The notes under the pieces: model-generated | Database searches by the model: none | Seen by the model: the letters and a program-made list of their open reading frames with translations, nothing else | What the model was told of the DNA's origin: nothing | Shown: positions 1 to 64,000 of the stretch, in pieces | Position numbering within the stretch: position 1 is the first letter of the stretch | Layout of the letters: the number at the start of each line of letters is the position of its first letter | Virus record (IMG/VR): IMGVR_UViG_3300019458_000021 | Span: 173,380 to 237,379 of that record | DNA: 64,000 bases | Direction: 5' to 3' (one strand) | Position numbers and translations under genes: made by a program

Positions 1-81
1 AATCAAAGAATTGTTTGTTTTATGACTTCCAACCACACTCTTGTTACACGAAGAAACGGAAAAATAGCACTCCACTCGAAT
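1..81 (+). mobile_element. Intein C-terminal splicing region (blocks F/G)
   Basis: IVCFMTSNHTLVTRRNGKIALHSN|S resembles the VxCxxxxxHTxxTRRNGKxxxxxN intein end, followed by a +1 Ser. Confidence 0.75.
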
Positions 82-423
82 TCAAAGCATGCAATGCACT
101 TGGTTCGCTTGCTTCGCATGGGCGTGGAAGCTCTAACTGAAGGCAAGATCATCGTTCGTCGTCCAGACGCAAAAGAACTGTTGGAGATCAGAGCTGGTTC
201 GTGGACTTATGAGCAGGTGGTGGAGTACGCTGAAAAGATGGACGTCATGGTCCGTGAACAGCTATATCCAACAACCAGCTTGCCTAAGAAGCCGAACTAC
301 AAACTTGCGGCACAGTTGACGATTGAGGTTCAAGACATGATGTGGAACCGAACCATTCGCACAATGAGTGAAGAGGAGAAGTTTCTGATCGTTGGCAACC
401 AACAATACAGGATCACAGACTAA
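1..423 (+). CDS. 3' part of a nucleotidyltransferase-like protein (T4 NrdC.11/RlaP-like), 5'-truncated by the window edge and containing an intein C-terminus
   Basis: Frame 1 is open from base 1. SKHAMHLVRLLRMG...EG.I.V.RPD..ELL.IR.G is the typical C-terminal helical region of this family. Confidence 0.7.
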   Translation, partial: NQRIVCFMTSNHTLVTRRNGKIALHSNSKHAMHLVRLLRMGVEALTEGKIIVRRPDAKELLEIRAGSWTYEQVVEYAEKMDVMVREQLYPTTSLPKKPNYKLAAQLTIEVQDMMWNRTIRTMSEEEKFLIVGNQQYRITD

Positions 424-996
424 ATGATCGACGAAGAACTAGAAAAAGAAATCATACAGTTACTGCAGTTGTTTGAACAGCGAGAACAATTATTCACCGT
501 TGGCACAGGAAAAATCATCGAGAAACTCGGTCCAACTGTTCTCGCTGCACTTTACGAGTTCTTCAACGTCTCGTATGACGCAATTTCGTGGCTGTTGATC
601 GACGTCAATGACGGCACATTGATGATAGGTGCTGTTGTCTCGTATAAAAACACCGATTTGGTGCCGGAGGCAATCAATCGCTTGTCACCTATGACAGGTG
701 AAGTACCAGAAGAAGGAAACCTAACCGAGGTTCAACGTCTGATGCGAATTGGTATTCCCTTGGCAATGGTGTTCCAGCCAAAAGAAGAGATTGTTCGTTT
801 TCTCAACAGCCGCGTTGCTCAACAAGCAACGCCAGAGGCTCCAACTCCAACTGTGTTCGTCAACAAAGCAACGGGCGAAGTGCTTGAAGCGAAACAAAAA
901 CCCGAAGAAAGCGATTTCGACAACAGTAAGCTTTCACGTGAGCAACTCGCCTCGTTACTCCAATCTCAACATCTGATCAAGGGAACAAAACACTAA
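424..996 (+). CDS. Hypothetical protein
   Basis: 190-aa ORF abutting both neighbours. Confidence 0.75.
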   Translation: MIDEELEKEIIQLLQLFEQREQLFTVGTGKIIEKLGPTVLAALYEFFNVSYDAISWLLIDVNDGTLMIGAVVSYKNTDLVPEAINRLSPMTGEVPEEGNLTEVQRLMRIGIPLAMVFQPKEEIVRFLNSRVAQQATPEAPTPTVFVNKATGEVLEAKQKPEESDFDNSKLSREQLASLLQSQHLIKGTKH

Positions 997-1475
997 TGGC
1001 AGATCCAACAAACATATTCCAAAAACTCGAACCAAAAGACAGTATAGCGTTTCGCCTGCTTCTTGAACGACACGTGCAACTGGAAGAAGAGTACGACCTT
1101 GCTCGGCAGAGCTTAACATTCAAAGGTAAGACGCTAGCGCAGGCAAACAATGATCAAGCCGAATGGCCGATCTACGTTGACGAACGACTTTCCGAACTTA
1201 AAACAATCTGTAAACGACTAGAAACCGTTGTGGATATGGTTCGGGGAAACATTGTTCGGCAGCTCAAGGGTGGCAGTGGGCTTGATTTAGGTCGCGACCT
1301 CACTCGCTACGTTGACCGTGACGACAAGTTCCTTGATGCTCAGGAACGATTCCTGATGTTTGACGAACTCCGTGAAAAGTATGCAGCACTTTCCGAAGCA
1401 TGGACCACAAGGGGGTATGCTTTGAAGAACAGAGTGGACATGTTGGTACATCAGGTAAAAGACAACCTGTTATAA
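996..1475 (+). CDS. UvsY-like recombination mediator
   Basis: Helical protein (KGKTL..AN, Y.D.D, final R...L.N.V) directly upstream of UvsW, as in T4-like phages. Confidence 0.55.
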   Translation: MADPTNIFQKLEPKDSIAFRLLLERHVQLEEEYDLARQSLTFKGKTLAQANNDQAEWPIYVDERLSELKTICKRLETVVDMVRGNIVRQLKGGSGLDLGRDLTRYVDRDDKFLDAQERFLMFDELREKYAALSEAWTTRGYALKNRVDMLVHQVKDNLL

Positions 1476-1477
1476 AC

Positions 1478-2995
1478 ATGCAAATACGAATAAGGATACT
1501 GAATGAAGTATACGTTGTTGTTCTGGATCTTCTACCAGAGCACGTCGATTACTTCTACGAAAAATACGCTGTTCATGCGCCGAACTACTTCTTCAATCCG
1601 CGCTACAAACTAGGCCAGTGGGACGGTAAGATTCGCTTCTTTCACAAGACGGGCAAGACATACTTGTACCTGTTGGAAGACCTCTTGCCGCGTATCGTCA
1701 ATCTTGGCTACAAGGTCGTCTTAGAAGACCTGCGTGACAACGTTCTGGTTGCAGCCGACGAAATCGATGCTGACTTGTTTAACGCCGTAAAGCATCCTGA
1801 CACAGGTGAAGCTACGGTACTTCGCGAACATCAGGTTGCAGCTGTAAATTCACTTATCCGAGAAGGTTTTGGTACAGTGATAGCATCAACCGGATCTGGC
1901 AAAACTCTAATGTGTGCTGCGTTGTGTTATCAGTATGATAAGTTTGGATTGAAGTCGTTAACAATCGTTCCAAACAAGGACTTGATTCGTCAAACACGCC
2001 AAACATACATTCATTACGGACTCGACACAGGCGAATATAGCGGCGAACGAAAGACACTTGGACATCAACACGTTGTTTCAACGTGGCAAGCACTTAAGAA
2101 TGCACCGGAAGTGATCACGATGTTCAACATTGTCATCGTCGATGAGGCGCATGGTTTGAAAGGCAATGTCCTGTCAACAATCCTGACCGACCATGCTGCA
2201 AAGGTCCCGTATCGCTTTGGTTTCACTGGTACGCTGCCAAAGGACAAATCTGATGCTTGGGCTGTTCATGTGGCCGTTGGTCCAGTCCGCTACCAAGTTC
2301 CAGCTTTTGAACTGATCGAGAAGGGACTTCTTGCCAAGATCAATATTGATGTGGTCCAACTGACTGAAGATCTGACTGAAGAGTACGACCAATTCATTGC
2401 CGACACACCAAACATTCCCAATAATGAGCAGCCGACGTATGCAGAGTTCAAAGAAGGCTACTTTCCAGACTTTACAGCTGAGAAGTCATACTTGCAACAC
2501 AAGGAAGACCGGATCACATATCTTGCGCAGTATATTGAAGCAAAGCGGGATGCAAAAAGGGGAAACGTTCTCTGTCTCATAGACAACATTGCATTTGGTC
2601 GAAAACTCGCTGCAGAAATCAATGGAGCTATTTTCGTCAATGGTAAGGATGTTAGATCAACGAAGGAACGAAAACAGATCTATGACTTGTTTGCTTCTCA
2701 CGACGATCTTGTCGTGATTGCTACGGTCCACATTGCAGGAACTGGCATTGACATTCACCGCATCTTCAACCTAATGTTAATCGATATTGGAAAATCATTC
2801 ATTCGAGTGATCCAAGCAATTGGTCGAGGACTGCGCATGGCAGAAGACAAGGATAGCGTTCACATCTCTGATTTGACGAGCGATTTAAAGTACAGTCGCA
2901 AACATATGCGAGAGCGAATAAAGTTCTACAAAGAAGCTCAATACCCTCATAAGCTACACAAAATCAACTACTCGAAGCTTGTCCTCGAGGACTAA
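1478..2995 (+). CDS. uvsW: UvsW-like SF2 DNA helicase
   Basis: Motifs F.PRYKLGQWDGKIRF, STGSGKT, DEAH, GFTGT, GTGIDI and QAIGRGLR. Confidence 0.9.
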   Translation: MQIRIRILNEVYVVVLDLLPEHVDYFYEKYAVHAPNYFFNPRYKLGQWDGKIRFFHKTGKTYLYLLEDLLPRIVNLGYKVVLEDLRDNVLVAADEIDADLFNAVKHPDTGEATVLREHQVAAVNSLIREGFGTVIASTGSGKTLMCAALCYQYDKFGLKSLTIVPNKDLIRQTRQTYIHYGLDTGEYSGERKTLGHQHVVSTWQALKNAPEVITMFNIVIVDEAHGLKGNVLSTILTDHAAKVPYRFGFTGTLPKDKSDAWAVHVAVGPVRYQVPAFELIEKGLLAKINIDVVQLTEDLTEEYDQFIADTPNIPNNEQPTYAEFKEGYFPDFTAEKSYLQHKEDRITYLAQYIEAKRDAKRGNVLCLIDNIAFGRKLAAEINGAIFVNGKDVRSTKERKQIYDLFASHDDLVVIATVHIAGTGIDIHRIFNLMLIDIGKSFIRVIQAIGRGLRMAEDKDSVHISDLTSDLKYSRKHMRERIKFYKEAQYPHKLHKINYSKLVLED

Positions 2996-3013
2996 CGTCG
3001 CTATAATAGAACG

Positions 3014-3505
3014 ATGCTGATTTTTGACACTGAAAACAAGCCTGTCCTTTTAGACAGCATTTACACCCCGACGTTGACTGATCATATGTGGGTTCTTGAT
3101 TTGAACCTCATGGACTTTACAATGTCTCCCTTGCTTGTCCTTGAGGAGATTGTGTGTCCGGTAATTGTTGTCGCGGTTAGAGGCTTCGAGTTTCCTCTGC
3201 CAGCAAATTGGAACATTCTCGTGTACGACACAGACACATCACAGCTTGATGTGATTGAGGTTGCAGAGGCTGCTGGACGTGAGTTCACTGCACTGGTGTA
3301 TGGACCGAACAAGGCGAATTTCGGTGCGGGAATTGTCTCAGTGACAAACTACTTCGCTGAGTTCCGTATTGTTGCCCCCTCATTAAACAAACATCAAATG
3401 TTGTGTCATCCAATTGGACCAGACGAATGGGTAACGGTCTCTCCATCTGACGGGTACAACAAGTATTTGAAGGGTCGGATCGTTGGTGACCTAATAGGAT
3501 ATTGA
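3014..3505 (+). CDS. Hypothetical protein
   Basis: 163-aa ORF; TATAAT just upstream. Confidence 0.75.
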   Translation: MLIFDTENKPVLLDSIYTPTLTDHMWVLDLNLMDFTMSPLLVLEEIVCPVIVVAVRGFEFPLPANWNILVYDTDTSQLDVIEVAEAAGREFTALVYGPNKANFGAGIVSVTNYFAEFRIVAPSLNKHQMLCHPIGPDEWVTVSPSDGYNKYLKGRIVGDLIGY

Positions 3506-3569
3506 ACAATTTGAGTGGTATATCTGTCAAAAATTGTTGTAAATAACAGCTTAGGTGAACTAATAGGAT

Positions 3570-3971
3570 ATGAACATGGCAGAGAAAAAAGAAAAGAAAC
3601 TCACAGTCAAAGAGTTCAAATACTGGCTTGAAGGTGTCGAAGAAATGCAAGATGAAGGCTGGTATCCCGATCCGCGCCAATGGAAACGCATTCGCGAAAA
3701 GATAGGACTGCTTGACGAGGCCGCCTCAATGATGACTGAAGTTCAGGCTGCTGGACTTACGTCAATTGCCCCTGGTATAATGGCATTTCCTCCAAATGTG
3801 AATCCAAACAATCCGTTGGAACGAATGAACATTGATCCAGCTAACTTTCCACAACCGACTGCTCGTCCACCAGGCAATGGCCCGTTCTTAAACGATGACA
3901 CATCCAAACCAGCCAAGACCCCAAACATCGACACCGGACCGGGTAAGCCTTACGCAAGCTCATTTACATAG
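3570..3971 (+). CDS. Hypothetical protein with Pro-rich C-terminus
   Basis: 133-aa ORF after TAAATA at 3540. Confidence 0.7.
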   Translation: MNMAEKKEKKLTVKEFKYWLEGVEEMQDEGWYPDPRQWKRIREKIGLLDEAASMMTEVQAAGLTSIAPGIMAFPPNVNPNNPLERMNIDPANFPQPTARPPGNGPFLNDDTSKPAKTPNIDTGPGKPYASSFT

Positions 3972-4494
3972 TACAACGCTGAAAGACCGCACCCTTTGGT
4001 TTGATGGTGATTCGTCGTTCAACTCAGATACGTTGTACGACGCCGTTCAGAAGTATGACGTAAAGTTTGTCGATTGGATCTCACCTCTCGTTGCCCAATA
4101 CAATCGTCAAGTTCAGACCGATCAAGAACTCACTGTCAAAACACGATGCAAGCCTTTAACGTTTGACTGGACGATTCCTGAGAAGTACGCTAAACTTGAC
4201 ATTGTGCAGCATATCGCCGACAAGCATTGGGCTGTCTTGCGGACGTGCCCGGAACAGGAGTGGGAAGATCGCGAACTTCGCCTCGTTTCAGAGCTACGGA
4301 ACTATCAGAAGCGGAATTTGTACGGCGTTTTACGCGTAATCATTTTCGTCATAAATACCTTAACCGACAATGATATAGTGTGGGGTGTCGGCCGTGGCAG
4401 CAGCGTGTCGTCTTATGTCTTGTATGTGATAGGTGTTCACGACGTGGATAGCTTTGCATATGATCTCGACGTCGACGACTTCCTGCACGATTAG
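3895..4494 (+). CDS. DNA polymerase III alpha (DnaE)-like N-terminal fragment
   Basis: RL..EL, then IVWGVGRGSSVSSYVLYVIGVHDVD (GRGS motif). The ORF ends before the catalytic DxD. Start codon uncertain. Confidence 0.8.
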   Translation: MTHPNQPRPQTSTPDRVSLTQAHLHSTTLKDRTLWFDGDSSFNSDTLYDAVQKYDVKFVDWISPLVAQYNRQVQTDQELTVKTRCKPLTFDWTIPEKYAKLDIVQHIADKHWAVLRTCPEQEWEDRELRLVSELRNYQKRNLYGVLRVIIFVINTLTDNDIVWGVGRGSSVSSYVLYVIGVHDVDSFAYDLDVDDFLHD

Positions 4495-4503
4495 GAGAGG
4501 GTT

Positions 4504-4764
4504 ATGCGAAAAGGAGTGCGTAGTGCGCGCGGCGTTGAAGTCAACTTCGACCTGCTCAAAATCAAACAACAGATTGCTTCTGCTCCGAAAACAACGGAAG
4601 TGAAAGCGCGCGAGAGCTTTATTGATCAGAAGTTCAAGCGCCGGCTTAAGAGGGTACAGGCACAAGTGACGGATAATACAATTCCGCCACCAGGACCACA
4701 AGTATTTCCTGAAGTCGTCGTCGAGAAAAAGTTACCGGAGTCAGACGAACCAAAAGAACAATAA
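4504..4764 (+). CDS. Hypothetical protein
   Basis: 86-aa ORF with a GGAG RBS. Confidence 0.7.
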   Translation: MRKGVRSARGVEVNFDLLKIKQQIASAPKTTEVKARESFIDQKFKRRLKRVQAQVTDNTIPPPGPQVFPEVVVEKKLPESDEPKEQ

Positions 4765-4779
4765 TACGGAGTGCATATT

Positions 4780-5373
4780 ATGAAACTTAGACCCATACAA
4801 AACCATATCATCTTTCGCTTTCTTGAAACCGTTGATTCAAAAGGATATTTCACTAAAAAGCTCGACTGGGGATTTGAAGTACAAGGACATGCTGACGATA
4901 GTGCAAAATCTCCTCGTTGGGTGAAAGTCCTTGATGTAGGACCAGATTGTAAAGGCGTAAAGCCAGGTGATGATATTCTTGTTAAGCCATTGATGTGGTC
5001 GTTGCGATTCAAGGTCGACGGCGAACAACTATGGCGAACCGATGAAAGCAAGATCATTGCCGCAGATACGATAACAACGGACGAAGCAGGAAACATCAAA
5101 CACGACTTTCGTGCTTTCGGTAAGAGTGTAATTTTCCATCGCATGGACGTTCAGAAAAACGTCACCGAATCTGGTCTCCATGTCGAAGGCAAAATAAACG
5201 ATGATACGGCATACGGACAAGTTGTTGACCTTGGCCCGGATGCGGTTTCCGAGCTCAAAAACGCAAAAGTATACTTCCTGGACCAGAACTTCTTTGGTTA
5301 CTTCGAGTACAGAGGCGTTAAGTTCTGCTATATCGAAGAAAACGAGATTCTGGCATACGAACCTAAGGAGTAA
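4780..5373 (+). CDS. GroES-like co-chaperonin with two tandem domains
   Basis: MKLRPIQNHI...VLDVGPD...VKPGDDILV...DESKIIA, then a second copy TESGLHV...GQVVDLGPD...IEENEILA. Confidence 0.75.
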   Translation: MKLRPIQNHIIFRFLETVDSKGYFTKKLDWGFEVQGHADDSAKSPRWVKVLDVGPDCKGVKPGDDILVKPLMWSLRFKVDGEQLWRTDESKIIAADTITTDEAGNIKHDFRAFGKSVIFHRMDVQKNVTESGLHVEGKINDDTAYGQVVDLGPDAVSELKNAKVYFLDQNFFGYFEYRGVKFCYIEENEILAYEPKE

Positions 5374-5375
5374 CA

Positions 5376-6584
5376 ATGCTGTTCATTGCCATGTTGATTG
5401 CTACAACAATAGCAATCGCAGGATCTGCTGCTTACTTTAGCGTGTATGGTCTTGCGTATACGTTCAGTGGGATGTTCTGGTATGTTGTTGTTATGGGAGC
5501 ATCTCTTGAAGCTGGTAAACTGATGTCCGCTTCGTATCTTTACCGATACTGGTCAAAGATGGGTGGGTGGACGTGGCTTCGATACTACATGATTGCTGGT
5601 ATTCTGGCGTTGATGTTTCTGACGTCTGCTGGCATTTTCGGCTTCTTGTCATCTGGTTATCAGGCAGATGTCCTTCCGTTGAAACAGAAAGAAGCACAAG
5701 TCAAGCTTCTTGAGGACGAAAAGGTCCGTAAGCTTGCTCGGAAACAACAAATAGACGACCTGATCGCCCGATCTCCAATAGTGCAAAATCTTGAGCGTAA
5801 CGGCGAGATCGACCGTCGCGCAATGCTTGTGTTGCGCGAAAGCACACGCGCACGAGACAGTTTGACCCGACAGTATAAGGCAGAACAGACCGAAGTCACG
5901 AAGCGACTGAATGAACTCGACAAAGAGATCCTTGCGCTTCAACAAGAAATCATCAAGACAGAAGCACATATTGGTCCGATTACCTACATCGCGAAGGCGT
6001 TTGGTTATGAAACGGATCAAGCAACAAAGTACCTGATCTTCATAATCATCTTTGCGTTCGACCCAATGGCAATCGCTTTGACGCTCGGCGTGAACATCGC
6101 TTTGCGAGTCCGTAATAACGAACGGCGACCAATGCCAGAGATCAAACCTCGCGAATCGATGCTGCCTGAACCAAAACACACACCACCAATGCCAGAGATC
6201 AAACAGCATCCAAAGCAGGAGATTGACCCTCGTGAATTCATTGGAGAACTGTTGCCCGAACCAAAACACACACCACCAATGCCAGAGATCGAACAGCCTC
6301 ACGCTGTTCGAGCAGAAATTCTTCCGGTAAAGATTCCAATTTCAGAGCCTGTTGTTGAGAAAAAACCTGAACAGCCTGTTGAAAAACGCATTCGTCCACG
6401 ATACATTGACGAACTGGCCGCAAGTAGTGGTGCGATCAACCCCGATGCGCTATACGAATTGATCAGCTACTATCGTGAACTAAAGGCGAAGCCTCATCCT
6501 TTAACGGGTCAAGACCTTGTTGACAAGCACGCAATCGAGAACATTCTTCGTAGTCATGGATTGATGTTATACTTCAACGAGTAG
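5376..6584 (+). CDS. Membrane protein with coiled coil and Pro-rich repeats
   Basis: Three N-terminal hydrophobic helices, a coiled coil, a further TM segment (IIFAFDPMAI) and PEPKHTPPMPEI twice. Confidence 0.75.
   Translation: MLFIAMLIATTIAIAGSAAYFSVYGLAYTFSGMFWYVVVMGASLEAGKLMSASYLYRYWSKMGGWTWLRYYMIAGILALMFLTSAGIFGFLSSGYQADVLPLKQKEAQVKLLEDEKVRKLARKQQIDDLIARSPIVQNLERNGEIDRRAMLVLRESTRARDSLTRQYKAEQTEVTKRLNELDKEILALQQEIIKTEAHIGPITYIAKAFGYETDQATKYLIFIIIFAFDPMAIALTLGVNIALRVRNNERRPMPEIKPRESMLPEPKHTPPMPEIKQHPKQEIDPREFIGELLPEPKHTPPMPEIEQPHAVRAEILPVKIPISEPVVEKKPEQPVEKRIRPRYIDELAASSGAINPDALYELISYYRELKAKPHPLTGQDLVDKHAIENILRSHGLMLYFNE
6128..6290 (+). repeat. In-frame coding repeats (CCAATGCCAGAGATC x3; ~37-bp unit x2)
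   Basis: gaaccaaaacacacaccaccaatgccagagatc at ~6168 and ~6258. Confidence 0.85.
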
Positions 6585-6612
6585 TTGATTTGTTCCTTGT
6601 AGTCGGTATAAT
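6585..6612 (+). promoter_or_regulatory. sigma70-like promoter for the clamp-loader operon
   Basis: TTGATT-N16-TATAAT, followed by an AGGAG RBS. Confidence 0.5.
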
Positions 6613-6636
6613 AGTACGATACCAAGGAGCATCCTA

Positions 6637-7566
6637 ATGCAAGATAAGCATAAGCTTTGGGTCGAAAAATACAGACCCTCTGCAATAGAAGACTACATTT
6701 TTCACGACGGACATCAACGGGCCTCATTCGAGGTGATGATTGCAAATAAAACGATCCCACACCTACTTTTGTCTGGTGTTCAAGGATCTGGTAAGACAAC
6801 AATCGCTCGAATCCTTATCAGTGCAATGGAACTTGACAACAGTGATGTGCTGAAGATCAACGCTTCACGAGAAAACACCGTTGAAGTGGTTCGTGAGAAG
6901 ATTCAAAGCTTCGTTTCCACGTTCGCAATGAGTGACTTCAAGGTTGTGTACCTCGAAGAAGCGGACTACATCACGTTGAACGGTCAAGCCGTAATGCGCA
7001 ATATCATGGAACAGTATTCGAATCACGTCCGGTTCCTACTAACTTGTAACTACGCCCATCGAATCATGCCCGCTATCGTGTCGCGATGCCAACACTTCCA
7101 TTTCAAAGCTCCGCCAAAAGCAGAAGTAGCAAGCTACTGCTATGAAATTCTTGGCCGGGAACGAATCAACTTCTCCGATGCGACGTTGATCAAATACATA
7201 ACGCACGGCTATCCGGACATTCGCAAGATCGTCAATTCGTTACAACAGAATTCGAGTACTGGTGAGCTTCTTGATCCAAAGCTAGAAGGCGCTGCCGGTG
7301 ATTGGAAGTTCCAACTGATCGACATGATTGAACAGAATAAGTGGAATGAAGCTAGGAAACTGGTGTGTGCGAGTGTTGATGGAGAAGAGTGGGTCGAATT
7401 GTACAGATTCCTCTACGAGAATCTACGTCGAGGCCTCAAGTTTCAAGACACTGCAAAGTGGGAGGAAGGAATTCTCACGATTGCAAAACATCTATACCAG
7501 CATGGTGTTGTTGCTGATCCCGAGATCAATGCAGCTGCCATGTTTATCAGCTTAGGACAACTATAA
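6637..7566 (+). CDS. Clamp loader ATPase subunit (gp44/RFC-like)
   Basis: WVEKYRP, GVQGSGKTT, INAS, EEAD, SRC and YPDIRK motifs. Confidence 0.92.
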   Translation: MQDKHKLWVEKYRPSAIEDYIFHDGHQRASFEVMIANKTIPHLLLSGVQGSGKTTIARILISAMELDNSDVLKINASRENTVEVVREKIQSFVSTFAMSDFKVVYLEEADYITLNGQAVMRNIMEQYSNHVRFLLTCNYAHRIMPAIVSRCQHFHFKAPPKAEVASYCYEILGRERINFSDATLIKYITHGYPDIRKIVNSLQQNSSTGELLDPKLEGAAGDWKFQLIDMIEQNKWNEARKLVCASVDGEEWVELYRFLYENLRRGLKFQDTAKWEEGILTIAKHLYQHGVVADPEINAAAMFISLGQL

Positions 7567-7931
7567 TGGCTCGTAGAAAGAAACCAGACGCAGAGACGCC
7601 TGAACAGGCGAGACAACGAAGAATTTTCGAGACGATTTGTGACCATGCAACGCGTGGTGAAAAGGTATCGTGGAATCGATTGATGGACAACATGGTGTCT
7701 TTGCTTGCAAAGTTAAAACCGATTGAAGACAAAATCGTCGCGCTGCAGTCACAGAAACTTCCGATCATTGACGAAGTTGCGAATCTTCGCCGACGAATGG
7801 TAATGGACTGTGTTCATCCGTATGAACAACTAGTGCTTACTGCTGAACACGTTGAGTGCAAATTCTGCATGAGGCGCTTTCGCGTGCCAAATATGCACGA
7901 CGATAGCGTGTTGAGTCAGGATTCCCAATGA
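7566..7931 (+). CDS. Hypothetical protein with C-terminal CxH/CxxC
   Basis: 121-aa ORF overlapping both neighbours. Confidence 0.7.
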   Translation: MARRKKPDAETPEQARQRRIFETICDHATRGEKVSWNRLMDNMVSLLAKLKPIEDKIVALQSQKLPIIDEVANLRRRMVMDCVHPYEQLVLTAEHVECKFCMRRFRVPNMHDDSVLSQDSQ

Positions 7932-8860
7932 ACAAGGAACTATTGAACTATCTTCGTCATCTTTCCGAAGAAGACATCAAATCACTTTCACAGCGAGCTC
8001 TGAAAACGTGTGAAGAAGTTGGTGAGCTCGCTCGTGTTGTTTTGCCTTATGACGGAGCATATGCAACAAATCATCGTTTTGCGACCCGCGAGGATATTCT
8101 CGAAGAAGCTGTCGATACGGTGTTCTGTGCTTTATCAGTTGCTCATGCGCTTCAGTTTACCGACGAAGAAATTGAAGATATGATGTGGCTGAAAGCGGAA
8201 AAGTGGGCTCGACTGCAACACAACGAAAAGAACCTGAAATACCCAGTACCATTTGAGATTCATATTACTGTTGAACTGGATCCAATGATAGAAGATTCCG
8301 AGCGATTCAAAACAACATGCGCCGAGGCGAACGTAAAACCACTTGATCTCGTAACACAAACAAGAACGATCAAAGATGTGATGACATCATCAAAACATTT
8401 CGGAGACAATCGGTCGGCCTATGAAGAGATGAAACGAATTACTGGCCGTTTGATGGCAGCAGGATTCATGGTAGTTCGAGAAAAGATTGAAACTGTTTCT
8501 TGGCATCCAGCCGCTCCACAACACATCGGTGATGGTTCAAAAATGCCAGAGAATTGCTATTTTGAAAGTCATATTCCTGTTCGACTCCATCCAAATGATA
8601 TGGATATTCTTACTCGTCGTTGTAAGGAAATGGATCTACATCTTTCCCGAAATGGCTTTAAGACACACGAAGACGGTGACGTGACATACATGGCAACATA
8701 TCGAGTATATGAAGGCACCAATGAACAGTTCCGTGCATATGTAGATCAGGCCGTTCAATATCTTGACGCCCAGGAATACATCGTTGGAAAACCAATGAAC
8801 GAATTTAGCGTATATGATACGAAAGTGAGCCACGACGCAAAATGGCTGACCGGAAACTAA
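7928..8860 (+). CDS. MazG-like NTP pyrophosphohydrolase fused to an uncharacterised domain
   Basis: KTCEEVGELAR...EEAVD (EExxE...ExxD); the C-terminal part has repeated FEIHI/FESHI modules. Confidence 0.75.
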   Translation: MNKELLNYLRHLSEEDIKSLSQRALKTCEEVGELARVVLPYDGAYATNHRFATREDILEEAVDTVFCALSVAHALQFTDEEIEDMMWLKAEKWARLQHNEKNLKYPVPFEIHITVELDPMIEDSERFKTTCAEANVKPLDLVTQTRTIKDVMTSSKHFGDNRSAYEEMKRITGRLMAAGFMVVREKIETVSWHPAAPQHIGDGSKMPENCYFESHIPVRLHPNDMDILTRRCKEMDLHLSRNGFKTHEDGDVTYMATYRVYEGTNEQFRAYVDQAVQYLDAQEYIVGKPMNEFSVYDTKVSHDAKWLTGN

Positions 8861-9303
8861 ACCTATTCGAACTGCTAGGAGCTATTAGTGAGAAAAACAC
8901 TGGCTACTATCAAAATCTGACAGATGAAGAACTGAAAGAGCTTCAACCGTTTGTCATCATGCGATGGCTAACGGGAACGTCAAGCAAACGACAAGTGTAC
9001 CTTTTGAATGCTGTTGTAAATCCATTCGTGTTCGATCTTGGACAGCATAAACAGTTGTTGTTCTATCTTCTGACGTTGTGTACTCAGCACGCGCAACGAT
9101 ACAACTGGATCAAACCACCCAGCTCAAAACGGCTGGGCAAATTAGCGGTGACGGTCCTGTGTGATTACTTCAAGTACACAAAACGACAAGCAATTGATGC
9201 TGCGAAACTTTTGCAATCAGAAGACATTCTGGACTATGCCGAACAATTAGGTTGGCAAAAAGAAGAGATCGCTAAGCTGAAAAAAGAGCTAAAAGGCGAC
9301 TGA
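8842..9303 (+). CDS. Clamp loader small subunit (gp62-like)
   Basis: LFELL.AI, PFVIMRWL, R..WIK, Y......A pattern; near the gp44-like gene. Confidence 0.6.
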   Translation: MADRKLNLFELLGAISEKNTGYYQNLTDEELKELQPFVIMRWLTGTSSKRQVYLLNAVVNPFVFDLGQHKQLLFYLLTLCTQHAQRYNWIKPPSSKRLGKLAVTVLCDYFKYTKRQAIDAAKLLQSEDILDYAEQLGWQKEEIAKLKKELKGD

Positions 9304-10016
9304 TGTTGGGACTGACAATGACGAAATCGCCAACAAAATACAAGGCGGCATACACATGCAAGTATTGTTCCCACACGTTTGTTCACGAGAACAGATACTT
9401 GCAGCACAAGTGCAAGCAAATGAAACGGCTGGAAGAATTCCAGACACCAGAAGGGCAAGCTGCGTGGCTACATTATCAACAATGGCTCCGTGCTCAGAAA
9501 CGAATGCCACCTCCAGCGAAATCATTTCTTACGTCGAAGTATTACAGAACGTTTGTTAACTTTGCCAAGCATGTTAAAGCAGTCGGGCTACCAAAGGCGG
9601 AAAAGTTCATCTGGTTAATGCAGGAAAAGGGCTTGCAACCGTCGATTTGGACGTCGGATGAAGTGTACTCGCTATACCTAGAACACCTTGATCGAAACAC
9701 ACTGCCTGTCGAGCAGGCAAAGATGTCGATTGATACGCTGCTTAATCTAGCAGATCAGAAAGGAACGGACGTTTCGACTGTGTTTGAGGTTTTGACACCT
9801 ATTGACGTGATCTATCTACTTCGAACTCGCCAACTATCACCATGGTTCTTACTGCGGAGCCGCAAGTTCAAGCAACTGTTCAAAGACAAGGCATCCCCCG
9901 AGCAGCAAGTGATCCTTGAAACGATCATTCGGCCAGATTACTGGCTTGAGAAATTCGAAAAACACCCCAAAGAACTCGCTGAAATCAACAAGTACGTTGC
10001 CGCTCTGGACTTATAG
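9303..10016 (+). CDS. Hypothetical protein with N-terminal zinc finger
   Basis: YTCKYC..TF......QHKC. Confidence 0.7.
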   Translation: MLGLTMTKSPTKYKAAYTCKYCSHTFVHENRYLQHKCKQMKRLEEFQTPEGQAAWLHYQQWLRAQKRMPPPAKSFLTSKYYRTFVNFAKHVKAVGLPKAEKFIWLMQEKGLQPSIWTSDEVYSLYLEHLDRNTLPVEQAKMSIDTLLNLADQKGTDVSTVFEVLTPIDVIYLLRTRQLSPWFLLRSRKFKQLFKDKASPEQQVILETIIRPDYWLEKFEKHPKELAEINKYVAALDL

Positions 10017-10024
10017 CTCTTCCA

Positions 10025-10030
10025 TAAATA
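10025..10030 (+). promoter_or_regulatory. Putative T4-like late promoter (TAAATA)
   Basis: Upstream of the virion gene at 10064; the same motif recurs before other late genes. Confidence 0.6.
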
Positions 10031-10063
10031 GAGGTTACAATCTCTATTTCAGGGGAAGCTCTC

Positions 10064-11302
10064 ATGACAACGTACGTAATCGATTTTTCGGACCCTCTTA
10101 AAGATGGGTTTTCGATCGCACCAGGTGGATTCAACGGACCTGGCGGTTCTGCCTCAAATACATCTCTCCGTCTTTACGGTCGAGGCGCACTAGAATGGGG
10201 CGAATCTGTTAACGAAGACCTCGTCCGTCTTACAGAAAACTTCAACAGCGCTACACCACCTATTACACCAGTTGACGGTATGTTGTGGTTGCGAACAAAG
10301 TACTACTGGCTCCGCACGGCAGTTGATTGGTATGTTCGTGATCCTGATTCACCTGCTGCTTGGGTATTCCTGTCAACAATTGCAACCGGTGGTGTTGTCA
10401 ACGGTGGTGCTGTAGGTACAAACGTAGCTCCAGCTCACGCGATCGGTGTGTATTGGTACACAGGTGGTGCTCCAACTGATCCTCTGACATCGAACCTTGA
10501 CGCGTTTGGTGACCCACTCACACCCACAACATTGTATCGTTGGGACTCAGCATACAAGCAAATTCCAGCCGGTTGGATGCCACAAGCATTCACACAAAAT
10601 GCAGCTGCTCCAACTGCTGCAAACTTCCCGGAGAAGAGCTTGTTGGTTTGGGACGCGTTCCAGGGTGTTAGCGGAACGTTCGTTGCTCCACCAATTTCGA
10701 TTGTTGCACCAACTCAACCAGCACAGGCAACGGAAGGTACATTGTGGTGGGATAGTGTCAACAACATTCTGTATGTGTGGAACGATTTCACGACAACATG
10801 GCAGCCATTGGTTACAGGAGGCGGTGGCGGATCTGGTGATACGACTTATCTACGTCTTGATGGCACAAACACACCAACAGCTAACCTAAACATTGGTGGC
10901 TTCCGTCTGACAAACATTACAACAAACGTAGGTGTAGCAACTGACGCTTTGAGTGTCGGTGCCGCCGATACTCGTTACGTAAACATAACCGGTGATACAA
11001 TGACTGGCGTGCTGGCGATGGGTGCATTCAACATCACCGGCCTACCTGTCATGTCTTACCCTGACTTGGTCAACACCGAGTTTGCAGCAACAAAGAACTA
11101 CGTTAATACTGCAGTCACGTCGATTACAAGCGGTGGCGGTTCGGTTACTGTTCCGTCGGTGTTTGTATCGCCAGCAGTTCCGACCTATAAGGCTGGTGAC
11201 ATCTATGTCTTGGGCGCTGTGATCTACATTGCTATCGGCGTAGGTGTAGGTGCTCCTCCGGGTGGTAACTGGCGACAAGTGTTCCCAGCACAGTACTCAT
11301 AA
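10064..11302 (+). CDS. Virion structural / tail-fibre-associated protein
   Basis: N-terminal domain shared with 24423; Gly/Thr-rich; ADTRYVNITGDTMTG and AATKNYV fibre motifs. Confidence 0.7.
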   Translation: MTTYVIDFSDPLKDGFSIAPGGFNGPGGSASNTSLRLYGRGALEWGESVNEDLVRLTENFNSATPPITPVDGMLWLRTKYYWLRTAVDWYVRDPDSPAAWVFLSTIATGGVVNGGAVGTNVAPAHAIGVYWYTGGAPTDPLTSNLDAFGDPLTPTTLYRWDSAYKQIPAGWMPQAFTQNAAAPTAANFPEKSLLVWDAFQGVSGTFVAPPISIVAPTQPAQATEGTLWWDSVNNILYVWNDFTTTWQPLVTGGGGGSGDTTYLRLDGTNTPTANLNIGGFRLTNITTNVGVATDALSVGAADTRYVNITGDTMTGVLAMGAFNITGLPVMSYPDLVNTEFAATKNYVNTAVTSITSGGGSVTVPSVFVSPAVPTYKAGDIYVLGAVIYIAIGVGVGAPPGGNWRQVFPAQYS

Positions 11303-11304
11303 AG

Positions 11305-11333
11305 TTGAGATTGTGACCGAGTTGTAGTATGAT
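11305..11333 (+). promoter_or_regulatory. sigma70-like promoter heading the radical SAM island
   Basis: TTGAGA-N17-TATGAT. Confidence 0.5.
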
Positions 11334-11353
11334 CGACAGACAAGGAAAAGGTA

Positions 11354-12529
11354 ATGACAGGAGCTGCAGTCTCATTCTACAAGCGATCTGACGCGGGTAC
11401 ATTGCGTAAGCATACACCGTCAGCATTCAAAACAGCTCCCCTTGCAATTGCTCCTCAGCTAATGCTGACAGAGCTAATGGTGTATTTGAAGACGACTGAA
11501 ACCTGTCAACTCAACTGCGCACACTGCTTCACCAACGGAATCAACGGACGAAAAATCTACTTCGATCCAGCTCGAACAATCGATTGGTTCCATCGTCTCC
11601 ATGCAGTAAATCCAACCCTGGCGGGAGGAAGTGTCGCTTTTCATGGTGGGGAGCCAATGCTTGCTCCAATCGCCGATATGCGTCGTACATGGGAAGCGTG
11701 CAAGGATTTGTGGCCAACAGTTTGGTGGACAACAACGACAAACCTTGTATACAAACTCGACGATGAAAAGCGCCTATTCTTCAAGGAATGCTTTACAGAC
11801 GGCATCTCAACTTCTTGGGACAAGAATATCCGATTTGATAACGAAAAACAGGAAGCTCTGTGGGCTAAAAACGTCCAAACACTTCTCGATGATGGGCATA
11901 AGATCACGCTTATGGTAAGCTTAAATCGTGCGATCACTGATATGAACCCGGAAGATTTCCTGCGTTGGGTTGGTGATATCGGCGTTCACTATTTGCATCT
12001 TGAACGAATCACCCCAAATGGTAACGCAACTCGCAACCCACACATCCTTCCTTCAAATAAAGAACTCGATGCTTGGATGCTGCGATTATGGGATGCAAGT
12101 TTGAAGCTTGGCACACATAAGTACTTTGCTAATCTGTTTTTGAACGGAATTTTGTCGAGCTTTGTGTCATTAACACATTCGGGTTGTCGTTGTCGAAGTT
12201 GCGAGAAGAAGATTTTCACCCTGAACGCAGATGGAACAATTGGCGGATGTCCAAACAGTGCAGTAGACAACACGTTCGGAACAATGGAAGATGATATTTT
12301 CTCGTTGCTTAGCAGCGAGGGGCGAATCGAAAACATTGCTTGTGAAACACAACGCAATCCGCTGTGCTACACGTGCGATGTTTATGACGTTTGCAACGGT
12401 GATTGTCACCAACTTGCATGGGAAGGCGACGTTTGTGCAAGTCCGAAATCGTTGATGCGTCGATTCAAAGCAGAGAACAATAGAGAACAGTATGAGATGT
12501 TCCTTAACGGGTTCATCGGCAAGGAGTAA
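11354..12529 (+). CDS. Radical SAM/SPASM enzyme 1
   Basis: CQLNCAHC, FHGGEP, TTTNL; C-terminal CRCRSC...GC...CYTCDVYDVCNGDC...C. Confidence 0.92.
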   Translation: MTGAAVSFYKRSDAGTLRKHTPSAFKTAPLAIAPQLMLTELMVYLKTTETCQLNCAHCFTNGINGRKIYFDPARTIDWFHRLHAVNPTLAGGSVAFHGGEPMLAPIADMRRTWEACKDLWPTVWWTTTTNLVYKLDDEKRLFFKECFTDGISTSWDKNIRFDNEKQEALWAKNVQTLLDDGHKITLMVSLNRAITDMNPEDFLRWVGDIGVHYLHLERITPNGNATRNPHILPSNKELDAWMLRLWDASLKLGTHKYFANLFLNGILSSFVSLTHSGCRCRSCEKKIFTLNADGTIGGCPNSAVDNTFGTMEDDIFSLLSSEGRIENIACETQRNPLCYTCDVYDVCNGDCHQLAWEGDVCASPKSLMRRFKAENNREQYEMFLNGFIGKE

Positions 12530-12531
12530 CT

Positions 12532-13185
12532 ATGGCTATCGCTGGCACAGACATCACGAAAGACAATATCACTGGATCAGGTGGCGTTGACTTGAACTCG
12601 TTCAAGCAACAAATCACCGACGTTGTCAACGCACTCACAAAAACAACAAGCGTGTCCGCAAACGGGACTGCACTAGGTCAAAAGCCATTTGGTAGTGGTG
12701 CACCAATTAGTGGATCGTTGTCAAGCACCAACTATGGTGGAACACCTCCTCTGTCTGCGCCACTTGTCGCTCCTGGCACGGTGACGAATTCACCACAAGC
12801 AAGTGACATTGCAGGTGCGAACATTGCAGCAGCCACTCTGATCACATTGTTCCAAAACACAGCTGTATTACTGTCCCGTGTTCGTCGCTATTCAATGGTA
12901 AAAACATACCTTAGTCCAGCGCCTGTTATCCAACTATCACTTACAGAACCAGGCCGCTATGGTTATCTGACAACAACGTACCAAGCAAATCCAGCAACAA
13001 CAACACCAGCAATCACGACATCTTTGGCAGCTCTTACTGGCGATATTAGTGCAGCAACGTTAAACACAGTAATTGACAACGTTGACACCGCAATTACGAA
13101 CCACAGAAACACAACCGTCGCGTTCACGGAAACGTGGTGTCACTCAAGCTGTCACAGCAGTCATAGTTCAAGGAACCGTCGCTAA
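12532..13185 (+). CDS. Thr/Ser/Ala-rich protein with C-terminal (C)HSS repeats; putative substrate of the island
   Basis: Ends TWCHSSCHSSHSSRNRR and lies immediately after rSAM 1. The ORF is solid; the function is inferred. Confidence 0.7.
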   Translation: MAIAGTDITKDNITGSGGVDLNSFKQQITDVVNALTKTTSVSANGTALGQKPFGSGAPISGSLSSTNYGGTPPLSAPLVAPGTVTNSPQASDIAGANIAAATLITLFQNTAVLLSRVRRYSMVKTYLSPAPVIQLSLTEPGRYGYLTTTYQANPATTTPAITTSLAALTGDISAATLNTVIDNVDTAITNHRNTTVAFTETWCHSSCHSSHSSRNRR

Positions 13186-13949
13186 TGACCACAGTTACAA
13201 CAGAACTTCCGCTTTCAATGGACGCCTTGCGTCAGGTAATTACACAACCAGATGCAGGAGTGGTTGTTGACTACAACAACAGTAACCTCAAAGGCCGTGC
13301 AGCGCTCATTTACATGACGAATACAAACTTACCAAATGTTGCTCTGAACATGACAGATGTGTCTCTCGAAGAGAAGTTTGTACTCGTTGACGACTACATC
13401 ACTCACAAGTCAATCCTGCATGTAGCACAACTAGTCAACACCGTTTTGAATGTGTTATTCGCCGTTCGGAAAGTTGACATTGGTGCTGAACAAGACATAT
13501 TGGATCAAGTGTCGCTATTTCCACAAGAACATGTCGGCGAATATCTTGCAAATCCAACACGAGCTGAACACATCAACAAGCTGATTGAACTTCTCGACAG
13601 TCTACCTCTGTACGCTGTAACGTGTTCAACATCATTCCGCGAAGTATACGGTAAAGGAAAAGAAGCGTTTGAGCCGGTTAACGACATTGATCATACTGGT
13701 TTCACATTCGTCCACCTGTTGACTCATCCGTTGTTCCTCGAATATTTCACACAACCAGCTACGACGACACTGAAGTATTACGTTCAGCAGTTCGACGAGT
13801 ACATGTATAACGGAAAATCGTTGTTTCCATTTTTGGTAAACTCGCCTGTATTCGGTATTCTTGAGTGTTACATCACAGGGGCGGTGGACCTTGATCAGCT
13901 GCTTACAGCACACTCAGAAATGAATGCTTTGGAAGGAGCTGCAGCCTAA
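13185..13949 (+). CDS. Hypothetical protein (rSAM island)
   Basis: 254-aa ORF with TAATG overlaps at both ends. Confidence 0.8.
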   Translation: MTTVTTELPLSMDALRQVITQPDAGVVVDYNNSNLKGRAALIYMTNTNLPNVALNMTDVSLEEKFVLVDDYITHKSILHVAQLVNTVLNVLFAVRKVDIGAEQDILDQVSLFPQEHVGEYLANPTRAEHINKLIELLDSLPLYAVTCSTSFREVYGKGKEAFEPVNDIDHTGFTFVHLLTHPLFLEYFTQPATTTLKYYVQQFDEYMYNGKSLFPFLVNSPVFGILECYITGAVDLDQLLTAHSEMNALEGAAA

Positions 13950-15052
13950 TGCTACACCTGTTCAACAAGATATACGTCAAGGGAGATCATCTTGTGAAAG
14001 GTTCGCGAGATGCAATTATCATCTCGCCGACCTATGGAAATGTTCCATTTTACACGACGAAATTCTCAACTCGGGCAAACAACGAAAAAACAGGCCAACT
14101 GTGCTATTCAGCAACGTCGCTCAAAGAACTGCTCGACACTCACTTTGGTGGATCTGATGCAAAATTCTTCAATTACCTCATGAAATGGCCTGCCGAGAAA
14201 CGATTAACGATCTACGCCGATCTTCCGACAATGGTTGATATTGCAACGAGATTCTTCAAAACAGTATTCCCAAAGATGACGGAAGACACATATGTTGTGG
14301 TGATGAAGTTACTGCTCTCCCGTATCAACTACTACCTAGGCGGAGCTGTTTTGCCATTCGTAACATTAACAGAGGACCAGGCAAATTCATACCGCGTCGA
14401 AACACTTCAAATTCTTGAAGATGTTGCTGGATTGCGCCATCGATTTCAAGAAACTGCACGCTGGCGCCTGACAAAAGTGGCACGTGACAGTATCATCCGC
14501 AACTGCAGCGTTGAATACCAATTGGCGACCTATCTAACAAATCCAAAATGGGCACATGCTCGTGCGTTTGAGAAAAAGGCTGTGTCAATGGCTAAGAAGC
14601 AAATCATTCACGAATATGCTCTAGAAATTAAAGGAGCTATTGTTCGGAACTTCATGAATCTTATCGTTCTTGAACCGACAGCAACGTTCAATTCTCTGAA
14701 AGATTCACTCGAGACGTTTGTTCAACAGTTCCCTCAGTATGCATTTGTTCTCGATGATGGATTTGTGCCAGACAATGCCGAGCATATCTGGCTTAAATAC
14801 AACATGGAGGATTTGAAAACAGTGTTTGATCGCGTGACACACAAGTTCGTGTTCATTGCACAGGACTACACACCTCTGTTGAAGAAATTGACGTTCGAAG
14901 ATGTGTTGAAGTATGAGCTGGACCGGCCATATCGCTGCTTTTTGTTCAATGGTGACAACTATCAGGAAACTGTCAACTCTTACTTGATTGACTATATCCT
15001 GAATGCTTATCGGATGAACCAACACGAACAAATTCGCCAGCTGGCACTGTAA
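13949..15052 (+). CDS. Hypothetical protein, paralog A
   Basis: MLHLFNKIYVK, DAIIISP, SVEYQLATYL, VNSYLID shared with the next gene. Confidence 0.8.
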   Translation: MLHLFNKIYVKGDHLVKGSRDAIIISPTYGNVPFYTTKFSTRANNEKTGQLCYSATSLKELLDTHFGGSDAKFFNYLMKWPAEKRLTIYADLPTMVDIATRFFKTVFPKMTEDTYVVVMKLLLSRINYYLGGAVLPFVTLTEDQANSYRVETLQILEDVAGLRHRFQETARWRLTKVARDSIIRNCSVEYQLATYLTNPKWAHARAFEKKAVSMAKKQIIHEYALEIKGAIVRNFMNLIVLEPTATFNSLKDSLETFVQQFPQYAFVLDDGFVPDNAEHIWLKYNMEDLKTVFDRVTHKFVFIAQDYTPLLKKLTFEDVLKYELDRPYRCFLFNGDNYQETVNSYLIDYILNAYRMNQHEQIRQLAL

Positions 15053-15061
15053 GGGAAAACA

Positions 15062-16132
15062 ATGTTACACCTACTAAACAAAGTCTACATTAAACCAGAC
15101 GCTGATTTCCAGCGAGGTCACGATGCAATTATCATCTCTCCGAAAACGAAGCTGTTTGACAGCGAACTTTTTGGTGTGGATGACATCGACTTTGGTAAGA
15201 TCCACTTCACCGCAGAAACATTCGATGCTCTTGTCGAGGTATTTGGAAGTGAAGACGCTTTTGTACAGTGGTTGGTTTATTTCGATCCGTCGACTCGTCT
15301 GGTTGTACATTGTGATCCAGCTACATTCGAGCACATTCTGGTTCGATGGCTTAAGACGATCCTTCCAAACATGGACGGTTCGAGTTTTCACAGTCTGATT
15401 CGCATAATTTACGCTCGATACGGTTACCAGTTTGGTTATCCGTACGTTCCATTTGTTCGCCTAACACCAGACGCTGCTGCTGTGTACAAGAGCTTCTTAG
15501 CTCGTATTCCTTCAAAGGAACAAGCGGTGCAGATGTGGAATCAGGCACAGCCATACACTGTGAATGTCGATTCTGCTGCTGTAAGTTTGGAATACCAACT
15601 CGCCACATACTTGGATGATCCGACTTGGGAACATACCGACCAGCTGAAAGCAAAAGTCATCACCATGGTCAAGAAGTTTCAAGTTGGTTCACTACTCGAT
15701 GTAAAAGAAGTCATGCTTGGGCACTTGTATATGTTACCAGACTTTGATCAGTTGAAAGATACACTGGTACACTATGTTACAGAACACCTCGAATACACAT
15801 TTTTGCTGGACATGAAACTGACCTCAGACGACTACACACGATTGTACGATCAATACAATACAGCTGTACTGCGTCAGATCTACATTGATTACTTCAAAAT
15901 GCATGCGGATATTTTTGACGAGACACAAGTTGAGAAAGATCACTTCCTCGATCCTGCAATCACATTTGAACAAATCATCGACAATGAGCTAGCTTCAATC
16001 GCTACGCGACAACTGCTTGGCTCGTGGGAATATGGCCTGACAGTCAACACTTACCTGCTAGACCACCTCTTTGCGCTCGAGAGAGCGAATGACCAGGCTG
16101 AGTTGAAGAAGTTCTCGCTCCTAAGGAGTTAG
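15062..16132 (+). CDS. Hypothetical protein, paralog B
   Basis: MLHLLNKVYIK, DAIIISP, SLEYQLATYL, VNTYLLD. Confidence 0.8.
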   Translation: MLHLLNKVYIKPDADFQRGHDAIIISPKTKLFDSELFGVDDIDFGKIHFTAETFDALVEVFGSEDAFVQWLVYFDPSTRLVVHCDPATFEHILVRWLKTILPNMDGSSFHSLIRIIYARYGYQFGYPYVPFVRLTPDAAAVYKSFLARIPSKEQAVQMWNQAQPYTVNVDSAAVSLEYQLATYLDDPTWEHTDQLKAKVITMVKKFQVGSLLDVKEVMLGHLYMLPDFDQLKDTLVHYVTEHLEYTFLLDMKLTSDDYTRLYDQYNTAVLRQIYIDYFKMHADIFDETQVEKDHFLDPAITFEQIIDNELASIATRQLLGSWEYGLTVNTYLLDHLFALERANDQAELKKFSLLRS

Positions 16133-16134
16133 CG

Positions 16135-17172
16135 ATGAGCATGGATTTCGTAATCGACTTCAACCTTGAGCTGTTACATGGTTGCAAGTGGAACTGCACT
16201 GGCTGCAATATTGGTAAGGAAGAACAAGACGGCTTTCTTGACGGCGATTTCGATCGTTTGATGCATTTGTTTGAGGATCTCGAGCGAAACTTTCACATCC
16301 TATCAAACGTTGCAATCACACCAACCGACTTCATTGTTTCGAACAACGCAGAGCAAATTTTCGTTCCAGAACTCAAGCTCATGCTTGACAAGTTCAAGGC
16401 GGTAACATTGAACACAACATTCCTGCACGATGATGACGTGCTGGAATACTGGGCAGCCAAACTACGACCGCTCCTCAAGGGCAATACTCTGAAGTTTAGT
16501 GTTCCTGTCGAACCAGATCACTATATGAACAAGAAGTACATGGCAAAGATCCTTCACAATCGTGACTACATAGTCAGTTTGCTTCCAGAAACGAAATACA
16601 CAAAGACGTACTTGATCGGCAATTTGTACGAGTACAAGAAGTTCGTCGACTTCGAATTCTACAGCGAAGACTTTCACGATAAGTGGGATGGACACCTCGA
16701 TTTGGTGATTACAGAGGGGCGTCTTAATTTGACGAATCCGTTCAACCGTCAGCGGTTGCGTCATATGATCGAATATCAGAACGATCTTTACAATCGCTCT
16801 GTTGAACACGATCACGGCAAAATCATCGTCAACTTCACGAATGGCAAACGTCACGAAGGCTATGATAAGGACTACGTGTACAAAAACGGTCGGATCTACG
16901 CACCAGTATTCGTTGGAGAACCGCTGGTCACGTTTGAGGAAGGCTACTATCTGGATCGATCAGTTGAGTGGAACACAGACAATCTCGTTGAGTTTGAGAA
17001 TCGAATGACCGTAGAAAGCTTTGAATATCTGCCACAAACACAACACTGTGCTACCTGCGAATTTGCGAATGCGTGTGTTGCTCGTGGTCTTACCAAGTTG
17101 ATGAAAACCTTGAAAGTTACGGACTGCTTGGCACCAAAGCCGGCTTTCACGTTCTTGAGGCAGGTTGCATGA
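16135..17172 (+). CDS. Divergent radical SAM-like protein 2
   Basis: CKWNCTGC and C-terminal CATCEFANAC...C; no GGE motif. Confidence 0.75.
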   Translation: MSMDFVIDFNLELLHGCKWNCTGCNIGKEEQDGFLDGDFDRLMHLFEDLERNFHILSNVAITPTDFIVSNNAEQIFVPELKLMLDKFKAVTLNTTFLHDDDVLEYWAAKLRPLLKGNTLKFSVPVEPDHYMNKKYMAKILHNRDYIVSLLPETKYTKTYLIGNLYEYKKFVDFEFYSEDFHDKWDGHLDLVITEGRLNLTNPFNRQRLRHMIEYQNDLYNRSVEHDHGKIIVNFTNGKRHEGYDKDYVYKNGRIYAPVFVGEPLVTFEEGYYLDRSVEWNTDNLVEFENRMTVESFEYLPQTQHCATCEFANACVARGLTKLMKTLKVTDCLAPKPAFTFLRQVA

Positions 17173-18311
17173 GTCCAATCAAATTCTACCGCACGAGACC
17201 TGAACTAGAGTTCGTGCCTGATAATCGGCACATGGAATTGATCATCAAGCCTACAGAGGCATGTAACTTCAAATGCACGTTCTGCTCGAGCACGAACATC
17301 ACAGACGAAAAAGCTAAAGTCCTCGACTTAGAGTCGATCTACGCCTTCCTCAAGCGGTTCCCCAACACACACTCAATCATTGTCAATGGTGGAGATCCAT
17401 TGATGGTCAAGCCATGGTATTACTGGGAGATCATCAAATACTGCGACGACAACAACTTGCCGACAAACCTTAGCTTCACCACGAACCTATGGGCATTCTA
17501 TAAGAAACCAGAGATGTGGGTAGACCTGTTCCGACACGATCGTGTCGGTGTCACAACGTCTTTTAACTACGGTAACACACGGCGAATTACAGATGATGAA
17601 GTATTCACAGAAGATATTTTCTGGAAGGTCAGCGATAAGGTGCTAGAGTATATTGGTTATCGACCAGATTTTATCTCAGTGATTACAGACGAGAACGAAG
17701 ATACGGCAATAGATAATGTTCGTCTTGCACAGGCTATGAGTGTCGAATGTAAGCTAAACTACGCAATGGCAAGCGGAATACAAAGTGCACCATATCAATT
17801 GTCAAAGATTTATCGCACATATACAGAGATCTATGAACTAGGACTCTGGCCGTGGGAATATAATACCAAGCAGATGATGCAACGTTTGGACGGCAAAGCA
17901 TCTAGCTGTCCACAACTACGTTCCTGTGATGAAGGCATTCGATGCTTACAACCAAGTGGTGATTATTACTCATGTGGCGCATTTGGTGATGATCGAGAAT
18001 ATCCAATCAACTTCCAACAAGAAGTGATTGAAGGTAAGTTCTTCACACCGCTTCAATCAGCACCAGAATTGCTGTCACTAAAAGAAGAATGTCACACATG
18101 TCCGATGTTCAAAATTTGCAATGGATGTCGTAAGACGATCACAGACATGAAACGTCATAATGTCGTTGAGGAACATTGCACATTGATGAAGACAATCGCG
18201 AAAAAGATCATCAATATCAATGACGAATCGGCTAACTTACTAATTGATCGCACGTTAAAGAAGGGAGCTCGCAAGTATGAGCCTTGTACACTAAATACCG
18301 TTCTCGCATAA
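17169..18311 (+). CDS. Radical SAM/SPASM enzyme 3
   Basis: IKPTEACNFKCTFC, NGGDP, FTTNL; CHTCPMFKICNGC. Confidence 0.92.
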   Translation: MSPIKFYRTRPELEFVPDNRHMELIIKPTEACNFKCTFCSSTNITDEKAKVLDLESIYAFLKRFPNTHSIIVNGGDPLMVKPWYYWEIIKYCDDNNLPTNLSFTTNLWAFYKKPEMWVDLFRHDRVGVTTSFNYGNTRRITDDEVFTEDIFWKVSDKVLEYIGYRPDFISVITDENEDTAIDNVRLAQAMSVECKLNYAMASGIQSAPYQLSKIYRTYTEIYELGLWPWEYNTKQMMQRLDGKASSCPQLRSCDEGIRCLQPSGDYYSCGAFGDDREYPINFQQEVIEGKFFTPLQSAPELLSLKEECHTCPMFKICNGCRKTITDMKRHNVVEEHCTLMKTIAKKIININDESANLLIDRTLKKGARKYEPCTLNTVLA

Positions 18312-18338
18312 ATGAGCGTCGAGCCTTGGAGGACTGAT

Positions 18339-18836
18339 ATGAAGCTAACAGAAAAACAGAAAGAGGTTCGGCGACGTTATTACAAAGAGAACAGAACTGA
18401 GATTCTGGAACATCAAAAGAACCGACGCACTGCCCAGAAAAAACACATTACACAGCTCGGAAAAACATGGCGTGAAAACAACAAAGACAAAACGAAGCGA
18501 TACGGGGAAAATCACTACAAGAATCACAAAGATGATTACACCACACGCTCCAGAAGGTGGCGCGAAAACAACCCCGAGCGTAAAATATTGGCCCGGCTGC
18601 GGGCAGGAGCGAAGAAAGAGCATATTCCATTCAATCTAGAGTTGGAAGACGTCAAGATACCGAATATATGTCCAGTTTTAGGCATTGCACTTGAAAGAGG
18701 AAGGGAAGCTTTTAAGAAACTACAATGTCCGTCGGCCGATCGAATTGTTCCAAAACTTGGATACGTTCGTGGTAATGTGCGATTTATAAGTCTTCGCGCC
18801 AACTTGATTAAATCGAACCGTCGGCTGAAGAACTGA
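18339..18836 (+). CDS. HNH-like homing endonuclease with probable C-terminal frameshift
   Basis: IPNICPVLG...PSADRIVPKLGYVRGNVRFISLRANLIKS; GGAGG RBS. Confidence 0.75.
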   Translation: MKLTEKQKEVRRRYYKENRTEILEHQKNRRTAQKKHITQLGKTWRENNKDKTKRYGENHYKNHKDDYTTRSRRWRENNPERKILARLRAGAKKEHIPFNLELEDVKIPNICPVLGIALERGREAFKKLQCPSADRIVPKLGYVRGNVRFISLRANLIKSNRRLKN

Positions 18837-18881
18837 TAAAAGTATACGAGTATATTGTACGAGAACGAGCGAGAATGACTG

Positions 18882-19979
18882 ATGAACCTTGCACAGCTAG
18901 TACTGCAACGCAAGCGTGATACCGATCAAGAATACACGATTCACTTGTTTGAGAAGTGCAATCTAACGTGTAATTTCTGTTGGCAAGATCACACTGCGAA
19001 TATTGGTCTGGATACTGTTCGACAAAAGATTCCAATCTTATGTGAGATGCTTGATGAAGATCCACATCACAAGTATACAATCAACATCATGGGTGGAGAG
19101 GTTTTTGCTGATGATATCTTCACGGAAAAGATGTGGGGGGATTACTACGCTCTATGCTGGTGGTCACATAAACATGTTGAGAAACTAGGGAAGGACATTA
19201 CGTTCAATTTCGTAACCAATCTCGTCACCACGAAGACAAAAGAAATTTTTGATTTGCTCCACGCATTGCGACGGGAAGGTGTTAAGGTTAAACTGACAAC
19301 GTCTTACGACGCAAAGGGTCGCTTCAATAAAGCTCAACTAGCAACGTTCAAAGAGAACATTGAAGTATTTCGTAATGAGCTTGAAGGAATCAGCATGTTG
19401 CTCACAAAGCCAGTAATCAAGCAGCTTGTTGAAGGAAAGGACGAATATTTCAAGTATCTGTACGACCAGGGGTTCTACATCTACTTCGACTACTATTCAC
19501 CAGAAGACGACTATCTGTTGGTCGGTCCATCTGATAAGGATCTGCTTAAGGCGTTCTACTTCCTGGTGGACAACTACCCGAATGTACATCCGATCAAAGA
19601 GTGGATTGAGAACCACACAAACTTCATGTCTTGTAGAAGCTCCAAACTGATCAACCCTGATGGTACGAAGTGCATGTGTGGGAATTTGCTGTTAGATAAT
19701 AAGCACGTTGTAACGTTCTTTAAGGCAAAGATACAAAAGGCTGACAACGATGAAATTGAGAACAATTTTTTGAACAGATGGGATTGTTTGTCGTGCGAAT
19801 ATTTCAGTCGTTGCACGTTGGGATGCTTCGTCCAACACGATTTCATGAAGCGCGGACAGATGAAAGAGTGCCCTTTCAAGCTGACTTTCGATAAAATCAC
19901 CAAGGGAACAGAAGTTGACATCGATCTCTTGGAAACATATTATGGGGAAGACCCTACAACTGACAATCGGGTACAGTGA
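18882..19979 (+). CDS. Radical SAM/SPASM enzyme 4
   Basis: CNLTCNFC, MGGE, FVTNL; CLSCEYFSRCTLGC...C. Confidence 0.9.
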   Translation: MNLAQLVLQRKRDTDQEYTIHLFEKCNLTCNFCWQDHTANIGLDTVRQKIPILCEMLDEDPHHKYTINIMGGEVFADDIFTEKMWGDYYALCWWSHKHVEKLGKDITFNFVTNLVTTKTKEIFDLLHALRREGVKVKLTTSYDAKGRFNKAQLATFKENIEVFRNELEGISMLLTKPVIKQLVEGKDEYFKYLYDQGFYIYFDYYSPEDDYLLVGPSDKDLLKAFYFLVDNYPNVHPIKEWIENHTNFMSCRSSKLINPDGTKCMCGNLLLDNKHVVTFFKAKIQKADNDEIENNFLNRWDCLSCEYFSRCTLGCFVQHDFMKRGQMKECPFKLTFDKITKGTEVDIDLLETYYGEDPTTDNRVQ

Positions 19980-20409
19980 TCTATATATTGCACAAGTACT
20001 CCAGCACAGTATTCGTCGTCGTGCATCAATTGGCACAGATTTTCGTTTTGTGTTGCGTGTGTCGAATGTAGTAGAATCACCGCTTCTGTGGAACTATGAG
20101 GGAGATTGGTCAATCTTCCTCGACGCGAAAATGCTTTGTTTGTGCGACATAAAGGAACTTACGGAACATTTCGACCCGCAATACGCCGTTCAGTTTGTTA
20201 AGTTCGCTGAACAACCATTGGCTGTAGTTGTATTCAATCACAACAAATTTGGCCGAACACCCGATCTCCATGACAAAGAAATTGGAGACCTGCCTTCAGA
20301 GTTTAACAGCGAATTCCCAACAGCAAAAATTCTTCGGTACGACAACGACCCATACAACTCTCAACTTTGGAAAGATGAACTCGATGACATGCTCCGAACT
20401 TACAGTTGA
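19942..20409 (+). CDS. Degenerate glycosyltransferase (GT-A/GT8-like) protein
   Basis: IGY...SIRRRAS...NYEGDWSIFLDAKML..CDIKEL resembles phage GT-A proteins; the DxD position reads DAK. Confidence 0.45.
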   Translation: MGKTLQLTIGYSDLYIAQVLQHSIRRRASIGTDFRFVLRVSNVVESPLLWNYEGDWSIFLDAKMLCLCDIKELTEHFDPQYAVQFVKFAEQPLAVVVFNHNKFGRTPDLHDKEIGDLPSEFNSEFPTAKILRYDNDPYNSQLWKDELDDMLRTYS

Positions 20410-21244
20410 GAACTTCATCTCCCAGCAATGGATCCATAAAAATCGCTACGTACTTAACGCAAGAACAGTGACACCTGAATGTGTTGAGTCCTTGAACGCA
20501 CAGGCATTCAAACGATTCCAGTTATCAAATCATCAACGCAAATACTCGAAGTCGCCAATTCGAATCGATATCTGTGAGTGGCTAGAACGTCGGGCGTCAT
20601 TCTCTCTACATGAATACGACTACACAATTCCACCAGGGTATGTAACGCCAATTGAGTTTTTTAGCGAGGCGCAGCCATGGCGAATGCTGTTGCTTTCTTT
20701 CGATCCATATGCGTCAATCCTGCAGCGAAAGCTGTTCACCGATGCACGATTCGTTGAACGTGCATACGAAGAAAAGGACGATATGTATTCACCGAAATCG
20801 TTCCTGTTGGAACAGATTGAACTTGGATGGCTTGGCTACAGCGAATTTGAAGACTGTATTTTCATTCACCACATACAAGTGCGAGGTGCACTCAAAGAAG
20901 GAATGCGATACAATGACCTTGTTTGGTTCTATAGATACTTGGTTCGTGCATTTACGCAGATGTTGCCCGAAGGGAAGTTGAAGCATGTGTACGCACCAGA
21001 TGCAGCAACGTTGTCGCTGTACAGCGAACGTCTGGTCGGGAATGCGTCAATAGTACTTCCGTATTCGCGGCATGTGCTACGAAAGAGCGACTTTCATACG
21101 GTTGGCTGGGACGCGTTTGCAACACAATCACCAATCGCGGCGGCTAAATGCAAGATGCGTGATGTGTTACTGCCAGACGAGATAACACTTTGGAGATACG
21201 ATTATAATGATCCACACACTTTGGCACGACAGAATTCTGATTGA
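20375..21244 (+). CDS. Hypothetical protein (rSAM island)
   Basis: Long ORF overlapping both neighbours; start uncertain. Confidence 0.7.
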   Translation: MNSMTCSELTVENFISQQWIHKNRYVLNARTVTPECVESLNAQAFKRFQLSNHQRKYSKSPIRIDICEWLERRASFSLHEYDYTIPPGYVTPIEFFSEAQPWRMLLLSFDPYASILQRKLFTDARFVERAYEEKDDMYSPKSFLLEQIELGWLGYSEFEDCIFIHHIQVRGALKEGMRYNDLVWFYRYLVRAFTQMLPEGKLKHVYAPDAATLSLYSERLVGNASIVLPYSRHVLRKSDFHTVGWDAFATQSPIAAAKCKMRDVLLPDEITLWRYDYNDPHTLARQNSD

Positions 21245-21809
21245 AGACGATTTGCTTGACCCGCAAGGCTGGAGTAATTTTCGAGACTGGGTCGGAGTGG
21301 AATTTGGTCGTCGACAGACAAAACCAATTATGTCAATCGACCATCTCAACTTGCCACCTGAACTCGGTTACTACGCAGCCATGCTTGACGGTGCCGTGAC
21401 AAACTATTGCGAAGCTTGTGGCATAGACTATGCAATGGATATTGTAAACCTACAGGCAACTTGGGTTGAGAATTACAACGAAACAAGTCACCATGAATTC
21501 GTACATGAACCACATCACGACCTTTCGGAAGGTGGCTATCTTGTTGCTGTGTATTATGTATGTACAGATGTGAATTCACTAACAAGATTTGTTGGGGGAG
21601 ACCTGGCGATATACAAGGCACTGACATATAGTGAATACCCCGAGGGAATGGTTCACGTTCGTGCAATACCGAACCGGTTGGTTGTTTTTCCTGCTATGCT
21701 TTACCATCGCATCAAACCATACTTCGGTCGTTCCCCACGAATTGCATTGTCGGCTGTGTTGTCTAAATCAGCCGACACAGTTCAAAACAAGAGAGTTTGC
21801 ACACTATGA
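21207..21809 (+). CDS. 2OG-Fe(II) oxygenase
   Basis: HHD...VYY...GGDL...NRLVVFPAMLYHRI...R (HxD...H...R). Confidence 0.85.
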   Translation: MIHTLWHDRILIEDDLLDPQGWSNFRDWVGVEFGRRQTKPIMSIDHLNLPPELGYYAAMLDGAVTNYCEACGIDYAMDIVNLQATWVENYNETSHHEFVHEPHHDLSEGGYLVAVYYVCTDVNSLTRFVGGDLAIYKALTYSEYPEGMVHVRAIPNRLVVFPAMLYHRIKPYFGRSPRIALSAVLSKSADTVQNKRVCTL

Positions 21810-22441
21810 ACTTCTACAAATTGTGGGCGTATCCAATTTACACATGCGAAAACGTTCTCCTCGACACCGAACGTCAGCAGGTGGCCGACTATGTGCTACA
21901 TCGATTCAAAGATCTGGACGACGACAAAATAGTCAACGTTCACGTTGCTGTTGATGGCGAGTTGGACAAAATTCCAAGCGATCTAAAGCTGTTGTATTAC
22001 GCATTGTATGTGAAGTTTTCTCAATATGTCTTCGAATGCGGAAATCCTCTTGAAGAGTACTTTCTTCACAGGATTGCTATGAATAAGACTCGCGCATTCG
22101 TTCCAGGACGAGACGAAGGTGTGATTTATGAATTGCACGCGGACGATAGCGTGAATGACATTACATGCGTCTACTACGCTCAAATCGATACAGTACACGC
22201 TAATGGTGGTAGTGCCGGCGGCGACCTGCGAATCTACAACCGAGCGGTGCTCGACACAACCGATGATACACGCGAAGCGTATGTCACTTGCAAACCAGTT
22301 GACAATAAAGCAGTAATGTTCCCGGGCAGTTTGATTCACGAGGTTCGTCCATATTTTGGTGAGCGTCCTCGAGTTAGTCTAAACTACAAGTTTCGTCGTT
22401 ACCGCAGGAACATCTCTTTGAAACCAAAGCTGGTAATATGA
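21806..22441 (+). CDS. 2OG-Fe(II) oxygenase
   Basis: HAD...VYY...GGDL...MFPGSLIHEV...RVS. Confidence 0.85.
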   Translation: MNFYKLWAYPIYTCENVLLDTERQQVADYVLHRFKDLDDDKIVNVHVAVDGELDKIPSDLKLLYYALYVKFSQYVFECGNPLEEYFLHRIAMNKTRAFVPGRDEGVIYELHADDSVNDITCVYYAQIDTVHANGGSAGGDLRIYNRAVLDTTDDTREAYVTCKPVDNKAVMFPGSLIHEVRPYFGERPRVSLNYKFRRYRRNISLKPKLVI

Positions 22442-23382
22442 AACCAGTCACTCTATCAATCAATCCACTGTATCTGTGCAACTTTCGGTGCAAGTTTTGT
22501 TATCTAACACCAGAACAACTTGCAGACAAGAAGAAAATCGATCATGTCCGTCTTGACCAAATGCTCTCTGAGGTCACAATGGTTACGGCAATCCAACACG
22601 TTGACTTGTACGGTGGAGAAATTGCACTGCTTTCCGATGAGTACTTTGATGATATGAAGCGGATCATCCGACAGTACTACTACAAGCCGATCAACGTTGT
22701 CACTAACCTGTCGAGAGTTCCGAAATTTTTCATGCCACCTGACATTCAATTGTCCGTGAGTTTTGATTTCGATTGTCGCGAACGGTACGAAGAAGTGTAC
22801 AGAAACATGGCAACTGTTCAGAAGCCGCTGCATGTTCTGGTTTTAGCTAGCAGGTGCTTAATCGACAAAGACGTCGACTACATGATTATGATGCTGAACA
22901 CATTACAAAATGTTCGGACAGTTGAGATCAAACCGTATAGCACGAATCAAGCAAACCAACATACCGTGTCGCACGCAGACTTCGAACGATTCGTTAAACG
23001 TTGGTTGACGAGTCGGATTCCAAAACGATTTGCGTTTATCAACGAGCAGAAGATTATCGAAGCGCTTCGCGGATCGTACAACGCATTTAGTGATGACCAT
23101 GTCTATATCACCCCTAATGGCAAGTTTGCGGTGCTTGATTTCGACGAGAGCGATCACGAGAAGTTCACAGAGCTCGACCACTTTGTGGACTATGTCCGGT
23201 GGACAGAACATGAGAAACAACTAATCGGAAGCAATTCATACTGCCAAACCTGTCCATATTTCGGTCACTGTTTGACAGAACACTATCGTTGGGTGAAAGA
23301 TCTCGAAAACTCGTGCAATGGTTACAGGTTCCTTTTGGATTGGTGCAATGAAAGAATGGAAAATCCGGCAGCAAATCTATGA
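22438..23382 (+). CDS. Radical SAM enzyme 5
   Basis: CNFRCKFCY, YGGE, VTNL; CQTCPYFGHC...C. Confidence 0.9.
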   Translation: MKPVTLSINPLYLCNFRCKFCYLTPEQLADKKKIDHVRLDQMLSEVTMVTAIQHVDLYGGEIALLSDEYFDDMKRIIRQYYYKPINVVTNLSRVPKFFMPPDIQLSVSFDFDCRERYEEVYRNMATVQKPLHVLVLASRCLIDKDVDYMIMMLNTLQNVRTVEIKPYSTNQANQHTVSHADFERFVKRWLTSRIPKRFAFINEQKIIEALRGSYNAFSDDHVYITPNGKFAVLDFDESDHEKFTELDHFVDYVRWTEHEKQLIGSNSYCQTCPYFGHCLTEHYRWVKDLENSCNGYRFLLDWCNERMENPAANL

Positions 23383-23776
23383 TCGTACGTGGCACGACCA
23401 CGATGACTTGGTCTGCCATTCAAAGATCATTGACACCAGTGAACTGGGATTTGATCCCAGCTTTGCAGGCAAAGTTGGTTCATATTTTATGTGGGAATGG
23501 GATGTTCTCGTCTATCCGGAGAAGTCGTATGCAGTTGCAATGGTTTACGCAAAACTGCTCGAGAAATACTTCGGTGAGAACTTCTATGAGGTGTTAGACG
23601 ATCAAGATTTGTTGCTTGGCGACAAGTACTTTGTTCGCTACAGCAAAAACAAAGAATGGTACGACAAGTTGATCGCAACTATGGACGAATGGAAATTGTG
23701 GGACTTTGAAAACAGCAAGTTACCGCAGGTTCAGGCGACCATCACGTACTTTAAGAAGGAGTTTCAGCTGATCTAA
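23348..23776 (+). CDS. Hypothetical protein (end of rSAM island)
   Basis: ORF overlapping rSAM 5. Confidence 0.7.
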   Translation: MKEWKIRQQIYDRTWHDHDDLVCHSKIIDTSELGFDPSFAGKVGSYFMWEWDVLVYPEKSYAVAMVYAKLLEKYFGENFYEVLDDQDLLLGDKYFVRYSKNKEWYDKLIATMDEWKLWDFENSKLPQVQATITYFKKEFQLI

Positions 23777-23793
23777 TCGGGTAGGGAAGTCCA

Positions 23794-23801
23794 TATAAAT
23801 A
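23794..23801 (+). promoter_or_regulatory. T4 late promoter consensus TATAAATA
   Basis: Exact match, upstream of the HNH gene. Confidence 0.65.
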
Positions 23802-23818
23802 AGCGTTTATGGAAAACC

Positions 23819-24397
23819 ATGAAACGCTGCACTTGCTCACTACACGAGGGAACAAATCCTCTCCCCATTTCATTCTTCACCAAAGACGCATCGACCTCTG
23901 ATAGCCTATCCCGACTGTGTCGACTTTGTTCTCAACGACGCTCCGCGGAAATACGAAATAGACGCAGAAAGAAACAACAAACGCTCACGAGAGAGCGATA
24001 CAAAAACGATCCAATGTTTCGAGCGAAAGCTTTGGCTAGCTCTCGGTCCTACCAGCGCAGAAGACTTGCTGAAGACCCTATGTATGCACACAAATTGGAG
24101 ATGTGGAGGAACGCACGATCGCGCGCTGTACGAAAAGGTCTAACATTCACAATAACAGTCGACGACATAAGCATCCCTCAGCGTTGCCCCATTCTTGATC
24201 TTCCGTTGACGCGAAATCAGGGCAGGCGAGGTCCAACGGAGGAATCTCCGACACTCGATAGAATTGATCCAAAGCACGGCTACGTTCCTGGAAATGTCAT
24301 CGTGATCAGCATGCGGGCGAACACCATCAAAAGTTTTGGTACGCCAGAAGAACACTTCAAGATTTACCGGTTTCTATCACAGTTGACTCAGAGATAA
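23819..24397 (+). CDS. HNH-like homing endonuclease
   Basis: N-terminal Cys knuckle; IPQRCPIL...PTLDRIDPKHGYVPGNVIVISMRANTIKS. Confidence 0.8.
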   Translation: MKRCTCSLHEGTNPLPISFFTKDASTSDSLSRLCRLCSQRRSAEIRNRRRKKQQTLTRERYKNDPMFRAKALASSRSYQRRRLAEDPMYAHKLEMWRNARSRAVRKGLTFTITVDDISIPQRCPILDLPLTRNQGRRGPTEESPTLDRIDPKHGYVPGNVIVISMRANTIKSFGTPEEHFKIYRFLSQLTQR

Positions 24398-24422
24398 ATA
24401 CTGCAAAGTACAAGGACTTCCG

Positions 24423-26708
24423 ATGGCTGATTACATCATTAACTTCACCGACCCTATGAATGGTTCGTTCCTCATCAAACCGATGACGACGAACGGACCA
24501 GCGTCTCCGGCAGCAGTTACACCCCTCGACCCACAAGCGACTTCAGCAAATACATCGATTGTTCTACTCGGTAAAGGGATGTTTGAATATGGCGAACGTG
24601 TGGCAGAATCGTTCGTTCATATGTTGGAACATTTCGCGTTTCCGACGCCCCCAGCATATCCGATTCAGGGTCAAATTTGGTTTGATAATGGAACTCCTGG
24701 TCTGTTCGTCTATGACGGTGCAGTATGGAATCCAATTCTTGTTGGCAGTTTTCCGATTGCCGGCGATCTTGATATGGGTGGATTCAAGATCGAGAATCTT
24801 GGCGATCCTGATAGCGCCGACGATGCCGTTAACTTAGGATTTGCTGACACTCGATACGTGAACGTAACTGGTGATACAATGACAGGTACGTTGACTGTGT
24901 CGTCAGCAGACATCGTTTTGACAGGAGCAGGTTCGCAAATCACATTACCAAACGCACCTGTTGCTGCTACCGATGGTGTTAATAAAGCGTTTGTTGATGC
25001 ATTGACTTTGGACAGTTTGGTAGATGTTATCATCACGGTTCCTGTTCTTAACCAATTGTTGCGTTATAACGGTGTAAACTGGGTCAACGCAACAGTTCTC
25101 ATTCCAAGTGTTCTTGATGATCTGTCTGATGTTGCGATCACCGCTCCTGTTGTTGGTGATGTTCTGACATTCGACGGCTTGGTGTGGATTAACCAAGCGC
25201 CAGCTGCGTTTACAGATCGATATGTAACGGCTGGTGCAATGATCGGAACAACTCTGCAATTGTCGTTCTCAACAGCTGTCCCTTCACCAACGATCAACAT
25301 TGCTGGCATTGCGCCGGACGGTCATACTCATCTTGCACCACAGGTGCTGTACAACACGAATCAGCCAGACCCAACATGGGTCGGTCCACCACCAACATAT
25401 CCGTATCCGTTCTACAACGACAGCTACCTACGCGAATTGCTCATCACGACCGCAACGGGCTATCCAAATCCACAATTTCCGTATGGCCTCAACTTGCAGA
25501 CAATCATCAACACAACCGACCAGGCTCTATATCAGCTTGTGGATATTGATCGACAGGAAATTCTGCAGGGGGATGGCGCAACATCGCTGTTTACGATGCG
25601 GGGCCAGTATTTGGTCGGTCGTAACAAAGTTAAGATTTTCAACAACGGCGTCAAACAATACGCAAGCCAGCGCGCTGTTCTCAACGTGGAGTTCGAAACA
25701 CAAGTAGCACCAATTCAATCAATTAACGTTGGATCTGATACTGGTCTTGCCGACGGTACGTATTCATTTGATATCATCGTCAATGGTACATTGTTCACAG
25801 GTGTTACTGCACCAACTGTTACTGTTGCAGAGGACAGGGACGTTACGGCAGTTGATGGAACAGGAGGACCGTTAGGTCCTCTCACCACGACCGGAACAAC
25901 TTGGACGATTACCGATCCACTCGGCGATTTCGCTGACACACTTGGAATAGGTACAATTTTCACTGTGACGGGAGCTGGTCCGGGTAGCGGCACCTACGTT
26001 GTTTTGACAGCAACGTGGGATGGAATTGGCGAGACAGACATCGTCATTGATCCGTCGGGTCTTGGAGTACCTGGCATGTTTACAACTATTCCAATTGGCA
26101 CAACGGTCACGCTCGGTGTCACTACACTACGCAAACCATACTACTTCCAACAACTAAAAGAAGATCTCGATGTTAGCTTTGTGGCCAATGCGATTCCGGC
26201 GATTGTGTCATTTTACAACAGCACTCTATCGTTCGAATCAGAAGTTGTTGGAACCGGCTCGACTGTGTTTTATGTGCCCGTGGCGAATGACTTGTTTGAC
26301 GAAATGCTAACAGCCGGTGTTGTAACTCCAGACTTTGTTTACTCGGGTAGTATGGTGAGTATTGACGCAGCTGACAACACTGTCAGCCCAGACGAGTTCC
26401 AAGTAATTGGTGATTACACTGGTGCCTTTCCAACTGGTGTTCGCTTCATTGTGTTCGGTTCTATAGGCAATGACGATGAATACGTCACAGTAGCCAACGC
26501 AACTTTTGCTGCCGGTTTTACAACAATCTATGTGACCAACGGAGCGATTTCTGTCAACGAAGCAAGCGGCGCCGGTACGGGAGATATTTTCTTTGAGCGC
26601 ACACTTGCATATGACGAAGTTGGTACACCGAATAACAATTCCGATCAAATTCAGTTCACTGTTGCACCAGCCACCGGTGATCTAATCGAAGTATTGATTG
26701 CACCATAA
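24423..26708 (+). CDS. Virion / tail-fibre protein
   Basis: N-domain paralogous to 10064; LDDLSDV repeats; ADTRYVNVTGDTMTG; TAAATA at 24395. Confidence 0.75.
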   Translation: MADYIINFTDPMNGSFLIKPMTTNGPASPAAVTPLDPQATSANTSIVLLGKGMFEYGERVAESFVHMLEHFAFPTPPAYPIQGQIWFDNGTPGLFVYDGAVWNPILVGSFPIAGDLDMGGFKIENLGDPDSADDAVNLGFADTRYVNVTGDTMTGTLTVSSADIVLTGAGSQITLPNAPVAATDGVNKAFVDALTLDSLVDVIITVPVLNQLLRYNGVNWVNATVLIPSVLDDLSDVAITAPVVGDVLTFDGLVWINQAPAAFTDRYVTAGAMIGTTLQLSFSTAVPSPTINIAGIAPDGHTHLAPQVLYNTNQPDPTWVGPPPTYPYPFYNDSYLRELLITTATGYPNPQFPYGLNLQTIINTTDQALYQLVDIDRQEILQGDGATSLFTMRGQYLVGRNKVKIFNNGVKQYASQRAVLNVEFETQVAPIQSINVGSDTGLADGTYSFDIIVNGTLFTGVTAPTVTVAEDRDVTAVDGTGGPLGPLTTTGTTWTITDPLGDFADTLGIGTIFTVTGAGPGSGTYVVLTATWDGIGETDIVIDPSGLGVPGMFTTIPIGTTVTLGVTTLRKPYYFQQLKEDLDVSFVANAIPAIVSFYNSTLSFESEVVGTGSTVFYVPVANDLFDEMLTAGVVTPDFVYSGSMVSIDAADNTVSPDEFQVIGDYTGAFPTGVRFIVFGSIGNDDEYVTVANATFAAGFTTIYVTNGAISVNEASGAGTGDIFFERTLAYDEVGTPNNNSDQIQFTVAPATGDLIEVLIAP

Positions 26709-26717
26709 GGATAGGTC

Positions 26718-29700
26718 ATGACATCATCATTTGACATCATCAAAGCGGACGGTTCAACATTCACGATCTACGCGTTAGAAGGCGACGGCTCGAGCAATCT
26801 TTCACTCCCACGACAAGTACTCAGTGCGGTGCTGTCTGGTGGCGCAGGTGTAAACTACTTTGAACTTGGTGATGATCTCACGTACCGATTTGTACCAGGG
26901 TTCACCTTCAACGTTATCATTCTTGATCCACTGTCCTTCCCACCGACCGCAAACGAAGGAACGTATACGGTCGTAACATCATCATATGTTGGGAACGTTA
27001 CACGAGTTACAGTTGCTCAAACGATTCCTCGCGGATTCTTTACAATCAACGGAGTGACAATCGGTTCCCAAACATGGCGAATCAGTGGTAATCATGCTGC
27101 TGAATTTGGCGCTGGTACAAGTATCATTGTCACAAACAACTCTGGTAATGGGAACAGTGTATATACTGTTGTATCGGCAACGGTTGTTGGTCCGAATACT
27201 GAAATCGTAGTATTGCAAACAATTCCTGGTGCTTCAGCTGGTGTTGCCGTCGTACAATTTTTTGCGGCTCCTGTTTTCACACCTGCCACAACACTCGGAA
27301 TTACTGCTGGTTTGTATGATATCCGTCTTGCTATCGACGGTGGTGCTTCCTCGATATATACAGTGACCGCCACGGGCACTGACACTATGGCGTCAATGGC
27401 TGCTCTTCTAACAACAATAACAGGTCTGACTGTTACTGTTGCAAATAATTACTTCACATTTACAAGCGGTACAACAGGTACTGGTTCGTCTGTTGCTGTC
27501 GTAACACCAACTGCTGGCATAAATCCGGACTTATTCGCTGCTATTGATATAGCAAAAACAGCAACACATACGTCCATTAGTACACAAGGCCGCGCTGCAT
27601 CATCTGGTGATGGTTTACTAACTGTTAACTCCTACGACATTGTTGGCGTTGTTCCAGGTGTTGGAGGCACTTGGACTATAGCCGGCAACACCGCATCACG
27701 ATTCCCGATTGGCTCTGGATTTGCCGTTTCTGGCAACTCTGCAGGGGATGGTAACTATTCTGTGGCATCAGCAACCAACGTTGGCGCAGACACGGATATT
27801 GTTGTCACGGCAACTATTCCATTGTTGTCCGACACGACAGGTGCAGTTCTTGTTGGAAACATTCCACTTGGTCATATTCAATATCACTTGACCGTTGCCG
27901 ATGCTGGCATCAACACGTCGTTCGACCTGCTTGGTAAAGGAATGCCAAACTGGGGCGCAACATTCCAAGGTGACATTGTTCGAGCTCTTGAAAACCATGC
28001 CGCTTCAACGCCACCTGCAGCACCTATGTCTGGTCAATTATGGTATGACACTGGCGCAGCAACCTTGAATCTGTTTGCATCAACGATCTATGATATTGTT
28101 GCCGTCGACACCGTAGGTCCTGTATATGTGTGGACAATTTCTGGTAACCATGCTGCTACTTTCTCGACACTTAACGCTCGATTTGCAGTGTTTGGTAACA
28201 CTGGTATCAATGAAGCAAACATCGCCGTTCCGGGCACATATTCCGCTTCGTCGGTGTATCAGATTTTGTCTGCTGTAAACGTTGGTCCAAACACAGAAAT
28301 TACAATCAATACAACTGTATCTCCTCCTCTTTCAAACTCGATCCCAAGCGATGCAACCGGTGACGGTAAGTTATATTTGATGAGTGATTGGCACGAAATT
28401 GCGTTGACGGAGAATGTTCTAACGTTAGATTGGAAAAATTCTGTCCGCGCAGCAACAACAGCAGCACTGCCAGCAGTGACATACAACAACGGACTTTCAG
28501 GTGTTGGTGCAACACTTACAGCAACCGCTAACGGTGCTCTCCCCGCACAGGACGGTGTTTCTCTTGCTTTGAACGAACGATTGTTGGTTAAGAATCAAGC
28601 AAGTGGACTGCAAAATGGTATCTATACCGTAACACAACTCGGCGATGGCGGCAATCCTTTCATTCTCACACGAGCTGTAGATGCTGATACAAATGCTGAT
28701 GTAACAGCTGGAATGGCGATGGTTATTGAAGAGGGAGCAACATATAATGATGCAGCTTTCTTCTTGGGAACAAACAATCCAATCACCGTCGGCACAACCG
28801 CATTGATGTTTGTTCAGTTGACAGCATCAATTGCTGCGCCAGTCAATGAGATTGTTTACGGCACTGGCGTCGGTGTGACATCTGAGGCAGATTTCACGTG
28901 GGATCCGACGACAGACACCTTGATGCTTGGAGGTGTTGGTGATTTAGGCACAATTACTAACGGTGATGGTGGAACAATTGAATTCGACGCTGGCGTGATT
29001 CGCCTAACGGGCGACAACGGCGATTTCATCGAAATTGGCGCAAGTATCAATCTTACCGGTGTTGCAGGCACAACCGGTTCAACAATCACAATTGCAGCCG
29101 GAGATTCGTCCGTTGCTGCTGGCGGAACAGTTGCCATTGTTGGTGGTGATGCAACACTTGTTGCAGGTGGTCCTGTAACGATTACAGGTGGTACTGGTGG
29201 TACAAGTCTTGGTACCGGCACTGGTGGTGCTGTATCGATTACTGGTGGTACAGCAGGCGCTAACTTGACAAATGGTGGTGCTGTCAATATCCGAGGTGGT
29301 TCAGGTGGTGTAGTTGGCGTTAGTGGTGGTGGTGCTGTTAACATCACTGCGGGTGATGGTGTCGGAGCAACCGGAGGCGGCGGTGGTTCTGTCGTACTTA
29401 CTGGTGGTACGCCAACCATTCTTGGTATTGGAGGTGGCGTTTTAATTCAAGGAGCACAAGGTCTTGGCCTTGGAAATGGCAGCGGTGGTGTTGTACTTGT
29501 TGGTGCTAATGGTGCTGTAGCAGGCGGTAACGGTGGCTCTATTTCGATTACAGCTGGCACAGCAACAAGTGTATTCACAGCCGGAACTCTCTCTTTGACA
29601 GCAGGCGGTGGGGGAACAACAACGGTCGGTGGTGCAGTAACAATCACTGGTGGTCCAGGCGGTACAGTGTCAGGCACTGGCGGTGCAGTAACAATCACTG

Positions 29701-31052
29701 GTGGTATACCAACAAGTGGTGCCGGTGGTGCGGTAACACTACAAGGTGCTAACTCAGCAACTGGTTTCCAAGGAGGCAATGCAACACTGCAAGGTGGACG
29801 AGGTGGTTCAACCAATACCGGTGGAAACGCTGTAATCACAGGCGGCCTTGGTGGTACGACAAGTGGTGCAGGTGGCAACGTTCTCATCACTGGTGGTACA
29901 CCAACAAGTGGTGCAGGTGGCCTTGTCGTCATAGCAGCCGGTAACGCAACTGGTTCAGCAACTGGTGGAGATGCTTCGCTAGCGGGTGGTACAGGTGGTA
30001 CAACCGGCACTGCCGGAACTGTAACAATCATTGGCGGTGCAGGTGGATCAACTTCAGGCAACGGTGGTAGTGCTACTCTTCGTGGTGGATCTCCGAGCAA
30101 CGGTAACGGTGGTAGTGTTATTATTCTTGGTGCAACAGCAGCGGGAACTGGTGCTGGAGGCGATGTATCGATTACAGGTGGCAACGCATCGACAACCGGC
30201 GAAGGTGGTGACATCACACTCACAGCGGGCAACGGTGCTACATCAAGAGGTGGCATTGTTACTCTCAACGGTGGTACAAATCCATTTGCTGGCACCGTCA
30301 ATGCCATCTCAATCAACGGAGGATCAGCAACAAATGCTGGTTCTCTTGGAAACGCTGTTCAAATCAACGGTGGCTCACATACAACCAATCAAGGTGGTAC
30401 GGTAAGCCTTACTGGTGGCACAGGTGGTACATCTGGAACAGGTGGAACCGTAAGTTTGACAGGTGGTACACCTGGTTCAACGTCAACAGGTGGTGCGATA
30501 TCGATTGCTGGCGGTCCTGGTGGATCGACATCCGGTGCAGGTGGATCAATTACACTTATAGGTGGTATTCCGACTGATGGAAACGGCGGAAGTATCACAA
30601 TCACTGGTCGAAATGCCGTTGGTACAAACCGTGACGGTGGTAACGTCACACTTACACCTGGCACTGCAACAGGCTCAGGAACAGCTGGTAGAGTGATTAT
30701 CAATGGTCCTGCTAAGCTTGGACCATTTGCTGAAACGTTTGCAAGTCCATCAATTTCTGCTGGTACGTTGACATTGGATCTCACCACAGCAAATACGTTT
30801 AGTGTGTCACTGAACCAAAACATTACCACACTCAATATCAACAATCCACAAGCATCAAGTGCACATGGCTTTTCAATCATCTTCACAGCTGACGGAACAT
30901 TGCGAACAATTACATGGCCGGGTAGTGTCAAGTGGGCAGGAGGTACTGCACCAACTATGACTGCGACAGCAGGAAAGGTTGATATTTTGACATTCTTTAC
31001 GGTTGATGGTGGAACTAACTGGTACGGTGTGGTCTCCGGTCAAAACTTTTAA
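26718..31052 (+). CDS. Large Gly-rich tail fibre / adhesin (1444 aa)
   Basis: WKNSVRAATT...LLVKNQ...QNGIY tail domain, long GG(A/N)VTITGG repeats, C-terminal WPGSVKWAGGTAP domain. Confidence 0.8.
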   Translation: MTSSFDIIKADGSTFTIYALEGDGSSNLSLPRQVLSAVLSGGAGVNYFELGDDLTYRFVPGFTFNVIILDPLSFPPTANEGTYTVVTSSYVGNVTRVTVAQTIPRGFFTINGVTIGSQTWRISGNHAAEFGAGTSIIVTNNSGNGNSVYTVVSATVVGPNTEIVVLQTIPGASAGVAVVQFFAAPVFTPATTLGITAGLYDIRLAIDGGASSIYTVTATGTDTMASMAALLTTITGLTVTVANNYFTFTSGTTGTGSSVAVVTPTAGINPDLFAAIDIAKTATHTSISTQGRAASSGDGLLTVNSYDIVGVVPGVGGTWTIAGNTASRFPIGSGFAVSGNSAGDGNYSVASATNVGADTDIVVTATIPLLSDTTGAVLVGNIPLGHIQYHLTVADAGINTSFDLLGKGMPNWGATFQGDIVRALENHAASTPPAAPMSGQLWYDTGAATLNLFASTIYDIVAVDTVGPVYVWTISGNHAATFSTLNARFAVFGNTGINEANIAVPGTYSASSVYQILSAVNVGPNTEITINTTVSPPLSNSIPSDATGDGKLYLMSDWHEIALTENVLTLDWKNSVRAATTAALPAVTYNNGLSGVGATLTATANGALPAQDGVSLALNERLLVKNQASGLQNGIYTVTQLGDGGNPFILTRAVDADTNADVTAGMAMVIEEGATYNDAAFFLGTNNPITVGTTALMFVQLTASIAAPVNEIVYGTGVGVTSEADFTWDPTTDTLMLGGVGDLGTITNGDGGTIEFDAGVIRLTGDNGDFIEIGASINLTGVAGTTGSTITIAAGDSSVAAGGTVAIVGGDATLVAGGPVTITGGTGGTSLGTGTGGAVSITGGTAGANLTNGGAVNIRGGSGGVVGVSGGGAVNITAGDGVGATGGGGGSVVLTGGTPTILGIGGGVLIQGAQGLGLGNGSGGVVLVGANGAVAGGNGGSISITAGTATSVFTAGTLSLTAGGGGTTTVGGAVTITGGPGGTVSGTGGAVTITGGIPTSGAGGAVTLQGANSATGFQGGNATLQGGRGGSTNTGGNAVITGGLGGTTSGAGGNVLITGGTPTSGAGGLVVIAAGNATGSATGGDASLAGGTGGTTGTAGTVTIIGGAGGSTSGNGGSATLRGGSPSNGNGGSVIILGATAAGTGAGGDVSITGGNASTTGEGGDITLTAGNGATSRGGIVTLNGGTNPFAGTVNAISINGGSATNAGSLGNAVQINGGSHTTNQGGTVSLTGGTGGTSGTGGTVSLTGGTPGSTSTGGAISIAGGPGGSTSGAGGSITLIGGIPTDGNGGSITITGRNAVGTNRDGGNVTLTPGTATGSGTAGRVIINGPAKLGPFAETFASPSISAGTLTLDLTTANTFSVSLNQNITTLNINNPQASSAHGFSIIFTADGTLRTITWPGSVKWAGGTAPTMTATAGKVDILTFFTVDGGTNWYGVVSGQNF

Positions 31053-31061
31053 TGGTGTAGC

Positions 31062-33287
31062 ATGACAATTGCTCGGTCATTCTTCAGGCAGGCTACAGGA
31101 AATTTACAGGGAGCAATGTTGTTTGGCTGGGGAAATGCTACCACAGCAGAAACAGGCACTGGTCTGGGATCAATCACAGGCATATTTGGTCAGTGGGCAA
31201 TGGCACCAATTTTTCCAATTGATAATCTTAGTTGGAACACATTGAGTGTCGGTGCTGCACACACCCTTGGAATTAAATCAGACGGCACGTTGTGGGCGTG
31301 GGGTGAAAATACAAACGGAGCACTTGGTGATGGAACTATAACATCAAGATCGTCCCCTGTGCAAATTGGAACGTCAAGTTGGTTATCTGTTAGTGCTGGT
31401 AATGCTAATAGTTTCGGTATTCGTCTTGACGGTGCATTATTCGCCTGGGGGACAAACACAAGTGGTCATCTAGGTACCGGCAACACAACAAACTTTTCAT
31501 CGCCAGTGCAAATTGGAACATCAAGTTGGTCAATGGTTAGTTCTGGTGAACTTTGGACTGCTGCACTTCGCAGTGATGGAGTTTTGTTTACCTGGGGCAA
31601 CGCTGGAGACGGTAAACTCGGTGACGGAACAATCACTAGTAAATCATCGCCCGTTCAAATCGGTGCATCAGTCTGGACGTCAGTTAGTGCTGGTTCACAC
31701 CACGGTGCATCTATTCGCTCAGATGGAGCTTTATTCACATGGGGTCGAGGCGTAAACGGACAACTAGGTGACGGAACGTCGGTTAGTAAGTCATCGCCAG
31801 TGCAAATCGGAACATCAAGTTGGAGCATAGTAGACGCTGGTCAAGATCACACAATGGGCATTAAAATAGATGCAACGCTTTGGGCTTGGGGTGCAGGCAC
31901 AAACGGAAAACTTGGTGATGGAACAACCGTTTCTAAATCTTCCCCTGTTCAAATTGGTACGTCTAGTTGGAATGCTGTTGCGGCTGGTCGTGAATTCACT
32001 TTCGCTATACGGTTAGATGGTATGCTGTTTTCTTGGGGTGAAAACGATAGTGGTTTGCCTGGACAACTTGCGAATTTGACATTCACAAACACTTCCTCCC
32101 CTGTTCAAGTTGCTTCAACAGCTAGTTGGACAATGGTGTCGACTGCTAGAACGACAAATGGAAACTCAGGCATGACTGGTGGAAAACGAACTAACGGTCA
32201 AATTTACATTTTTGGTAACGGTCCTGGTGGTGAGGAATTCGGATTCACCTATTGGGTCCCTGCTACTATTAGTCAAACACTGCCGTATCCATCCGCCTAT
32301 GCTGAACATCCAACATCTAGTGCACAAGCACGAAGCTGGAGTGTGATCAGCTCCGGTGACAACTGGAGTGTTGGCATTCGTTCTGATGGTAGTCTTTGGT
32401 CGTGGGGGACAAACACTAACGGGCAACTTGGAAATGGAACAACCGCTGCTACGTGGCCGCCTACACAAATCGGTGCGTCTAGTTGGACTGCTATAGCGGC
32501 TGGACCGAGTCATGTAGTTGCCATTCGTTCGGATGGTGGATTGTTTACCTGGGGTGCTAACGGTCAGGGACAACTTGGTGATGGATCAACAACAGCAAGA
32601 TCCTCACCAGCTCAAGTTGGTACTGAGAGTTGGGTTGTTGTTACTGCTGGAGGACATGGAACATTCGGTCATTTCTCTGGTGGCATAAGGATTGGTGGAG
32701 CCTTGTTTATGTGGGGCAGAAACAGCGAAGGTGCACTTGGTGATGGCACAACAACAAACAAATCGTCACCTGTGCAAATTGGAACATCGAGTTGGAATGC
32801 TGTTGCTACTGGTGATTTCCACACGGTTGCAATTCGATCAGGCGGCTCACTATTTGCATGGGGATTTAACGGCAGTGGACAAGTTGGTGATGGATCAACA
32901 ACAAACAGATCATCTCCTGTGCAAATTGGAACATCGAGTTGGAATGCTGTTGCAGCAGGCGAATCATTTACTGCTGCAATCCGAAACGGAGGTAATATTT
33001 TCACATGGGGCAACGGTGGAAATGGTCGTCTTGGTGATGGAACTATCGTTTCCAAGTCATCACCTGTGCAGATCGGAACCTCGGTGTGGACACAGATTAC
33101 GACCGGTTTCGCATATGTGCTTGCTATACGAAGCGACAACGCTCTCTTTGCATGGGGCAACAACGCAAGCGGACAACTTGGTGATGGAACGGTCACAAGC
33201 AGATCGTCCCCTGTACAGATTGGTTCTTCCTACCAATGGTCAAGAATTTCCGGTGGTATTGATAGTTCGCTTGCCGTTGCAACTTAA
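31062..33287 (+). CDS. RCC1/BLIP-II repeat beta-propeller protein
   Basis: About 14 repeats of W..V.AG..H...IRSDG.L..WG.N..GQLGDGT....SSPVQIG. Confidence 0.92.
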   Translation: MTIARSFFRQATGNLQGAMLFGWGNATTAETGTGLGSITGIFGQWAMAPIFPIDNLSWNTLSVGAAHTLGIKSDGTLWAWGENTNGALGDGTITSRSSPVQIGTSSWLSVSAGNANSFGIRLDGALFAWGTNTSGHLGTGNTTNFSSPVQIGTSSWSMVSSGELWTAALRSDGVLFTWGNAGDGKLGDGTITSKSSPVQIGASVWTSVSAGSHHGASIRSDGALFTWGRGVNGQLGDGTSVSKSSPVQIGTSSWSIVDAGQDHTMGIKIDATLWAWGAGTNGKLGDGTTVSKSSPVQIGTSSWNAVAAGREFTFAIRLDGMLFSWGENDSGLPGQLANLTFTNTSSPVQVASTASWTMVSTARTTNGNSGMTGGKRTNGQIYIFGNGPGGEEFGFTYWVPATISQTLPYPSAYAEHPTSSAQARSWSVISSGDNWSVGIRSDGSLWSWGTNTNGQLGNGTTAATWPPTQIGASSWTAIAAGPSHVVAIRSDGGLFTWGANGQGQLGDGSTTARSSPAQVGTESWVVVTAGGHGTFGHFSGGIRIGGALFMWGRNSEGALGDGTTTNKSSPVQIGTSSWNAVATGDFHTVAIRSGGSLFAWGFNGSGQVGDGSTTNRSSPVQIGTSSWNAVAAGESFTAAIRNGGNIFTWGNGGNGRLGDGTIVSKSSPVQIGTSVWTQITTGFAYVLAIRSDNALFAWGNNASGQLGDGTVTSRSSPVQIGSSYQWSRISGGIDSSLAVAT

Positions 33288-33301
33288 ATTGTGTAGGCTG
33301 T

Positions 33302-34372
33302 TTGAAAAACAACTACAACCCTATGCACCCCATTGACAAACAACTTGATCACATGCTTCACGGACGTTTTGGACGTGGATGGCAAATTTCAGAAAACCTC
33401 GACAAAACAATGCCCGATGATGCACGACATCTGTTTAATCGAGGTTGGTTCCTACTCAATCAAGGGAAATTTCAAGAAGGCTATCAGACTCTCGAAGCTG
33501 GTCGCTTTTTGAATGTCTACGGTTCTGGACATATAGGCACACAAAAACCAATCTGGAATCCTGCAGAAATGTCCCTCGCAGGGAAACGTGTGATTCTGGC
33601 TCTCGAGGGCGGCTATGGTGATGAGTTAATCAATATTCGATTTGCAACACCACTTGCGGAGCGAGGTGCAACTGTTATAGTTCGTGCAAGTGAAGCGGTC
33701 CATTGTTTGATTAAACGTGTCAAGGGCGTTTCGGAAATTATTACACCTTATCAAGTTCGAGATGTTCATCACGATTGTTGGATTCCTGGATTCAGTGCTG
33801 CTTGGTTGCTCGGTTACGATTACTCAACCTTGATCAATGCTCCGTACCTTACACCACATCCTCAATCGGTTGAAATTTGGAAGAACGTGATTAAAACCGA
33901 TAAACTCAAAGTTGGCATTCGATGGAGCGGAAATCCAAAGTTTGAACATCAGCAATTCCGTCGGTTTCCTGTTGAACCTCTACTTGCATTGTCTGCATAC
34001 CAAAACGCACAGTTATACAGTCTTCAACGTGATAATGACTTGTTGGACCTTCCGAACAACATTGTCGATTTGCAACACTTGTTAATATCGTGGGAAGACA
34101 CAACTGCTGCAATTGCGAATATGGATTTGGTGATCTCCTCGTGCACAGCAGTCGCTCATCTTGCGGCAGCAATGGGTAAACCAACATGGGTTCTTGTTCC
34201 AATTCTACCGTATCACATCTGGACATATAAAGCACCAGAATCACGTTCTTCTCCATGGTATGGAGACAACGTTCGGCTTTTCCGACAAGCAAAGTATGAG
34301 TCGTGGGAAAAGCCGTTTAAGATGCTACACAAGCAGTTTGGCCAATGGATAAATACGACGAAATCCTCATAG
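33302..34372 (+). CDS. TPR-like/GT9-type glycosyltransferase
   Basis: EGGYGD...IRF, KVGIRWSG, YSLQ, DTTAAIANMDLVISSCTAVAHLAAAMGKPTW. Confidence 0.8.
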   Translation: MKNNYNPMHPIDKQLDHMLHGRFGRGWQISENLDKTMPDDARHLFNRGWFLLNQGKFQEGYQTLEAGRFLNVYGSGHIGTQKPIWNPAEMSLAGKRVILALEGGYGDELINIRFATPLAERGATVIVRASEAVHCLIKRVKGVSEIITPYQVRDVHHDCWIPGFSAAWLLGYDYSTLINAPYLTPHPQSVEIWKNVIKTDKLKVGIRWSGNPKFEHQQFRRFPVEPLLALSAYQNAQLYSLQRDNDLLDLPNNIVDLQHLLISWEDTTAAIANMDLVISSCTAVAHLAAAMGKPTWVLVPILPYHIWTYKAPESRSSPWYGDNVRLFRQAKYESWEKPFKMLHKQFGQWINTTKSS

Positions 34373-34382
34373 GCTGACCATT

Positions 34383-35066
34383 ATGCAACCACCAATTTCA
34401 TTAGCACAAATCGACGTTGATCCACTTCGTGTAGGACAAACCCACACTGTTGAAGCTCAAACCAAAACAAACACATTCCAAGAAGTGTTTATCAACGGTC
34501 AAAGTTTTGAGATCGACTCTGCGGAGAATACAACAAATCCTGACAGATTCACCATTGCTGATGATTTCACAGACATCTTCACGACAGGCACAACGTTCTT
34601 TGTTAGCGGATCCGCCGGCAACGATGGTACGTATACCGTTGTTGAAAATGCAACGTTTGCGGCTGGGTTTACAACAATCTACGTAACAAATGGGTCGATT
34701 ACTACAAATGAAGGCGCTGGCCTCGGCACGGGATTCATCAATACAGGAGAACGGTTGGTCCTTCCGAACAACTCTGCAACACTTATTAACGTCTTCTTAG
34801 TGGGCCGTGACACAGTAGCCTCGCCAGGCGAAGGCGCTGGTTTCATTACGCGGTCGGCGTTCGTTCGTGATGCAACAGCCGCATCCGTTGTACGTATTGG
34901 AGGCCTCGTTGACAGCTTTTCAAGAGAGAACATGGCTGGAACACCAGATGTCGACCTGACAGCAGATACGACCAACGGCTCGATTAAACTCGAAATCAAA
35001 GGATCCACCTCTGGTAATGTGGTTGTATGGAGTGGTGTTGTTCTCTTGCAACAGATTGAAACGTAA
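34383..35066 (+). CDS. Virion protein sharing a domain with 24423
   Basis: NATFAAGFTTIYVTNG is identical in both proteins; TAAATA at 34350. Confidence 0.7.
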   Translation: MQPPISLAQIDVDPLRVGQTHTVEAQTKTNTFQEVFINGQSFEIDSAENTTNPDRFTIADDFTDIFTTGTTFFVSGSAGNDGTYTVVENATFAAGFTTIYVTNGSITTNEGAGLGTGFINTGERLVLPNNSATLINVFLVGRDTVASPGEGAGFITRSAFVRDATAASVVRIGGLVDSFSRENMAGTPDVDLTADTTNGSIKLEIKGSTSGNVVVWSGVVLLQQIET

Positions 35067-35081
35067 TGGTACAATGTCCTA

Positions 35082-35672
35082 ATGGCTGACATTGATATTG
35101 ACTTTCGTACCGACTTTGATCCAAAGCGCGTCTTCAAACAGATCATTCCTGCTTCGATCATCAAGAACGATGATCTCGAGAAGCACAACTGTGGACACTA
35201 TTTTCAAACGATTCCTGTTGATCCTGTCACAGGGTTAGCAGCTATTCCTTATGAAGAAGCAGAGGTCTTGGGATACTTTAAGATTGACTTCTTACATCTG
35301 GCTGTGTTAGACAACTTCACAAGCAAAGACGAAATTCGAAAGCTGATTCGTCAATCACCTGATTGGACCCTTTTATTACACGAGGAACACGTTTCAAAAC
35401 TCTTCCAAGTCCATAAACGAGCCGACTTGTTGAAACGAATTCGGCCAAATTCAGTTCAGGAATTGGCCGATTGCATTGCATTGATTAGACCATCAAAGAA
35501 ATATCTCATAAATAGATATGTAACAGAGATTAACAATAGAGAAACAATACAAAGAGAATTATACGAAAAACCAACAGAGGGTGGTAGTAAATGGTTTAAA
35601 AAAGCTCATGCGATCAGTTACGCGTTGACAATAGTGCTTCAGTTACACCTTATCCAACAAGGAAAGTTGTAG
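35082..35672 (+). CDS. Miniature DnaE-like catalytic fragment
   Basis: DIDIDF, KHNCG, GYFKIDFL, ALIRP and FKKAHAISYA, in DnaE order within 196 aa. Confidence 0.85.
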   Translation: MADIDIDFRTDFDPKRVFKQIIPASIIKNDDLEKHNCGHYFQTIPVDPVTGLAAIPYEEAEVLGYFKIDFLHLAVLDNFTSKDEIRKLIRQSPDWTLLLHEEHVSKLFQVHKRADLLKRIRPNSVQELADCIALIRPSKKYLINRYVTEINNRETIQRELYEKPTEGGSKWFKKAHAISYALTIVLQLHLIQQGKL

Positions 35673-35769
35673 GAGCAAACGAAACACGCCGTCTAAAAGC
35701 AGCTTCAACATTCACTGATAAAGCCAACGTTGTCCACAGTAAGAAATTTTTACCGAAAGGCTTTCCTTT

Positions 35770-36234
35770 ATGAAAACACTTGCCACAATCAATTTGAGCG
35801 ACAACCAAAAGCGCGTTATGGCGAAAATTCTTGCTGCGCCAACACCAAAAGTAGCACTTGACAGCATCAGTAAGAATCAAAGCTTGATCGCAGCTCGTGA
35901 CCAGCTCGCAAAGATTGGAATGGTTTCACTGAATCCCAATGGTGCATCGGTAACAGACAAAGGTACAAAGGTGATGCAAGACGAAGCACTTGTTGATGAG
36001 GGTGGACAACTAACGCCAGATGGTGAACAACTTGCACACACGGACGTGGATGGCAAGCCAGAACAAGACAAAGCCGCTTCTCCCACGCCGACTGATATGA
36101 TGGGACAGCCAGAACAACAGCCACAGGCACCGGCTCCAGGTACTCCGCCACCTCAAAGCCAACCAGATCAACTCCAGTTGCAAAGTGTCAACTGGGAACG
36201 ATTCAAGTTACTTCGGGAACTGCTCAAAGGGTAA
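35770..36234 (+). CDS. Hypothetical protein with Pro/Gln-rich tail
   Basis: 154-aa ORF. Confidence 0.7.
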   Translation: MKTLATINLSDNQKRVMAKILAAPTPKVALDSISKNQSLIAARDQLAKIGMVSLNPNGASVTDKGTKVMQDEALVDEGGQLTPDGEQLAHTDVDGKPEQDKAASPTPTDMMGQPEQQPQAPAPGTPPPQSQPDQLQLQSVNWERFKLLRELLKG

Positions 36235-36684
36235 TACTGTAGTTGAGTATCGAATCTCGACACCCGCAGGAAGAGCCTTGCGTCGTCGACGCTTGATACT
36301 TTTCACCTGTGCCATGGGAAACTTTGGCACAGGACCAATCACTCTAGAGATGAATTCAACGTTTAACGAACGATAGATTCGTGACGTTTCGCTAGTCATT
36401 CCACGGCGAGAGAATTCAACCGAGACAGGGAATCGGGAGCGATTCTCGAAGTACCAATCCGCTGCAGCAACAATCAAAAATTCTTCATTAACACTTTCAG
36501 CGCCGCAGTAATCAAGAACGAACGCTTTAATTGTTTCGTCGTCAGCGTTGTCAACAATCGCAAGCATTGGCTGCTTGCGATAGACGATCATGGTTACGAA
36601 TGGATAGCCTTTGTATTCTTTCGGGTGTGCTTCAATGATGAGCGGAACGTTGGTTTTCTTTGCTGTCTTCTTTTTGACCGTCAT
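36208..36684 (-). CDS. Hypothetical protein
   Basis: ATG at 36684 after a GGAGG RBS and a minus-strand TAAATA. Confidence 0.7.
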   Translation of the reverse strand: MTVKKKTAKKTNVPLIIEAHPKEYKGYPFVTMIVYRKQPMLAIVDNADDETIKAFVLDYCGAESVNEEFLIVAAADWYFENRSRFPVSVEFSRRGMTSETSRIYRSLNVEFISRVIGPVPKFPMAQVKSIKRRRRKALPAGVEIRYSTTVLPFEQFPK

Positions 36685-36766
36685 TACAACCTCCAGAGTG
36701 GGGTTATTTATCGGATGGGTACCACGCTTAAAACACAAAGTAAATATGTCAAAGGAGGGGCAAAAT

Positions 36767-36976
36767 ATGTGCGTTGTCAGTGTGATTACCGAATACGGTC
36801 GCGATAGAATGAGTGCTCCCTGGACGCCAGAACAGTTACAAGCATTCAAAGTTCTGATCGAGCAGGCGCAGAAATTTGACAAGTTAACCGATCAACCGAA
36901 CTGCGAGGATCCTGCAAAAGCTGTGTGGATTGCAGGTGTTGAAGAATCAGTTGGAGCCATCAAGAATGACGTTTGA
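36767..36976 (+). CDS. Hypothetical protein
   Basis: GGAGG RBS; MCVVS...A..FD..T.QP.CEDP.K. Confidence 0.6.
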   Translation: MCVVSVITEYGRDRMSAPWTPEQLQAFKVLIEQAQKFDKLTDQPNCEDPAKAVWIAGVEESVGAIKNDV

Positions 36977-37568
36977 ATGCCCGCCACTCAAGTTCGCTCA
37001 CGACGCGCTTGAGCCATATCTCTCGAAAGAGAATGTTGCACTCCATTACGAGAAGCACACAAAAGGGTACTTCAAAAAGACGAATGAGTTGATCGAAGGC
37101 ACTGACTTTGCAAAGGCCAAGTCGCTCGAAGACCTTCTAACAAAAGACAACTTGATGAAGGCGGACAGCAAACTATTCAATCAAGCTGCACAAGCGTGGA
37201 ACCATACATTCTGGTGGGAAAATCTTGCAGCAAATGGCGGTGACAAAAATCCATCACATGAATTGATGGAAGAGATTGATAATCACTTCACCGACTTCAT
37301 AACATTCAAGAAGAAGTTTGTTGAAGCCGGAATGGGCCAGTTCGGTAGTGGTTGGGTGTGGCTTGTTTGGAAGAACCGATCGCTGTCAATCGCAACAACA
37401 CCAAATGCAGGTACGCCACTTACAACACATGCAAAACCATTGCTTGTTGTTGATGTGTGGGAGCATGCTTATTATCCGACATACTTTAATGATCGCGAGA
37501 AATATTTGAAGAAGATTTGGACCATTGTAGACTGGGGCACGATCAATGAGCGATTCGGAAAACTTTGA
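36966..37568 (+). CDS. sodB: Fe/Mn superoxide dismutase
   Basis: ALEPY, HYEKH, FNQAAQAWNHTFWW, FGSGWVWL, DVWEHAYY. Confidence 0.92.
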   Translation: MTFECPPLKFAHDALEPYLSKENVALHYEKHTKGYFKKTNELIEGTDFAKAKSLEDLLTKDNLMKADSKLFNQAAQAWNHTFWWENLAANGGDKNPSHELMEEIDNHFTDFITFKKKFVEAGMGQFGSGWVWLVWKNRSLSIATTPNAGTPLTTHAKPLLVVDVWEHAYYPTYFNDREKYLKKIWTIVDWGTINERFGKL

Positions 37569-38328
37569 AAGTGTAGAGATCGAAAAGTCGGGTAAGAATC
37601 CAAACCGACGTGGTCGCAAGCCAAATCCAAACTGGCTGCCGTACAACGAAGCAAAAGAGTTCATTCGCAACGAGCTGATTCCTTCTCGCGCAAAATATAT
37701 CGAGTGGTGGGATGCGAATAAGCCAAAAGCTTTACCGCGATTCCCTTACCGTGTGTAAAAAGAGTGGGTATCTTGGAATGAATTTCTTGGAACGAACAAC
37801 AAGTTCCAAGAACAGGGCAAGAAATGGCGCTCAATCGACGAGGCTATTCTTTGGGCGCACAGTCTCAAACTGGGCTCTTACAAACAGTGGATGGACTTTT
37901 GCCGAGAGAACAAGGACAAACTACCTCCTGATATCCCTGCGCGTCCAGATCTTGTCTACGAACGTTGGCGGAGCTGGAGTCACTGGTTGGGTAATAAACC
38001 GGTCGAAGCAGTTGAAGCAAAGAAGGAAGCTGAGAAACGTAAGATTTTCTACATCATCCGTATGCCAGAAGTTCCAATGAATGTTCTGAACTTTGGCACG
38101 GAGGAGTTTGGGTTGTCTGGTATGAAAGAACGGTGGGAACGAGATCATTACCACCTAGTGAAATTCTATTGGTACAATCCTGAGAAAGCGATTGAGATCA
38201 AACGATGTGTTGACATGCTGACAACACCTTACAAGGAAGACGATCGTCAGCGAATTGTCCCGAACGTTTTCGAGGTAATGTACTATCTCGATATGCTGAT
38301 GGATTCCGTTCGAGATCTTAATGCTTGA
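37546..38328 (+). pseudogene. Repeat-containing DNA-binding-like gene with an in-frame TAA at 37756-37758
   Basis: The two ORFs are in one frame; PRFPYRV*KEWVSWNEFLG aligns with PARPDLVYERWRSWSHWLG. Confidence 0.75.
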
Positions 38329-38731
38329 TCAACAACCAAGAGAACTCACCAAGCCATAACGTCTTTGGTTCCGAAAACTCGTAGTACGATACTCCTTCGT
38401 CGATCGCTGTCGCAACACGCTGCAACGCTTTCATCGTTGCTGCTTCATCAATTGTCGCCACATCCAAAACAACACGAAAATGTCCGTCGATCAACTCAAC
38501 GCATTCACAGGTTGTTGTTTTGTTTTCGTTATGAATGTCGAGAAGTGCAAGAGAAACACCATCAGCGGTGTCAGGGATTACAGCTTGGTTCTTGTTGGTT
38601 CGATCTAGGAGTTGCTGGAACAGTGCATCGATATAATCGACGCGTGTTGTAACGATTTCAATGTCGACGTATTTGTCAGTTTTACGTACTTGGTTGGGAT
38701 AGCTCTGTATTTGTGTTATTTGTGTCTGCAT
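38318..38731 (-). CDS. Hypothetical protein
   Basis: 137-aa ORF. Confidence 0.65.
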   Translation of the reverse strand: MQTQITQIQSYPNQVRKTDKYVDIEIVTTRVDYIDALFQQLLDRTNKNQAVIPDTADGVSLALLDIHNENKTTTCECVELIDGHFRVVLDVATIDEAATMKALQRVATAIDEGVSYYEFSEPKTLWLGEFSWLLIKH

Positions 38732-39059
38732 TTGTTATTATAACCTCCGCTTGTGTTGCAGCCGGCTCTTCCTCACCTGTTGGACTGCTTTCAGGTGGTG
38801 GTCCGAGCCGTTGTAGTGTTACAAGCATCTGAACGGCCTGCTCGCTAATGTTCTTCAGCTTTTTCTTGTAGAACTTCTTCTTGTACTCTGTTTTTGCAGA
38901 GAGGATCTTTTGGCGATGTGCTTGAGCTTGCAACATGAGATGCTGGAGTTCGGCTTGAACAGTCGCTCGCATTTGTGCCACGCGAGCTGCTTTTAAATCC
39001 GCTAAGGAAATTGTGAGTGTTCCGTCTTCGTGTTTTGTTTGGAGTTCGTCCGGTGCCAT
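38682..39059 (-). CDS. Hypothetical protein
   Basis: 125-aa ORF with an AGGAG RBS. Confidence 0.7.
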   Translation of the reverse strand: MAPDELQTKHEDGTLTISLADLKAARVAQMRATVQAELQHLMLQAQAHRQKILSAKTEYKKKFYKKKLKNISEQAVQMLVTLQRLGPPPESSPTGEEEPAATQAEVIITNADTNNTNTELSQPST

Positions 39060-39135
39060 GAAAGCTCCTTGTTATCCTGCTATTTCCCAACCGTTTTGTT
39101 AAAAGGTCAACAGTTATTTAACCTTACCCTAACGA

Positions 39136-39624
39136 TTAGTTCGGAAGGCCGGTGATATGGAGCAGTTCTGCATTGCCAGCGGACCAAATATCATAGGTTT
39201 GACGACCGTCCGGCGAAGCCATTTTGTTTGTAGGAATGTCAGTACCGGCTAGGATTGCTTTGCGAATCTTCAATTCATCCTGCAATTTTCCGATGTTGTA
39301 GATCCACAACTCTTCGTACATTCCATTATTTTCGCGTTTGTAGATCAAGTGTGCATCTTTGACCGTTCGGATCAACCCTTGTTTGTCAGGGTCCTGAGTT
39401 GCGGCTTGATCGACCATCGAATCGAGTTGTTGATCTTGATCGCTTTCGTCGTTTTGATTAGCTGGTTTTTCCTCCGTTTGGCCTTGTTCTGAACCGCCTA
39501 GAAGATTGCCAATGCCAGTTGGAGTGCCTTGATCGTCCTTTGGTTGTGGGCTTGATTGGCCGCCCAGCAAGTGGCCGATATTGTCTTGACCAGGCTGTTG
39601 TTCAAAAATACGAAGCAGATCCAT
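39136..39624 (-). CDS. Hypothetical late protein
   Basis: 162-aa ORF; TAAATA upstream. Confidence 0.7.
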   Translation of the reverse strand: MDLLRIFEQQPGQDNIGHLLGGQSSPQPKDDQGTPTGIGNLLGGSEQGQTEEKPANQNDESDQDQQLDSMVDQAATQDPDKQGLIRTVKDAHLIYKRENNGMYEELWIYNIGKLQDELKIRKAILAGTDIPTNKMASPDGRQTYDIWSAGNAELLHITGLPN

Positions 39625-40027
39625 TAGTTACCCCCTGTTGTAGAGGGTATTTATGGTGTTTGTACACCATCCACGTTGAAGATCGTGTTCGATGAATGCA
39701 CACGAAGCCAACACTCTTGTAGAGATGAACAAGACCCTCTTGATTAAGAGTGCTGCCTTTGTACGGTTGTGCTTGAAGGATGATGTTCGCGTTCATAGTT
39801 TTTGCACGACGAATTACATCACGCAGGAGAACTTTACCGAATCCCTTGCCGCGATGCTCTTTGTATACATGAAACGTATGCAGGTAGAGCCAATTTTGGG
39901 AAGTCTTTACAAGATTGCGCGCAGTTCGTGTCAATGGACCAAGCGTATAGTCTCCAACTGGTACGTAGTGCTCATTGATTGCCGTCACACGGATTCCAGG
40001 CCGATCAAGTGTGAATGACGTTACCAA
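39602..40027 (-). CDS. GNAT acetyltransferase
   Basis: FHVYKEHRGKGFGKVLL and LYKSVGF; start uncertain. Confidence 0.75.
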   Translation of the reverse strand: MVTSFTLDRPGIRVTAINEHYVPVGDYTLGPLTRTARNLVKTSQNWLYLHTFHVYKEHRGKGFGKVLLRDVIRRAKTMNANIILQAQPYKGSTLNQEGLVHLYKSVGFVCIHRTRSSTWMVYKHHKYPLQQGVTNGSASYF

Positions 40028-40662
40028 ACAATTGTCTCCTTCCCGTGGGAGACAAGGTAAGCATTCGTTTTTGAAAACGGCTTGCTGCCAAAGAACCCGC
40101 GATGTGCGGACAGTGGTGATGGATGAGCCGAGATCAGGATATTGTGCTTTTCTTCGTCGATAAGGTGAATCTTTCCTGCGGCATGGTTGCCCCACAAGAT
40201 GAATACAACAGTATCGCAGAACTCACTAATGACTCGGATCGCTTGGTTGGTTACGGCGCTCCAACCTAGATTTGCATGCGAGCCCGGTTGTCCAGCCAAC
40301 ACTGTAAGATGCGTGTTTAGCAACAACACGCCCTGTTGTGCCCAATCTGTCAGATCGCCGTTTGTTCGGACGATGCCAAGATCTGATTTCAGTTCGGCGA
40401 AAATGTTCGCGAGTGATTTTGGAAGCGGGTGGGTGCCTGCAGGAACGCTAAACGACAAACCCATCGCATGTTCATAATTCGGATACGGATCTTGTCCGAG
40501 TATGACAACGCGCACTGTATCGAGCGGAGTTAGAGCAAATGCGTTGAGGATATTCTCTTTTCGAGGGAGAACTTGATGCCCTGCTTTTCGGATCGTTGCT
40601 AGATCCTCGCAGATTTGGGCGAACCGTTCTGATTTGAAAATCGGTAGGTCATCCCAGTTCAT
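40021..40662 (-). CDS. ung: Uracil-DNA glycosylase (family 1)
   Basis: VVILGQDPY, GLSFS, WAQQGVLLLN, HPSPLS. Confidence 0.95.
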   Translation of the reverse strand: MNWDDLPIFKSERFAQICEDLATIRKAGHQVLPRKENILNAFALTPLDTVRVVILGQDPYPNYEHAMGLSFSVPAGTHPLPKSLANIFAELKSDLGIVRTNGDLTDWAQQGVLLLNTHLTVLAGQPGSHANLGWSAVTNQAIRVISEFCDTVVFILWGNHAAGKIHLIDEEKHNILISAHPSPLSAHRGFFGSKPFSKTNAYLVSHGKETIVW

Positions 40663-40675
40663 TCACTCTTTCCAG

Positions 40676-41170
40676 TTACAAGAAGGTTGTGTGCTGCACA
40701 TGCACGCCAAGAAGGTTGTGTGCTGCACATGCACGCCAAAACAAATCAGCCATCAACGGTCCACCAATCTTCACTGACTGAGGTTTTTGCTTGAACTCGC
40801 TCCTAAACACGATTTCTGTTCCGATGAGATATTGGTACGTTAGCCGCTTGAACAATCTTCGTTCGCAGTCGAATCGCACGCGATGAATCACCGCATCGAC
40901 ATCACCATCATATCCTTCGGCATTCATTTTTCCGACGAGCTTGTAAGTGAGAAATGTGTCTTCTTCGTCGATTCGGTATGCATTGATATCGATGTAGTAT
41001 CGAGCTGTTTCAGGACCTTTGAAACGAACCCATACAGTCGTATTGCACACGCCTTTTTCGCAGATGTTTTGTTTGTGTGCATCTTCGAGAGGCATGTCGA
41101 CGATCGAATCATCTGCGAACGCAGTGGTGAATAGGAAGAGAAGACTGACGATGGCGTAGCGAAAATTCAT
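40676..41170 (-). CDS. Secreted hypothetical protein
   Basis: Signal-peptide-like N-terminus (..TTAFA-D). Confidence 0.65.
   Translation of the reverse strand: MNFRYAIVSLLFLFTTAFADDSIVDMPLEDAHKQNICEKGVCNTTVWVRFKGPETARYYIDINAYRIDEEDTFLTYKLVGKMNAEGYDGDVDAVIHRVRFDCERRLFKRLTYQYLIGTEIVFRSEFKQKPQSVKIGGPLMADLFWRACAAHNLLGVHVQHTTFL
40680..40737. repeat. Perfect 29-bp tandem duplication
   Basis: aagaaggttgtgtgctgcacatgcacgcc x2. Confidence 0.95.
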
Positions 41171-41209
41171 AGCTTTTCCTTCAAGAAATCAAGTTGTAGA
41201 CACCAAGCG

Positions 41210-42256
41210 TTAACGTAAGCCCCCAGGAATTCCTTTTGAAACAACAGCCGTTGCTGACCAAGGATGAAGCGACTCAAGGTGTTCAGTAACAACACTGAAG
41301 TCTAGAATCTTACCCTCATCGTACATCATGTCAAGGCCTTGATACAACAGACGTGATGCATCCTCTGTGAACAGAAGGTTTGATCCGTTAAGCTCAGCGA
41401 ACGCTTGTTCATCACGCCGCTTACAGATTACAACAACTTCGGTTGGGACTTGACGACGAGCCACCTCTACAATATCTTCAATCCACACAACATGTTTGTC
41501 AGGATTAAACTGAACGGTGATTTTTCCGAGCGATCGTTGTGAGTGTCCGTTTGCAGCCTTACCGCGTTTGCGTGTTGCATGCTGCGCAAGTTCAAACGAA
41601 CATGGACAGGTTGAGGAATACAGATAGTCAACAGTCAGAAGGAATTTGTATGTGTCCCGTCCCGCTCTTAAATAAGGAGTATCCGTTACTTCTCTGTGCA
41701 ATTGACCTTCCAATGTGCAGTCATAGAAAATGTATCCAAGCATCTTGTCATGGCTCAGTTCTACTCCTTCGACTGTCTTGAATGTACGACCTAACGTTTT
41801 CTCTTCGTCCGAGGCCTCGCGTCTAGTTCGGAGCGCTGGCTGCGTCCAAGGATATTTGAAACGCAACTTACAATACACGTGCTTCGATCCTTGCTTTTCT
41901 TGAAGTCTTTTAAGAATCCCCTTCAAGCCGTCGAGTGAGAGATGATTTGCAATCTCTTCATGCATCAGGATTGGGAATCGAGACAGGTTTAATCCTTTGG
42001 CTTCTGGATTGTCCAGTGAACCATACAATGAAGCCTTTACATGTAGATTTTCGATGGAACCATCTCTGCGTAAAAACTTTATTGGAAGATCAACACCAGT
42101 CACACCAACCTTGTCCAGTCGTACCTTCGACCCTGGAATTACAGGATTGACTTGTGGGTCTGGAAGATCGCCGTCGTCTGGATAAAATTTGTCATCGTAT
42201 GTAAAGTCCAAGTGCGGCATGTGTGCACTGTAATCGTTATTTCGGAATTTGGTCAT
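41210..42256 (-). CDS. folE2: GTP cyclohydrolase type IB (FolE2)
   Basis: KGLNLSR, YSSTCPCS, HSQRS, KRRDEQAFAE, FTEDA.R, HLESLH. Confidence 0.9.
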   Translation of the reverse strand: MTKFRNNDYSAHMPHLDFTYDDKFYPDDGDLPDPQVNPVIPGSKVRLDKVGVTGVDLPIKFLRRDGSIENLHVKASLYGSLDNPEAKGLNLSRFPILMHEEIANHLSLDGLKGILKRLQEKQGSKHVYCKLRFKYPWTQPALRTRREASDEEKTLGRTFKTVEGVELSHDKMLGYIFYDCTLEGQLHREVTDTPYLRAGRDTYKFLLTVDYLYSSTCPCSFELAQHATRKRGKAANGHSQRSLGKITVQFNPDKHVVWIEDIVEVARRQVPTEVVVICKRRDEQAFAELNGSNLLFTEDASRLLYQGLDMMYDEGKILDFSVVTEHLESLHPWSATAVVSKGIPGGLR

Positions 42257-43971
42257 TATAACTCTCGTTGTTCATACGTTGCCAGTATTTGTGCATCTAT
42301 CATTTCTGCACGCAAATCTGCATCAAGTACATCAATGATATTCAGTCTGTTCGGCTGTGTCATCTGTGCGGTGAAATCATACATTGTGAGATCAACCATC
42401 CGTCCGTAGTGTTGGTTTACTGCAGCACGGTTGGGATCCATTACAATGGGGAATTTTCCACCTTTGACGTAGTATACAGCATCATAGCTTTGTTGAGCAC
42501 GAAGACATTTCATGTAGTACTCGTTTAAGTACTGATCGAAACGGTTTTCTCGACCAAGCCAAATCACAGCATAAGCAAAGAGGTCAGCATATGTTCTTTC
42601 AGTGAACACAACACCTGTTCGTCTTTGATATTTGCGATCGTTACTTGATGTGTGTAGCACTCTTTCTGCGTCATGCTCATCTTTGTATTTTCGAGCAAGA
42701 ATTTCGTTTTGGAATTTTACGACGAGATCGGGATCTTTAATGATGTCTTCAAGAGACATTCCCCACTCACTTTGAATTGACCGTGATGTTTTTCGTTCGA
42801 TTATGCGATAGCCTTTGGCCTCAAGTCTTTTTAGAATTGTTGTGTTGTGCGTAACGATGTAATCGTCCGTGATGTATAAATGTTCAGGATCGTCGATTGC
42901 TATACACCACACCTCTTCTTTACCTTTGTAAGTAATGTCTGAAATCCTGCGTGTGAGCAGTAAACTTCCGTTTTTGTGTCCTTCAAAGTGAGAGGAACGA
43001 CAACGATCTTTTTTTCTGGGGAGTGAAAATACACTAGAAGGATTTGGCAACTTTAGAGCAATTTCATATGCAATGAGACCACTGTGAAGCTTGTCTTTGT
43101 ACTTGTACACAGGGTGTCTTTCACTAATCGTTGCTACTCCGCCGAGCGACCAAACAATGTCCTGTACGTCTCTTGCGAGTGCATAACTAGTTGTGGTAAA
43201 CGTTGTAGAGGAGCCATTACTACTCACAGTTCCGTCTGTGTCCATCAACCCTTGAAGTAATTTCAGCCTATCGTTTGGTGGTCCATTTTTATATGCATTA
43301 GGAACAAACTTTTCTGGCGACTTTTTCATCAGATCGTAGTTCTCAAATGCACGTATATACTTGTTATTATGTTTTCCCTCATGACCAAGTCGATACGAGA
43401 TCGATGTACCTTGTTGAACAAAGTTATAACCAGAATCGAGTAACTTACTGCACTCATGTAAAATATGTGTATCTGTTGTTGTAAGAAGTACAGATTCCGA
43501 TGTTAAAGACCCGTCTCCAAGAAGACACCCCAACAAATAGGGAGGTATGTCATATTGATGATTATTGTCGTTCAAATATGGTGTAACCAGTGGTATTGAC
43601 AGATTTGTCCCCCACTGCTTTCTTGTTTTTTGTCTCTGCATGTAAGCACTCATGCTGAGTGTGGTCATTACTTCTTGTTTCAATCGATAAAATGATTTGT
43701 TGTTTTTTTTCGTGTATTGACCATACGAACACTTCCACAAATGATCTCCACACGCCTCTGTTTTCCCGCCATCGTGTGTGGTAATAATGTACACATCTTT
43801 CACACCTTGAGGGAAAATTCCAATGATAGGTGCAGAATGACCATTTGGTGTAATCACTCGATCTTTACAGGTAAGCTCCCCTATACACTTCCATCCTGTT
43901 TCACATAGTACTTTCGAGTGTAGAGGTTGAGCCTTGCCTGACCCCTGTGAGCCAGAAATTGCCACCAGCAT
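42256..43971 (-). CDS. P-loop nucleotide kinase/AAA-like protein interrupted by an intein
   Basis: After splicing: VAISGSQGSGK|TTIL...ERT..D. Confidence 0.8.
   Translation of the reverse strand: MLVAISGSQGSGKAQPLHSKVLCETGWKCIGELTCKDRVITPNGHSAPIIGIFPQGVKDVYIITTHDGGKTEACGDHLWKCSYGQYTKKNNKSFYRLKQEVMTTLSMSAYMQRQKTRKQWGTNLSIPLVTPYLNDNNHQYDIPPYLLGCLLGDGSLTSESVLLTTTDTHILHECSKLLDSGYNFVQQGTSISYRLGHEGKHNNKYIRAFENYDLMKKSPEKFVPNAYKNGPPNDRLKLLQGLMDTDGTVSSNGSSTTFTTTSYALARDVQDIVWSLGGVATISERHPVYKYKDKLHSGLIAYEIALKLPNPSSVFSLPRKKDRCRSSHFEGHKNGSLLLTRRISDITYKGKEEVWCIAIDDPEHLYITDDYIVTHNTTILKRLEAKGYRIIERKTSRSIQSEWGMSLEDIIKDPDLVVKFQNEILARKYKDEHDAERVLHTSSNDRKYQRRTGVVFTERTYADLFAYAVIWLGRENRFDQYLNEYYMKCLRAQQSYDAVYYVKGGKFPIVMDPNRAAVNQHYGRMVDLTMYDFTAQMTQPNRLNIIDVLDADLRAEMIDAQILATYEQREL
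42844..43932 (-). mobile_element. Class-3 intein (363 aa) with LAGLIDADG endonuclease
   Basis: Ala1 (AQPL), DHLW, VWCI, VTHN|T; LLGCLLGDG and LLQGLMDTDG. Confidence 0.9.
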
Positions 43972-43985
43972 TTACTCCCTCCATT

Positions 43986-44186
43986 TTATTGATTTTGTTT
44001 TAGTCGTCTTTCAAGGTCGCGAATCTCGTCGTGCATTGGTGAATTCTTTGCTTCCTTTGCCTGTCTACGAAGGTCTTCGAGGTATTCTTGTTCTGAAATG
44101 TTGATGTTGTAACCACAATCAAAGCAGTACTCAGTCCAGTCTTGGACGTTCTGATGTGGGCAATCTAGGTATGAGTATTTTTCCAT
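43986..44186 (-). CDS. Small Cys-containing hypothetical protein
   Basis: 66-aa ORF with an AGGAG RBS. Confidence 0.6.
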   Translation of the reverse strand: MEKYSYLDCPHQNVQDWTEYCFDCGYNINISEQEYLEDLRRQAKEAKNSPMHDEIRDLERRLKQNQ

Positions 44187-44269
44187 TTTCTTCTCCTTAA
44201 TAGAAGTAAATGGTAGAGGAGGAAAGTCGAAAAATCAACAAGTGCCTTTACAATCCTTCAAGATGGCAA

Positions 44270-44425
44270 TTACATGCCCTTGACAACAAACAACGTTTGC
44301 TCTAGGCAGGGGTCAACGAACAACCAACAAAGGTCTAAGTTTAAATCCCTGCAAACAATCGCAGTCCATGTTTTGTGATCTATTTTCTGCACCAGTTTGT
44401 GTGCAGCACGAAGTGTGAGTTCCAT
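44270..44425 (-). pseudogene. Truncated copy of the 45729-46307 gene
   Basis: MELTLRAAHKLV is identical, then the sequence diverges; the upstream cctcaactcaagga is shared. Confidence 0.65.
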
Positions 44426-44559
44426 GGATACTTTTCCTTGAGTTGAGGAGGTCTATACTACGGGGTAAAACCTAATCAGACAACTTTTTACAAACGTGAG
44501 CGTCTGAGATTGTTGAAGATCTGCTGTGTTGCTTCCCTCTTTGAAGGGACAAATTCCAT

Positions 44560-44636
44560 TGGTCGGAGTGGCAGGATTTGAACCCGCGTCTTCCACGTCC
44601 CAAACGTGGCCGTCTACCAGACTGGCTTACACTCCG
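44560..44636 (-). tRNA. tRNA-Pro(UGG) #1
   Basis: CGGAGTG acceptor, ccacg-TT TGG GA-cgtgg anticodon arm, TTCAAAT T-loop, encoded CCA. Confidence 0.93.
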
Positions 44637-44639
44637 ATG

Positions 44640-44762
44640 GTCAAGTAACAACCAAACGAGACCAATCGTCTGTAGGTGTTTTGCTAATGGATTTAGTCGT
44701 TACCGACTTTTATCCCTTTTGCCGCACCCGTGCGAGCCGGAAATAGCTACGAGCATTGTTAT
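44640..44762 (-). ncRNA. Candidate structured RNA, copy A
   Basis: Core AAAAGTCGGTAACGACTAAATCCATTAGCAAAAC, shared with copy B; complementary ends. Confidence 0.45.
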
Positions 44763-44765
44763 CCT

Positions 44766-45476
44766 TTAGTCAATGTACGCGAAACGCGTCTCTAAGAGTG
44801 TTGGTCGTTGCACAACCGAGGTTAGAAATTTCAACGCTTCACCATTGCACATTTTATATCCGTATGATCCATATTTGACTGCCCGAGACAACGATGCGGC
44901 TGGAAACGTTAGTTTGTGAACTGCAAGTTTCTTATTGGCGATATCAAGCAATGTATAGTCCCCGACGATAATCGTCTCACCATCTGTTGCCAGCTGACAA
45001 ATCGTGTAATCGAAACTATCAAGTAAGTGTTCCACTGAGTCGTGGAAAAAATCACCGTGAATCAGCTGAATGTTGTACTTGTTTTTGTCTTCGGTGAAGT
45101 CAAAATTTGTAACGTGGCTAGTTTCGAGCGTTTTTGTAAACAATCGCTTGTTATCTTTTAGACGAAGAACAGGAAAAAGAACAGGAAAGATATTGTCCGC
45201 AATCTCATCCACACCTGATCCTTCAATCATACGGTGTTGAAAGATTTCATGTTGGTCTGCATTTTTGAAGAAGATGTCGAAGTCAGTTTCACACGATTTT
45301 CCTTCAACAGCTTGCCGCAGACATCCGCCGCCAAGCCAAGGACCATTCTCCAACGAAAATTCAACAGCTGTTTGGCGTTGCAAACTACCAAGCAGATGCT
45401 CGATATGTGCAACGATGCTGGTTACCTTGTTTGGATGTAAGTGTTGAATTAGTTCGTATAGTGGATATTTGATCAT
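44766..45476 (-). CDS. Nucleotidyltransferase (CCA/poly(A) polymerase head-like)
   Basis: GGGCLR, DFDIFF, SFDYTICQ. Confidence 0.7.
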   Translation of the reverse strand: MIKYPLYELIQHLHPNKVTSIVAHIEHLLGSLQRQTAVEFSLENGPWLGGGCLRQAVEGKSCETDFDIFFKNADQHEIFQHRMIEGSGVDEIADNIFPVLFPVLRLKDNKRLFTKTLETSHVTNFDFTEDKNKYNIQLIHGDFFHDSVEHLLDSFDYTICQLATDGETIIVGDYTLLDIANKKLAVHKLTFPAASLSRAVKYGSYGYKMCNGEALKFLTSVVQRPTLLETRFAYID

Positions 45477-45661
45477 ACGAAAATCATAGAGGAGCGGAGT
45501 AAAAAGTTCAACAGAACCGTGACAATCCCTCAATCCTTCAACCAGCAATACGGTCTTGCGAGCCCAATCCTTCAACCAGCAAAATAGGGTTAATTGTATG
45601 GCTCGCCTTCAATGACCAATCCATCAGCTGTATGAGGTTTAGACCTCGATCTTACGCTGAA

Positions 45662-45687
45662 CATCTCACCAGCAAGCTGGTGAGATG
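45662..45687. other. Perfect hairpin downstream of the 45729 gene
   Basis: catctcaccagc-aa-gctggtgagatg. Confidence 0.6.
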
Positions 45688-45728
45688 ACGTTGTAAGGTG
45701 GTTTGTCTCCCTTCTTACTCGCGCCGCC

Positions 45729-46307
45729 TCAAATCAGCTTCTCGTCCGACAGAACAATAACGTGAGTCTGTGGTAGCACGAGAGTGTTCGCAAGATTCTT
45801 GTGAAGAAGCGCATCTTCGATGGTTTCTGCTTGGCGACGGTATCCAGCAATCTCATGCTCCATACGTTCACGATTGCTGATGAGCGAGAAGTTCACGACA
45901 TCAGCACGATAGCTCTCACCAGCGGCTTCTTGGGCGCGCGCGATTTGACGTTGAAGGGCTTCTGGTGTTGACACATACTGCTCACGAAGGACAGACACGA
46001 GCCGTCCCAATAGCTGAGCACGATCAACAACATCTTTGCGTTCTGAGACAAGTTGGTTGATCCCTTCGCGCTCATTGATTGCGCGAATGGTGTCGCGAAT
46101 AAACGTGCGGATAGTCATCAGATCTTCAACGCGAGCGATCTTGTCTTCGAATTCTTGCATCCGATCTTGGTACAGGTGTTCGACAACGTCGCTATCATTA
46201 TCAACGTCAAACACGTTGATCGTAGCGATTGGGTTGATTTGGATTGCGTGGATTTGTTGGGTGATCTTGTCAACCAACTTGTGTGCAGCACGGAGGGTCA
46301 GTTCCAT
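45729..46307 (-). CDS. Coiled-coil hypothetical protein
   Basis: ATG after an AGGAG RBS. Confidence 0.75.
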   Translation of the reverse strand: MELTLRAAHKLVDKITQQIHAIQINPIATINVFDVDNDSDVVEHLYQDRMQEFEDKIARVEDLMTIRTFIRDTIRAINEREGINQLVSERKDVVDRAQLLGRLVSVLREQYVSTPEALQRQIARAQEAAGESYRADVVNFSLISNRERMEHEIAGYRRQAETIEDALLHKNLANTLVLPQTHVIVLSDEKLI

Positions 46308-46348
46308 GAAATGTTCTCCTTGAGTTGAGGGATTGTATCCTACAAGGG

Positions 46349-46615
46349 TCAATGAAGTTCGACAACAGCGTATCGAGTTTTTTCAAGCAACTCGTCAAAC
46401 GCGGCGTTAACAGTAGTGCTGTCTAGACGGAAACCAGCTCCTTCTTGTGGTCGTCCGTCATCGTCACAAGGCACACAATACATGCCGTTTCGACCTTCCA
46501 TTACTGTAAAGCCAAACAATGCAATCAGGCGCTTTTTTGCTGTCAACAGACAATCGACGTTGTCAAGGACGAGTTGGTCCTCTTCAAAATCAAGGTTCGT
46601 TGCTAGGTACTTCAT
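46349..46615 (-). CDS. Hypothetical protein
   Basis: 88-aa ORF. Confidence 0.6.
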   Translation of the reverse strand: MKYLATNLDFEEDQLVLDNVDCLLTAKKRLIALFGFTVMEGRNGMYCVPCDDDGRPQEGAGFRLDSTTVNAAFDELLEKTRYAVVELH

Positions 46616-46636
46616 CGTGTGTTTTCTTCGTATCGC

Positions 46637-46876
46637 TCACGAAGCGTTGGTTGGTCCATTATCTTCTCGAATAATTGTTAGAGCCTGCGATTTCTGAAGA
46701 TCAGGCAGAAGACCTTCAGACACTGTTAGGCGCCACGTTCCGTCGGCAAGTGGGTCGAAGTGGAGAAATTCATTCTGGATCTTTAGAATCGTAAACCTTG
46801 AGATCTCTATTGTACGACCTGTTCCTTCAAAACGAAACGTTCGACGAACGTTATTGGCCATACTTAAGTACCACAC
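46637..46876 (-). CDS. Hypothetical protein
   Basis: 79-aa ORF; start uncertain. Confidence 0.5.
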   Translation of the reverse strand: MWYLSMANNVRRTFRFEGTGRTIEISRFTILKIQNEFLHFDPLADGTWRLTVSEGLLPDLQKSQALTIIREDNGPTNAS

Positions 46877-46996
46877 GGCACTTCGAACAAATGAAGCACC
46901 ACATCTTCTTGATTAGTTCTCCAACGTGGCCACATTGGTGGCATTTGACCGTGTTTTGATCTTGCGTCACCATTTGACGCCTCTTTTGCATGAATA

Positions 46997-47073
46997 TGGT
47001 CGGCGATGGAGGATTTGAACCTCCGGCCTCTTGCTCCCAAAGCAAGCAGTCTACCAGGCTGACCTAATCGCCG
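46997..47073 (-). tRNA. tRNA-Pro(UGG) #2
   Basis: CGGCGAT acceptor, cttgc-TT TGG GA-gcaag, TTCAAAT, CCA. Confidence 0.92.
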
Positions 47074-47177
47074 AAACGTTCTTGAAATTCACAGCGTGTA
47101 CTGCAGCGGCTTAGGCTCCCAATCGTAGCGATCTACTTGTGCACTTTCGATCTACCTTCGCTTGTTTCAAGAGTTTC

Positions 47178-47301
47178 AAACAACAACCAAATCAGGATCA
47201 ATGATTTGTGGACGTTTTGCTTACGGATATAGCCGTTACCGACTTTTTCGTCCGTTCGCTAAGGACGTGTCTTACTTCACCCTAGGAGGTCCATTGTTGT
47301 T
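47178..47301 (-). ncRNA. Candidate structured RNA, copy B
   Basis: Core AAAAGTCGGTAACGGCTATATCCGTAAGCAAAAC; terminal stem AACAACAAT/GTTGTTGTT. Confidence 0.45.
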
Positions 47302-47375
47302 TGGTGGAGGATGAGAGAGTCGAACTCTCGAGTACGCCGTGCAAAGGCGTCAGTTTCCCACTAGCTTAATCCCCC
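47302..47375 (-). tRNA. tRNA-Ala(UGC)
   Basis: GGGGGAT/ATCCTCC acceptor with G3:U70, acgcc-TT TGC AC-ggcgt, TTCGA, CCA. Confidence 0.92.
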
Positions 47376-47490
47376 AAGGTCCATATTCCAGCATGTAATG
47401 ACAAATTGCACATAAGACTACACACTTTTCAATTTCTTGCCTAAGTTTCTCAAACGCTATGAACCAGCGTGAAGAAACAGCAAATTCTCC
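47376..47490 (-). pseudogene. HNH endonuclease remnant
   Basis: Translates to FEKLRQEIEKCVVLCAICH, with no start or 5' part. Confidence 0.6.
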
Positions 47491-47583
47491 TATTTAAGGA
47501 GAGTGTAAAGCGAATTCGGGTCTGCCGCCTCCACCAGTTAGTTTTACGAAACTAACAAACTATTTAGGGATGTTACAGAAATA

Positions 47584-47865
47584 TCATTCAAGGGACAACG
47601 GGGTATTGTCAATCTGCCACTGAGTGTACAAAACAATTGCCTTGAGTTCGACGTCTTTTTGATCCAAACTCGTGTAGACTAGCACGTCGAGTTTGTCTGT
47701 CTTGTGTTTGATTCGGAAGATGATTCGTCCGAAATCATCCTCGTGCTGCTTCCACATAGAGATCGATTTGCGGCTGATATCCTTACACGCCAGGATTGTT
47801 TGCTTGCCAGGAGCAGTGTCAAGGATCGCGCCAAAGGTGAAGAAATCGCTCATTTCAAATCGCAC
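47584..47865 (-). CDS. Hypothetical protein
   Basis: 93-aa ORF. Confidence 0.6.
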   Translation of the reverse strand: MRFEMSDFFTFGAILDTAPGKQTILACKDISRKSISMWKQHEDDFGRIIFRIKHKTDKLDVLVYTSLDQKDVELKAIVLYTQWQIDNTPLSLE

Positions 47866-48320
47866 ACGTAGAAGGTAACCTTCTCATATCGATTTGCAAT
47901 GTCTTCAAGTAGTGGACCTACATCAATGTCCCATATAAGTCCACCAAGACCGCAGCCAAGACGCGGCATGGATACAGGAAGTTGATGAGCATCGGCAAAT
48001 GCTGCGGTACCGAATAGAGTTTGTTTGATCGCGTCGCAGTTTGCGTAACGTTTTCCATCATTGCCGTAGTACACTTGCGTGTAGAGATTTCCAACGAACA
48101 AGTTTGGGGCAACTTTGATAAAATGGAAACTTCCGAGCAGGCTTGCTTTTTTATCGGTTTCGATGTTTTGATCAACGGCACGGTAACGGTCGTACACCTC
48201 TGGCCACTTGTTCCGGATCGCTAGTGCAACACCAGAGCCCATTCGTCCTTGACAGTTAACGCCGTGAACAACAATTCCTGTCTCAACTGTTGTCAAATCT
48301 TTAATTACGTACTCGATCAC
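47850..48320 (-). CDS. Macrodomain (ADP-ribose processing) protein
   Basis: IVHGVNCQGRMGSGVA, NLYTQ, MPRLGCGLGGL.W. Confidence 0.9.
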   Translation of the reverse strand: MIEYVIKDLTTVETGIVVHGVNCQGRMGSGVALAIRNKWPEVYDRYRAVDQNIETDKKASLLGSFHFIKVAPNLFVGNLYTQVYYGNDGKRYANCDAIKQTLFGTAAFADAHQLPVSMPRLGCGLGGLIWDIDVGPLLEDIANRYEKVTFYVCDLK

Positions 48321-48401
48321 GTTCTTTCCACCTTTCGATTCTTGCTTGAGTGTCTTTCATCACAACTGTTCCTGCTGGGTGAGCTAGTTCGCCTAGTTTC
48401 A

Positions 48402-48791
48402 TTAGCATTCAACTACAGCACCACCTTCACCGTCCTCGTTTACTTCACACGTATCAAGTTTGAACTGTTTCAACAGTTCAGTGGCAAGCATTTCACAGCT
48501 CTGGGAGCCAAACAGCAAACACTGGTACTCTTTCGAAAAATATCTCTTATGTAAAAACTTCTTCATTTGATGTGCCAATTTGATAAATTCAATGTCCCTA
48601 TCATTATGATAAACGGATTTTGTTGCTATTACAAAGAACTGATGTCTGTGCAAGTTCTTCAAATACATTACTTCATCAATATCGCAGTTTGTCCAGCAAT
48701 GAAGTCCTTCTACCTGAAAGCGAACTATAATGCGAGTACTCAATGTCGTTCTATTTCTTACAAAAGCAGTTTGATTCAAATTTTGTTTCAT
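48402..48791 (-). CDS. QueD/PTPS-like T-fold protein
   Basis: EGLHCW, HRHQF, DRDIEFI, SCEMLA, EDGEGGA. Confidence 0.55.
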   Translation of the reverse strand: MKQNLNQTAFVRNRTTLSTRIIVRFQVEGLHCWTNCDIDEVMYLKNLHRHQFFVIATKSVYHNDRDIEFIKLAHQMKKFLHKRYFSKEYQCLLFGSQSCEMLATELLKQFKLDTCEVNEDGEGGAVVEC

Positions 48792-49150
48792 TTTATTGAT
48801 ATCCTTATTGCGGCCAACTGTGGATGGCTTCGAATTGAACTTTACAATACACTGTTGTCAAGGCGTTAGACATTGTTTCTCCCCATTATCGATTTTATAT
48901 GTAAATACGATTGTACCACTTAACACGAGGACTGACAAGTGACGAAACAACCTACTGTCCACACTCGCATCAAACCACGCAGCAACGGTACATCTTCTCA
49001 TCAACGCGAAAAGAGAGTCCACGCAACAACGAAGCATTACGACTGGGTTGCAAATACCTGTCAGAAGTTAAATGTCAAGCAGTTCGTATCGTTTTGACGG
49101 TTATATGTTATCGTAAGATTTGGAATACAAAATTTGATACCGCTTGGACC

Positions 49151-49501
49151 CTATGCGGAGAAGGAGGACCCGCATCCACATGTTGAAGTAGCATTCGGAT
49201 TGTGAATAGTGAATTGAGCGCCATTGAGATCTTCAAGATACTCAATAGTGGCACCAAGAAGATATTGAAAGCTCATCGGATCAACCAAGAACTTCACGCC
49301 GTCCTTTTCGATCACGGTATCGTCGTCAGCGATCTCTTTATCGAGCGTGAATCCATACTGGAAGCCGGAACAGCCTCCGCCTTGAACGAACACGCGAAGC
49401 ATCAAGGAAGGATCCCCTTCTTCGGCGATCACTTCCTTGATTTTGTTAACAGAGGTAGGTGTAAATGTTATGAGATCCATATCTGTATTTATGAGATCCA
49501 T
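49151..49501 (-). CDS. erpA: Fe-S cluster insertion protein ErpA/IscA
   Basis: [31 protein letters not shown]. Confidence 0.93.
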
Positions 49502-49509
49502 ATCTGTAT
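49468..49509. repeat. Perfect 21-bp tandem duplication at the erpA start
   Basis: ttatgagatccatatctgtat x2. Confidence 0.95.
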
Positions 49510-50031
49510 TTAGTGAGCCAAGCTGGCGGCGTTCACCGCTTGGATCAGAGCAAATTCAGCGAATGTGAATACGCCCTCGCCCACGGACAGCAGTCGGGTT
49601 TCACCGTTTGTCGGAACAACGATGACATTGTGGCGATTGGATCCCGCATGTCTTGTGATTACCACCGTCTCTGGTTTGCGTACAAGCGCAGCGGCTTCGT
49701 ACAGCCGTTCCGGTAGAACCATTCCCACGCAAGTAATCGCTCGGTTGAGTGACTGTTCGTCTTCACTGAACGACGTGAAAGGAATTTGAGCTTCGTTTGC
49801 CAACTTTTCAAGTGACACAACCATGTTGTTTAGATCGGCGGAATTACCACCGTTCAACACGATCATTGTCTTGTGACTCGTTGCCCACTCCCATAACAAC
49901 GCCGACGCTTCGTCGTGGTTAATTGGATATTTCACGAACAACTCATGCAGGCAGTGCGCGGACTGAATCCCTTGCTGAATTGACGACAGGTAGAAGTTGC
50001 AGAAGAAGTAGGCACGCATAGTGAACTCCAT
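49510..50031 (-). CDS. Peptidyl-tRNA hydrolase (Pth2-like) protein
   Basis: GIQSAH, W....KTMIVL, F.ED......ITCVG. Confidence 0.6.
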
Positions 50032-50114
50032 GTATGGAAGTCGCCATGTTACTGGACTATCAAATTTAGGTCAACAACATAGTAACCCATAAATACTTGA
50101 AAAGGAGTAACCCT

Positions 50115-50549
50115 ATGGCCGCAATCACGTTTTACAACAAGTTCAAAGAAAACCAAATCGATGGCGATGCTGTTATAGATTTCGACACCGACACAATCAA
50201 GGTCATGTTGGTATCAAGCGCATATGTTCCGAACGTAGCCACGCACGATTTCAAAGATGACGTTACCAACGAAGTTGCTGGAACGAATTACGTTGCCGGT
50301 GGTGTTGCACTTGCCTCAAAAACAGTTGTTTTGGCAGGTAGCGTGGTCACGTTTGATGCGGCTGATGCAACATGGTTGCAGAGCCTTGCAGGATTCTCGA
50401 ATGCACGTTACGGCGTCATGTACAAAGACACAGGCGTTGCAGCAACAAGTCCTCTTATCGGTTATTTGAACTTCGTTACCGATAAAGGCAACGTGAGCGG
50501 TGATCTAGTAATTCAATGGAGCGCGTCGGGCATCTTCGCGCTGTCATAA
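50115..50549 (+). CDS. Virion structural protein
   Basis: IDFDTDTIKVMLV...Y.P...NEV.GTNY.AGG, a phage tail-associated pattern; TAAATA upstream. Confidence 0.7.
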   Translation: MAAITFYNKFKENQIDGDAVIDFDTDTIKVMLVSSAYVPNVATHDFKDDVTNEVAGTNYVAGGVALASKTVVLAGSVVTFDAADATWLQSLAGFSNARYGVMYKDTGVAATSPLIGYLNFVTDKGNVSGDLVIQWSASGIFALS

Positions 50550-50567
50550 TCTTGCTGGGGGCAAGAA

Positions 50568-51695
50568 ATGACTGTAATTGCGCAAGCGACGACGCAACCG
50601 CGCCATGCACATATCAGTTCATTGTGGCACGGGGAAGAAACCGTCTTCACCTCCACATCAATTATCCGTGCTGTTGCAACGGACAATGATTACTTCAAGC
50701 TAGACAACTTCGTTCTCGACATTCCTGTCAATACAACGATTAAAGGAATCGTCCTTGCGATTAACTACCGAATCGTTGGTCGTTGTGAAGTAGCCTTTGA
50801 AACGATTCAACTATTAAAGAACGGAATCCCAGTTGGATCAAATAAAGCCGATCCAACCAGTGCGCTCCCACCTCGAACAACAAGCGCGACCCCACCGGCC
50901 CGTTTTGGCAGTACCGCTGATTTGTGGGGGACAACTTGGACGCCGGCAGAAATAAACGACAACGAATTTGGCGTGCAAATTCGTGCTGTGGCACTAGCTC
51001 CATTGTTACCATCACTGTTTATTGACGGCGTTGACATTACGGTCTACTACGAAGGAAGTAGTCAGGCTGCTTTGGATCAATATACGATTCCATCGACAGC
51101 CGAGTTAAGCTTTTCCACTGAAGAGCATAACGTGATTTCGTCGATCGCTGTTGACATGGCTAGCTTAACTCTGACGTCGTTTGAAGTTACAACTCCGGAA
51201 TTAGTCACACTTGCTGTTTTGCAGCTTCAACCACAAGACGCAAAGATTGATGATCTCGTTTCGCCTGATACGGCGGCCTTGACTCTTAACTCGTTTGCCG
51301 CTGTTGTCGGCGGAATTGTTTCCGTCCCGGTACCTGCAGCGTTAAGCTTAGGAACTTTTAACGCTTTAATCGATGATCTAGTCGCACCTGACCTAGCTAC
51401 ACTTGCTTTGACTTCCCCACAAGCTAAGATCGACGATAGAGTCCTTGCTGTTGTAGGCAGTCTGGTTTTGGTTAGTTACGATGCTGCCGTGCTCTATCCC
51501 GAAATCATTTCTGTGGAAACAGCTGAACTGTTCCTACAAACGTTTGAGGTGAATACACCAACGATCATTCATGTCGCGTCGCCAGGAGCATCACTGACGC
51601 TGACGTCCTTCGAACACGAAATTGTTGGTACAACACGCGTGTTTCCGGATCTTGGCACTCAAAGTTTTGAATCAGGTGACCACATAATTACGTAA
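50568..51695 (+). CDS. Virion-like protein with C-terminal repeats
   Basis: DLWGTTWTPAEIN domain and repeated A.L.L.(S/T)F units. Confidence 0.65.
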   Translation: MTVIAQATTQPRHAHISSLWHGEETVFTSTSIIRAVATDNDYFKLDNFVLDIPVNTTIKGIVLAINYRIVGRCEVAFETIQLLKNGIPVGSNKADPTSALPPRTTSATPPARFGSTADLWGTTWTPAEINDNEFGVQIRAVALAPLLPSLFIDGVDITVYYEGSSQAALDQYTIPSTAELSFSTEEHNVISSIAVDMASLTLTSFEVTTPELVTLAVLQLQPQDAKIDDLVSPDTAALTLNSFAAVVGGIVSVPVPAALSLGTFNALIDDLVAPDLATLALTSPQAKIDDRVLAVVGSLVLVSYDAAVLYPEIISVETAELFLQTFEVNTPTIIHVASPGASLTLTSFEHEIVGTTRVFPDLGTQSFESGDHIIT

Positions 51696-51706
51696 TTTAC
51701 TTACCA

Positions 51707-51940
51707 CTATTCGCCACCGCCTCCGCCATCACCACCACCGTTACCACCATTGCCACTGCCATTACTACCACCTGGCATGCCCCAGTAGTAACCGCCAAAG
51801 CCACCAAAGCCACCAAAGCCATAGAACGTACCTGTGCGTGACTTCTTACGTCGTGAAGCAAATGTTAGGACTTTTGGCTTCCTACGCTTCGAATGTTTCT
51901 TCTTGCGCTTGCCTTCTGTAAGAACGTGTTCAAGCAACAT
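51707..51940 (-). CDS. Small basic/Gly-rich protein
   Basis: K/R tract followed by GFGG repeats. Confidence 0.6.
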   Translation of the reverse strand: MLLEHVLTEGKRKKKHSKRRKPKVLTFASRRKKSRTGTFYGFGGFGGFGGYYWGMPGGSNGSGNGGNGGGDGGGGGE

Positions 51941-52182
51941 TATTTGTCCCCTGCACGCTTACCAGATTTTGTCATATCGAACCACATGTTGCCAGCGACG
52001 TAAGATGGCTCTTTTGGTTCTTTCATGAATGGAACATCCTTCTTGGTGAGAGTAACTTTTGCTGCAGCCTTGCCACCACGCTTAGCTTTTTTCTTTGGTG
52101 CTTTCTTTGCTTTCTTTTTTGCAGCTTCTACCAATTGTTCCTGCTTTTCGTTGATGTCCAGCAGTTCTTTCAGGATGCTCAT
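51940..52182 (-). CDS. Small Lys/Ala-rich basic protein
   Basis: AGGAG RBS and TAAATA upstream. Confidence 0.7.
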   Translation of the reverse strand: MSILKELLDINEKQEQLVEAAKKKAKKAPKKKAKRGGKAAAKVTLTKKDVPFMKEPKEPSYVAGNMWFDMTKSGKRAGDK

Positions 52183-52240
52183 AGCTTTCTCCTTGTTCTC
52201 AGGAGATATTTAGTCAACCAACGGGGTAAAATACGAAAGA

Positions 52241-52474
52241 TCAGTGTACAGATGCGGTTGCATGGGCTTCCAACCCAGCAAGAACGTCGTCTTTGTGGGC
52301 AAGAAGCTTGTCTGTGATTTCAAAAAGTGTATCCCAATCTTTGTCGTCCGGAGTAAGACCAAGATCGAGCAAAAGTTGTCCAAGACAAAACACACGCTCG
52401 CCTTGTTCATATTGTTCGAGGACTGTTTTCAGGATCAAATACTGAACCAGAGCATCACGCTGCGTCTCCATCAA
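52241..52474 (-). CDS. Hypothetical protein
   Basis: 77-aa ORF with an AGGAG RBS. Confidence 0.6.
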   Translation of the reverse strand: MMETQRDALVQYLILKTVLEQYEQGERVFCLGQLLLDLGLTPDDKDWDTLFEITDKLLAHKDDVLAGLEAHATASVH

Positions 52475-52727
52475 GTTTCACTCCTAACTCAAGAGCACGC
52501 AGATGCATGTCTTGCATGTCAACCTCAAGCTGAAGCAGGATGGCCGCCGCGTGGTCATAATGTGTAGTTGCCACACGAGCGTTAGCCGGATCTTCACGCA
52601 TTGCGGCGTAATAGTTGACCCGTTTCCTTGCCTGAGCTAATCGAATAGCAGCTTGTCGGTAATCCGACAAAAGCTTCTCACGTTCTTGATGTTCATTGCG
52701 TTCACGTTGGAACGAATGTAGTTTCAT
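52455..52727 (-). CDS. Hypothetical protein
   Basis: 90-aa ORF after TAAATA. Confidence 0.6.
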   Translation of the reverse strand: MKLHSFQRERNEHQEREKLLSDYRQAAIRLAQARKRVNYYAAMREDPANARVATTHYDHAAAILLQLEVDMQDMHLRALELGVKLDGDAA

Positions 52728-52760
52728 AGGTTCACCTTTCGATGAACCTATTTACGTGAT

Positions 52761-52979
52761 TTACTTGTCGTCTTTCTTGAGAACAGCACCGTCTTTGTAC
52801 TCTTGGACGATGACGTAACCTGCTGGGAATGGCTTGACGTTTGTGATCAGACGCTTTCCTTCAGAATTGACAAGAACGTACACGTGTGGCGTATATGTTT
52901 CGTTGTTGACGATTGGGTCGTGGTTCGCTGCAAACGTGAAAGTTGGAACGAGAGCAAGCACGGCAAGTAGGGTTTTCAT
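52761..52979 (-). CDS. Small secreted protein
   Basis: Signal peptide; AGGAG RBS. Confidence 0.65.
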   Translation of the reverse strand: MKTLLAVLALVPTFTFAANHDPIVNNETYTPHVYVLVNSEGKRLITNVKPFPAGYVIVQEYKDGAVLKKDDK

Positions 52980-53003
52980 AGGTAAAGTCTCCTTTATGAA
53001 ATA

Positions 53004-53456
53004 CTACGACGGCTTTTCAAGTTTGTCAAGCAGGCGATCCAGCTCCTGCTTGAAACGTAACGCACGAGCCTGTTCACACACTGCGTTTTCCAATGCGTGC
53101 TGGATTTTTGTACGCAGAATATTCACAGGAGGATGATCAATGATTTCGTACTCAGTGCCTCTGTACTTGTCGGAGTATGAATGATCTTGATCGATTTGCG
53201 TCAGACGTTCTTCTAGCTCATTCATTGAATACACTTCAATGTAGTCTGGATGGTTCTTGGTTGTCCACCACGCCCAGGTGGTCCAAACTTTGGCCCAAAT
53301 CATACGATCACTGCCACGACGGCGATGACAATCAGTACGGCAATAACGCCGAGCAATATCTTCACAACAGCGGTAGGCTCTTTTCCATAATTGTAGTCCA
53401 TGATTATCCTCAGAACGGTTGAGTAGGTGGTTGATGTAATGCGCGCACAAGTTCAA
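53004..53456 (-). CDS. Hypothetical protein (true start probably downstream)
   Basis: ORF; the 5' part is doubtful. Confidence 0.5.
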   Translation of the reverse strand: MNLCAHYINHLLNRSEDNHGLQLWKRAYRCCEDIARRYCRTDCHRRRGSDRMIWAKVWTTWAWWTTKNHPDYIEVYSMNELEERLTQIDQDHSYSDKYRGTEYEIIDHPPVNILRTKIQHALENAVCEQARALRFKQELDRLLDKLEKPS

Positions 53457-54024
53457 CTTGTGACATCAACACGTGTTTGATGTTTTCGTATGCCGGCTCT
53501 TGTTGTGGAAATTGTCGTCGAGCAATGCGCAACATTGGAAGAATGTACTCTTCCACTTCATCACAATAGTTTGTTTGTTTCTCTGGTGAGAATACTCCAA
53601 CCATTGTTTGGACATTGTGGATTCGATCTGCGCCTTTACAAACCGAAGCAATTGGATCGGTAGCCATTGCAGCATAGTATTCAGTATTTGATTTCCCTTT
53701 CGTTTTCGTCAACAAGTCAACGCTAGCTCCAATTCTGTCGCCAAACATTTTGTAGATAGCATCGAGCGGCACAGGATGATCCTCAACAACGTCGTGCAGA
53801 AGTGCCGACGCAACAGTTTCCTGTGGCCAAAGAAGCGATGTGTGAATCGTTCGCAAATAGTGAGCAATTCGAATCTGATGTTCGAATTCGGGCGTAACTC
53901 TGTCTTTGCGAAATCCAACATGTATCTCTGCTCCATATTCAAGAGCCTTGATTGCTGTGTACCACTGCCGTCCGAGCATCCAGTAACGCAACGTCAGTTT
54001 GAGTTTGTTGAAGTGGCCTCGCAT
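53410..54024 (-). CDS. HD-domain (p)ppGpp-hydrolase-like (SpoT/Mesh1-type) protein
   Basis: H.G.RKD..TP...H, ALLHDVVED, LLTK, K.ADRIHN. Confidence 0.8.
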   Translation of the reverse strand: MRGHFNKLKLTLRYWMLGRQWYTAIKALEYGAEIHVGFRKDRVTPEFEHQIRIAHYLRTIHTSLLWPQETVASALLHDVVEDHPVPLDAIYKMFGDRIGASVDLLTKTKGKSNTEYYAAMATDPIASVCKGADRIHNVQTMVGVFSPEKQTNYCDEVEEYILPMLRIARRQFPQQEPAYENIKHVLMSQVELVRALHQPPTQPF

Positions 54025-54236
54025 ATTACCTCCAGTTCAATCCGTACACGTATTGAACGTTCGTGAACTGTCGCGATAGTGAAGACATGCTGCACAATTG
54101 TAGATCAGATCTTCGATCATTGTTGGTGCTGGACGACACGCAAACAGCGTTTCGGGTGGCCCGAGATTGTCCGGATAAACTTCGAGGTCCTCAGCAGACG
54201 CCGTCGAGAACATGAGAACCATGGCAATGATTGTTC

Positions 54237-54446
54237 TCATTTTTCCTCCATTAACACTTTGTGACGATCTTGAACAGACATCTTTGTCCAAATCTCTCGA
54301 AGCCAACCGTCAATTTCAGCGACCTCGGTGTCGTCTAAAATTCCCGATAGTTGCCCTTGTTCCAGATCTCGCTTCAACATTTGGTATTCTTCAACGAGCG
54401 TCAATTCTGCTGTCGGTTGAAAAACAACCTTCGTTTCTTGACTCAC
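54237..54446 (-). CDS. Hypothetical protein
   Basis: 69-aa ORF overlapping neighbours. Confidence 0.55.
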   Translation of the reverse strand: MSQETKVVFQPTAELTLVEEYQMLKRDLEQGQLSGILDDTEVAEIDGWLREIWTKMSVQDRHKVLMEEK

Positions 54447-54847
54447 ATGACCTCCGTTTTCGGTCCTTCAAAAACAAGATAGTTGTCGCGAAGAACTCGC
54501 TCAACAGCAACTCCAACAAGGTACATTTTGTTCGAATTGAGAGCGTTTGCACGTTCGAGTGGCTCGTAGGTTCCCTTTAGCCGTTCGTTAAAATCTGCAA
54601 TGCGAAGTTGCGGAAGAAAGTACACAGTGATCTTCTCAGGATCTTCAACACGAACACTCACGCCAGTAGGCGACGGTGCAATGATTACATTGTTGTTATC
54701 GTCGATCAACGCAGCTAACGCTTTGTGGAGGTTGAGAGCAAGTTGTTCGATCTCACCGACCTCTGTTCCTCCGAGGACAGTCATTGTCATTCCTGGGAAT
54801 TGAGTTTTAAGCGCACTAACAACAGCATCAAGATCAGTCTTGTCCAT
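54443..54847 (-). CDS. Hypothetical protein
   Basis: 134-aa ORF with a GAGG RBS. Confidence 0.65.
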   Translation of the reverse strand: MDKTDLDAVVSALKTQFPGMTMTVLGGTEVGEIEQLALNLHKALAALIDDNNNVIIAPSPTGVSVRVEDPEKITVYFLPQLRIADFNERLKGTYEPLERANALNSNKMYLVGVAVERVLRDNYLVFEGPKTEVM

Positions 54848-55078
54848 TTAGTCCTCGAATTTCACTTTGAAACATACTCTGTCTTTCCAGCTTCGCCACA
54901 CAAGCGCGGGAAACGATTGTTTCTTCTTGTTTTTAACTTTGAAAGGGTTCTGATACAACTATAATGAAGAGGACCGTATGTGCTTGCAAGACGAAAATGC
55001 AACGACTGAGATTTCATGTTACCCTCATAGGTTGACTTTCAGTATACATCAACCATTTCACCCAACCAACTCTGAACA

Positions 55079-55750
55079 CTATTGTTGAGGGAAGTTGGCA
55101 CATGACTTGACGATTTCATCACGGACCTTCATGATAAAATCGGTGCTGTGATAAACGTTCCACAGCACTTCACCCATACCTTTTGTAATGTCTTTGAATT
55201 CTGGATCGCAGTGGTGTTTGCGCGTTGGGTTGTAGGTCGCCTGTTTGTGATTCCAGTCGAACTCTCGCATGAGAAACAAGTAATGCGTTATCTCATGTCC
55301 AATCGCCCACGTCACAAGCAGACGATCTTCCATGTCAACTACTCGCGGAGCAATGCTGATTTGAATCGGATAGTTTGGCTCCTGTACCGTTGGATATTGC
55401 ATTGCCATCCGAGCGATTCGCGGCACTTCCCAATCGAGTGTGATTGGTGGGGGAGGAAGATCGTCTGGAGCACCAACACGCTTCTTTCCGTACTCCCATA
55501 GTCTGTTCACCAACTCGAGATCAATTGGAACAGGCGGAACAACGATCTGCTCGATTTGTGGCCCTGCAAAACATACCGTTGAAAACAGTGTGGTGATTAT
55601 CGTGCAAACAGCATGCACTGCTCGACGACAACTGTCCCTTGTGCAACTCCATACGGCGAGTCTTCTTTGAAGTAGCATTTTCCACTTGATGGTTCGTACC
55701 ACAGGGTCCATAGCGACTGCTCCTTCCATGTGATGTTGATCAGTTGCCAA
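55079..55750 (-). CDS. HExxH metallopeptidase-like protein (start probably ~55615)
   Basis: GHEITH motif; signal-like segment. Confidence 0.55.
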   Translation of the reverse strand: MATDQHHMEGAVAMDPVVRTIKWKMLLQRRLAVWSCTRDSCRRAVHAVCTIITTLFSTVCFAGPQIEQIVVPPVPIDLELVNRLWEYGKKRVGAPDDLPPPPITLDWEVPRIARMAMQYPTVQEPNYPIQISIAPRVVDMEDRLLVTWAIGHEITHYLFLMREFDWNHKQATYNPTRKHHCDPEFKDITKGMGEVLWNVYHSTDFIMKVRDEIVKSCANFPQQ

Positions 55751-55863
55751 CTCGGATCTGGTTTGTTAAGACTTGCCGTGCCCCCAAAGCGCGCCATGTT
55801 GTTATCCGTACATCCACTGACGAGCAAAGCCAGCGCAAAAACCAAGCCAAGTGTTGCTTTCAT
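55597..55863 (-). CDS. Putative lipoprotein
   Basis: LVSG-C lipobox. Confidence 0.7.
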   Translation of the reverse strand: MKATLGLVFALALLVSGCTDNNMARFGGTASLNKPDPSWQLINITWKEQSLWTLWYEPSSGKCYFKEDSPYGVAQGTVVVEQCMLFAR

Positions 55864-56086
55864 CGTTGATCTCCTAAGTATCGATTCAACTTAGTCGTTC
55901 TCTAGGGGAACGTCAACGCATGTTTTCTTATACTCGTCAAATGCTGCGCGAATCACGGCGCCTTCATCAAGCGCCGTACGAATCGCGTTAACAACTTTTG
56001 AGTCTGAGGTGTTGATCCCGACCTCGCGCAAAGCGTCACAGAACTTCCAGTGTGCTCGGATTTTCTGCTCGGTGTTGTAAATCACT

Positions 56087-56611
56087 TCACACATTTTCAT
56101 CAGGGAGATCCTTAAACGCTGCTTCAAGATCCTCTTGACGTTTAGCGCGAAGGCCAGCCATCTCAGTGATCCGATTATACACGGTTCGATTTGGCTGATA
56201 CACACCTTGTGCAGCAAACTCACGAATTCGACGAGTTTCGTCAACAAGGCCAAGAATGTCTCCTGCAGCTAAAGCAACAGCTGGTGAACGTGAGTATCCA
56301 GCGTCGCAATGGACAATCAGACAATCTTTGTCAGCATGTTGGCGGACGAAGTCAACAATTGTCTGTGCTTCCCATTCAGTAATTGGCTGAATGAACTCTC
56401 TCAGACCGTTGCCAGACGCCCAACGCATCAGATCGTCATTATCCTCAACGTCCGCAAACTTGCGGTAAAGGATGTCTTCGAACTCTTCGCGAAACTTCAG
56501 CGGCTTAAAGTTCTTGTACGAGGTGATCCGGATGAGTACAGTCCGCCCCAGCCCCTCCGATTTCGGACTGACTTCGCGAATTGCATTTCTGTTTGAGATC
56601 AGGAGTCTCAT
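56087..56611 (-). CDS. Protein-tyrosine/dual-specificity phosphatase-like protein
   Basis: VHCDAGYSRS (CX5R). Confidence 0.85.
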   Translation of the reverse strand: MRLLISNRNAIREVSPKSEGLGRTVLIRITSYKNFKPLKFREEFEDILYRKFADVEDNDDLMRWASGNGLREFIQPITEWEAQTIVDFVRQHADKDCLIVHCDAGYSRSPAVALAAGDILGLVDETRRIREFAAQGVYQPNRTVYNRITEMAGLRAKRQEDLEAAFKDLPDENV

Positions 56612-57197
56612 CTCTTTTCCTCGGAACAAACAAGTGTTCTTGATCGTCCCATAATGGATTGGTGATTTCAAGGTCTTGGAAGAATGACAACTCTGCAAGA
56701 CCACATACACTGTACCCTAACATTGTGCAAAAGGTCAAGTAGTCGTCTTGAGAGAACATCTCTTGGTAATACATGCGAGCGAGCATATTCAGTCCCATCG
56801 GTTCAGGACAATCATGAGAGGTGTAATCGTCCCAGTCACGATACCATCGGTCACACACAACACGAAGAACTCCGTTCTCGCGGAATCGTTGTACACCGTA
56901 GTCGTCGATTATTGTCTCGAACGTACGAGTGCCAACTTGAACACGAATGACATCACCGATGTAGTACTTCATCCTCGTTTCTCCGCTCCTGGAAAGTCGC
57001 CAACAATCGAGCGACAATCAAGACAAAAGTGAAACTTGACGTAATCACCACCACCAATTCCAAGATCATGGGGAACGTATTCCTCTATGTACTCAACATC
57101 GATCTTGAAATGATATTCGTCAAGGACAGGCTTGACGATATGGCACCTGTCGTCACATTTAGCGGAAATATAAGCGACGTTTTCGCTTTCACACACA

Positions 57198-57449
57198 TCA
57201 CAACAGGTGATTTCGCACCTTCTTCTTTCCAGGGCCACGCTTTGGCGTGTAGCCACTCTTACGAGGGCCAAGCCAATGATCCGGACCACGAGTGACGACC
57301 CAGTCAAGAACTTCTTTCCCATCCTTGTCCTTCTTGTTGAGAGAGCGACGCTTGATTTTTGCGTCAGGCTTCTTCGTGAAGAACACAGGCTTACCATCTT
57401 CGAGGTACAATCGGCCGTTAACGTCGGCTAACGCGAACAAGTTACTCAC
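57198..57449 (-). CDS. Basic hypothetical protein
   Basis: 83-aa ORF with a GGAGG RBS. Confidence 0.6.
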   Translation of the reverse strand: MSNLFALADVNGRLYLEDGKPVFFTKKPDAKIKRRSLNKKDKDGKEVLDWVVTRGPDHWLGPRKSGYTPKRGPGKKKVRNHLL

Positions 57450-57560
57450 AGGCAGTGCCTCCTAACTTGGTTTGAATTCAACAGTTTTCTACCGTACGCA
57501 ATAACAAAGGGGTATGACAACAATTCAAGGTAAATACGTGGAACCTCTGAGGAAACAACT

Positions 57561-57794
57561 ATGTTGCTACAAGAAATTGTCGATGTCCGTTCACGATCGA
57601 TCCAGTCATATGCCGAACTTCGAAGCAAACTATTTGACGTGCTTGGGCCACAGGCGATTCGTGGACTTGATCGAGATGCTGCAACGGCTCGAGCACACGA
57701 ACTTCTTCGCAACGCAACATTCCTTGATGACAGACTGAAAGCAAAACTAACCGCGGACGTTATCGAACAACTATATACTCATGAAACTCAATGA
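57561..57794 (+). CDS. Small late protein
   Basis: TAAATA at 57531; GAGG RBS. Confidence 0.6.
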   Translation: MLLQEIVDVRSRSIQSYAELRSKLFDVLGPQAIRGLDRDAATARAHELLRNATFLDDRLKAKLTADVIEQLYTHETQ

Positions 57795-58161
57795 AATTAC
57801 TGGCATTATTCGTCGTTCGTACATTCATCTGTACAACCATTATGTTGATGCTGCGTTGACGATCTATGATCAGATGGCGCACGAATACAATAAGCACGAA
57901 TCATCTGATCCGGAACAAGCCAACAGAGACTGGCACCGCGAATGGGAACGGATTGCAGCAAAGATACCAAAAGTTGAATATTATGATATGGCTGAATTTC
58001 TTGAATATCAAGACGAGATACCTGACGTGCTTTCGTACACGCTGTATTACTGGAAACACTCACCACACGCCGACGAATTTTTATCAGCATTCCACAACGC
58101 ACACACTGTTGGCTACCAATTTTGGATCAGACGATCTGGAATGCCTTTGACGTCGCTTTGA
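57781..58161 (+). CDS. Hypothetical protein
   Basis: 126-aa ORF starting MKLNEI. Confidence 0.65.
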   Translation: MKLNEITGIIRRSYIHLYNHYVDAALTIYDQMAHEYNKHESSDPEQANRDWHREWERIAAKIPKVEYYDMAEFLEYQDEIPDVLSYTLYYWKHSPHADEFLSAFHNAHTVGYQFWIRRSGMPLTSL

Positions 58162-58309
58162 TCGTGAACGATTTCTTAACGACGTCGCCGCTGGTTTCGA
58201 CAGCGGGTCGATCGATGAAACTAGTTGAGATTATAGACAATGATCATAACGGTTACTGCAATTACGCCAGCAATGTTGGCAAGTTCACACCAATTTACGC
58301 CACACATTT

Positions 58310-58738
58310 TTAACTCCCACAATGATAACCACACTTTGTTTCCGGTTTTTTAACCCGTAGGCGGGCAAAATTTCCATTCGTCCGAAACTGGACGTTCGAC
58401 CCTTTTTCACGCAAGAAGTAGTTCTGGATAATGATAGCCTCTCCCTCCAGCTTGTCTCTTTCTTCAATAGTTGCAACACCTTGGCACAGAGTTTGGCGCC
58501 AGTGAACCAGCTCATGAACAACAATCGATCTACCAACAATGTCTGATTGATCTATATCTTTGCCAATAACAACATCACCACCGTAACACACCGCATAAAC
58601 TTTCCTGTGGTGTTCATTGGCAATTGTTTGCAAAATCACTTGATCGACAACAACGACGTGAGGCATCGTGTCTCGCTGTGGGAGATCAGTGTTTTCAACC
58701 AACCAATTTAGCAGCGAGGCAATCATAATGTCCATCAC
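58310..58738 (-). CDS. HExxH protein, paralog of 63199-63651
   Basis: GRSIVVHELVHWRQ...E.EA..IQN. Confidence 0.7.
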   Translation of the reverse strand: MMDIMIASLLNWLVENTDLPQRDTMPHVVVVDQVILQTIANEHHRKVYAVCYGGDVVIGKDIDQSDIVGRSIVVHELVHWRQTLCQGVATIEERDKLEGEAIIIQNYFLREKGSNVQFRTNGNFARLRVKKPETKCGYHCGS

Positions 58739-59246
58739 AATCCCCTTGTAAGTTGGTCAAACTGAAATTTCATTGTACAGTACTATTAGGGTCAAAACTA
58801 CTTGTTCGAACGTGCAAAGGCAGAACCTTTCTGATAGTGAAAGTTTACTCGACCGCCATTTGCTTTGATCGCTGCAACTTCCTTTTGCGTCAAGCAGATG
58901 TGATATCGCCCTGTGTCGATGTTCCGCTCGTTGCGCACCTGTGCTTCACTGTGACAGAACTTTGCTGTGTTGAAGTCAGCCTGTTGCAAGAAGCTAACGT
59001 GCGTGATTCCGATTGTGATCATGAAAAGTGTAATCATGCGCCTTCCAACATCACACGAAAGAAGCAATCATAGATCTCTTGATTTTGTTCCTTGTATCCT
59101 GTAAACATACAAAAAACCTTGTGATCTACTAAAAATCTTACGATAACTAATCTTTGTACAAAAATCACTAGATGATTTGGTACCCTAATTCCGGAACGTC
59201 TTTTTCGGAAAAATTTGGTTGGACGTATAGTCGATGTTTTAGTGCG

Positions 59247-59750
59247 TCAATTTGTCGTGCTTGTCTCATTGTGTTTCACAAAAGTATGGAAGATTCGTTC
59301 GATTATCTGAGAAAACTCCTTGGTTGTCAATCCCGATTTCATCGTGTTAATTTGAGCACAACACAGAACAACATTTTCTGGAACATAACCGAGTGTGTTA
59401 TCTTTGCGATCAACACAAATGCTCATTCCTCCATTCCGCTGCCGGGTCATTGACTCTCCGCTATAGAAACACCGACCATTTTGCATCTCGAACAATTGCT
59501 CTAGATGTTGCTTATCAATAGTGCATGGGAGATTGGCCGCCATTGCGCGTTCTCTTGCTTGTAGATACCTATACTGGAAGATATTTTCATCTTGCCAGCG
59601 ACTTGAACGATTGCGATATTCTGTTTTGGCTTCTTCCGATAGACCGTCGTATCGACGTTTTACTTTATCGATCGTACATTGTTTGCATCGAGATTTGTTG
59701 CTTTTGTAAAATTGCTGTCGATCAACACATTCACATTGTACACATTTCAT
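59247..59750 (-). CDS. HNH-like homing endonuclease
   Basis: QNGRCFYSG...DRKDNTLGYVPENVVLCC..IN.MKS. Confidence 0.8.
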   Translation of the reverse strand: MKCVQCECVDRQQFYKSNKSRCKQCTIDKVKRRYDGLSEEAKTEYRNRSSRWQDENIFQYRYLQARERAMAANLPCTIDKQHLEQLFEMQNGRCFYSGESMTRQRNGGMSICVDRKDNTLGYVPENVVLCCAQINTMKSGLTTKEFSQIIERIFHTFVKHNETSTTN

Positions 59751-60275
59751 AATAATTACTCCCCAAAAAACTTATTTAGATTTTTTTGTGGAATTGCTTT
59801 TGGGTGAATTTTCGGCTTAAAAAATTTCAACGGCGGTTTTGACAAACACCAAACCTATATTACACCGGCGCCGAGCATCGCCACCTCAAAGATTTCCTTT
59901 CGCCTACGCCTTAGAGGACTTCGTTTGTTGTCAAACGTTTAGGGGAGCCCGATGCTTAGACCTTGCGGCCAACGGCCAGCGGTCTTGATGTCAATACCAG
60001 TGATCATCCTTCGTACACTGCTCCCTGTGCCGGTGGCGTTGCCTTTCAGAACGATCCGTGTCATTACTCGGCCGGCTGCTGGTGGGTGCGCTCCAGGCAG
60101 CTGCCGAACTTCGAGTTCGCCATGCTGGAGGCGAACAGGCCGACGGCCTTCGCCTAACACTTCGATGTGCCATCATCCGCCTTCAGCGTGATCTGGGACA
60201 TGGCACAGCCAGCCAGAAGGATGGTGATGGCAATGATCATTGCTGCTTTCATTTGTTTATTCCTTGTTCCAGTTG

Positions 60276-60358
60276 GGGTATTGTACGCCGATCGGACTTA
60301 GTTGGCAACTACATCTCGCCAGCCGTCCGTTTCTCGCAGGCTAGTCGTTCTTTCTGGA
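60276..60358. repeat. ~83-bp direct repeat, copy 1 (gene end plus promoter)
   Basis: Nearly identical to 61424-61507. Confidence 0.95.
60280..60308 (-). promoter_or_regulatory. sigma70-like early promoter
   Basis: TTGCCA-N17-TACAAT. Confidence 0.7.
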
Positions 60359-60743
60359 ACGCTGTCGCTGGGTCGCTGTATTCGTCGTACACTCGCAGGA
60401 CGAAGTCCCACAGCCCTTCTTCGCCGATCTTGTTGAACCATGCTTGCACGACTGGGCCCAGGATGTCGCTCTCGACGAACTCAGCTTCCGTTGTCGACAT
60501 CCACAGCAGGTCAAACGCGACTAGCGTGATGTCACGAGAATGCCCCTTGCTTTTCCACTGCACGACGTGGTTTGCGGTCAGCCCGGTCACGCCACACTCG
60601 TTCACCAGGCCGGTGGGGATCTCCCCGTCCGCATGCGCTCGAGGCATCAAGATCAAGCACAGCGCCCCAACCAAGACAAACGCCGCAAGCGCGAGCACGA
60701 TTGTGTTGACGATCCGTTCCATACTACTTCGCCTTGCGCGCAT
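60309..60743 (-). CDS. Secreted/membrane hypothetical protein
   Basis: Signal-like N-terminus (AHA-D). Confidence 0.65.
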   Translation of the reverse strand: MRARRSSMERIVNTIVLALAAFVLVGALCLILMPRAHADGEIPTGLVNECGVTGLTANHVVQWKSKGHSRDITLVAFDLLWMSTTEAEFVESDILGPVVQAWFNKIGEEGLWDFVLRVYDEYSDPATAFQKERLACEKRTAGEM

Positions 60744-61194
60744 TGTACACGTACGTGCGGGCGCCGGCTTCCGTCATGCCGAGTTCTTTCTGGAACAGAG
60801 TGGTCAAGTCCTTGTTGCTCATCGTCGGGTTGGCCCGTACGAGTTCCTTCGCGCGCTCGGTCTTGCTCTTGGGCTTGTCTTCGACAGGGTGCGCATCGGC
60901 CTCAGCTTCCGCTTTCGGAGTGAACACCTCGCACAGCCACTTGCTGGTGAGCAGCGAGTCGAGCTGCTGTTGGTCGGTATTCGTCACGTTCATGGGAGCT
61001 CCTTCGAAGGTCCATAACTTGGTACCACGGGCGCCGATCGCTTTGTACTTCATCCAGTGCAACTCTTCGGCGTGCGCGAACAGGATCGGCTCGTGTTCGA
61101 ACTCCTCGAAGATCATTCCGTCACGATGGCTCCACTTACGCTCCGGCGCCACCCGATTCAGGTACTCGACTGCGTCTTGCGCGGTTGGTTTCAT
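60724..61194 (-). CDS. Hypothetical protein with possible C-terminal HTH
   Basis: ELGMTEAGARTY.YN. Confidence 0.6.
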   Translation of the reverse strand: MKPTAQDAVEYLNRVAPERKWSHRDGMIFEEFEHEPILFAHAEELHWMKYKAIGARGTKLWTFEGAPMNVTNTDQQQLDSLLTSKWLCEVFTPKAEAEADAHPVEDKPKSKTERAKELVRANPTMSNKDLTTLFQKELGMTEAGARTYVYNARKAK

Positions 61195-61397
61195 TGTTGT
61201 CCCAATTTAATGAAAGGTTTGTACGTCGCAACGAGCCGCATCAGATGTATTCCGATGATCCACATGCACACCAGCTGCCATCCTGCGACTTGATTGAACC
61301 GCTGCTTGACGATCGTGTTGATGAGGCAGCCACTAACCAGGAGCAAATTGAACGACCAGATCATCACTGCGAACATGTCCGATCTGAAGAAATCCAC
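61191..61397 (-). CDS. Small membrane protein
   Basis: Two hydrophobic segments; AGGAG RBS. Confidence 0.55.
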   Translation of the reverse strand: MDFFRSDMFAVMIWSFNLLLVSGCLINTIVKQRFNQVAGWQLVCMWIIGIHLMRLVATYKPFIKLGQQ

Positions 61398-61423
61398 TTC
61401 AAGCTCCTGTTGTCACACTGATA

Positions 61424-61507
61424 GGGTATTGTACGCCGATCGGACTTAGTTGGCAACTTACATCTCGCCAGCCGTCCGTTTCTCGCAGGCTAGTCGCTCC
61501 TTCTGGA
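61424..61507. repeat. ~83-bp direct repeat, copy 2 (includes TTGCCA-N17-TACAAT on the minus strand)
   Basis: Nearly identical to 60276-60358. Confidence 0.95.
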
Positions 61508-61568
61508 TGATCTTCATCTTACTCCCCTGCGACGAACTTCACGATTTCGACTTCTTCGCCGTCGTTGT

Positions 61569-61838
61569 TCAGATCACGCCACGCAACTCGTCGTCTTCCG
61601 TGACGAAGTAGCTGAGATACTGCTCATCTTCGTCCGTGAGCACAGTCGAGTCGTCGACCATCTGCATCTGAAAGTCGCGCACGTTCTCGTGGAACCGATC
61701 GCCGACACCGAAGTCAGGCGTCTCTTCCGCCAACGGCATGGCATCGTACCAACGCGTGACAAGTATGAGCTGCTTGTAGCTGTCTTTCGGAATCTGCACT
61801 TCACGCATCACGTCTCTCCCAACTGATGATGAGCCCAT
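61569..61838 (-). CDS. Acidic hypothetical protein (start probably ~61808)
   Basis: ORF downstream of a promoter. Confidence 0.55.
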   Translation of the reverse strand: MGSSSVGRDVMREVQIPKDSYKQLILVTRWYDAMPLAEETPDFGVGDRFHENVRDFQMQMVDDSTVLTDEDEQYLSYFVTEDDELRGVI

Positions 61839-61866
61839 TATACACTGATGGGCTCAAATTTGGCAA
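61837..61866 (-). promoter_or_regulatory. sigma70-like promoter with an inverted repeat around the -10 box
   Basis: TTGCCA-N18-TATAAT; tgagcccat/atgggctca. Confidence 0.6.
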
Positions 61867-62142
61867 CTACATGCTCCAATATGATTCGCAGCTGGGATCG
61901 CAGTAGTGCGGCGTGTTGACAGGTATGACGACGTCTTTGCCGCTGATCAGGTTCTTCACGGTTTTCGTCTTCTCGATGTGCTGCGCGAAGTGCTTCGCCT
62001 CGGCAACATCGTACTGAGCGAGATCGAGAAGGTGCTTGCCACATTCGCGTGTCATCCCGGCTTTGGCCGCCCGCTCCGTGGCGTAGCCATCTCGTTTGCC
62101 GAGAAGCAAAGTACTGTCCTTGTGGAAGATGACGTATCTCAT
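61867..62142 (-). CDS. Hypothetical protein
   Basis: Ends NTPHYCDPSCESYWSM. Confidence 0.7.
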   Translation of the reverse strand: MRYVIFHKDSTLLLGKRDGYATERAAKAGMTRECGKHLLDLAQYDVAEAKHFAQHIEKTKTVKNLISGKDVVIPVNTPHYCDPSCESYWSM

Positions 62143-62188
62143 CCTTGCACCTCGCTGAATTCACTGTTCTCCTGCCGAAGCTTCACCT

Positions 62189-62596
62189 TCACGCTTGTAC
62201 TCCTTTCGTAGCTTTCGCGACGGCGATCTCGTTCAGTTGATCGGCGTACTTACAAATGCGAGGATACAAGATTTGGTCGGTTCCTTCCACATCTCCGGTC
62301 GGATTCACACGAGTCTTCTTCGCACGAATTCGCATCCACTTCTCGATCTGCCAGTCGAGCAGAGTCTTGTGCTTGAGGAAGTACTTCGCGGTCAAGCTAC
62401 CGCTCTTCGCATCAGCGCCGCTGAATCCCGCACCGTTGTGGAGGTGGGTGTTGTTCGTGCTTTGCTCGCTCTCGGTTTGACGCTCGAATAGCGCAACCAA
62501 TGCGCGCCCGAGAATCTGGATCTGCTTCTCTTTCGGAGCGGCGACCAGCATCAGGTGCAGGCTCTCTTTGGTCACGATCGGTTGTTGGGCGCTCAT
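62189..62596 (-). CDS. Hypothetical protein
   Basis: LFERQT..EQ....T...NG.GF...DA. Confidence 0.7.
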   Translation of the reverse strand: MSAQQPIVTKESLHLMLVAAPKEKQIQILGRALVALFERQTESEQSTNNTHLHNGAGFSGADAKSGSLTAKYFLKHKTLLDWQIEKWMRIRAKKTRVNPTGDVEGTDQILYPRICKYADQLNEIAVAKATKGVQA

Positions 62597-62628
62597 CTTC
62601 TATCTATCCTGGATCAACTGATGAGGAC

Positions 62629-62656
62629 ATTGTACACAAGTTTGGCAAATTGTCAA
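62629..62656 (-). promoter_or_regulatory. sigma70-like early promoter
   Basis: TTGACA-N16-TACAAT. Confidence 0.6.
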
Positions 62657-63183
62657 CCGTCATCTTTAGTCCACTCTGGCTGCAGCAATTTCAGTGAATC
62701 TATGATGTCCCTCTCACTGAGGGTTGATGAGAAGCCAAACTTGGCCAACGTTGAGACTTTCGTCGGATCGAAATGATCGAAATATGCTTCGACCTCATCA
62801 ATTATCCACTTCGCTTGAAGAAGCGAAGTATGTGGATATGCAACTCGTAACGCTCTCATTGCATCAATTTTGCTGTTTTTTCGCCAAAGTGCATCCGCGA
62901 CGAGCGCATGCCAAGGCTCGTAATTGGCGTGCGAGAATCCACACCCTCGATACGAGTCACGCTTGCGGGCTTCTTCAAGCTCAATTCCACGTACTACTGC
63001 GACGTAATGCGTAGTCGAATTGGGAATCTTTGCATACTCAGCCCGTCGCCACTCACTGATCTGCGCCTCTACATGCAGAGCATAATGGACTAACGCTCGG
63101 CGTTGCTGTGCGTTCATGTTGACATGATAGCCAAACCTCACGATCACATCAACGTTGATCTTTGCGATCTGGCTATTTGACAA
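62653..63183 (-). CDS. Hypothetical protein
   Basis: 176-aa ORF; start uncertain. Confidence 0.6.
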   Translation of the reverse strand: MSNSQIAKINVDVIVRFGYHVNMNAQQRRALVHYALHVEAQISEWRRAEYAKIPNSTTHYVAVVRGIELEEARKRDSYRGCGFSHANYEPWHALVADALWRKNSKIDAMRALRVAYPHTSLLQAKWIIDEVEAYFDHFDPTKVSTLAKFGFSSTLSERDIIDSLKLLQPEWTKDDG

Positions 63184-63198
63184 TCCGTGTGGTCGTGT

Positions 63199-63651
63199 CT
63201 ATTCAGCACGTTCAGAGAAAGAGTCATCCTTTCGCTGCACTGGTCGAAACGGTAGCACATCTTCTGCTCGCAGTGCTGGTGTGAACAGATCCATATAGAA
63301 CGGATTTGGCACACGCGACTTCGATCCGATCGACTCCAAGTACTTGTTTTGGATCTCGTAGGCGATTGCTTCTCGCTTCGCGAGCACGTTCGCTTTGGCT
63401 CGAGGGCACTTGTCCTGTGTGTAATGTACGAGCTCGTGAACAAGCGTTGAACGACCGAGCTCGGTCTTGAGATCAACCATTGGTCCGAGCATTACGTGTC
63501 CGTGGAGACAGATCGCGACAGCAGGTTGCTTGTACAGCCTCTCAATCCGTTGAGATGATTCGTAGGTGACGACTACGTCCTCATCGGACACGTGGATCCC
63601 AACACTCGCGATGAACGCGAATAGTGCGTGGATCAGAGCTTGGTCGACCAT
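63199..63651 (-). CDS. HExxH protein, paralog of 58310-58738
   Basis: GRSTLVHELVHYTQ...E..AYEIQN. Confidence 0.7.
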   Translation of the reverse strand: MVDQALIHALFAFIASVGIHVSDEDVVVTYESSQRIERLYKQPAVAICLHGHVMLGPMVDLKTELGRSTLVHELVHYTQDKCPRAKANVLAKREAIAYEIQNKYLESIGSKSRVPNPFYMDLFTPALRAEDVLPFRPVQRKDDSFSERAE

Positions 63652-64000
63652 GGCGTGTTTACTAGTAATCTAGAACGAACTTGGCCATGATAGTTCCTCA
63701 CCTGGCATGAATCGCGCTAGCATTGTCATTCTCCTTTGTACCAATTCGACAGTTCAGACATTGCTGCACCAGACGACCAATTTGCAGCACGTACCACGTC
63801 ATGGGCCCGCCGGCGGTCATTTGCAGACAGTGCCTGGTGAAAGAGGTGTTGCGTGCGTTCGTAGTACACGATGCTCTTGATCTCCTCTTCCATCGCCTCA
63901 GGGTCGTCGACTTCGATCCTTGTCAGGAGCTCAGAAATGAAAGCATTTACGACGTCATCGAACCGACCGCGTACGAGGAAGGTTCGAAGGGTGACCGAGT

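What the first reader, a model, noticed from the sequence alone, without database searches (positions are those of the whole stretch)
3895..35672. Split, miniaturised DnaE-like polymerase in two genes ~30 kb apart
Seen: 3895-4494 carries the GRGS region and stops. 35082-35672 begins at DIDIDF and compresses KHxxG, KIDFL, RP and FxKAHAxSYA into 196 aa. Neither piece shows intein motifs at the break, and no PHP or OB domain is evident. Known: bacterial DnaE exceeds 1000 aa with these motifs in this order. Inferred: a two-subunit minimal C-family nucleotidyltransferase with all three catalytic Asp, perhaps for priming or repair rather than processive replication.
Basis: partly seen in the sequence, partly recalled or inferred. 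Interest (0 to 1): 0.75.

Follow-up and report, generated by a model that had tools for sequence, protein, structure and literature searches.

The report
Split mini Pol III alpha polymerase
Two small, well-conserved phage genes 31 kb apart encode the two halves of a stripped-down DnaE-type DNA polymerase core. The halves are predicted to join into one enzyme, but this arrangement was already described for this group of giant phages in 2021 and its activity has never been tested.

Summary
ORF 3895-4494 (199 aa) matches the first half of the DnaE palm (E. coli Pol III alpha 277-394, including GRGS). ORF 35082-35672 (196 aa) matches E. coli 399-783, compressed into 196 residues, and starts with DIDID (D401/D403/D405). 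It also keeps K-x-D (K553/D555), RP, and KxH...Y with the steric-gate His760. Thumb, PHP, HhH/beta-binding and OB parts are absent, and there is no room for an intein at the break. Both proteins belong to large families of uniformly short proteins whose break point is fixed. They co-occur, one copy each, in complete relatives alongside a family B polymerase, which this contig also has. The pair is predicted to form a complex (ipSAE 0.89 against a best control of 0.00).

The best reading is a heterodimeric minimal C-family DNA polymerase that works alongside PolB. Its role is unknown; gap filling, primer extension or repair are guesses.

This is not new. Iyer et al. 2021 (Viruses 13:63) described exactly this split minimal Pol III alpha in group 2.2 jumbo phages, and PHROGs and RefSeq already label both halves "DNA polymerase". 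The window's copy comes from an uncultivated phage assembled from cave metagenomes. Interest is low to moderate, because no biochemistry exists for the family.

The parts
3895..4494 (+). Gene for the N subunit (199 aa) of the split minimal Pol III alpha. It supplies the first half of the palm, with the GS (NTP-binding) loop.
   Evidence: PF07733 E 2.3e-9 and phrog_11127 E 1.2e-36. hhalign to E. coli DnaE 276-395, probability 95.9. VIA-align Z 13.8 to 4jom 277-394. AF2 mean pLDDT 91.9.
3955..4167 (+). Family-specific N-terminal domain of the N subunit (about residues 21-91) with invariant D37-G38. It has no counterpart in DnaE and is predicted to touch the C subunit.
   Evidence: Invariant columns in 74-76 sequences. 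Not covered by any DnaE superposition. Interface residues 27-40, 54-55 and 86-94. The atlas search gave nothing informative.
4390..4401 (+). GRGS motif (residues 166-169), matching E. coli G361-S364, the GS loop of the Pol-beta-like palm.
   Evidence: Invariant in the family; positions.
35082..35672 (+). Gene for the C subunit (196 aa). It supplies the second half of the palm, with the catalytic Asp triad, plus a shortened fingers domain.
   Evidence: PF17657 E 3.9e-5, phrog_11778 E 1e-65, phrog_405 E 2e-9. VIA-align Z 11.0 to 3e0d 461-840 and Z 10.4 to 2hnh 399-783. AF2 mean pLDDT 93.8.
35088..35102 (+). DIDID (D3, D5, D7), matching E. coli D401, D403, D405. These are two catalytic Asp plus the DnaE-type third Asp.
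   Evidence: Invariant in 42-55 sequences; positions. The meaning of D401/D403/D405 is taken from PMC3919608.
35181..35195 (+). KHNCG, matching E. coli K510-H511-A-G-G514. It lies 31 residues after DIDID, against 109 in E. coli, so the thumb is missing.
   Evidence: H35 and G38 are invariant; spacing.
35280..35294 (+). KIDFL (K67, D69), matching E. coli K553 and D555, the third catalytic Asp.
35484..35495 (+). IRPS (R136, P137), matching E. coli F638-R639-P640 in the fingers.
   Evidence: Invariant; aligned.
35598..35624 (+). KKAHAISYA (K173, H176, Y180), matching E. coli N757-K758-S-H760...Y764. This is the helix that carries the steric-gate histidine.
   Evidence: H176 and Y180 are invariant. 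The role of H760 is taken from PMC8485763.
3570..3971 (+). Conserved upstream ORF (133 aa) whose 3' end overlaps the N-subunit start by 77 nt. This is context, and the two genes may be translationally coupled.
   Evidence: Homologous to XacN1 ORF246, E 2e-11. Upstream genes also overlap the N-piece start in XacN1, GAP32, Atu_ph07 and PA5oct.
4504..4764 (+). Small conserved ORF (86 aa) directly downstream of the N subunit. Context only; function unknown.
   Evidence: Similar to XacN1 ORF244 (E 6e-10). A related set sits in the same position in GAP32, Atu_ph07 and PA5oct.
6637..7566 (+). Clamp-loader (gp44-like) gene. Its position a few genes downstream of the N subunit is conserved across relatives.
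   Evidence: phrog_168 E 3e-72. The same order is seen in XacN1, GAP32 and Atu_ph07.

Best explanation
The two genes encode the two halves of one minimal C-family (DnaE-type) polymerase core, which assembles without covalent joining.

The N subunit supplies the helical half of the Pol-beta-like palm with the GRGS loop; in this fold that loop holds the nucleotide triphosphate. It also has a family-specific N-terminal domain of about 70 residues that is predicted to pack against the partner.

The C subunit supplies the beta-strands with the metal-binding Asp residues (D3/D5/D7 and D69), plus K67. It also supplies a shortened fingers domain with the RP motif and the helix that carries the steric-gate histidine H176.

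Together they would form a composite active site that adds dNTPs to a primer.

The pair lacks the thumb, PHP, HhH/clamp-binding and OB parts, and the phage has its own family B replicase. The enzyme is therefore most likely a distributive accessory DNA polymerase working beside PolB, for example in gap filling, short primer extension or repair.

Shown here: homology, motif retention, a fixed break point, co-occurrence, and a predicted complex. Inferred: catalytic activity, dNTP preference, and the in vivo role.
For: - Homology and fold.
- Catalytic and substrate residues are invariant across divergent homologues. In the N family these are G166 R167 G168 S169; in the C family D3 D5 D7 H35 G38 K67 D69 R136 P137 H176 Y180.
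- The families are large and uniformly short. The N family has 906 representatives at 50% identity with E<=1e-3. The C family has 845 proteins.
- The break point is fixed. The stop falls 33-41 residues after GRGS in 72 loci, and DxDxD lies 1-42 residues after the upstream stop in 79 of 80 loci. None of these N or C loci from IMG/VR holds the other piece within the 1 kb fetched on each side.
- Co-occurrence: 5 of 5 complete, divergent phages carry exactly one N piece, a C piece and PolB. Of large contigs picked by the N piece, 12 of 16 hold the C piece, including 4 of 4 that are at least 90% complete. Of contigs picked by the C piece, 8 of 9 hold the N piece.
- Predicted complex: ipSAE 0.89 against a best control of 0.00. 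That mark was reached by 58 of 80 solved complexes and 2 of 110 mismatched pairs. The interface joins the GRGS loop (N 159-172) to the DIDID strand (C 1-9), residues 63-68 next to K67/D69, and residues 173-176 on the steric-gate helix.
- Both genes sit in replication neighbourhoods. The N piece lies between a helicase and the clamp loader. In GAP32, PA5oct, Atu_ph07 and Slicko01 the C piece lies just upstream of primase and the DnaB-like helicase.
- The contig has its own PolB.
- Iyer et al. 2021 reached the same reading independently.
Against: - No biochemical or genetic data exist for any member.
- The enzyme lacks the thumb and the HhH, OB and clamp-binding elements that hold DNA in every studied C-family polymerase, so templated synthesis is not assured.
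- The complex prediction may partly reflect the model's memory of the intact DnaE fold, and it used my own alignments.
- In this window the C piece follows tail-fibre genes rather than primase, so the replication context of that half is not universal.
- No DnaQ-like proofreader was found in the 68%-complete contig.
Confidence: 0.65

Rival explanations
1. The heterodimer is an active nucleotidyltransferase but not a templated DNA polymerase. It could be, for example, a terminal transferase on DNA ends or a maker of some nucleotide product.
For: The thumb, HhH, OB and clamp-binding parts that grip primer-template DNA are all missing. The Pol-beta-like palm is shared with many non-polymerase transferases (general knowledge).
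Against: The fingers motifs that face the incoming dNTP in DnaE are invariant, namely RP and KxH...Y with the steric-gate His. The genes sit among replisome genes in most relatives.
Confidence: 0.12
2. The two proteins act separately, for example as mimics or modulators of the host Pol III, and do not form one enzyme.
For: They are encoded far apart (31 kb here, up to more than 100 kb elsewhere) and were never found fused.
Against: Neither half has a complete active site on its own. They co-occur one-to-one. Together they cover a continuous stretch of the DnaE core, 277-394 plus 399-783. The complex is predicted with high confidence.
Confidence: 0.05
3. The ORFs are decaying remnants of a once full-length phage dnaE gene.
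For: Earlier genome papers called the N piece a 'truncated' DnaE (CBB_328, 172 aa).
Against: There are hundreds of intact homologues of constant length with invariant catalytic residues and a fixed break point. The predicted folds are confident.
Confidence: 0.02
4. The halves are joined after translation by a split intein, as in cyanobacterial DnaE.
For: A naturally split dnaE with distant halves is known in cyanobacteria (general knowledge).
Against: The N piece ends at the equivalent of E. coli residue 394 and the C piece starts at 399, so there is no space for intein halves. The family alignments show no extra terminal segments.
Confidence: 0.01

Closest known systems
Split minimal DNA polymerase III alpha of group 2.2 jumbo phages (Iyer, Anantharaman, Krishnan, Burroughs, Aravind 2021, Viruses 13:63; PHROG families 11127 and 11778)
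   Same: Two stand-alone proteins of about 170-200 aa from distant genes. The N half binds NTP; the C half binds metal and template. No other Pol III domains are present, and a family B polymerase is encoded in the same genome.
   Different: Nothing essential differs. This copy is from an uncultivated cave-metagenome phage and is 50-69% identical to its nearest relatives. Details added here:
- retention of D405 and the steric-gate His;
- the fixed break point;
- the N-terminal add-on domain;
- presence in a 141-kb phage;
- the predicted complex.
Bacterial Pol III alpha (DnaE1, e.g. E. coli, 1160 aa; PDB 2hnh, 5fkv, 3e0d)
   Same: Pol-beta-like palm with GRGS, the D401/D403/D405/D555 equivalents, K553, the RP motif and the steric-gate His760, all in the same order.
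   Different: It is split into two chains at residues 394/399. It lacks PHP (1-270), the thumb (about 78 residues missing between DxD and KH) and about 81 residues of the fingers. Everything after about residue 783 is absent, including HhH, the clamp-binding motif, OB and the tau-binding domain.
Cyanobacterial dnaE split by a natural split intein
   Same: A C-family polymerase encoded by two distant genes (general knowledge).
   Different: No intein halves are present here, the break is at a different place, and the halves stay separate chains.
Two-gene family B polymerases of some T4-like phages
   Same: A phage polymerase encoded as separate polypeptides that must assemble. PolB is itself in 2-3 frames in Atu_ph07, PA5oct and Slicko01.
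   Different: A different polymerase family, and those pieces are adjacent genes. That they assemble is recalled from the literature and was not tested here.

Membership tests
C-family DNA polymerase catalytic core (Pol III alpha / DnaE) | Pol-beta-like palm with the GS (GRGS) nucleotide-binding loop | tested here: met
   GRGS at N 166-169 is invariant. N residues 91-199 superpose on E. coli 277-394, Z up to 13.8.
C-family DNA polymerase catalytic core (Pol III alpha / DnaE) | Three catalytic Asp (E. coli D401, D403, D555) | tested here: met
   C residues D3, D5 and D69 are invariant in 42-55 sequences. The definition is from PMC3919608.
C-family DNA polymerase catalytic core (Pol III alpha / DnaE) | DnaE-type extra Asp (E. 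coli D405; Asn in PolC) | tested here: met
   C residue D7 is invariant.
C-family DNA polymerase catalytic core (Pol III alpha / DnaE) | Steric-gate histidine in the fingers (E. coli H760) | tested here: met
   C residue H176, in KKAHAISYA, is invariant.
C-family DNA polymerase catalytic core (Pol III alpha / DnaE) | PHP domain at the N terminus | tested here: not met
   PF02811 is absent from this contig and from five complete relatives, while all 14 control genomes were positive.
C-family DNA polymerase catalytic core (Pol III alpha / DnaE) | Thumb domain between DxD and the KHxxG strand | tested here: not met
   31 residues separate DIDID and KH here, against 109 in E. coli.
C-family DNA polymerase catalytic core (Pol III alpha / DnaE) | (HhH)2, clamp-binding motif and OB domain | tested here: not met
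   The C piece ends at the equivalent of E. coli residue 783. The full-length DnaE profile phrog_405 finds only the two pieces in five complete genomes.
C-family DNA polymerase catalytic core (Pol III alpha / DnaE) | Template-directed DNA synthesis | not testable with these tools
   No biochemical report was found.
Split minimal Pol III alpha of group 2.2 jumbo phages (Iyer et al. 2021) | Two separate short proteins, split between the NTP-binding and metal-binding halves | tested here: met
   199 aa and 196 aa. The break is at E. coli 394/399. phrog_11127 E 1.2e-36 and phrog_11778 E 1e-65.
Split minimal Pol III alpha of group 2.2 jumbo phages (Iyer et al. 2021) | Genes distant from each other in the genome | tested here: met
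   31 kb apart here. In relatives the distance ranges from about 0.8 kb to more than 100 kb.
Split minimal Pol III alpha of group 2.2 jumbo phages (Iyer et al. 2021) | Accompanied by a family B DNA polymerase and T4-like replication genes | tested here: met
   PolB at G000:C1:69230-70432, E 2.4e-40. Clamp loader and helicase are in the window.
Intein-split DnaE | Split-intein halves flanking the break | tested here: not met
   No unaligned terminal segments. The stop falls 33 residues after GRGS, and DIDID starts at residue 3.

The most novel reading that the evidence does not exclude
The heterodimer of about 45 kDa is a self-sufficient, template-directed DNA polymerase. That would make it the smallest C-family polymerase known, consisting of a palm and stub fingers only. 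It would take a defined share of fork synthesis beside PolB, for example extending primers made by the neighbouring primase before hand-off, as DnaE does for PolC in Bacillus. These phages would then run a two-polymerase replisome, and the enzyme would be a working model of an ancestral bacterial-type replicase core.
Probability: 0.2. Interest if true: 0.7.

Novelty: already known. Interest (0 to 1): 0.3.

Why it matters
If the pair is active, it defines the minimum a C-family polymerase needs. It would also be a tractable 45-kDa system for studying the bacterial-type replicase active site. And it would show that a very widespread group of large phages combines an archaeo-eukaryotic-type PolB with a bacterial-type polymerase core. 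Both families have at least 600 matching stretches in IMG/VR contigs, and the N family has about 900 clusters at 50% identity.

None of this is a new idea, since it was proposed in 2021. What is still missing is experiment, not recognition.

Tried and rejected
- Literature search for biochemical or genetic work on the split enzyme found only Iyer et al. 2021 and genome papers that call the N piece a truncated DnaE.
They were rebuilt without those rows.
- hhalign of the C family against a single E. coli sequence gave only 26% probability over residues 59-139. The structural superposition and the PHROG and Pfam hits carry that half instead.
- The atlas search with the N-terminal domain (residues 21-92) gave only scores below 0.85, which is uninformative.
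- A DnaQ-like proofreader (PF00929) was not found in the 68%-complete contig. This says little, because relatives do encode one.
- No RNA run holds the window, only DNA runs from cave metagenomes, so expression could not be checked.
- dN/dS was not attempted. The nearest distinct relatives are only 51-69% identical, so synonymous sites would be saturated; conservation of motifs and lengths was used instead.
- Methanobacterium virus PhiF1, a weak hit to the C piece, has a full-length DnaE, not a mini form.
- A fused N+C form was looked for only in the fetched loci. A database-wide search for fusions was not possible within the tools' length limits.


Full report
**Where the window lies.** The window is the last 64 kb of a 237,379-bp IMG/VR viral contig that CheckV rates 68% complete. 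Contigs from two cave-metagenome DNA runs hold window 3400-5400 without a single difference. The gene content is that of the Rak2 / 121Q / GAP32 / XacN1 / Atu_ph07 group of very large myoviruses.

**Checking the observation.** ORF 3895-4494 (+, 199 aa) and ORF 35082-35672 (+, 196 aa) are both intact and end in TAG.

- The N piece passes Pfam's cut-off for DNA_pol3_alpha (E 2.3e-9). It matches phrog_11127, annotated "DNA polymerase", at E 1.2e-36.
- The C piece passes the cut-off for DNA_pol3_finger (E 3.9e-5). It matches phrog_11778 at E 1e-65 and a full-length phage DnaE profile at E 2e-9.

| Motif | This window | E. coli DnaE |
|---|---|---|
| GRGS | N 166 | 361 |
| DIDID / DFDVD | C 3 | 401 |
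| KHNCG / KHAGG | C 34 | 510 |
| KIDFL / KFDFL | C 67 | 553 |
| IRPS / FRPGP | C 135 | 638 |
| KKAHAISYA / NKSHSAAYA | C 173 | 757 |

**Structure.** AlphaFold2 models are confident: mean pLDDT 91.9 for the N piece and 93.8 for the C piece. Their only meaningful PDB matches are C-family polymerases.

- N residues 91-199 superpose on E. coli alpha 277-394 (Z 12.5-13.8, rmsd about 2.2 A).
- C residues 1-196 superpose on E. coli 399-783 (Z 10.4), on Taq 461-840 (Z 11.0) and on PolC 971-1297 (Z 10.1).
- The two chains therefore cover a continuous part of the DnaE core, with a break of four residues just before the metal-binding DxD strand. There is no room for intein halves.

**What is missing.**

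- DIDID to KH spans 31 residues here against 109 in E. coli, so the thumb is absent.
- RP to KxH spans 38 residues against 119, so the fingers are shortened.
- Nothing follows the equivalent of residue 783.
- PHP is absent from this contig and from five complete relatives. In those relatives a full-length DnaE profile finds only the two pieces.

**What is kept.** The following residues are invariant.

- N family (74-76 sequences, mean column identity 34%): D37, G38, E133, G166-R167-G168-S169, H182, D185 and F196.
- C family (42-55 sequences): D3, D5, D7, H35, G38, D47, K67, D69, R136, P137, K139, H176 and Y180.

According to Timinskas et al. (PMC3919608), D401, D403 and D555 are conserved throughout the C family, and D405 marks DnaE as opposed to PolC. 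All four are present here. According to Vaisman et al. (PMC8485763), H760 is the invariant steric gate against ribonucleotides. Its equivalent, H176, is invariant here. This argues for dNTP use, and so for DNA synthesis rather than RNA priming.

**Not decay, and not chance.**

- The N family has 906 representatives at 50% identity with E<=1e-3, and the best 150 are all 87-205 aa.
- The C family has 845 members, and those listed are about 190-209 aa.
- In 72 IMG/VR loci the N frame stops 33-41 residues after GRGS.
- In 79 of 80 loci DxDxD lies 1-42 residues after the upstream stop.
- None of these IMG/VR loci holds the other piece within the 1 kb fetched on each side, so no fused or directly adjacent form was seen.

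**Co-occurrence.**

- Five complete and mutually distant phages each carry exactly one N piece, a C piece and PolB. They are XacN1, GAP32, PA5oct, Atu_ph07 and the 141-kb Alishewanella phage Slicko01.
- Of 16 large IMG/VR contigs picked by the N piece, 12 hold the C piece, including 4 of 4 that are at least 90% complete.
- Of 9 contigs picked by the C piece, 8 hold the N piece. The exception has its C piece at the very end of the contig.
- The distance between the genes runs from about 0.8 kb to more than 100 kb, and the gene order differs between clades.
- This contig also has a family B polymerase (E 2.4e-40).

**Assembly.** The complex prediction gave ipSAE 0.89 against a best control of 0.00. 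That mark was reached by 58 of 80 solved complexes and 2 of 110 mismatched pairs, and these counts hold only roughly because my own alignments were used. The interface joins the GRGS loop of N (159-172) to three parts of C: the DIDID strand (1-9), residues 63-68 next to K67/D69, and residues 173-176 on the steric-gate helix. That is what a composite active site would require. The family-specific N-terminal domain of N (residues 27-40, 54-55, 86-94) also touches C. One caveat applies: because the two chains are pieces of one known fold, the model may partly be recalling intact DnaE.

**Context.** The N gene lies downstream of a helicase gene (1400-2995). After the N gene come a small conserved ORF, a GroES/gp31-like gene, one further ORF (5376-6584) and the clamp loader (6637-7566). 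The run from N gene to clamp loader is also seen in XacN1, GAP32 and Atu_ph07, and PA5oct has a chaperonin gene in the same place. In GAP32, PA5oct, Atu_ph07 and Slicko01 the C gene lies about 1.5 kb upstream of primase and the DnaB-like helicase. In this window and in XacN1 it instead follows structural and tail-fibre genes.

**Start of the N gene.** The only start codon is the ATG at 3895, which overlaps the conserved upstream ORF by 77 nt. The first 20 residues are modelled with low confidence, and most homologues start near residue 20-27. The sequence there is confirmed by two assemblies.

**Interpretation.** The most likely reading is a heterodimeric minimal DnaE-type DNA polymerase that works beside PolB. 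It has no thumb, clamp-binding or DNA-gripping domains, so it is probably distributive. Gap filling, short primer extension or repair are reasonable roles, but they are guesses. The rival readings are weaker, for the reasons given in their entries: another kind of transferase, independent proteins, pseudogene remnants, and intein splicing.

**Novelty.** Iyer et al. [quoted passage not shown] Earlier genome papers had already noted the N piece as a truncated DnaE. I found no experimental follow-up.

Details added here:
- the DnaE-type D405 and the retained steric gate;
- the exact break point and its constancy;
- the extra N-terminal domain with its invariant D-G;
- presence of the pair in a 141-kb phage;
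- the wide range of distances between the genes;
- the predicted complex.

Noticed in passing
window 3570-3971 (+): A conserved 133-aa ORF, homologous to XacN1 ORF246 (E 2e-11), overlaps the N-subunit ATG by 77 nt. Relatives also have an upstream gene overlapping the N-piece start, which suggests translational coupling. Its function is unknown and it has no Pfam or PHROG hit.
   Followed up: partly
window 4504-4764 (+): A small 86-aa ORF directly after the N subunit has a conserved N-terminal RGxxVDxxL-type motif. Related small ORFs hold the same position in XacN1, GAP32, Atu_ph07 and PA5oct. It could be an accessory factor or simply conserved gene order.
   Followed up: partly
window 4771-5373 (+): A 200-aa protein with two GroES/gp31-like halves. 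phrog_931 'head morphogenesis' hits residues 42-83, and phrog_3188 and Cpn10 hit 113-195. It looks like a tandem co-chaperonin.
   Followed up: no
window 36930-37568 (+): A phage-encoded Fe/Mn superoxide dismutase (Sod_Fe_N E 4.7e-22, Sod_Fe_C E 4.1e-35).
   Followed up: no
window 24423-34372 (+): A run of tail-fibre-like genes (761 and 1444 aa), then a 741-aa RCC1-repeat protein, then a weakly glycosyltransferase-9-like protein, all just upstream of the C subunit.
   Followed up: no
relatives: Atu_ph07, PA5oct, Alishewanella phage Slicko01: In these phages the family B polymerase itself matches in two or three separate open frames. In PA5oct the last piece lies about 2.5 kb further on. Split polymerase genes therefore recur in this group.
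   Followed up: no
window 60001-64000: G+C rises to 0.52-0.56 at the end of the contig, against about 0.45 elsewhere.
   Followed up: no
IMG/VR record G018 (locus L100), 389 kb: IMG/VR classes one large record that carries both pieces as a provirus. That would be unusual for this phage group.
   Followed up: no

What the first reader, a model, noticed from the sequence alone, without database searches (positions are those of the whole stretch)
11305..23776. Phage-encoded RiPP-like modification island: five radical SAM/SPASM enzymes, two 2OG oxygenases and a candidate substrate, set among tail genes
Seen: a co-oriented, tightly coupled run of genes with five CxxxCxxC proteins carrying Cys-rich C-terminal domains, two HxD...H oxygenases, a paralog pair and other unknowns. 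It lies between two paralogous virion genes (10064 and 24423). Known: SPASM rSAM enzymes typically crosslink or modify peptides/proteins, and 2OG oxygenases are common RiPP tailoring enzymes. Inferred: the phage heavily modifies one of its own proteins, possibly a virion component, or releases a modified peptide. I saw no protease or exporter in the island, which favours a modified protein that stays intact.
Basis: partly seen in the sequence, partly recalled or inferred. Interest (0 to 1): 0.93.

Follow-up and report, generated by a model that had tools for sequence, protein, structure and literature searches.

The report
Phage radical-SAM island modifying a virion protein
A large phage carries a widespread but unstudied set of radical-SAM and oxygenase enzymes that most likely modify a conserved 16-residue Cys-His-Ser tail on one of its own small particle proteins, which would be a new kind of virion chemistry.

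Summary
Window 11354-23776 is a co-oriented, overlapping run of genes. It holds five CxxxCxxC proteins: three have the full SPASM cysteine pattern and two have a shorter four-Cys end. It also holds two 2OG oxygenases, a paralog pair, several new families and two inserted HNH endonucleases, and it lies between two paralogous fibre-like genes.

The island is a conserved phage module. It occurs in cultured jumbo phages (RSF1, RSL2, Atu_ph07, Phosso, pPa_SNUABM_DT01), and the best-conserved enzyme has 339 relatives in IMG/VR.

The proposed substrate (12532-13185) is supported. Its body diverges to about 20-30% identity, yet its end is almost invariant: C-H-x-S-C-H-x-S-C-H-x-S-R-G-R-R-stop. It lies next to the first enzyme in nearly every locus. 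The R-x-R-R end occurs only where rD and rE are present (38/38 against 0/7).

The Atu_ph07 ortholog (gp170) was found in purified virions, peaking at the top of the gel. One relative carries a fibre-type Peptidase_S74 chaperone domain after the motif.

The enzymes are closest to anaerobic sulfatase maturase and peptide-crosslinking SPASM maturases, not to QueE, MoaA or NrdG. The actual chemistry is not shown. I found no functional description in the searchable literature.

The parts
10064..11302 (+). Fibre-like virion gene on the upstream flank; paralog of 24423-26708
   Evidence: Paralogy shown. Matches virion and tail-fibre PHROGs. The N-terminal domain is shared with Atu_ph07 gp176, which was detected in virions. 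The same family flanks the module in L023, L037, L063, L003 and L002.
11354..12529 (+). rA: radical SAM/SPASM enzyme, directly upstream of the substrate gene in most loci; core of the module
   Evidence: CxxxCxxC at residue 51 plus the full SPASM Cys pattern. NCBIfam full-length matches to anSME, DynA and DarE, all far below their cut-offs. The family profile matches anSME 4k37 at E 3.9e-10. Orthologs share 35-55% identity across loci.
12532..13185 (+). S*: 217-aa candidate substrate, a small fibre-like virion protein with a divergent body and a conserved C-terminal tail
   Evidence: Alignments. Present in essentially every homologous island. The Atu_ph07 ortholog gp170 is in the virion proteome. 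The L011 relative carries Peptidase_S74 after the motif. The AF2 model is poor (pLDDT 56).
13138..13182 (+). The modification tail itself (residues 203-217: CHSS CHSS -HSS RNRR); the family consensus is (C-H-x-S)x3-R-G-R-R followed by stop
   Evidence: All invariant columns of the family lie here. Forty-five distinct tails use both synonymous codons for Cys and His, and both TCN and AGY for the invariant Ser. The window copy alone lacks the third Cys.
13185..13949 (+). u: universal non-enzymatic partner of the long S* forms (chaperone or adaptor); no structural relative found
   Evidence: Directly downstream of S* in 40 of 47 loci. Absent where S* is short. Confident AF2 model (pLDDT 86.7, pTM 0.82) with no PDB fold match and only uncharacterised phage orthologs in BFVD. 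No PDB sequence match. Atu_ph07 gp169 is not in the virion list.
13949..15052 (+). p1: accessory protein of unknown function, paralog of p2
   Evidence: 28% identity to p2. Matches phrog_36207, unknown function. Present in a subset of loci. No PDB match beyond weak helical-repeat hits.
15062..16132 (+). p2: paralog of p1
16135..17172 (+). rB: divergent CxxxCxxC protein, a putative radical SAM enzyme with one auxiliary-cluster motif; accessory
   Evidence: Invariant G-C-x3-C-x-G-C and C-terminal Cx2Cx5C...C across 10 homologs. No Pfam, NCBIfam or PDB match. hhalign to rC matches only the cluster motif (probability 26%). Occurs as arrays of 2-5 copies beside short S* genes in other loci.
17169..18311 (+). 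rC: best-conserved radical SAM/SPASM enzyme; core of the module
   Evidence: PF04055 at 36.4 bits, above cut-off. Full SPASM pattern. Profile matches anSME 4k36 over its full length, E 8e-8. 53-71% identity to homologs in cultured jumbo phages and IMG/VR, where it has 339 relatives.
18312..18836 (+). HNH/endonuclease VII-like homing endonuclease inserted in the operon; not part of the pathway
   Evidence: phrog_3322 at E 7e-27. Paralog of 23819-24397. No counterpart at this position in other loci.
18882..19979 (+). rD: radical SAM/SPASM enzyme; part of the accessory set tied to the R-x-R-R tail
   Evidence: CxxxCxxC plus the full SPASM pattern. Weak NCBIfam matches to QhpD and PapB. Co-occurs with rE in 38 of 38 loci with an R-x-R-R tail and in 0 of 7 without.
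19942..20409 (+). x: lineage-specific ORF of unknown function (start uncertain)
   Evidence: No family match. One weak 55-aa match in other loci.
20375..21244 (+). y: lineage-specific ORF of unknown function (start uncertain)
   Evidence: No family match. No homolog in other loci.
21207..21809 (+). o1: 2OG-Fe(II) oxygenase-like protein
   Evidence: PF13759 at 21.8 bits, below cut-off. phrog_81 2OG-Fe(II) oxygenase, E 2e-10. Paralog of o2. Contains H-x-D.
21797..22441 (+). o2: 2OG-Fe(II) oxygenase
   Evidence: PF13640 at 32 bits and PF13759 at 28.6 bits, both above cut-off. HAD at residue 114.
22438..23382 (+). rE: radical SAM enzyme with a short four-Cys C-terminal motif; tied to the R-x-R-R tail
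   Evidence: PF04055 at 26.4 bits, just below cut-off. phrog_1802 at E 1.5e-35. Cx2Cx5C pattern. Co-variation with the tail.
23348..23776 (+). z: small, highly conserved protein always directly after rE; possible partner of rE (the ORF opens at 23318; the family consensus starts at 23348)
   Evidence: Mean column identity 46%, with 17 invariant residues. phrog_20737, unknown function. No PDB or NCBIfam match. Never found without rE.
23819..24397 (+). Second HNH/endonuclease VII-like homing endonuclease, at the island's downstream edge
   Evidence: phrog_3322 at E 4.5e-32. Paralog of 18312-18836.
24423..26708 (+). Fibre-like virion gene on the downstream flank; paralog of 10064-11302
   Evidence: 53% identity to the gene in the same position in L023.

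Best explanation
The island is a conserved phage operon that modifies the C-terminal tail of a small fibre-like virion protein after translation. That protein is S* (12532-13185).

**Shown:**
- S* sits beside the radical SAM/SPASM enzyme rA in nearly all related islands.
- Its body is free to diverge, but its last 16 residues, (Cys-His-x-Ser)x3-Arg-Gly-Arg-Arg, are held by selection at the protein level.
- The enzyme set changes with the tail. A minimal set (rA, u, rC) goes with tails that end right after the third repeat. rD, rE and z appear only with the R-x-R-R extension.
- The S* ortholog of Atu_ph07 is in purified virions and the enzymes are not.

**Inferred:**
- rA and rC are anSME-like SPASM enzymes. 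They abstract hydrogen from residues of the CHxS repeats and install covalent changes, one unit per repeat.
- The most likely changes are intra- or inter-chain crosslinks (Cys thioethers, or three-residue His-to-Ser rings), or oxidation of Cys/Ser to an aldehyde.
- rD, rE and z act on, or dock to, the Arg-rich end.
- rB, the two 2OG oxygenases and p1/p2 add lineage-specific decoration.
- u is a non-catalytic chaperone or adaptor for the folded N-terminal part of S*.
- The modified protein is not cleaved or exported. It is assembled, probably as a trimer, into the tail-fibre apparatus. There the modified tip would give covalent stability or a special receptor- or metal-binding surface.
For: **Synteny.** The module is shared across cultured jumbo phages of different lineages and about 60 non-redundant IMG/VR loci.

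**Tail conservation.** Body identity is about 20-30%, yet every invariant column lies in the tail.

**Selection on the protein.** Across 45 distinct tails, Cys and His use both synonymous codons. The invariant Ser uses both TCN and AGY.

**Linkage.** S* is directly upstream of u in 40 of 47 loci and elsewhere in the locus in the others.

**Tail and enzyme co-variation.** The split is 38/38 against 0/7, Fisher p 2e-8, not corrected for phylogeny.

**Repeat number varies.** L011 has four repeats and L016 has an expanded repeat run, as expected for independent modification units.

**Enzyme affinities.** The closest relatives are protein- and peptide-modifying SPASM enzymes.

**Virion evidence.** Atu_ph07 gp170 (31.9 kDa, identity checked by mass) gave 8 peptides at 35% coverage. 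It was most abundant in gel band 1, whereas other 30-kDa proteins peak in band 8 (PMC6102473 Table S5).

**Fibre character.**
- L011 S* carries Peptidase_S74 right after the motif (E 1.5e-11).
- The island lies among fibre genes here and in five other lineages.
- Pelagimyophage work places radical SAM cassettes in the host-recognition cluster next to tail fibres (PMC7029224).

**No processing machinery.** No protease or exporter was found in the island.
Against: - No modification has been observed. The published proteome does not report the C-terminal peptide.
- The top-of-gel migration of gp170 could be ordinary SDS-resistant trimerisation, as in many fibres.
- All enzyme matches to named families are far below family cut-offs, so the chemistry cannot be read from homology.
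- rB is a radical SAM enzyme by motif only.
- The window's S* lacks the third Cys, so this copy may be partly degenerate.
- The tail/enzyme co-variation rests on perhaps two or three independent evolutionary events.
- The AF2 model of S* is poor, and no fibre fold could be shown for the window's own copy.
Confidence: 0.68

Rival explanations
1. S* is a long-leader precursor. Its modified C-terminal 12-16 residues are cut off and released as a small peptide, or as a peptide-derived cofactor in the manner of PQQ or mycofactocin.
For: A conserved short C-terminal core next to SPASM enzymes is the classic layout of RiPP and peptide-derived cofactor pathways. rC matches the mycofactocin maturase model weakly over its full length. 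Short S* forms of 104-128 aa exist.
Against: No protease, peptidase or transporter is in the island or is conserved in related islands. The 'leader' is a 100-320 aa protein with conserved motifs of its own. The Atu_ph07 ortholog is a virion protein. In L011 the motif is internal and is followed by a fibre chaperone domain.
Confidence: 0.1
2. The Cys-His tail is an unmodified metal-binding or Fe-S-binding site. It would be a structural metal site at a trimeric fibre tip, or a cluster carrier serving the many Fe-S enzymes. The radical SAM enzymes would act on another target: a neighbouring fibre protein, DNA or a metabolite.
For: Three Cys and three His within 12 residues is a plausible metal site. 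From my own knowledge, trimeric phage fibres such as T4 gp37 bind metal through His repeats. Marine T4-like genomes rich in radical SAM genes also carry Fe-S assembly genes (PMC5332604). The window encodes a superoxide dismutase.
Against: - The invariant Ser and the strict four-residue spacing are not explained by metal binding alone.
- The make-up of the tail co-varies with the enzyme set.
- S* keeps its place beside rA through gene-order rearrangements.
- The enzymes resemble protein and peptide maturases.
Confidence: 0.1
3. The matured S* is a phage counterpart of the bacterial HXS effector. [quoted passage not shown] Possible roles are superinfection exclusion, a decoy against host HXS defence, or an aid to the phage's own DNA delivery, rather than a structural fibre tip.
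For: The bacterial HxsA effector has five HxS repeats rich in basic residues. It is matured by two radical SAM enzymes plus a small partner protein, gains +8 Da on an S-H-R-S-S unit, and blocks phage DNA entry (PMC13128918). S* has three H-x-S units followed by R-G-R-R, several radical SAM enzymes and small partner proteins (u, z). HXS is 99.7% Pseudomonadota, the same phylum as the hosts of the cultured phages that carry the island.
Against: - No model-level homology: S* does not match the HxsA model. HxsC is matched only over the cluster-binding region, at 32.7 bits against a cut-off of 268. There is no HxsB or HxsD match.
- S* has Cys in every repeat, no evident signal peptide and no peptidoglycan-binding domain.
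- Its context is fibre genes.
Confidence: 0.1

Closest known systems
HXS antiphage system (HxsA/B/C/D; Li et al., Nat Commun 2026, PMC13128918)
   Same: In both, a protein rather than a short peptide carries tandem His-x-Ser units with basic residues. It is matured by more than one radical SAM enzyme together with a small partner protein, and the product acts as an intact protein. The biology is phage-bacterium conflict in Pseudomonadota.
   Different: - This system is phage-encoded and virion-associated.
- Every repeat has a Cys (C-H-x-S), and the repeats sit at the extreme C-terminus with an R-G-R-R end.
- It has 2-6 or more SPASM-type enzymes plus oxygenases.
- There is no signal peptide and no peptidoglycan-binding domain.
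- No HMM-level membership in any Hxs family.
Anaerobic sulfatase-maturating enzyme (anSME; PDB 4k36-4k39)
   Same: It is the best solved-structure relative of rA and rC over their full length. It is a SPASM enzyme that acts on Cys or Ser of a whole protein substrate which stays intact.
   Different: Scores are far below the family cut-off (42 against 349 bits). From my own knowledge, the sulfatase target motif is C/S-x-P/A-x-R, and that motif is absent from S*. Here several different enzymes converge on one tail.
SPASM peptide crosslinkers: DynA/DarE (dynobactin, darobactin), three-residue cyclophane enzymes (XyeB, YhhB, GrrM) and PapB/CteB thioether synthases
   Same: These are the top NCBIfam full-length matches for rA and rC. 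Their substrates carry short repeated 3-4 residue units near the C-terminus. His-containing crosslinks made by radical SAM enzymes are known in dynobactin, bicyclostreptin and His-type triceptides (PMC10206099). H-x-S fits the aromatic-x-x unit of triceptides.
   Different: All scores lie 10-20 fold below the cut-offs. Those products are small exported peptides with leader removal. Here the 'leader' is a folded virion protein and no protease or exporter is present.
QhpD/QhpC (maturation of the quinohemoprotein amine dehydrogenase gamma subunit)
   Same: From my own knowledge, a SPASM enzyme installs several Cys thioether crosslinks in a small protein that remains a structural subunit. rD matches the QhpD model weakly (E 6e-6).
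   Different: The match covers only the N-terminal region and is far below cut-off. The substrate motif is different, and QhpD/QhpC is a cellular enzyme subunit, not a virion protein.
Trimeric tail fibres and spikes with a C-terminal intramolecular chaperone (Peptidase_S74)
   Same: The L011 member of the S* family has this domain directly after the CHxS repeats. S* lies among fibre genes, and its Atu_ph07 ortholog runs at the top of the gel like other fibre proteins.
   Different: The window's S* has no S74 domain and no recognisable fibre domain. No known fibre is processed by radical SAM enzymes.

Membership tests
Radical SAM superfamily (PF04055) | N-terminal CxxxCxxC motif that binds the SAM-cleaving [4Fe-4S] cluster | tested here: met
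   Present in all five proteins, at residues 51, 17, 32, 26 and 14. Invariant in the family alignments of rA, rB and rC.
Radical SAM superfamily (PF04055) | Profile score above Pfam's gathering cut-off (29.5 bits) | tested here: inconclusive
   rC scores 36.4 (met). rE scores 26.4, rD 19.7 and rA 17.9 (all below). rB has no match. rA, rC, rD and rE all match phrog_1802, radical SAM, at E 1e-35 to 2e-57. rB matches only an unknown-function PHROG and shows 26% hhalign probability to rC.
SPASM domain (TIGR04085) | Seven-Cys pattern for two auxiliary clusters (C-x9-15-G-x4-C ... Cx2Cx5Cx3C ... C), with a profile score of at least 27 bits | tested here: inconclusive
   The pattern is present in rA, rC and rD. 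rB and rE have only Cx2Cx5C plus 1-2 further Cys. Profile scores are 23.7 (rA), 26.5 (rC) and 17.5 (rD), all just under the cut-off.
Anaerobic sulfatase maturase (TIGR03942) | Equivalog score of at least 349 bits, and a substrate with the sulfatase C/S-x-P/A-x-R motif | tested here: not met
   rA scores 42 bits and rC 36.9 bits. No such motif is conserved in S*: the third unit reads C-H-x-x-R, with G, S, N or A rather than P or A at the key position.
HXS system (HxsA, HxsB, HxsC, HxsD) | Tandem His-x-Ser repeats in the effector | tested here: met
   There are three H-x-S units in the S* tail. They are embedded as C-H-x-S.
HXS system (HxsA, HxsB, HxsC, HxsD) | Membership of the four NCBIfam families; effector with N-terminal processing signal and peptidoglycan-binding domain | tested here: not met
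   S*, u and z match no Hxs model. HxsC is matched by rC at 32.7 bits against a cut-off of 267.9, over the cluster region only. There is no HxsB match. S* contains no Pfam domain.
RiPP pathway (ribosomal peptide natural product) | Gene-encoded precursor with a conserved core next to its modifying enzymes | tested here: met
RiPP pathway (ribosomal peptide natural product) | Leader removal by a protease, and export of a small product | tested here: not met
   No protease or transporter is in the island or conserved in relatives. The ortholog is detected in virions as a protein.
Three-residue cyclophane (triceptide) maturases (XyeB, YhhB, GrrM) | Equivalog-level score, and a substrate with aromatic-x-x units that become cyclophanes | tested here: inconclusive
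   H-x-S fits the unit formally. Enzyme scores are 23.3 (YhhB, cut-off 445), 17-23 (XyeB, cut-off 450) and 15.6 (GrrM, cut-off 310). The crosslink itself cannot be tested with these tools.
Tail fibre or spike with intramolecular chaperone (PF13884 Peptidase_S74) | S74 domain at the C-terminus | tested here: not met
   Absent from the window's S*. Present in the L011 family member at 44.8 bits against a cut-off of 22.
2OG-Fe(II) oxygenase (PF13640/PF13759) | Profile above cut-off, and an H-x-D...H iron triad | tested here: met
   o2 scores 32 and 28.6 bits against a cut-off of 27, with H-A-D at residue 114. o1 scores 21.8 (below cut-off), is a paralog, and has H-H-D at residue 103.

The most novel reading that the evidence does not exclude
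Tailed phages of many lineages use a portable 16-residue tag, (C-H-x-S)x3-R-G-R-R. A dedicated battery of 2 to more than 6 radical SAM enzymes turns the end of small virion proteins into a covalently crosslinked structure, possibly one that binds metal. This would be the first RiPP-type radical chemistry built into a virus particle. Because it mirrors the bacterial HXS effector (an rSAM-matured HxS repeat that blocks DNA entry), the tag may be the viral side of the same conflict at the cell envelope.
Probability: 0.3. Interest if true: 0.92.

Novelty: new variant of a known kind. Interest (0 to 1): 0.84.

Why it matters
**New enzymology.** Radical SAM/SPASM maturases are known for small exported peptides, a few cellular enzymes and, since 2026, one bacterial defence effector. 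A widespread viral module that aims up to half a dozen such enzymes at one short tail of a particle protein would open new ground. It brings a new substrate motif, at least four unknown protein families (u, p, z, rB) and several enzymes converging on 16 residues.

**Virion biology.** It would also be a new way for phages to build or tune their host-recognition apparatus.

**Old puzzles.** It could explain why jumbo phages and marine T4-like phages carry so many radical SAM and 2OG oxygenase genes next to their tail fibres.

**Directly testable.** The module is present in cultured phages (Atu_ph07, RSF1, pPa_SNUABM_DT01), and the substrate is small.

Tried and rejected
**Searches that found nothing useful**
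- A near-identity DNA search of the island against 50,697 phage records found nothing.
- A tblastn search with S* found nothing, because only the tail is conserved.
- Profile searches of u, p, z and rB against PDB sequences gave no meaningful match.
- The AF2 model of S* was too poor to interpret (pLDDT 56), and its Foldseek matches were noise.
- The confident model of u has no PDB fold neighbour.
- Pfam scans of ten further S* proteins found no domain.
- The S* motif scan of 185,579 species genomes gave one hit, on a Bdellovibrio MAG contig that carries the whole module and looks like phage DNA. The system therefore appears restricted to phages.

**Leads that turned out to be unrelated or uninformative**
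- Promoter and terminator scans were at background level. The sigma-70-like site at 11305-11333 is not evidence of function.
- The RP12/RP31 radical SAM cluster in PMC5468394 is a different cluster.
- The cyanophage 'maturase' in PMC12801897 is unrelated.
- A sixth CxxxCxxC at 33278 lies upstream of any start codon and was rejected as chance.

**Functions considered and rejected for the radical SAM enzymes**
- Viperin, QueE, NrdG and MoaA roles were rejected. Those matches cover only the cluster-binding N-terminus and score lower than the full-length SPASM maturase matches.

Full report
**What is in the window**

The window is part of a large tailed phage. It carries T4-type replication genes: a helicase at 1400-2995 and a clamp loader at 6637-7566. 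One of its proteins is about 39% identical to proteins of Stenotrophomonas and Xanthomonas jumbo phages. The same sequence occurs in two IMG/VR contigs of 193 and 237 kb.

From 11354 to 23776 every gene is on the + strand, and neighbouring genes are separated by -38 to +51 nt. The gene order is:

| Gene | Coordinates | Description |
|---|---|---|
| rA | 11354-12529 | CxxxCxxC enzyme |
| S* | 12532-13185 | 217 aa, candidate substrate |
| u | 13185-13949 | unknown, universal partner |
| p1, p2 | 13949-15052, 15062-16132 | paralog pair |
| rB | 16135-17172 | divergent CxxxCxxC protein |
| rC | 17169-18311 | CxxxCxxC enzyme |
| HNH | 18312-18836 | endonuclease |
| rD | 18882-19979 | CxxxCxxC enzyme |
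| x, y | 19942-21244 | two ORFs with no relatives |
| o1, o2 | 21207-21809, 21797-22441 | 2OG oxygenases |
| rE | 22438-23382 | CxxxCxxC enzyme |
| z | 23348-23776 | small conserved protein |
| HNH | 23819-24397 | second endonuclease |

The flanks, 10064-11302 and 24423-26708, are paralogs with tail-fibre and virion PHROG matches. Further fibre genes follow: 26718-31052 and the RCC1-repeat protein at 31062-33287.

**Check of the observation**

All five CxxxCxxC motifs are real, and they are the only ones inside genes in the 64 kb window.
- rA, rC and rD have the full SPASM cysteine pattern. rB and rE have a shorter Cx2Cx5C...C end.
- HMM support is weak but consistent. Only rC passes Pfam's Radical_SAM cut-off. 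rA, rD and rE fall below it but match the phage radical SAM family phrog_1802 at E 1e-35 to 2e-57.
- rB matches no described family and is a radical SAM candidate on invariant motifs alone.
- One oxygenase passes its cut-off, and the other is its paralog.
- The two HNH genes are paralogs with no counterparts in related islands, so I treat them as mobile inserts.

**The island is a conserved module**

rC has homologs at 53-61% identity in several cultured jumbo phages:
- Ralstonia phages RSF1, RSL2 and RsoM3USA
- Burkholderia phages FLC6 and SURPRISE13
- Agrobacterium phage Atu_ph07
- Sinorhizobium phage Phosso
- Pseudomonas phage pPa_SNUABM_DT01

In the four records I opened, the neighbours are orthologs of rA, S*, u, p, rB, rD, rE and z in nearly the same order. 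These phages belong to unrelated lineages: one is phiKZ-like and another is T4/Rak2-like.

A scan of IMG/VR with the rC profile found 339 relatives. I fetched the best 80 loci. A scan with the S* tail found 15 loci. Four layouts recur:
1. rA-S*-u-(p)-rD-(rB)-rC-rE-z, the layout of the window.
2. A minimal rA-S*-u-rC.
3. rA-rC-rE-z-rD, plus an opposite-strand array of four or five rB paralogs ending in one or two short S* genes of 104-128 aa.
4. S*-S*-rB-rB-rA-rC-rE-z-rD.

Relatives add other protein-modifying enzymes:
- a cupin upstream of rA, which is absent from the window
- a B12-binding radical SAM enzyme
- an Asp/Asn beta-hydroxylase-like oxygenase

**The substrate**

S* proteins are only about 20-30% identical to one another overall, and their length ranges from 104 to 318 aa. 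Every invariant column nevertheless lies in the last 16 residues. The consensus is C-H-x-S-C-H-x-(S/N)-C-H-x-(S/A/N)-R-G-R-R followed by the stop codon.

Selection acts on the protein, not the DNA. Among 45 distinct tail sequences, both codons for Cys and for His are used about equally. The Ser at position 4 is invariant while using both TCN and AGY codons.

Linkage is tight. S* lies directly upstream of u in 40 of 47 distinct loci, often with overlapping stop and start codons. In the other seven it is elsewhere in the locus or the contig is cut.

Other variation in the family:
- The repeat number varies: four units in L011 and an expanded run of repeats in L016.
- One variant replaces a His with Phe (L035).
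- The window's copy reads CHSS-CHSS-HSS-RNRR and is the only one seen without the third Cys. Both metagenome contigs agree on this.

Among 185,579 species genomes the motif search found one locus, a MAG contig that carries the whole module. The system therefore looks specific to phages.

**Tail and enzymes co-vary**

All 38 non-redundant loci whose S* ends in R-x-R-R contain both rD and rE, and nearly always z. All 7 loci whose S* ends directly after the third repeat, or continues into another domain, contain only rA, u and rC. This holds even though 7-11 kb of DNA downstream was examined. Fisher p is 2e-8, not corrected for relatedness. At least two lineages are involved.

The gene u is present with every long S* and absent with the short ones.

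This suggests a division of labour:
- rA and rC work on the CHxS repeats.
- rD, rE and z are tied to the Arg-rich end.
- u serves the N-terminal body.
- rB arrays go with the short S* forms.

**Fate of the product**

The Atu_ph07 paper reports a virion proteome (PMC6102473, Supplementary Table S5).
- gp170 is the S* ortholog. Its predicted mass of 31.89 kDa matches my calculation.
- It was identified with 8 peptides at 35% coverage, in gel bands 1-9, and was most abundant in band 1. That band is where a 127 kDa protein runs. Other proteins of about 30 kDa peak in band 8.
- gp176 shares the N-terminal domain of the window's flanking genes and is also virion-associated.
- The enzymes (gp165, gp168, gp171) and gp169 (u) are not listed.

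In L011 the CHxS repeats are followed by a Peptidase_S74 intramolecular chaperone domain (E 1.5e-11, above cut-off). This domain is typical of trimeric fibres and spikes.

The module is flanked by members of the same fibre-like family in five other lineages. Earlier work on pelagimyophages noted radical SAM cassettes inside the host-recognition cluster next to tail fibres, without assigning a function (PMC7029224). No protease or exporter was found.

**What the enzymes resemble**

Profiles of rA and rC match anaerobic sulfatase-maturating enzyme over their full length (E 4e-10 and 8e-8). CteB and other peptide maturases follow. MoaA and lysine aminomutase match only the N-terminal cluster region.

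NCBIfam gives the same picture. The full-length matches are anSME, DynA, DarE, DarW, PapB, YhhB, CbpB and MftC. The matches to viperin, NrdG, MoaA and QueE are N-terminal only. Every score is far below the family cut-off.

The enzymes are therefore SPASM protein/peptide maturases of no described family. Radical SAM enzymes are known to make His-containing crosslinks in dynobactin, bicyclostreptin and His-type triceptides (PMC10206099), so a His-x-Ser ring is chemically plausible. Cys thioethers and Cys/Ser oxidation are equally plausible.

The proteins u, p and z have no sequence relatives in the PDB. The model of u is confident (pLDDT 86.7) but has no fold neighbour among solved structures, only uncharacterised phage orthologs.

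**Comparison with what is known**

The closest described system in logic is the bacterial HXS defence system (PMC13128918).
- Its effector protein has five His-x-Ser repeats rich in basic residues.
- It is matured by two radical SAM enzymes and a small partner protein, gains +8 Da on an S-H-R-S-S unit, and blocks phage DNA entry.
- S* shares the H-x-S units, the basic end, the multiple radical SAM enzymes and the small partners.
- However, no component reaches membership of any Hxs family, every S* repeat has a Cys, and S* sits in a virion context.

Papers on RSF1-like phages list the radical SAM, cupin and oxygenase genes as accessory genes of unknown role. I found no paper that links them to a substrate or describes the tail. 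The searchable library does not cover most subscription journals.

**Verdict**

- Its interpretation is supported as far as sequence analysis and one published proteome can take it: a phage that modifies one of its own proteins, probably a virion component that stays intact.
- The actual modification is not shown.
- I rate this a new variant of a known kind, namely radical SAM/SPASM maturation of a gene-encoded substrate. Its features are unusual: it is viral, it targets a particle protein, many enzymes converge on one 16-residue tag, and several families are new.

Noticed in passing
window 36930-37568 (+): The phage encodes an Fe/Mn superoxide dismutase, with both Pfam domains (E 4e-35 and 5e-22). 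It could protect the many oxygen-sensitive Fe-S enzymes of the island, but that link is only a guess.
   Followed up: no
window 41210-42256 (-): A FolE2-type GTP cyclohydrolase I (PF02649, E 1e-50). A UDG-superfamily protein (40021-40662) and a GNAT acetyltransferase (39602-40195) lie next to it. I did not check whether this belongs to a nucleotide or DNA-modification pathway.
   Followed up: partly
window 42256-43971 (-): A P-loop protein that matches terminase-large-subunit, primase and helicase-loader PHROGs. It carries a LAGLIDADG domain at residues 236-289, which suggests an intein or an inserted homing endonuclease.
   Followed up: no
window 18312-18836 and 23819-24397 (+): Two paralogous HNH/endonuclease VII-like genes (45% identity over 74 aa) sit inside and at the edge of the island. 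They have no counterparts in related islands and are probably homing endonucleases.
   Followed up: partly
window 44560-44636, 46997-47073 and 47302-47375 (-): Two tRNA-Pro(TGG) genes and one tRNA-Ala(TGC) gene.
   Followed up: no
window 60001-64000: GC content rises to 0.52-0.56, against about 0.45 elsewhere. The ORFs there have no Pfam match. This may be a region of different origin.
   Followed up: partly
window 31062-33287 (+): A 741-aa protein made almost entirely of RCC1 repeats (11 repeats, E 1e-109) lies among the fibre genes, directly after the 1444-aa fibre protein.
   Followed up: no
window 33278-33301 (+): A sixth CxxxCxxC (CNLNCVGC) lies between a stop codon and the first start codon of ORF 33302-34372. 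It is a chance match, not a sixth radical SAM gene.
   Followed up: yes
L011:9839-10786: This S* family member has four CHxS units followed by a Peptidase_S74 intramolecular chaperone domain instead of the R-G-R-R stop. Its island has only rA, u and rC.
   Followed up: yes
L016:9860-10543: In this S* the CHxS units are expanded into a long run of repeats interrupted by N-V-(P)-V spacers, before the usual R-G-R-R end.
   Followed up: partly
L081, L082, L090, L045, L060: These IMG/VR contigs carry arrays of two to five rB paralogs next to one or two short, Tyr/Asn/Ser-rich S* proteins of 104-128 aa. They lack the u gene.
   Followed up: partly
L007:13253-14944, L009:14148-16082 and L015:6506-8422: Some related islands add a B12-binding radical SAM enzyme (KedN5-like C-methyltransferase family, E 1e-23). 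The window has none.
   Followed up: partly
window 11305-11333 (+): A sigma-70-like site (TTGAGA, 17 nt spacer, TATGAT) lies just upstream of rA and coincides with the start coordinate of the finding. Such sites are no more frequent in the region than in shuffled sequence.
   Followed up: yes

What the first reader, a model, noticed from the sequence alone, without database searches (positions are those of the whole stretch)
12532..13185. Structural-looking 217-aa protein with a His-Xaa-Ser core-like tail (WCHSSCHSSHSSRNRR)
Seen: both Cys, the only Trp and three of the four His lie in the last 16 residues. The three HSS units use different codons (cac tca agc / cac agc agt / cat agt tca), so they are maintained at protein level rather than by slippage. 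Known: His-Xaa-Ser repeats mark the HxsA precursor family, and aromatic-X-X motifs (WxH, HxS) are substrates for cyclophane-forming rSAMs; Cys could form thioethers. Inferred: this is a precursor with a very long, T/S/A/G-rich, virion-like leader, i.e. a RiPP core fused to a structural protein.
Basis: partly seen in the sequence, partly recalled or inferred. Interest (0 to 1): 0.9.

Follow-up and report, generated by a model that had tools for sequence, protein, structure and literature searches.

The report
Phage protein tail made for radical-SAM enzymes
The Cys/His/Ser-rich end of this phage protein is the hallmark of a large, undescribed protein family that almost always sits beside radical-SAM enzymes in giant phages and predatory bacteria, so it is very probably a site of enzymatic cross-linking, although its purpose is unknown.

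Summary
ORF 12532-13185 encodes 217 aa ending WCHSSCHSSHSSRNRR; six of its seven Cys/Trp/His lie in the last 16 residues (P about 4e-7).

The tail is the only strongly conserved part of a large family: 193 clusters at 50% identity, at least 120 viral contigs and 37 genome contigs. Consensus: (C-H-x-[S/N]) x2-6, R-x-R-R, stop. The window lineage has lost the third Cys.

The gene is translationally coupled to an upstream radical SAM/SPASM gene and a downstream orphan gene (p254). An rSAM gene is directly adjacent in 84 of 118 viral loci and elsewhere in the locus in 24 more. Clusters hold 3-7 rSAM genes plus 2OG/cupin oxygenases. The module occurs in cultured jumbo phages (Atu_ph07, Phosso, RSL2/RSF1, FLC6/8, pPa_SNUABM_DT01) and in Bdellovibrionota chromosomes.

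The body is a globular alpha/beta domain with no known structural relative, not a fibre. It is not an HxsA family member, and no enzyme is orthologous to HxsB/C or to known cyclophane synthases.

Best reading (about 0.65): a protein-sized rSAM substrate whose C-terminal tail is cross-linked. The chemistry and biological role remain inferred. I judge it a new variant of a known kind.

The parts
11354..12529 (+). rSAM1: radical SAM/SPASM enzyme encoded immediately upstream. It is the presumed primary maturase of the tail.
   Evidence: It has CX3CX2C at residue 51 and the SPASM motif CX2CX5CX3C at residue 338. All cluster cysteines are conserved in 79 orthologs. It matches phrog_1802 at 2e-57. 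Matches to anSME, DynA, DarE and other NCBIfam models are weak and far below their cut-offs. A profile search against the PDB finds anSME over nearly the full length at about 3e-6. Its stop codon lies 2 nt before the tail gene's ATG.
12532..13185 (+). The tail protein (217 aa): a globular alpha/beta body plus a C-terminal tail.
   Evidence: The AF2 model has pLDDT 81 and pTM 0.80. There is no match in Pfam, NCBIfam or PADLOC.
13138..13182 (+). Tail coding segment, residues 203-217: C-H-S-S-C-H-S-S-H-S-S-R-N-R-R. This is the conserved core motif.
   Evidence: C203, H204, C207, H208, H211, R214, R216 and R217 are invariant across ten phage lineages. The family consensus is C-H-[SGATN]-[SN] x2-6 followed by R-x-R-R. 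The segment is extended and low-confidence in the model.
13185..13949 (+). p254: an orphan core partner (phrog_20767). Its ATG overlaps the tail gene's stop codon (TAATG).
   Evidence: It matches phrog_20767 at 1e-35. It lies directly downstream of the tail gene in most loci. The AF2 model has pLDDT 93.8 and is mostly helical, with no fold match in the PDB. No Pfam or PDB sequence match was found.
13949..15052 (+). p367a: an orphan partner (phrog_36207).
   Evidence: It is 28% identical to p367b. There is no Pfam or PDB match. It has a weak PADLOC PDC-S05 hit at 7.5e-7.
15062..16132 (+). p367b: a paralog of p367a.
16135..17172 (+). rSAM-like protein with CX3CX2C at residue 17 and no SPASM motif (phrog_31457).
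   Evidence: Orthologs occur in 23 viral and 11 genome loci. It is absent from the close relative L001.
17169..18311 (+). Radical SAM enzyme (phrog_1802). Its likely ATG at 17169 overlaps the previous gene's stop codon.
   Evidence: It matches Pfam Radical_SAM at 9e-9 and phrog_1802 at 9e-54. CX3CX2C is present.
18882..19979 (+). Radical SAM/SPASM enzyme (phrog_1802).
   Evidence: It has CX3CX2C and CX2CX5CX3C. Orthologs occur in 62 viral and 18 genome loci.
19951..20409 (+). Small conserved cluster gene of unknown function.
   Evidence: It is homologous to the 224-aa gene of L001.
20450..21244 (+). Conserved cluster gene of unknown function.
   Evidence: It is 45% identical to the 265-aa gene of L001.
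21207..21809 (+). 2OG-Fe(II) oxygenase-like protein.
   Evidence: It gives a weak match to Pfam 2OG-FeII_Oxy_5 and matches phrog_81.
21797..22441 (+). 2OG-Fe(II) oxygenase.
   Evidence: It matches Pfam 2OG-FeII_Oxy_3 and Oxy_5 above their cut-offs.
22438..23382 (+). Radical SAM enzyme (phrog_1802).
   Evidence: Orthologs occur in 27 viral and 11 genome loci.
23318..23776 (+). phrog_20737 protein, the last conserved gene of the cluster.
   Evidence: It is found in 17 viral and 7 genome loci.

Best explanation
The 217-aa ORF is the substrate protein of a multi-enzyme radical-SAM maturation cassette. Its family-specific globular domain acts as the handle, taking the place of a leader peptide. It presents a flexible C-terminal tail, (C-H-x-[S/N]) repeated n times followed by R-x-R-R, to the SPASM enzyme encoded immediately upstream (rSAM1). 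The further rSAM paralogs and the 2OG/cupin oxygenases of the cluster probably act on it afterwards. The most likely outcome is a set of small intramolecular cross-links within each unit. One candidate is a His-C2 to C-beta link to the Ser/Asn two residues on, as in triceptides and plausibly HxsA. The other is a Cys thioether. Either would give a rigid, polycationic and possibly metal-binding C-terminal module that stays attached to the protein, since the cassette has no recognisable protease or exporter. What is shown: the motif, its conservation, the operon structure, the co-occurrence, and the integrity of the SPASM enzyme. What is inferred: that the tail is modified at all, which atoms are linked, and the biological role.
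For: (1) The tail is invariant while the bodies diverge to 17-22% identity. Across 153 family representatives, 441 of 510 Cys and 469 of 705 His lie in the last 24 residues. (2) The genes are tightly coupled. The rSAM1 stop codon is 2 nt from the tail gene's ATG, and the tail gene's stop overlaps the p254 ATG. The order rSAM1-TAIL-p254-p367 recurs in metagenomic relatives, in five groups of cultured jumbo phages, in 118 viral loci and in 37 genome loci. An rSAM gene is directly adjacent in 84 of the 118 viral loci and elsewhere in the locus in 24 more. In GenBank phages, rSAM1 and p254 hit exactly the same 15 records. (3) The family shows features typical of rSAM precursors. Tail genes are tandemly duplicated in front of one rSAM in 23 loci. 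Repeat number varies from 2 to 6. The tail is predicted to be extended and disordered, directly after the last beta-strand. (4) rSAM1 is an intact SPASM enzyme with all cluster cysteines conserved. Its distant relatives are all protein- or peptide-modifying enzymes: anSME, DynA, DarE, PapB, YhhB and ChlB. (5) Where Cys is lost, as in the window lineage and in P0151, the repeat period drops from 4 to 3 and H-x-[S/N] is kept. This points to H-x-[S/N] as the essential unit. rSAM/SPASM enzymes are known to cross-link His-C2 to C-beta of residue +2 (HaaB and HtkB; PMC11499958). An H-x-S unit is the mapped modification site in HxsA (PMC13128918). (6) Codon data show selection acting on the protein sequence, not on the DNA or RNA.
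Against: There is no direct evidence of modification, and no proteomic or mass-spectrometric data exist for any family member. No RiPP recognition element (PqqD-like domain), protease or transporter was detected in the cassette. A Cys/His-rich tail could simply bind metal. rSAM1 has no close characterised relative, so the chemistry cannot be transferred from a known enzyme. The many other rSAMs could act on a different substrate. A 190-aa folded 'leader' is unusual for rSAM substrates.
Confidence: 0.65

Rival explanations
1. The tail is an unmodified Cys/His metal site binding Zn, Fe, Cu or a small Fe-S cluster. The protein would serve the neighbouring enzymes as a metal or Fe-S donor or as an electron carrier, or it would use the metal for its own function.
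For: The tail has alternating Cys and His with three to six potential ligands, and all Cys of the protein lie there. The neighbouring rSAM/SPASM enzymes each need up to three [4Fe-4S] clusters and a reductant (established knowledge). No protease or RiPP recognition element was found.
Against: Repeat number varies from 2 to 6, and Cys can be lost while H-x-[S/N] is retained. That is not expected of a defined metal site. The strongly conserved Ser/Asn at the fourth position and the R-x-R-R end are not explained by metal binding. Carrier proteins normally have a conserved body, whereas here the body is the fastest-evolving part. Tandem duplicated copies look like precursor genes.
Confidence: 0.17
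2. It is a classical RiPP precursor. After modification the roughly 15-residue tail is cleaved off and released as a small bioactive or metal-binding peptide, and the 200-aa body is only a leader.
For: The evidence is the same genetic evidence as for the best explanation. Long leader domains exist in other RiPP classes, for example the nitrile-hydratase-like leaders (own knowledge). Small tandem precursors of about 126 aa occur in 23 loci.
Against: No protease or exporter was recognised in any version of the cassette. The body has a conserved, confidently predicted fold with a nearly invariant Arg118, which suggests it functions in the mature product. A lytic phage has little obvious need to secrete a peptide.
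Confidence: 0.1
3. It is a virion or tail-fibre accessory protein whose Cys/His tail coordinates metal on an oligomer axis, as the HxH motifs do in phage fibres and spikes. Under this reading the rSAM genes nearby are unrelated.
For: In the window the cluster lies between tail-fibre-like genes. The protein has a T/S/A/G-rich composition. Two relatives carry long beta-rich insertions.
Against: The predicted fold is globular, not fibrous. The fibre neighbourhood is not conserved: 2 of 120 viral loci and 0 genome loci. The family also lies in Bdellovibrionota chromosomes next to housekeeping genes. The rSAM linkage is far too consistent to be coincidental. The homologs in RSL2 and Atu_ph07 are annotated as hypothetical proteins, while neighbouring genes are annotated as virion proteins.
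Confidence: 0.06

Closest known systems
HXS anti-phage system (HxsA effector with HxsB/HxsC rSAM enzymes and HxsD; PMC13128918)
   Same: Both involve a protein-sized substrate rather than a short peptide. Both carry tandem H-x-S units in a basic context and are matured by more than one rSAM/SPASM enzyme. In HxsA the modification was mapped to an S-H-R-S-S unit, and the product remains a protein.
   Different: There is no sequence membership: 0 of 54 members hit the HxsA model, and the rSAMs score 32 bits against an HxsC cut-off of 268. The phage protein has no signal peptide or peptidoglycan-binding domain. Here the units are usually preceded by Cys, sit at the extreme C-terminus, and end in R-x-R-R. 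The cassettes hold 3-7 rSAMs plus oxygenases and the orphan p254 and p367 proteins. The carriers are jumbo phages and Bdellovibrionota, whereas 99.7% of HXS systems are in Pseudomonadota.
Triceptides / three-residue cyclophane-forming rSAM enzymes (XyeB, YhhB, ChlB, HaaB, HtkB; PMC11499958)
   Same: Both have repeated aromatic-X-X units, including His-X-X, in the C-terminal part of a precursor encoded next to an rSAM/SPASM enzyme. The residue at position 3 is small or polar. Repeat number varies between members.
   Different: The maturases are not members of the characterised 3-CyFE families: XyeB at E 1.8e-3, YhhB at 2.6e-5, and ChlB matching only the N-terminal core. The precursor is a folded protein of 125-380 aa. 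A conserved Cys lies in each unit. Many rSAM paralogs are present.
Anaerobic sulfatase-maturating enzyme (anSME) acting on sulfatases
   Same: It is the only solved structure that aligns with rSAM1 over nearly its full length and the best NCBIfam hit. It acts on a whole protein without a leader peptide, at a Cys or Ser located four residues before an Arg. That spacing also occurs in the last C-H-x-S-R unit of the three-Cys tails.
   Different: rSAM1 scores 42 bits against a cut-off of 349. The defining Pro/Ala at position +2 is absent. The units are tandemly repeated. In the window lineage the corresponding position is Ser or Asn, and Asn cannot be converted to formylglycine.
Sactipeptide, ranthipeptide and QhpC-type Cys thioether formation by SPASM enzymes
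   Same: Both involve Cys-rich cores modified by SPASM enzymes. QhpC is a protein subunit that is cross-linked and then retained in the mature enzyme (own knowledge).
   Different: No membership was found in the PapB, RumMC, SCIFF or QhpD models. Cys is dispensable in some units of this family.

Membership tests
HxsA / HXS system | The precursor matches the HxsA (His-Xaa-Ser repeat protein) family model. | tested here: not met
   The window protein has no NCBIfam hit. None of 54 family members hits the HxsA model at E <= 0.1.
HxsA / HXS system | Tandem His-Xaa-Ser repeats are present. | tested here: met
   The window tail has three H-S-S units. The family unit is H-x-[S/N], with S 315, N 86 and A 18 at the last position.
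HxsA / HXS system | The partner rSAMs are HxsB and HxsC equivalogs, and a small HxsD protein is present. | tested here: not met
   The best HxsC score is 32.4 bits against a cut-off of 267.9, covering the N-terminal core only. There is no HxsB hit, and no neighbour hits HxsD.
HxsA / HXS system | The effector has a signal peptide and a peptidoglycan-binding domain (PMC13128918). | tested here: not met
   No Pfam domain was found. The N-terminus is hydrophilic, with a maximum 12-residue Kyte-Doolittle mean of 0.59.
Triceptides (3-CyFE systems) | The precursor has aromatic-X-X motifs and is encoded next to an rSAM/SPASM enzyme. | tested here: met
   The tail has H-x-S three times, and W-C-H occurs in the window lineage. 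rSAM1 is adjacent.
Triceptides (3-CyFE systems) | The maturase belongs to a characterised cyclophane-synthase family (XyeB, YhhB, ChlB and others). | tested here: not met
   Scores are XyeB 17 bits against a cut-off of 450 and YhhB 23 bits against 445. ChlB (9gm3) matches profile positions 5-96 only, at E 1.7e-5.
Triceptides (3-CyFE systems) | A cross-link from the aromatic carbon to C-beta, seen as a loss of 2 Da per motif. | not testable with these tools
   This needs LC-MS/MS and NMR of co-expressed protein.
Radical SAM / SPASM subfamily (for rSAM1) | A CX3CX2C motif plus a C-terminal SPASM cysteine motif CX2CX5CX3C, with flanking Cys for two auxiliary clusters. | tested here: met
   Both motifs are present and are conserved in 79 orthologs. 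The TIGR04085 SPASM domain scores 23.7 bits, just under its cut-off of 27.
Anaerobic sulfatase maturase system | The enzyme is a TIGR03942 equivalog, and the substrate carries a (C/S)-x-(P/A)-x-R motif. | tested here: not met
   The enzyme scores 42 bits against a cut-off of 349. The tail has no Pro or Ala at position +2 in most units.
Classical leader-dependent RiPP cluster | A short precursor, a PqqD-like recognition element, and a protease and/or transporter in the cluster. | tested here: not met
   Precursors are 125-380 aa. No RiPP recognition element, peptidase or ABC-transporter domain was found among the cluster genes scanned.
Phage tail-fibre / virion structural protein | A fibrous or otherwise known structural fold, a structural PHROG assignment, and a conserved position in the structural module. 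| tested here: not met
   The predicted fold is globular alpha/beta. The only PHROG hit is phrog_35144, of unknown function, at E 0.009. The fibre neighbourhood is not conserved. Virion proteomics could not be consulted.

The most novel reading that the evidence does not exclude
Jumbo phages and predatory Bdellovibrionota share an offensive or competitive counterpart of the bacterial HXS defence. In this reading a cassette of up to seven radical-SAM enzymes plus oxygenases builds a new type of polycyclic, Cys/His-derived, polycationic C-terminal 'warhead' or protein-derived cofactor on a dedicated carrier protein. The product would be used during attack on Gram-negative cells, for example to exclude rival phages, bind nucleic acid or envelope components, or capture metal.
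Probability: 0.25. Interest if true: 0.9.

Novelty: new variant of a known kind. Interest (0 to 1): 0.75.

Why it matters
Radical-SAM maturation of whole proteins is rare, and the HXS defence system of 2026 is one of the few characterised examples. This finding defines a much larger, unannotated system with a very clear substrate signature. It is conserved from 220-kb phiKZ-like phages to 490-kb T4-like phages and extends into the chromosomes of predatory bacteria. It comes with two confidently folded proteins of unknown fold (the tail-protein body and p254) and up to seven rSAM paralogs. That combination points to new enzyme chemistry and a so far unrecognised function in giant-phage biology. 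Several cultured phages carry the cassette, so the question is directly testable.

Tried and rejected
- **Close phage relatives.** Megablast of the cluster and tblastn of the window protein against GenBank phages found nothing. Relatives were reached only through the rSAM1 and p254 genes.
- **Family libraries.** Pfam, NCBIfam and PADLOC gave no family for the tail protein, p254 or p367.
- **Structure.** PDB sequence searches and Foldseek gave no relative for the tail-protein body or for p254. BFVD returned only uncharacterised members of the same family.
- **Locus search.** I replaced it with a degenerate DNA pattern.
- **Other tails in the window.** No second protein with a similar tail was found in the window.
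- **rSAM paralogs.** The window's rSAM paralogs show no pairwise BLAST similarity, so no paralog tree was attempted.
- **Heme-c reading.** I considered reading C-x3-C-H as a heme-c attachment motif and rejected it. The protein is cytoplasmic with no signal peptide, and no heme-attachment (cytochrome c maturation) gene is recognisable in the cluster.
- **Tail-fibre association.** This was tested and rejected.
- **Other tail-protein types.** The small tandem type and the 257-aa type have no cultured representative.
- **Chance genome hits.** Ten genome hits, mostly in high-GC isolates, have no ORF ending in the motif and were set aside as chance matches.
- **Literature.** Searches found no description of the family.

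Full report
**Observation.** The ORF at 12532-13185 (+) is real. It encodes 217 aa from an ATG start and is preceded by an AAGGAG ribosome-binding site. It ends W-C-H-S-S-C-H-S-S-H-S-S-R-N-R-R. Both Cys (203, 207), the only Trp (202) and three of the four His (204, 208, 211) lie in the last 16 residues. The chance of six of these seven residues falling there is about 4e-7.

**Conservation.** Five close homologs from metagenomes are 37-64% identical overall but keep the last 27 residues almost unchanged. Through the neighbouring genes I found the syntenic proteins of cultured jumbo phages: Atu_ph07 gp170, the Phosso protein, RSL2 ORF068 and a pPa_SNUABM_DT01 protein. Their bodies are only 17-22% identical to the window protein. 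All nevertheless end in C-H-x-x-C-H-x-x-C-H-x-x-R-x-R-R followed by a stop codon.

A profile search of 1.84 billion representative proteins found 193 clusters at E <= 1e-3. Among the 153 sequences inspected:
- 141 end in R-x-R-R;
- 113 have three tandem C-H-x-x units, 33 have two and 4 have four;
- the unit is C-H-[S/G/A/T/N]-[S/N];
- 441 of 510 Cys and 469 of 705 His lie in the last 24 residues.

The window lineage is a derived form that lacks the third Cys. In it, and in one relative with a single Cys, the repeat period drops from 4 to 3 and H-x-[S/N] is retained. Synonymous codon variation is unrestricted: Ser uses both AGY and TCN, Arg uses both AGR and CGN, and there are 120 distinct DNA versions among 141 tails. 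Selection therefore acts on the peptide, not on a DNA repeat or an RNA element.

**Genomic context.** The gene sits in a cassette running from 11354 to about 23776 on the + strand. In order it contains:
- rSAM1, a radical SAM/SPASM enzyme;
- the tail protein;
- p254;
- two p367 paralogs;
- an rSAM-like gene;
- three further rSAM genes;
- two small conserved genes;
- two 2OG-Fe(II) oxygenases;
- a phrog_20737 protein.

Two HNH endonuclease ORFs interrupt the cassette. The rSAM1 stop codon lies 2 nt before the tail gene's ATG, and the tail gene's stop overlaps the p254 ATG. The same gene order is found in metagenomic relatives and in the cultured phages.

My estimate of the chance expectation is below 0.1. 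Of the 118 loci with a tail ORF, an rSAM gene is immediately upstream in 77, immediately downstream in 7 and elsewhere in the fetched stretch in 24. The rest are truncated or rearranged. A second architecture has two tandem tail genes of about 126 aa followed by an rSAM, p254 and three to six more rSAMs. One locus has seven rSAM genes in a row. In GenBank phages, rSAM1 and p254 hit exactly the same 15 records.

**Presence outside phages.** The same pattern hit 47 stretches in the species-representative genome collection. Thirty-seven have a genuine tail ORF with rSAM1, p254 and p367 neighbours, and about 25 of those are Bdellovibrionota. Three lie on contigs of 1.3, 2.4 and 2.8 Mb. One of these is next to lspA, a housekeeping gene. 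The module is therefore also chromosomal in predatory bacteria. Ten hits, mostly in high-GC isolates, lack an ORF ending in the motif and are chance matches.

**The proteins.**
- *rSAM1* has CX3CX2C and a complete SPASM motif, with every cluster cysteine conserved in 79 orthologs. Its best relatives are all distant. anSME is the only solved structure aligned over nearly the full length (E about 3e-6). DynA, DarE, PapB, YhhB, ChlB and SuiB match more weakly.
- *The tail-protein body* is predicted with good confidence (pLDDT 81, pTM 0.80) to be a compact alpha/beta domain. Its last strand (residues 195-203) runs straight into an extended, low-confidence tail. It has no structural relative in the PDB. 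In BFVD it matches only uncharacterised family members.
- *p254* folds with pLDDT 93.8 and also has no structural or sequence relative.
- *p367* is likewise an orphan family.

Between close relatives the enzymes are 75-85% identical, whereas the tail-protein body, p254 and p367 are only 41-64% identical.

**Interpretation.** Four features are the signature of a precursor-maturase relationship: an invariant, flexible, repeat-built C-terminal tail; strict operonic linkage to an intact SPASM enzyme; tandem gene duplication; and variable repeat number. I conclude, at about 0.65, that the tail is the substrate of rSAM1 and probably of further cassette enzymes.

The chemistry is inferred only. The retention of H-x-[S/N] when Cys is lost favours a triceptide-type link from His-C2 to C-beta of residue +2. 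That reaction is documented for HaaB and HtkB (PMC11499958). A related modification maps to an S-H-R-S-S unit in HxsA (PMC13128918). The near-universal Cys equally allows thioether formation, and several reactions by the different rSAM paralogs are plausible. No protease or exporter is recognisable and the body has a conserved fold, so the product most likely remains a protein.

The main rival, at about 0.17, is a plain Cys/His metal or Fe-S site that serves the neighbouring enzymes. Cleavage into a free RiPP (about 0.1) and a virion-fibre role (about 0.06) are less likely. The tail-fibre neighbourhood seen in the window is not conserved elsewhere.

**Comparison with known systems.** Functionally the closest system is the HXS defence system. 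Membership fails on every sequence criterion tested. The family is also not a member of the characterised triceptide, anSME, sactipeptide or ranthipeptide families. Published phage papers list these genes only as accessory genes of unknown role, and literature searches found no description of the family. I classify it as a new variant of a known kind, namely rSAM/SPASM maturation of a ribosomal product. Its distinguishing features are its size, its multi-rSAM cassette, its orphan partners and its distribution in giant phages and bacterial predators.

**Verdict.** The HxsA family label and the 'structural protein' label are not supported. Interest is 0.75.

Noticed in passing
L155 (CBDEUB010000002.1, 2.84 Mb), L176 (2.45 Mb), L153 (1.29 Mb) and about 20 other Bdellovibrionota contigs: The whole cassette (tail protein, rSAM1, p254, p367 and 2OG oxygenases) is chromosomal in predatory Bdellovibrionota. 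In L155 it lies beside lspA. I did not determine whether it sits in a prophage-like island.
   Followed up: partly
window 18312-18836 and 23819-24397: Two HNH/endonuclease VII-like ORFs (phrog_3322, phrog_1035) lie inside and at the end of the cassette. They have no counterpart in the close relative L001, so they are probably homing-endonuclease insertions.
   Followed up: partly
L013, L038, L047, L056, L066 and others (23 viral loci); L150, L160, L177: An alternative architecture has two tandem tail genes of about 126 aa, followed by an rSAM, p254 and three to six more rSAM genes. No cultured phage carries this type.
   Followed up: partly
L045:290-8878: Seven consecutive radical-SAM genes lie downstream of a 257-aa tail protein.
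   Followed up: no
L161 (Dysosmobacter segnis contig, 4.3 kb): The tail has six C-H-x-x units in two blocks of three separated by a short spacer. This is the longest version seen.
   Followed up: no
L123:2225-10453 and L042:38-3232: In two loci the tail gene directly follows a giant ORF (2742 aa and 1064 aa) instead of rSAM1.
   Followed up: no
window 13949-15052: p367a gives a weak hit (E 7.5e-7, residues 137-257) to the PADLOC candidate defence family PDC-S05. Its meaning is unknown.
   Followed up: no
window 10064-11302 and 24423-26708: The two genes flanking the cassette are tail-fibre-like and share an N-terminal motif (phrog_14394, phrog_15511, phrog_18671). L001 has the same upstream gene.
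   Followed up: partly
window 31062-33287: A 741-aa protein carries multiple RCC1-like repeats (phrog_7220 at 8e-72). It follows a 1444-aa protein with a tail-fibre C-terminal domain (26718-31052).
   Followed up: no
window 60001-64000: GC content rises to 0.52-0.56, compared with 0.41-0.50 in the rest of the window.
   Followed up: no
L009 (Atu_ph07 gp172), L010 (RSL2 ORF066), L011 (PA10_00067): In the cultured phages a cupin/JmjC-like gene lies directly upstream of rSAM1. The window has a tail-fibre-like gene at that position instead.
   Followed up: partly
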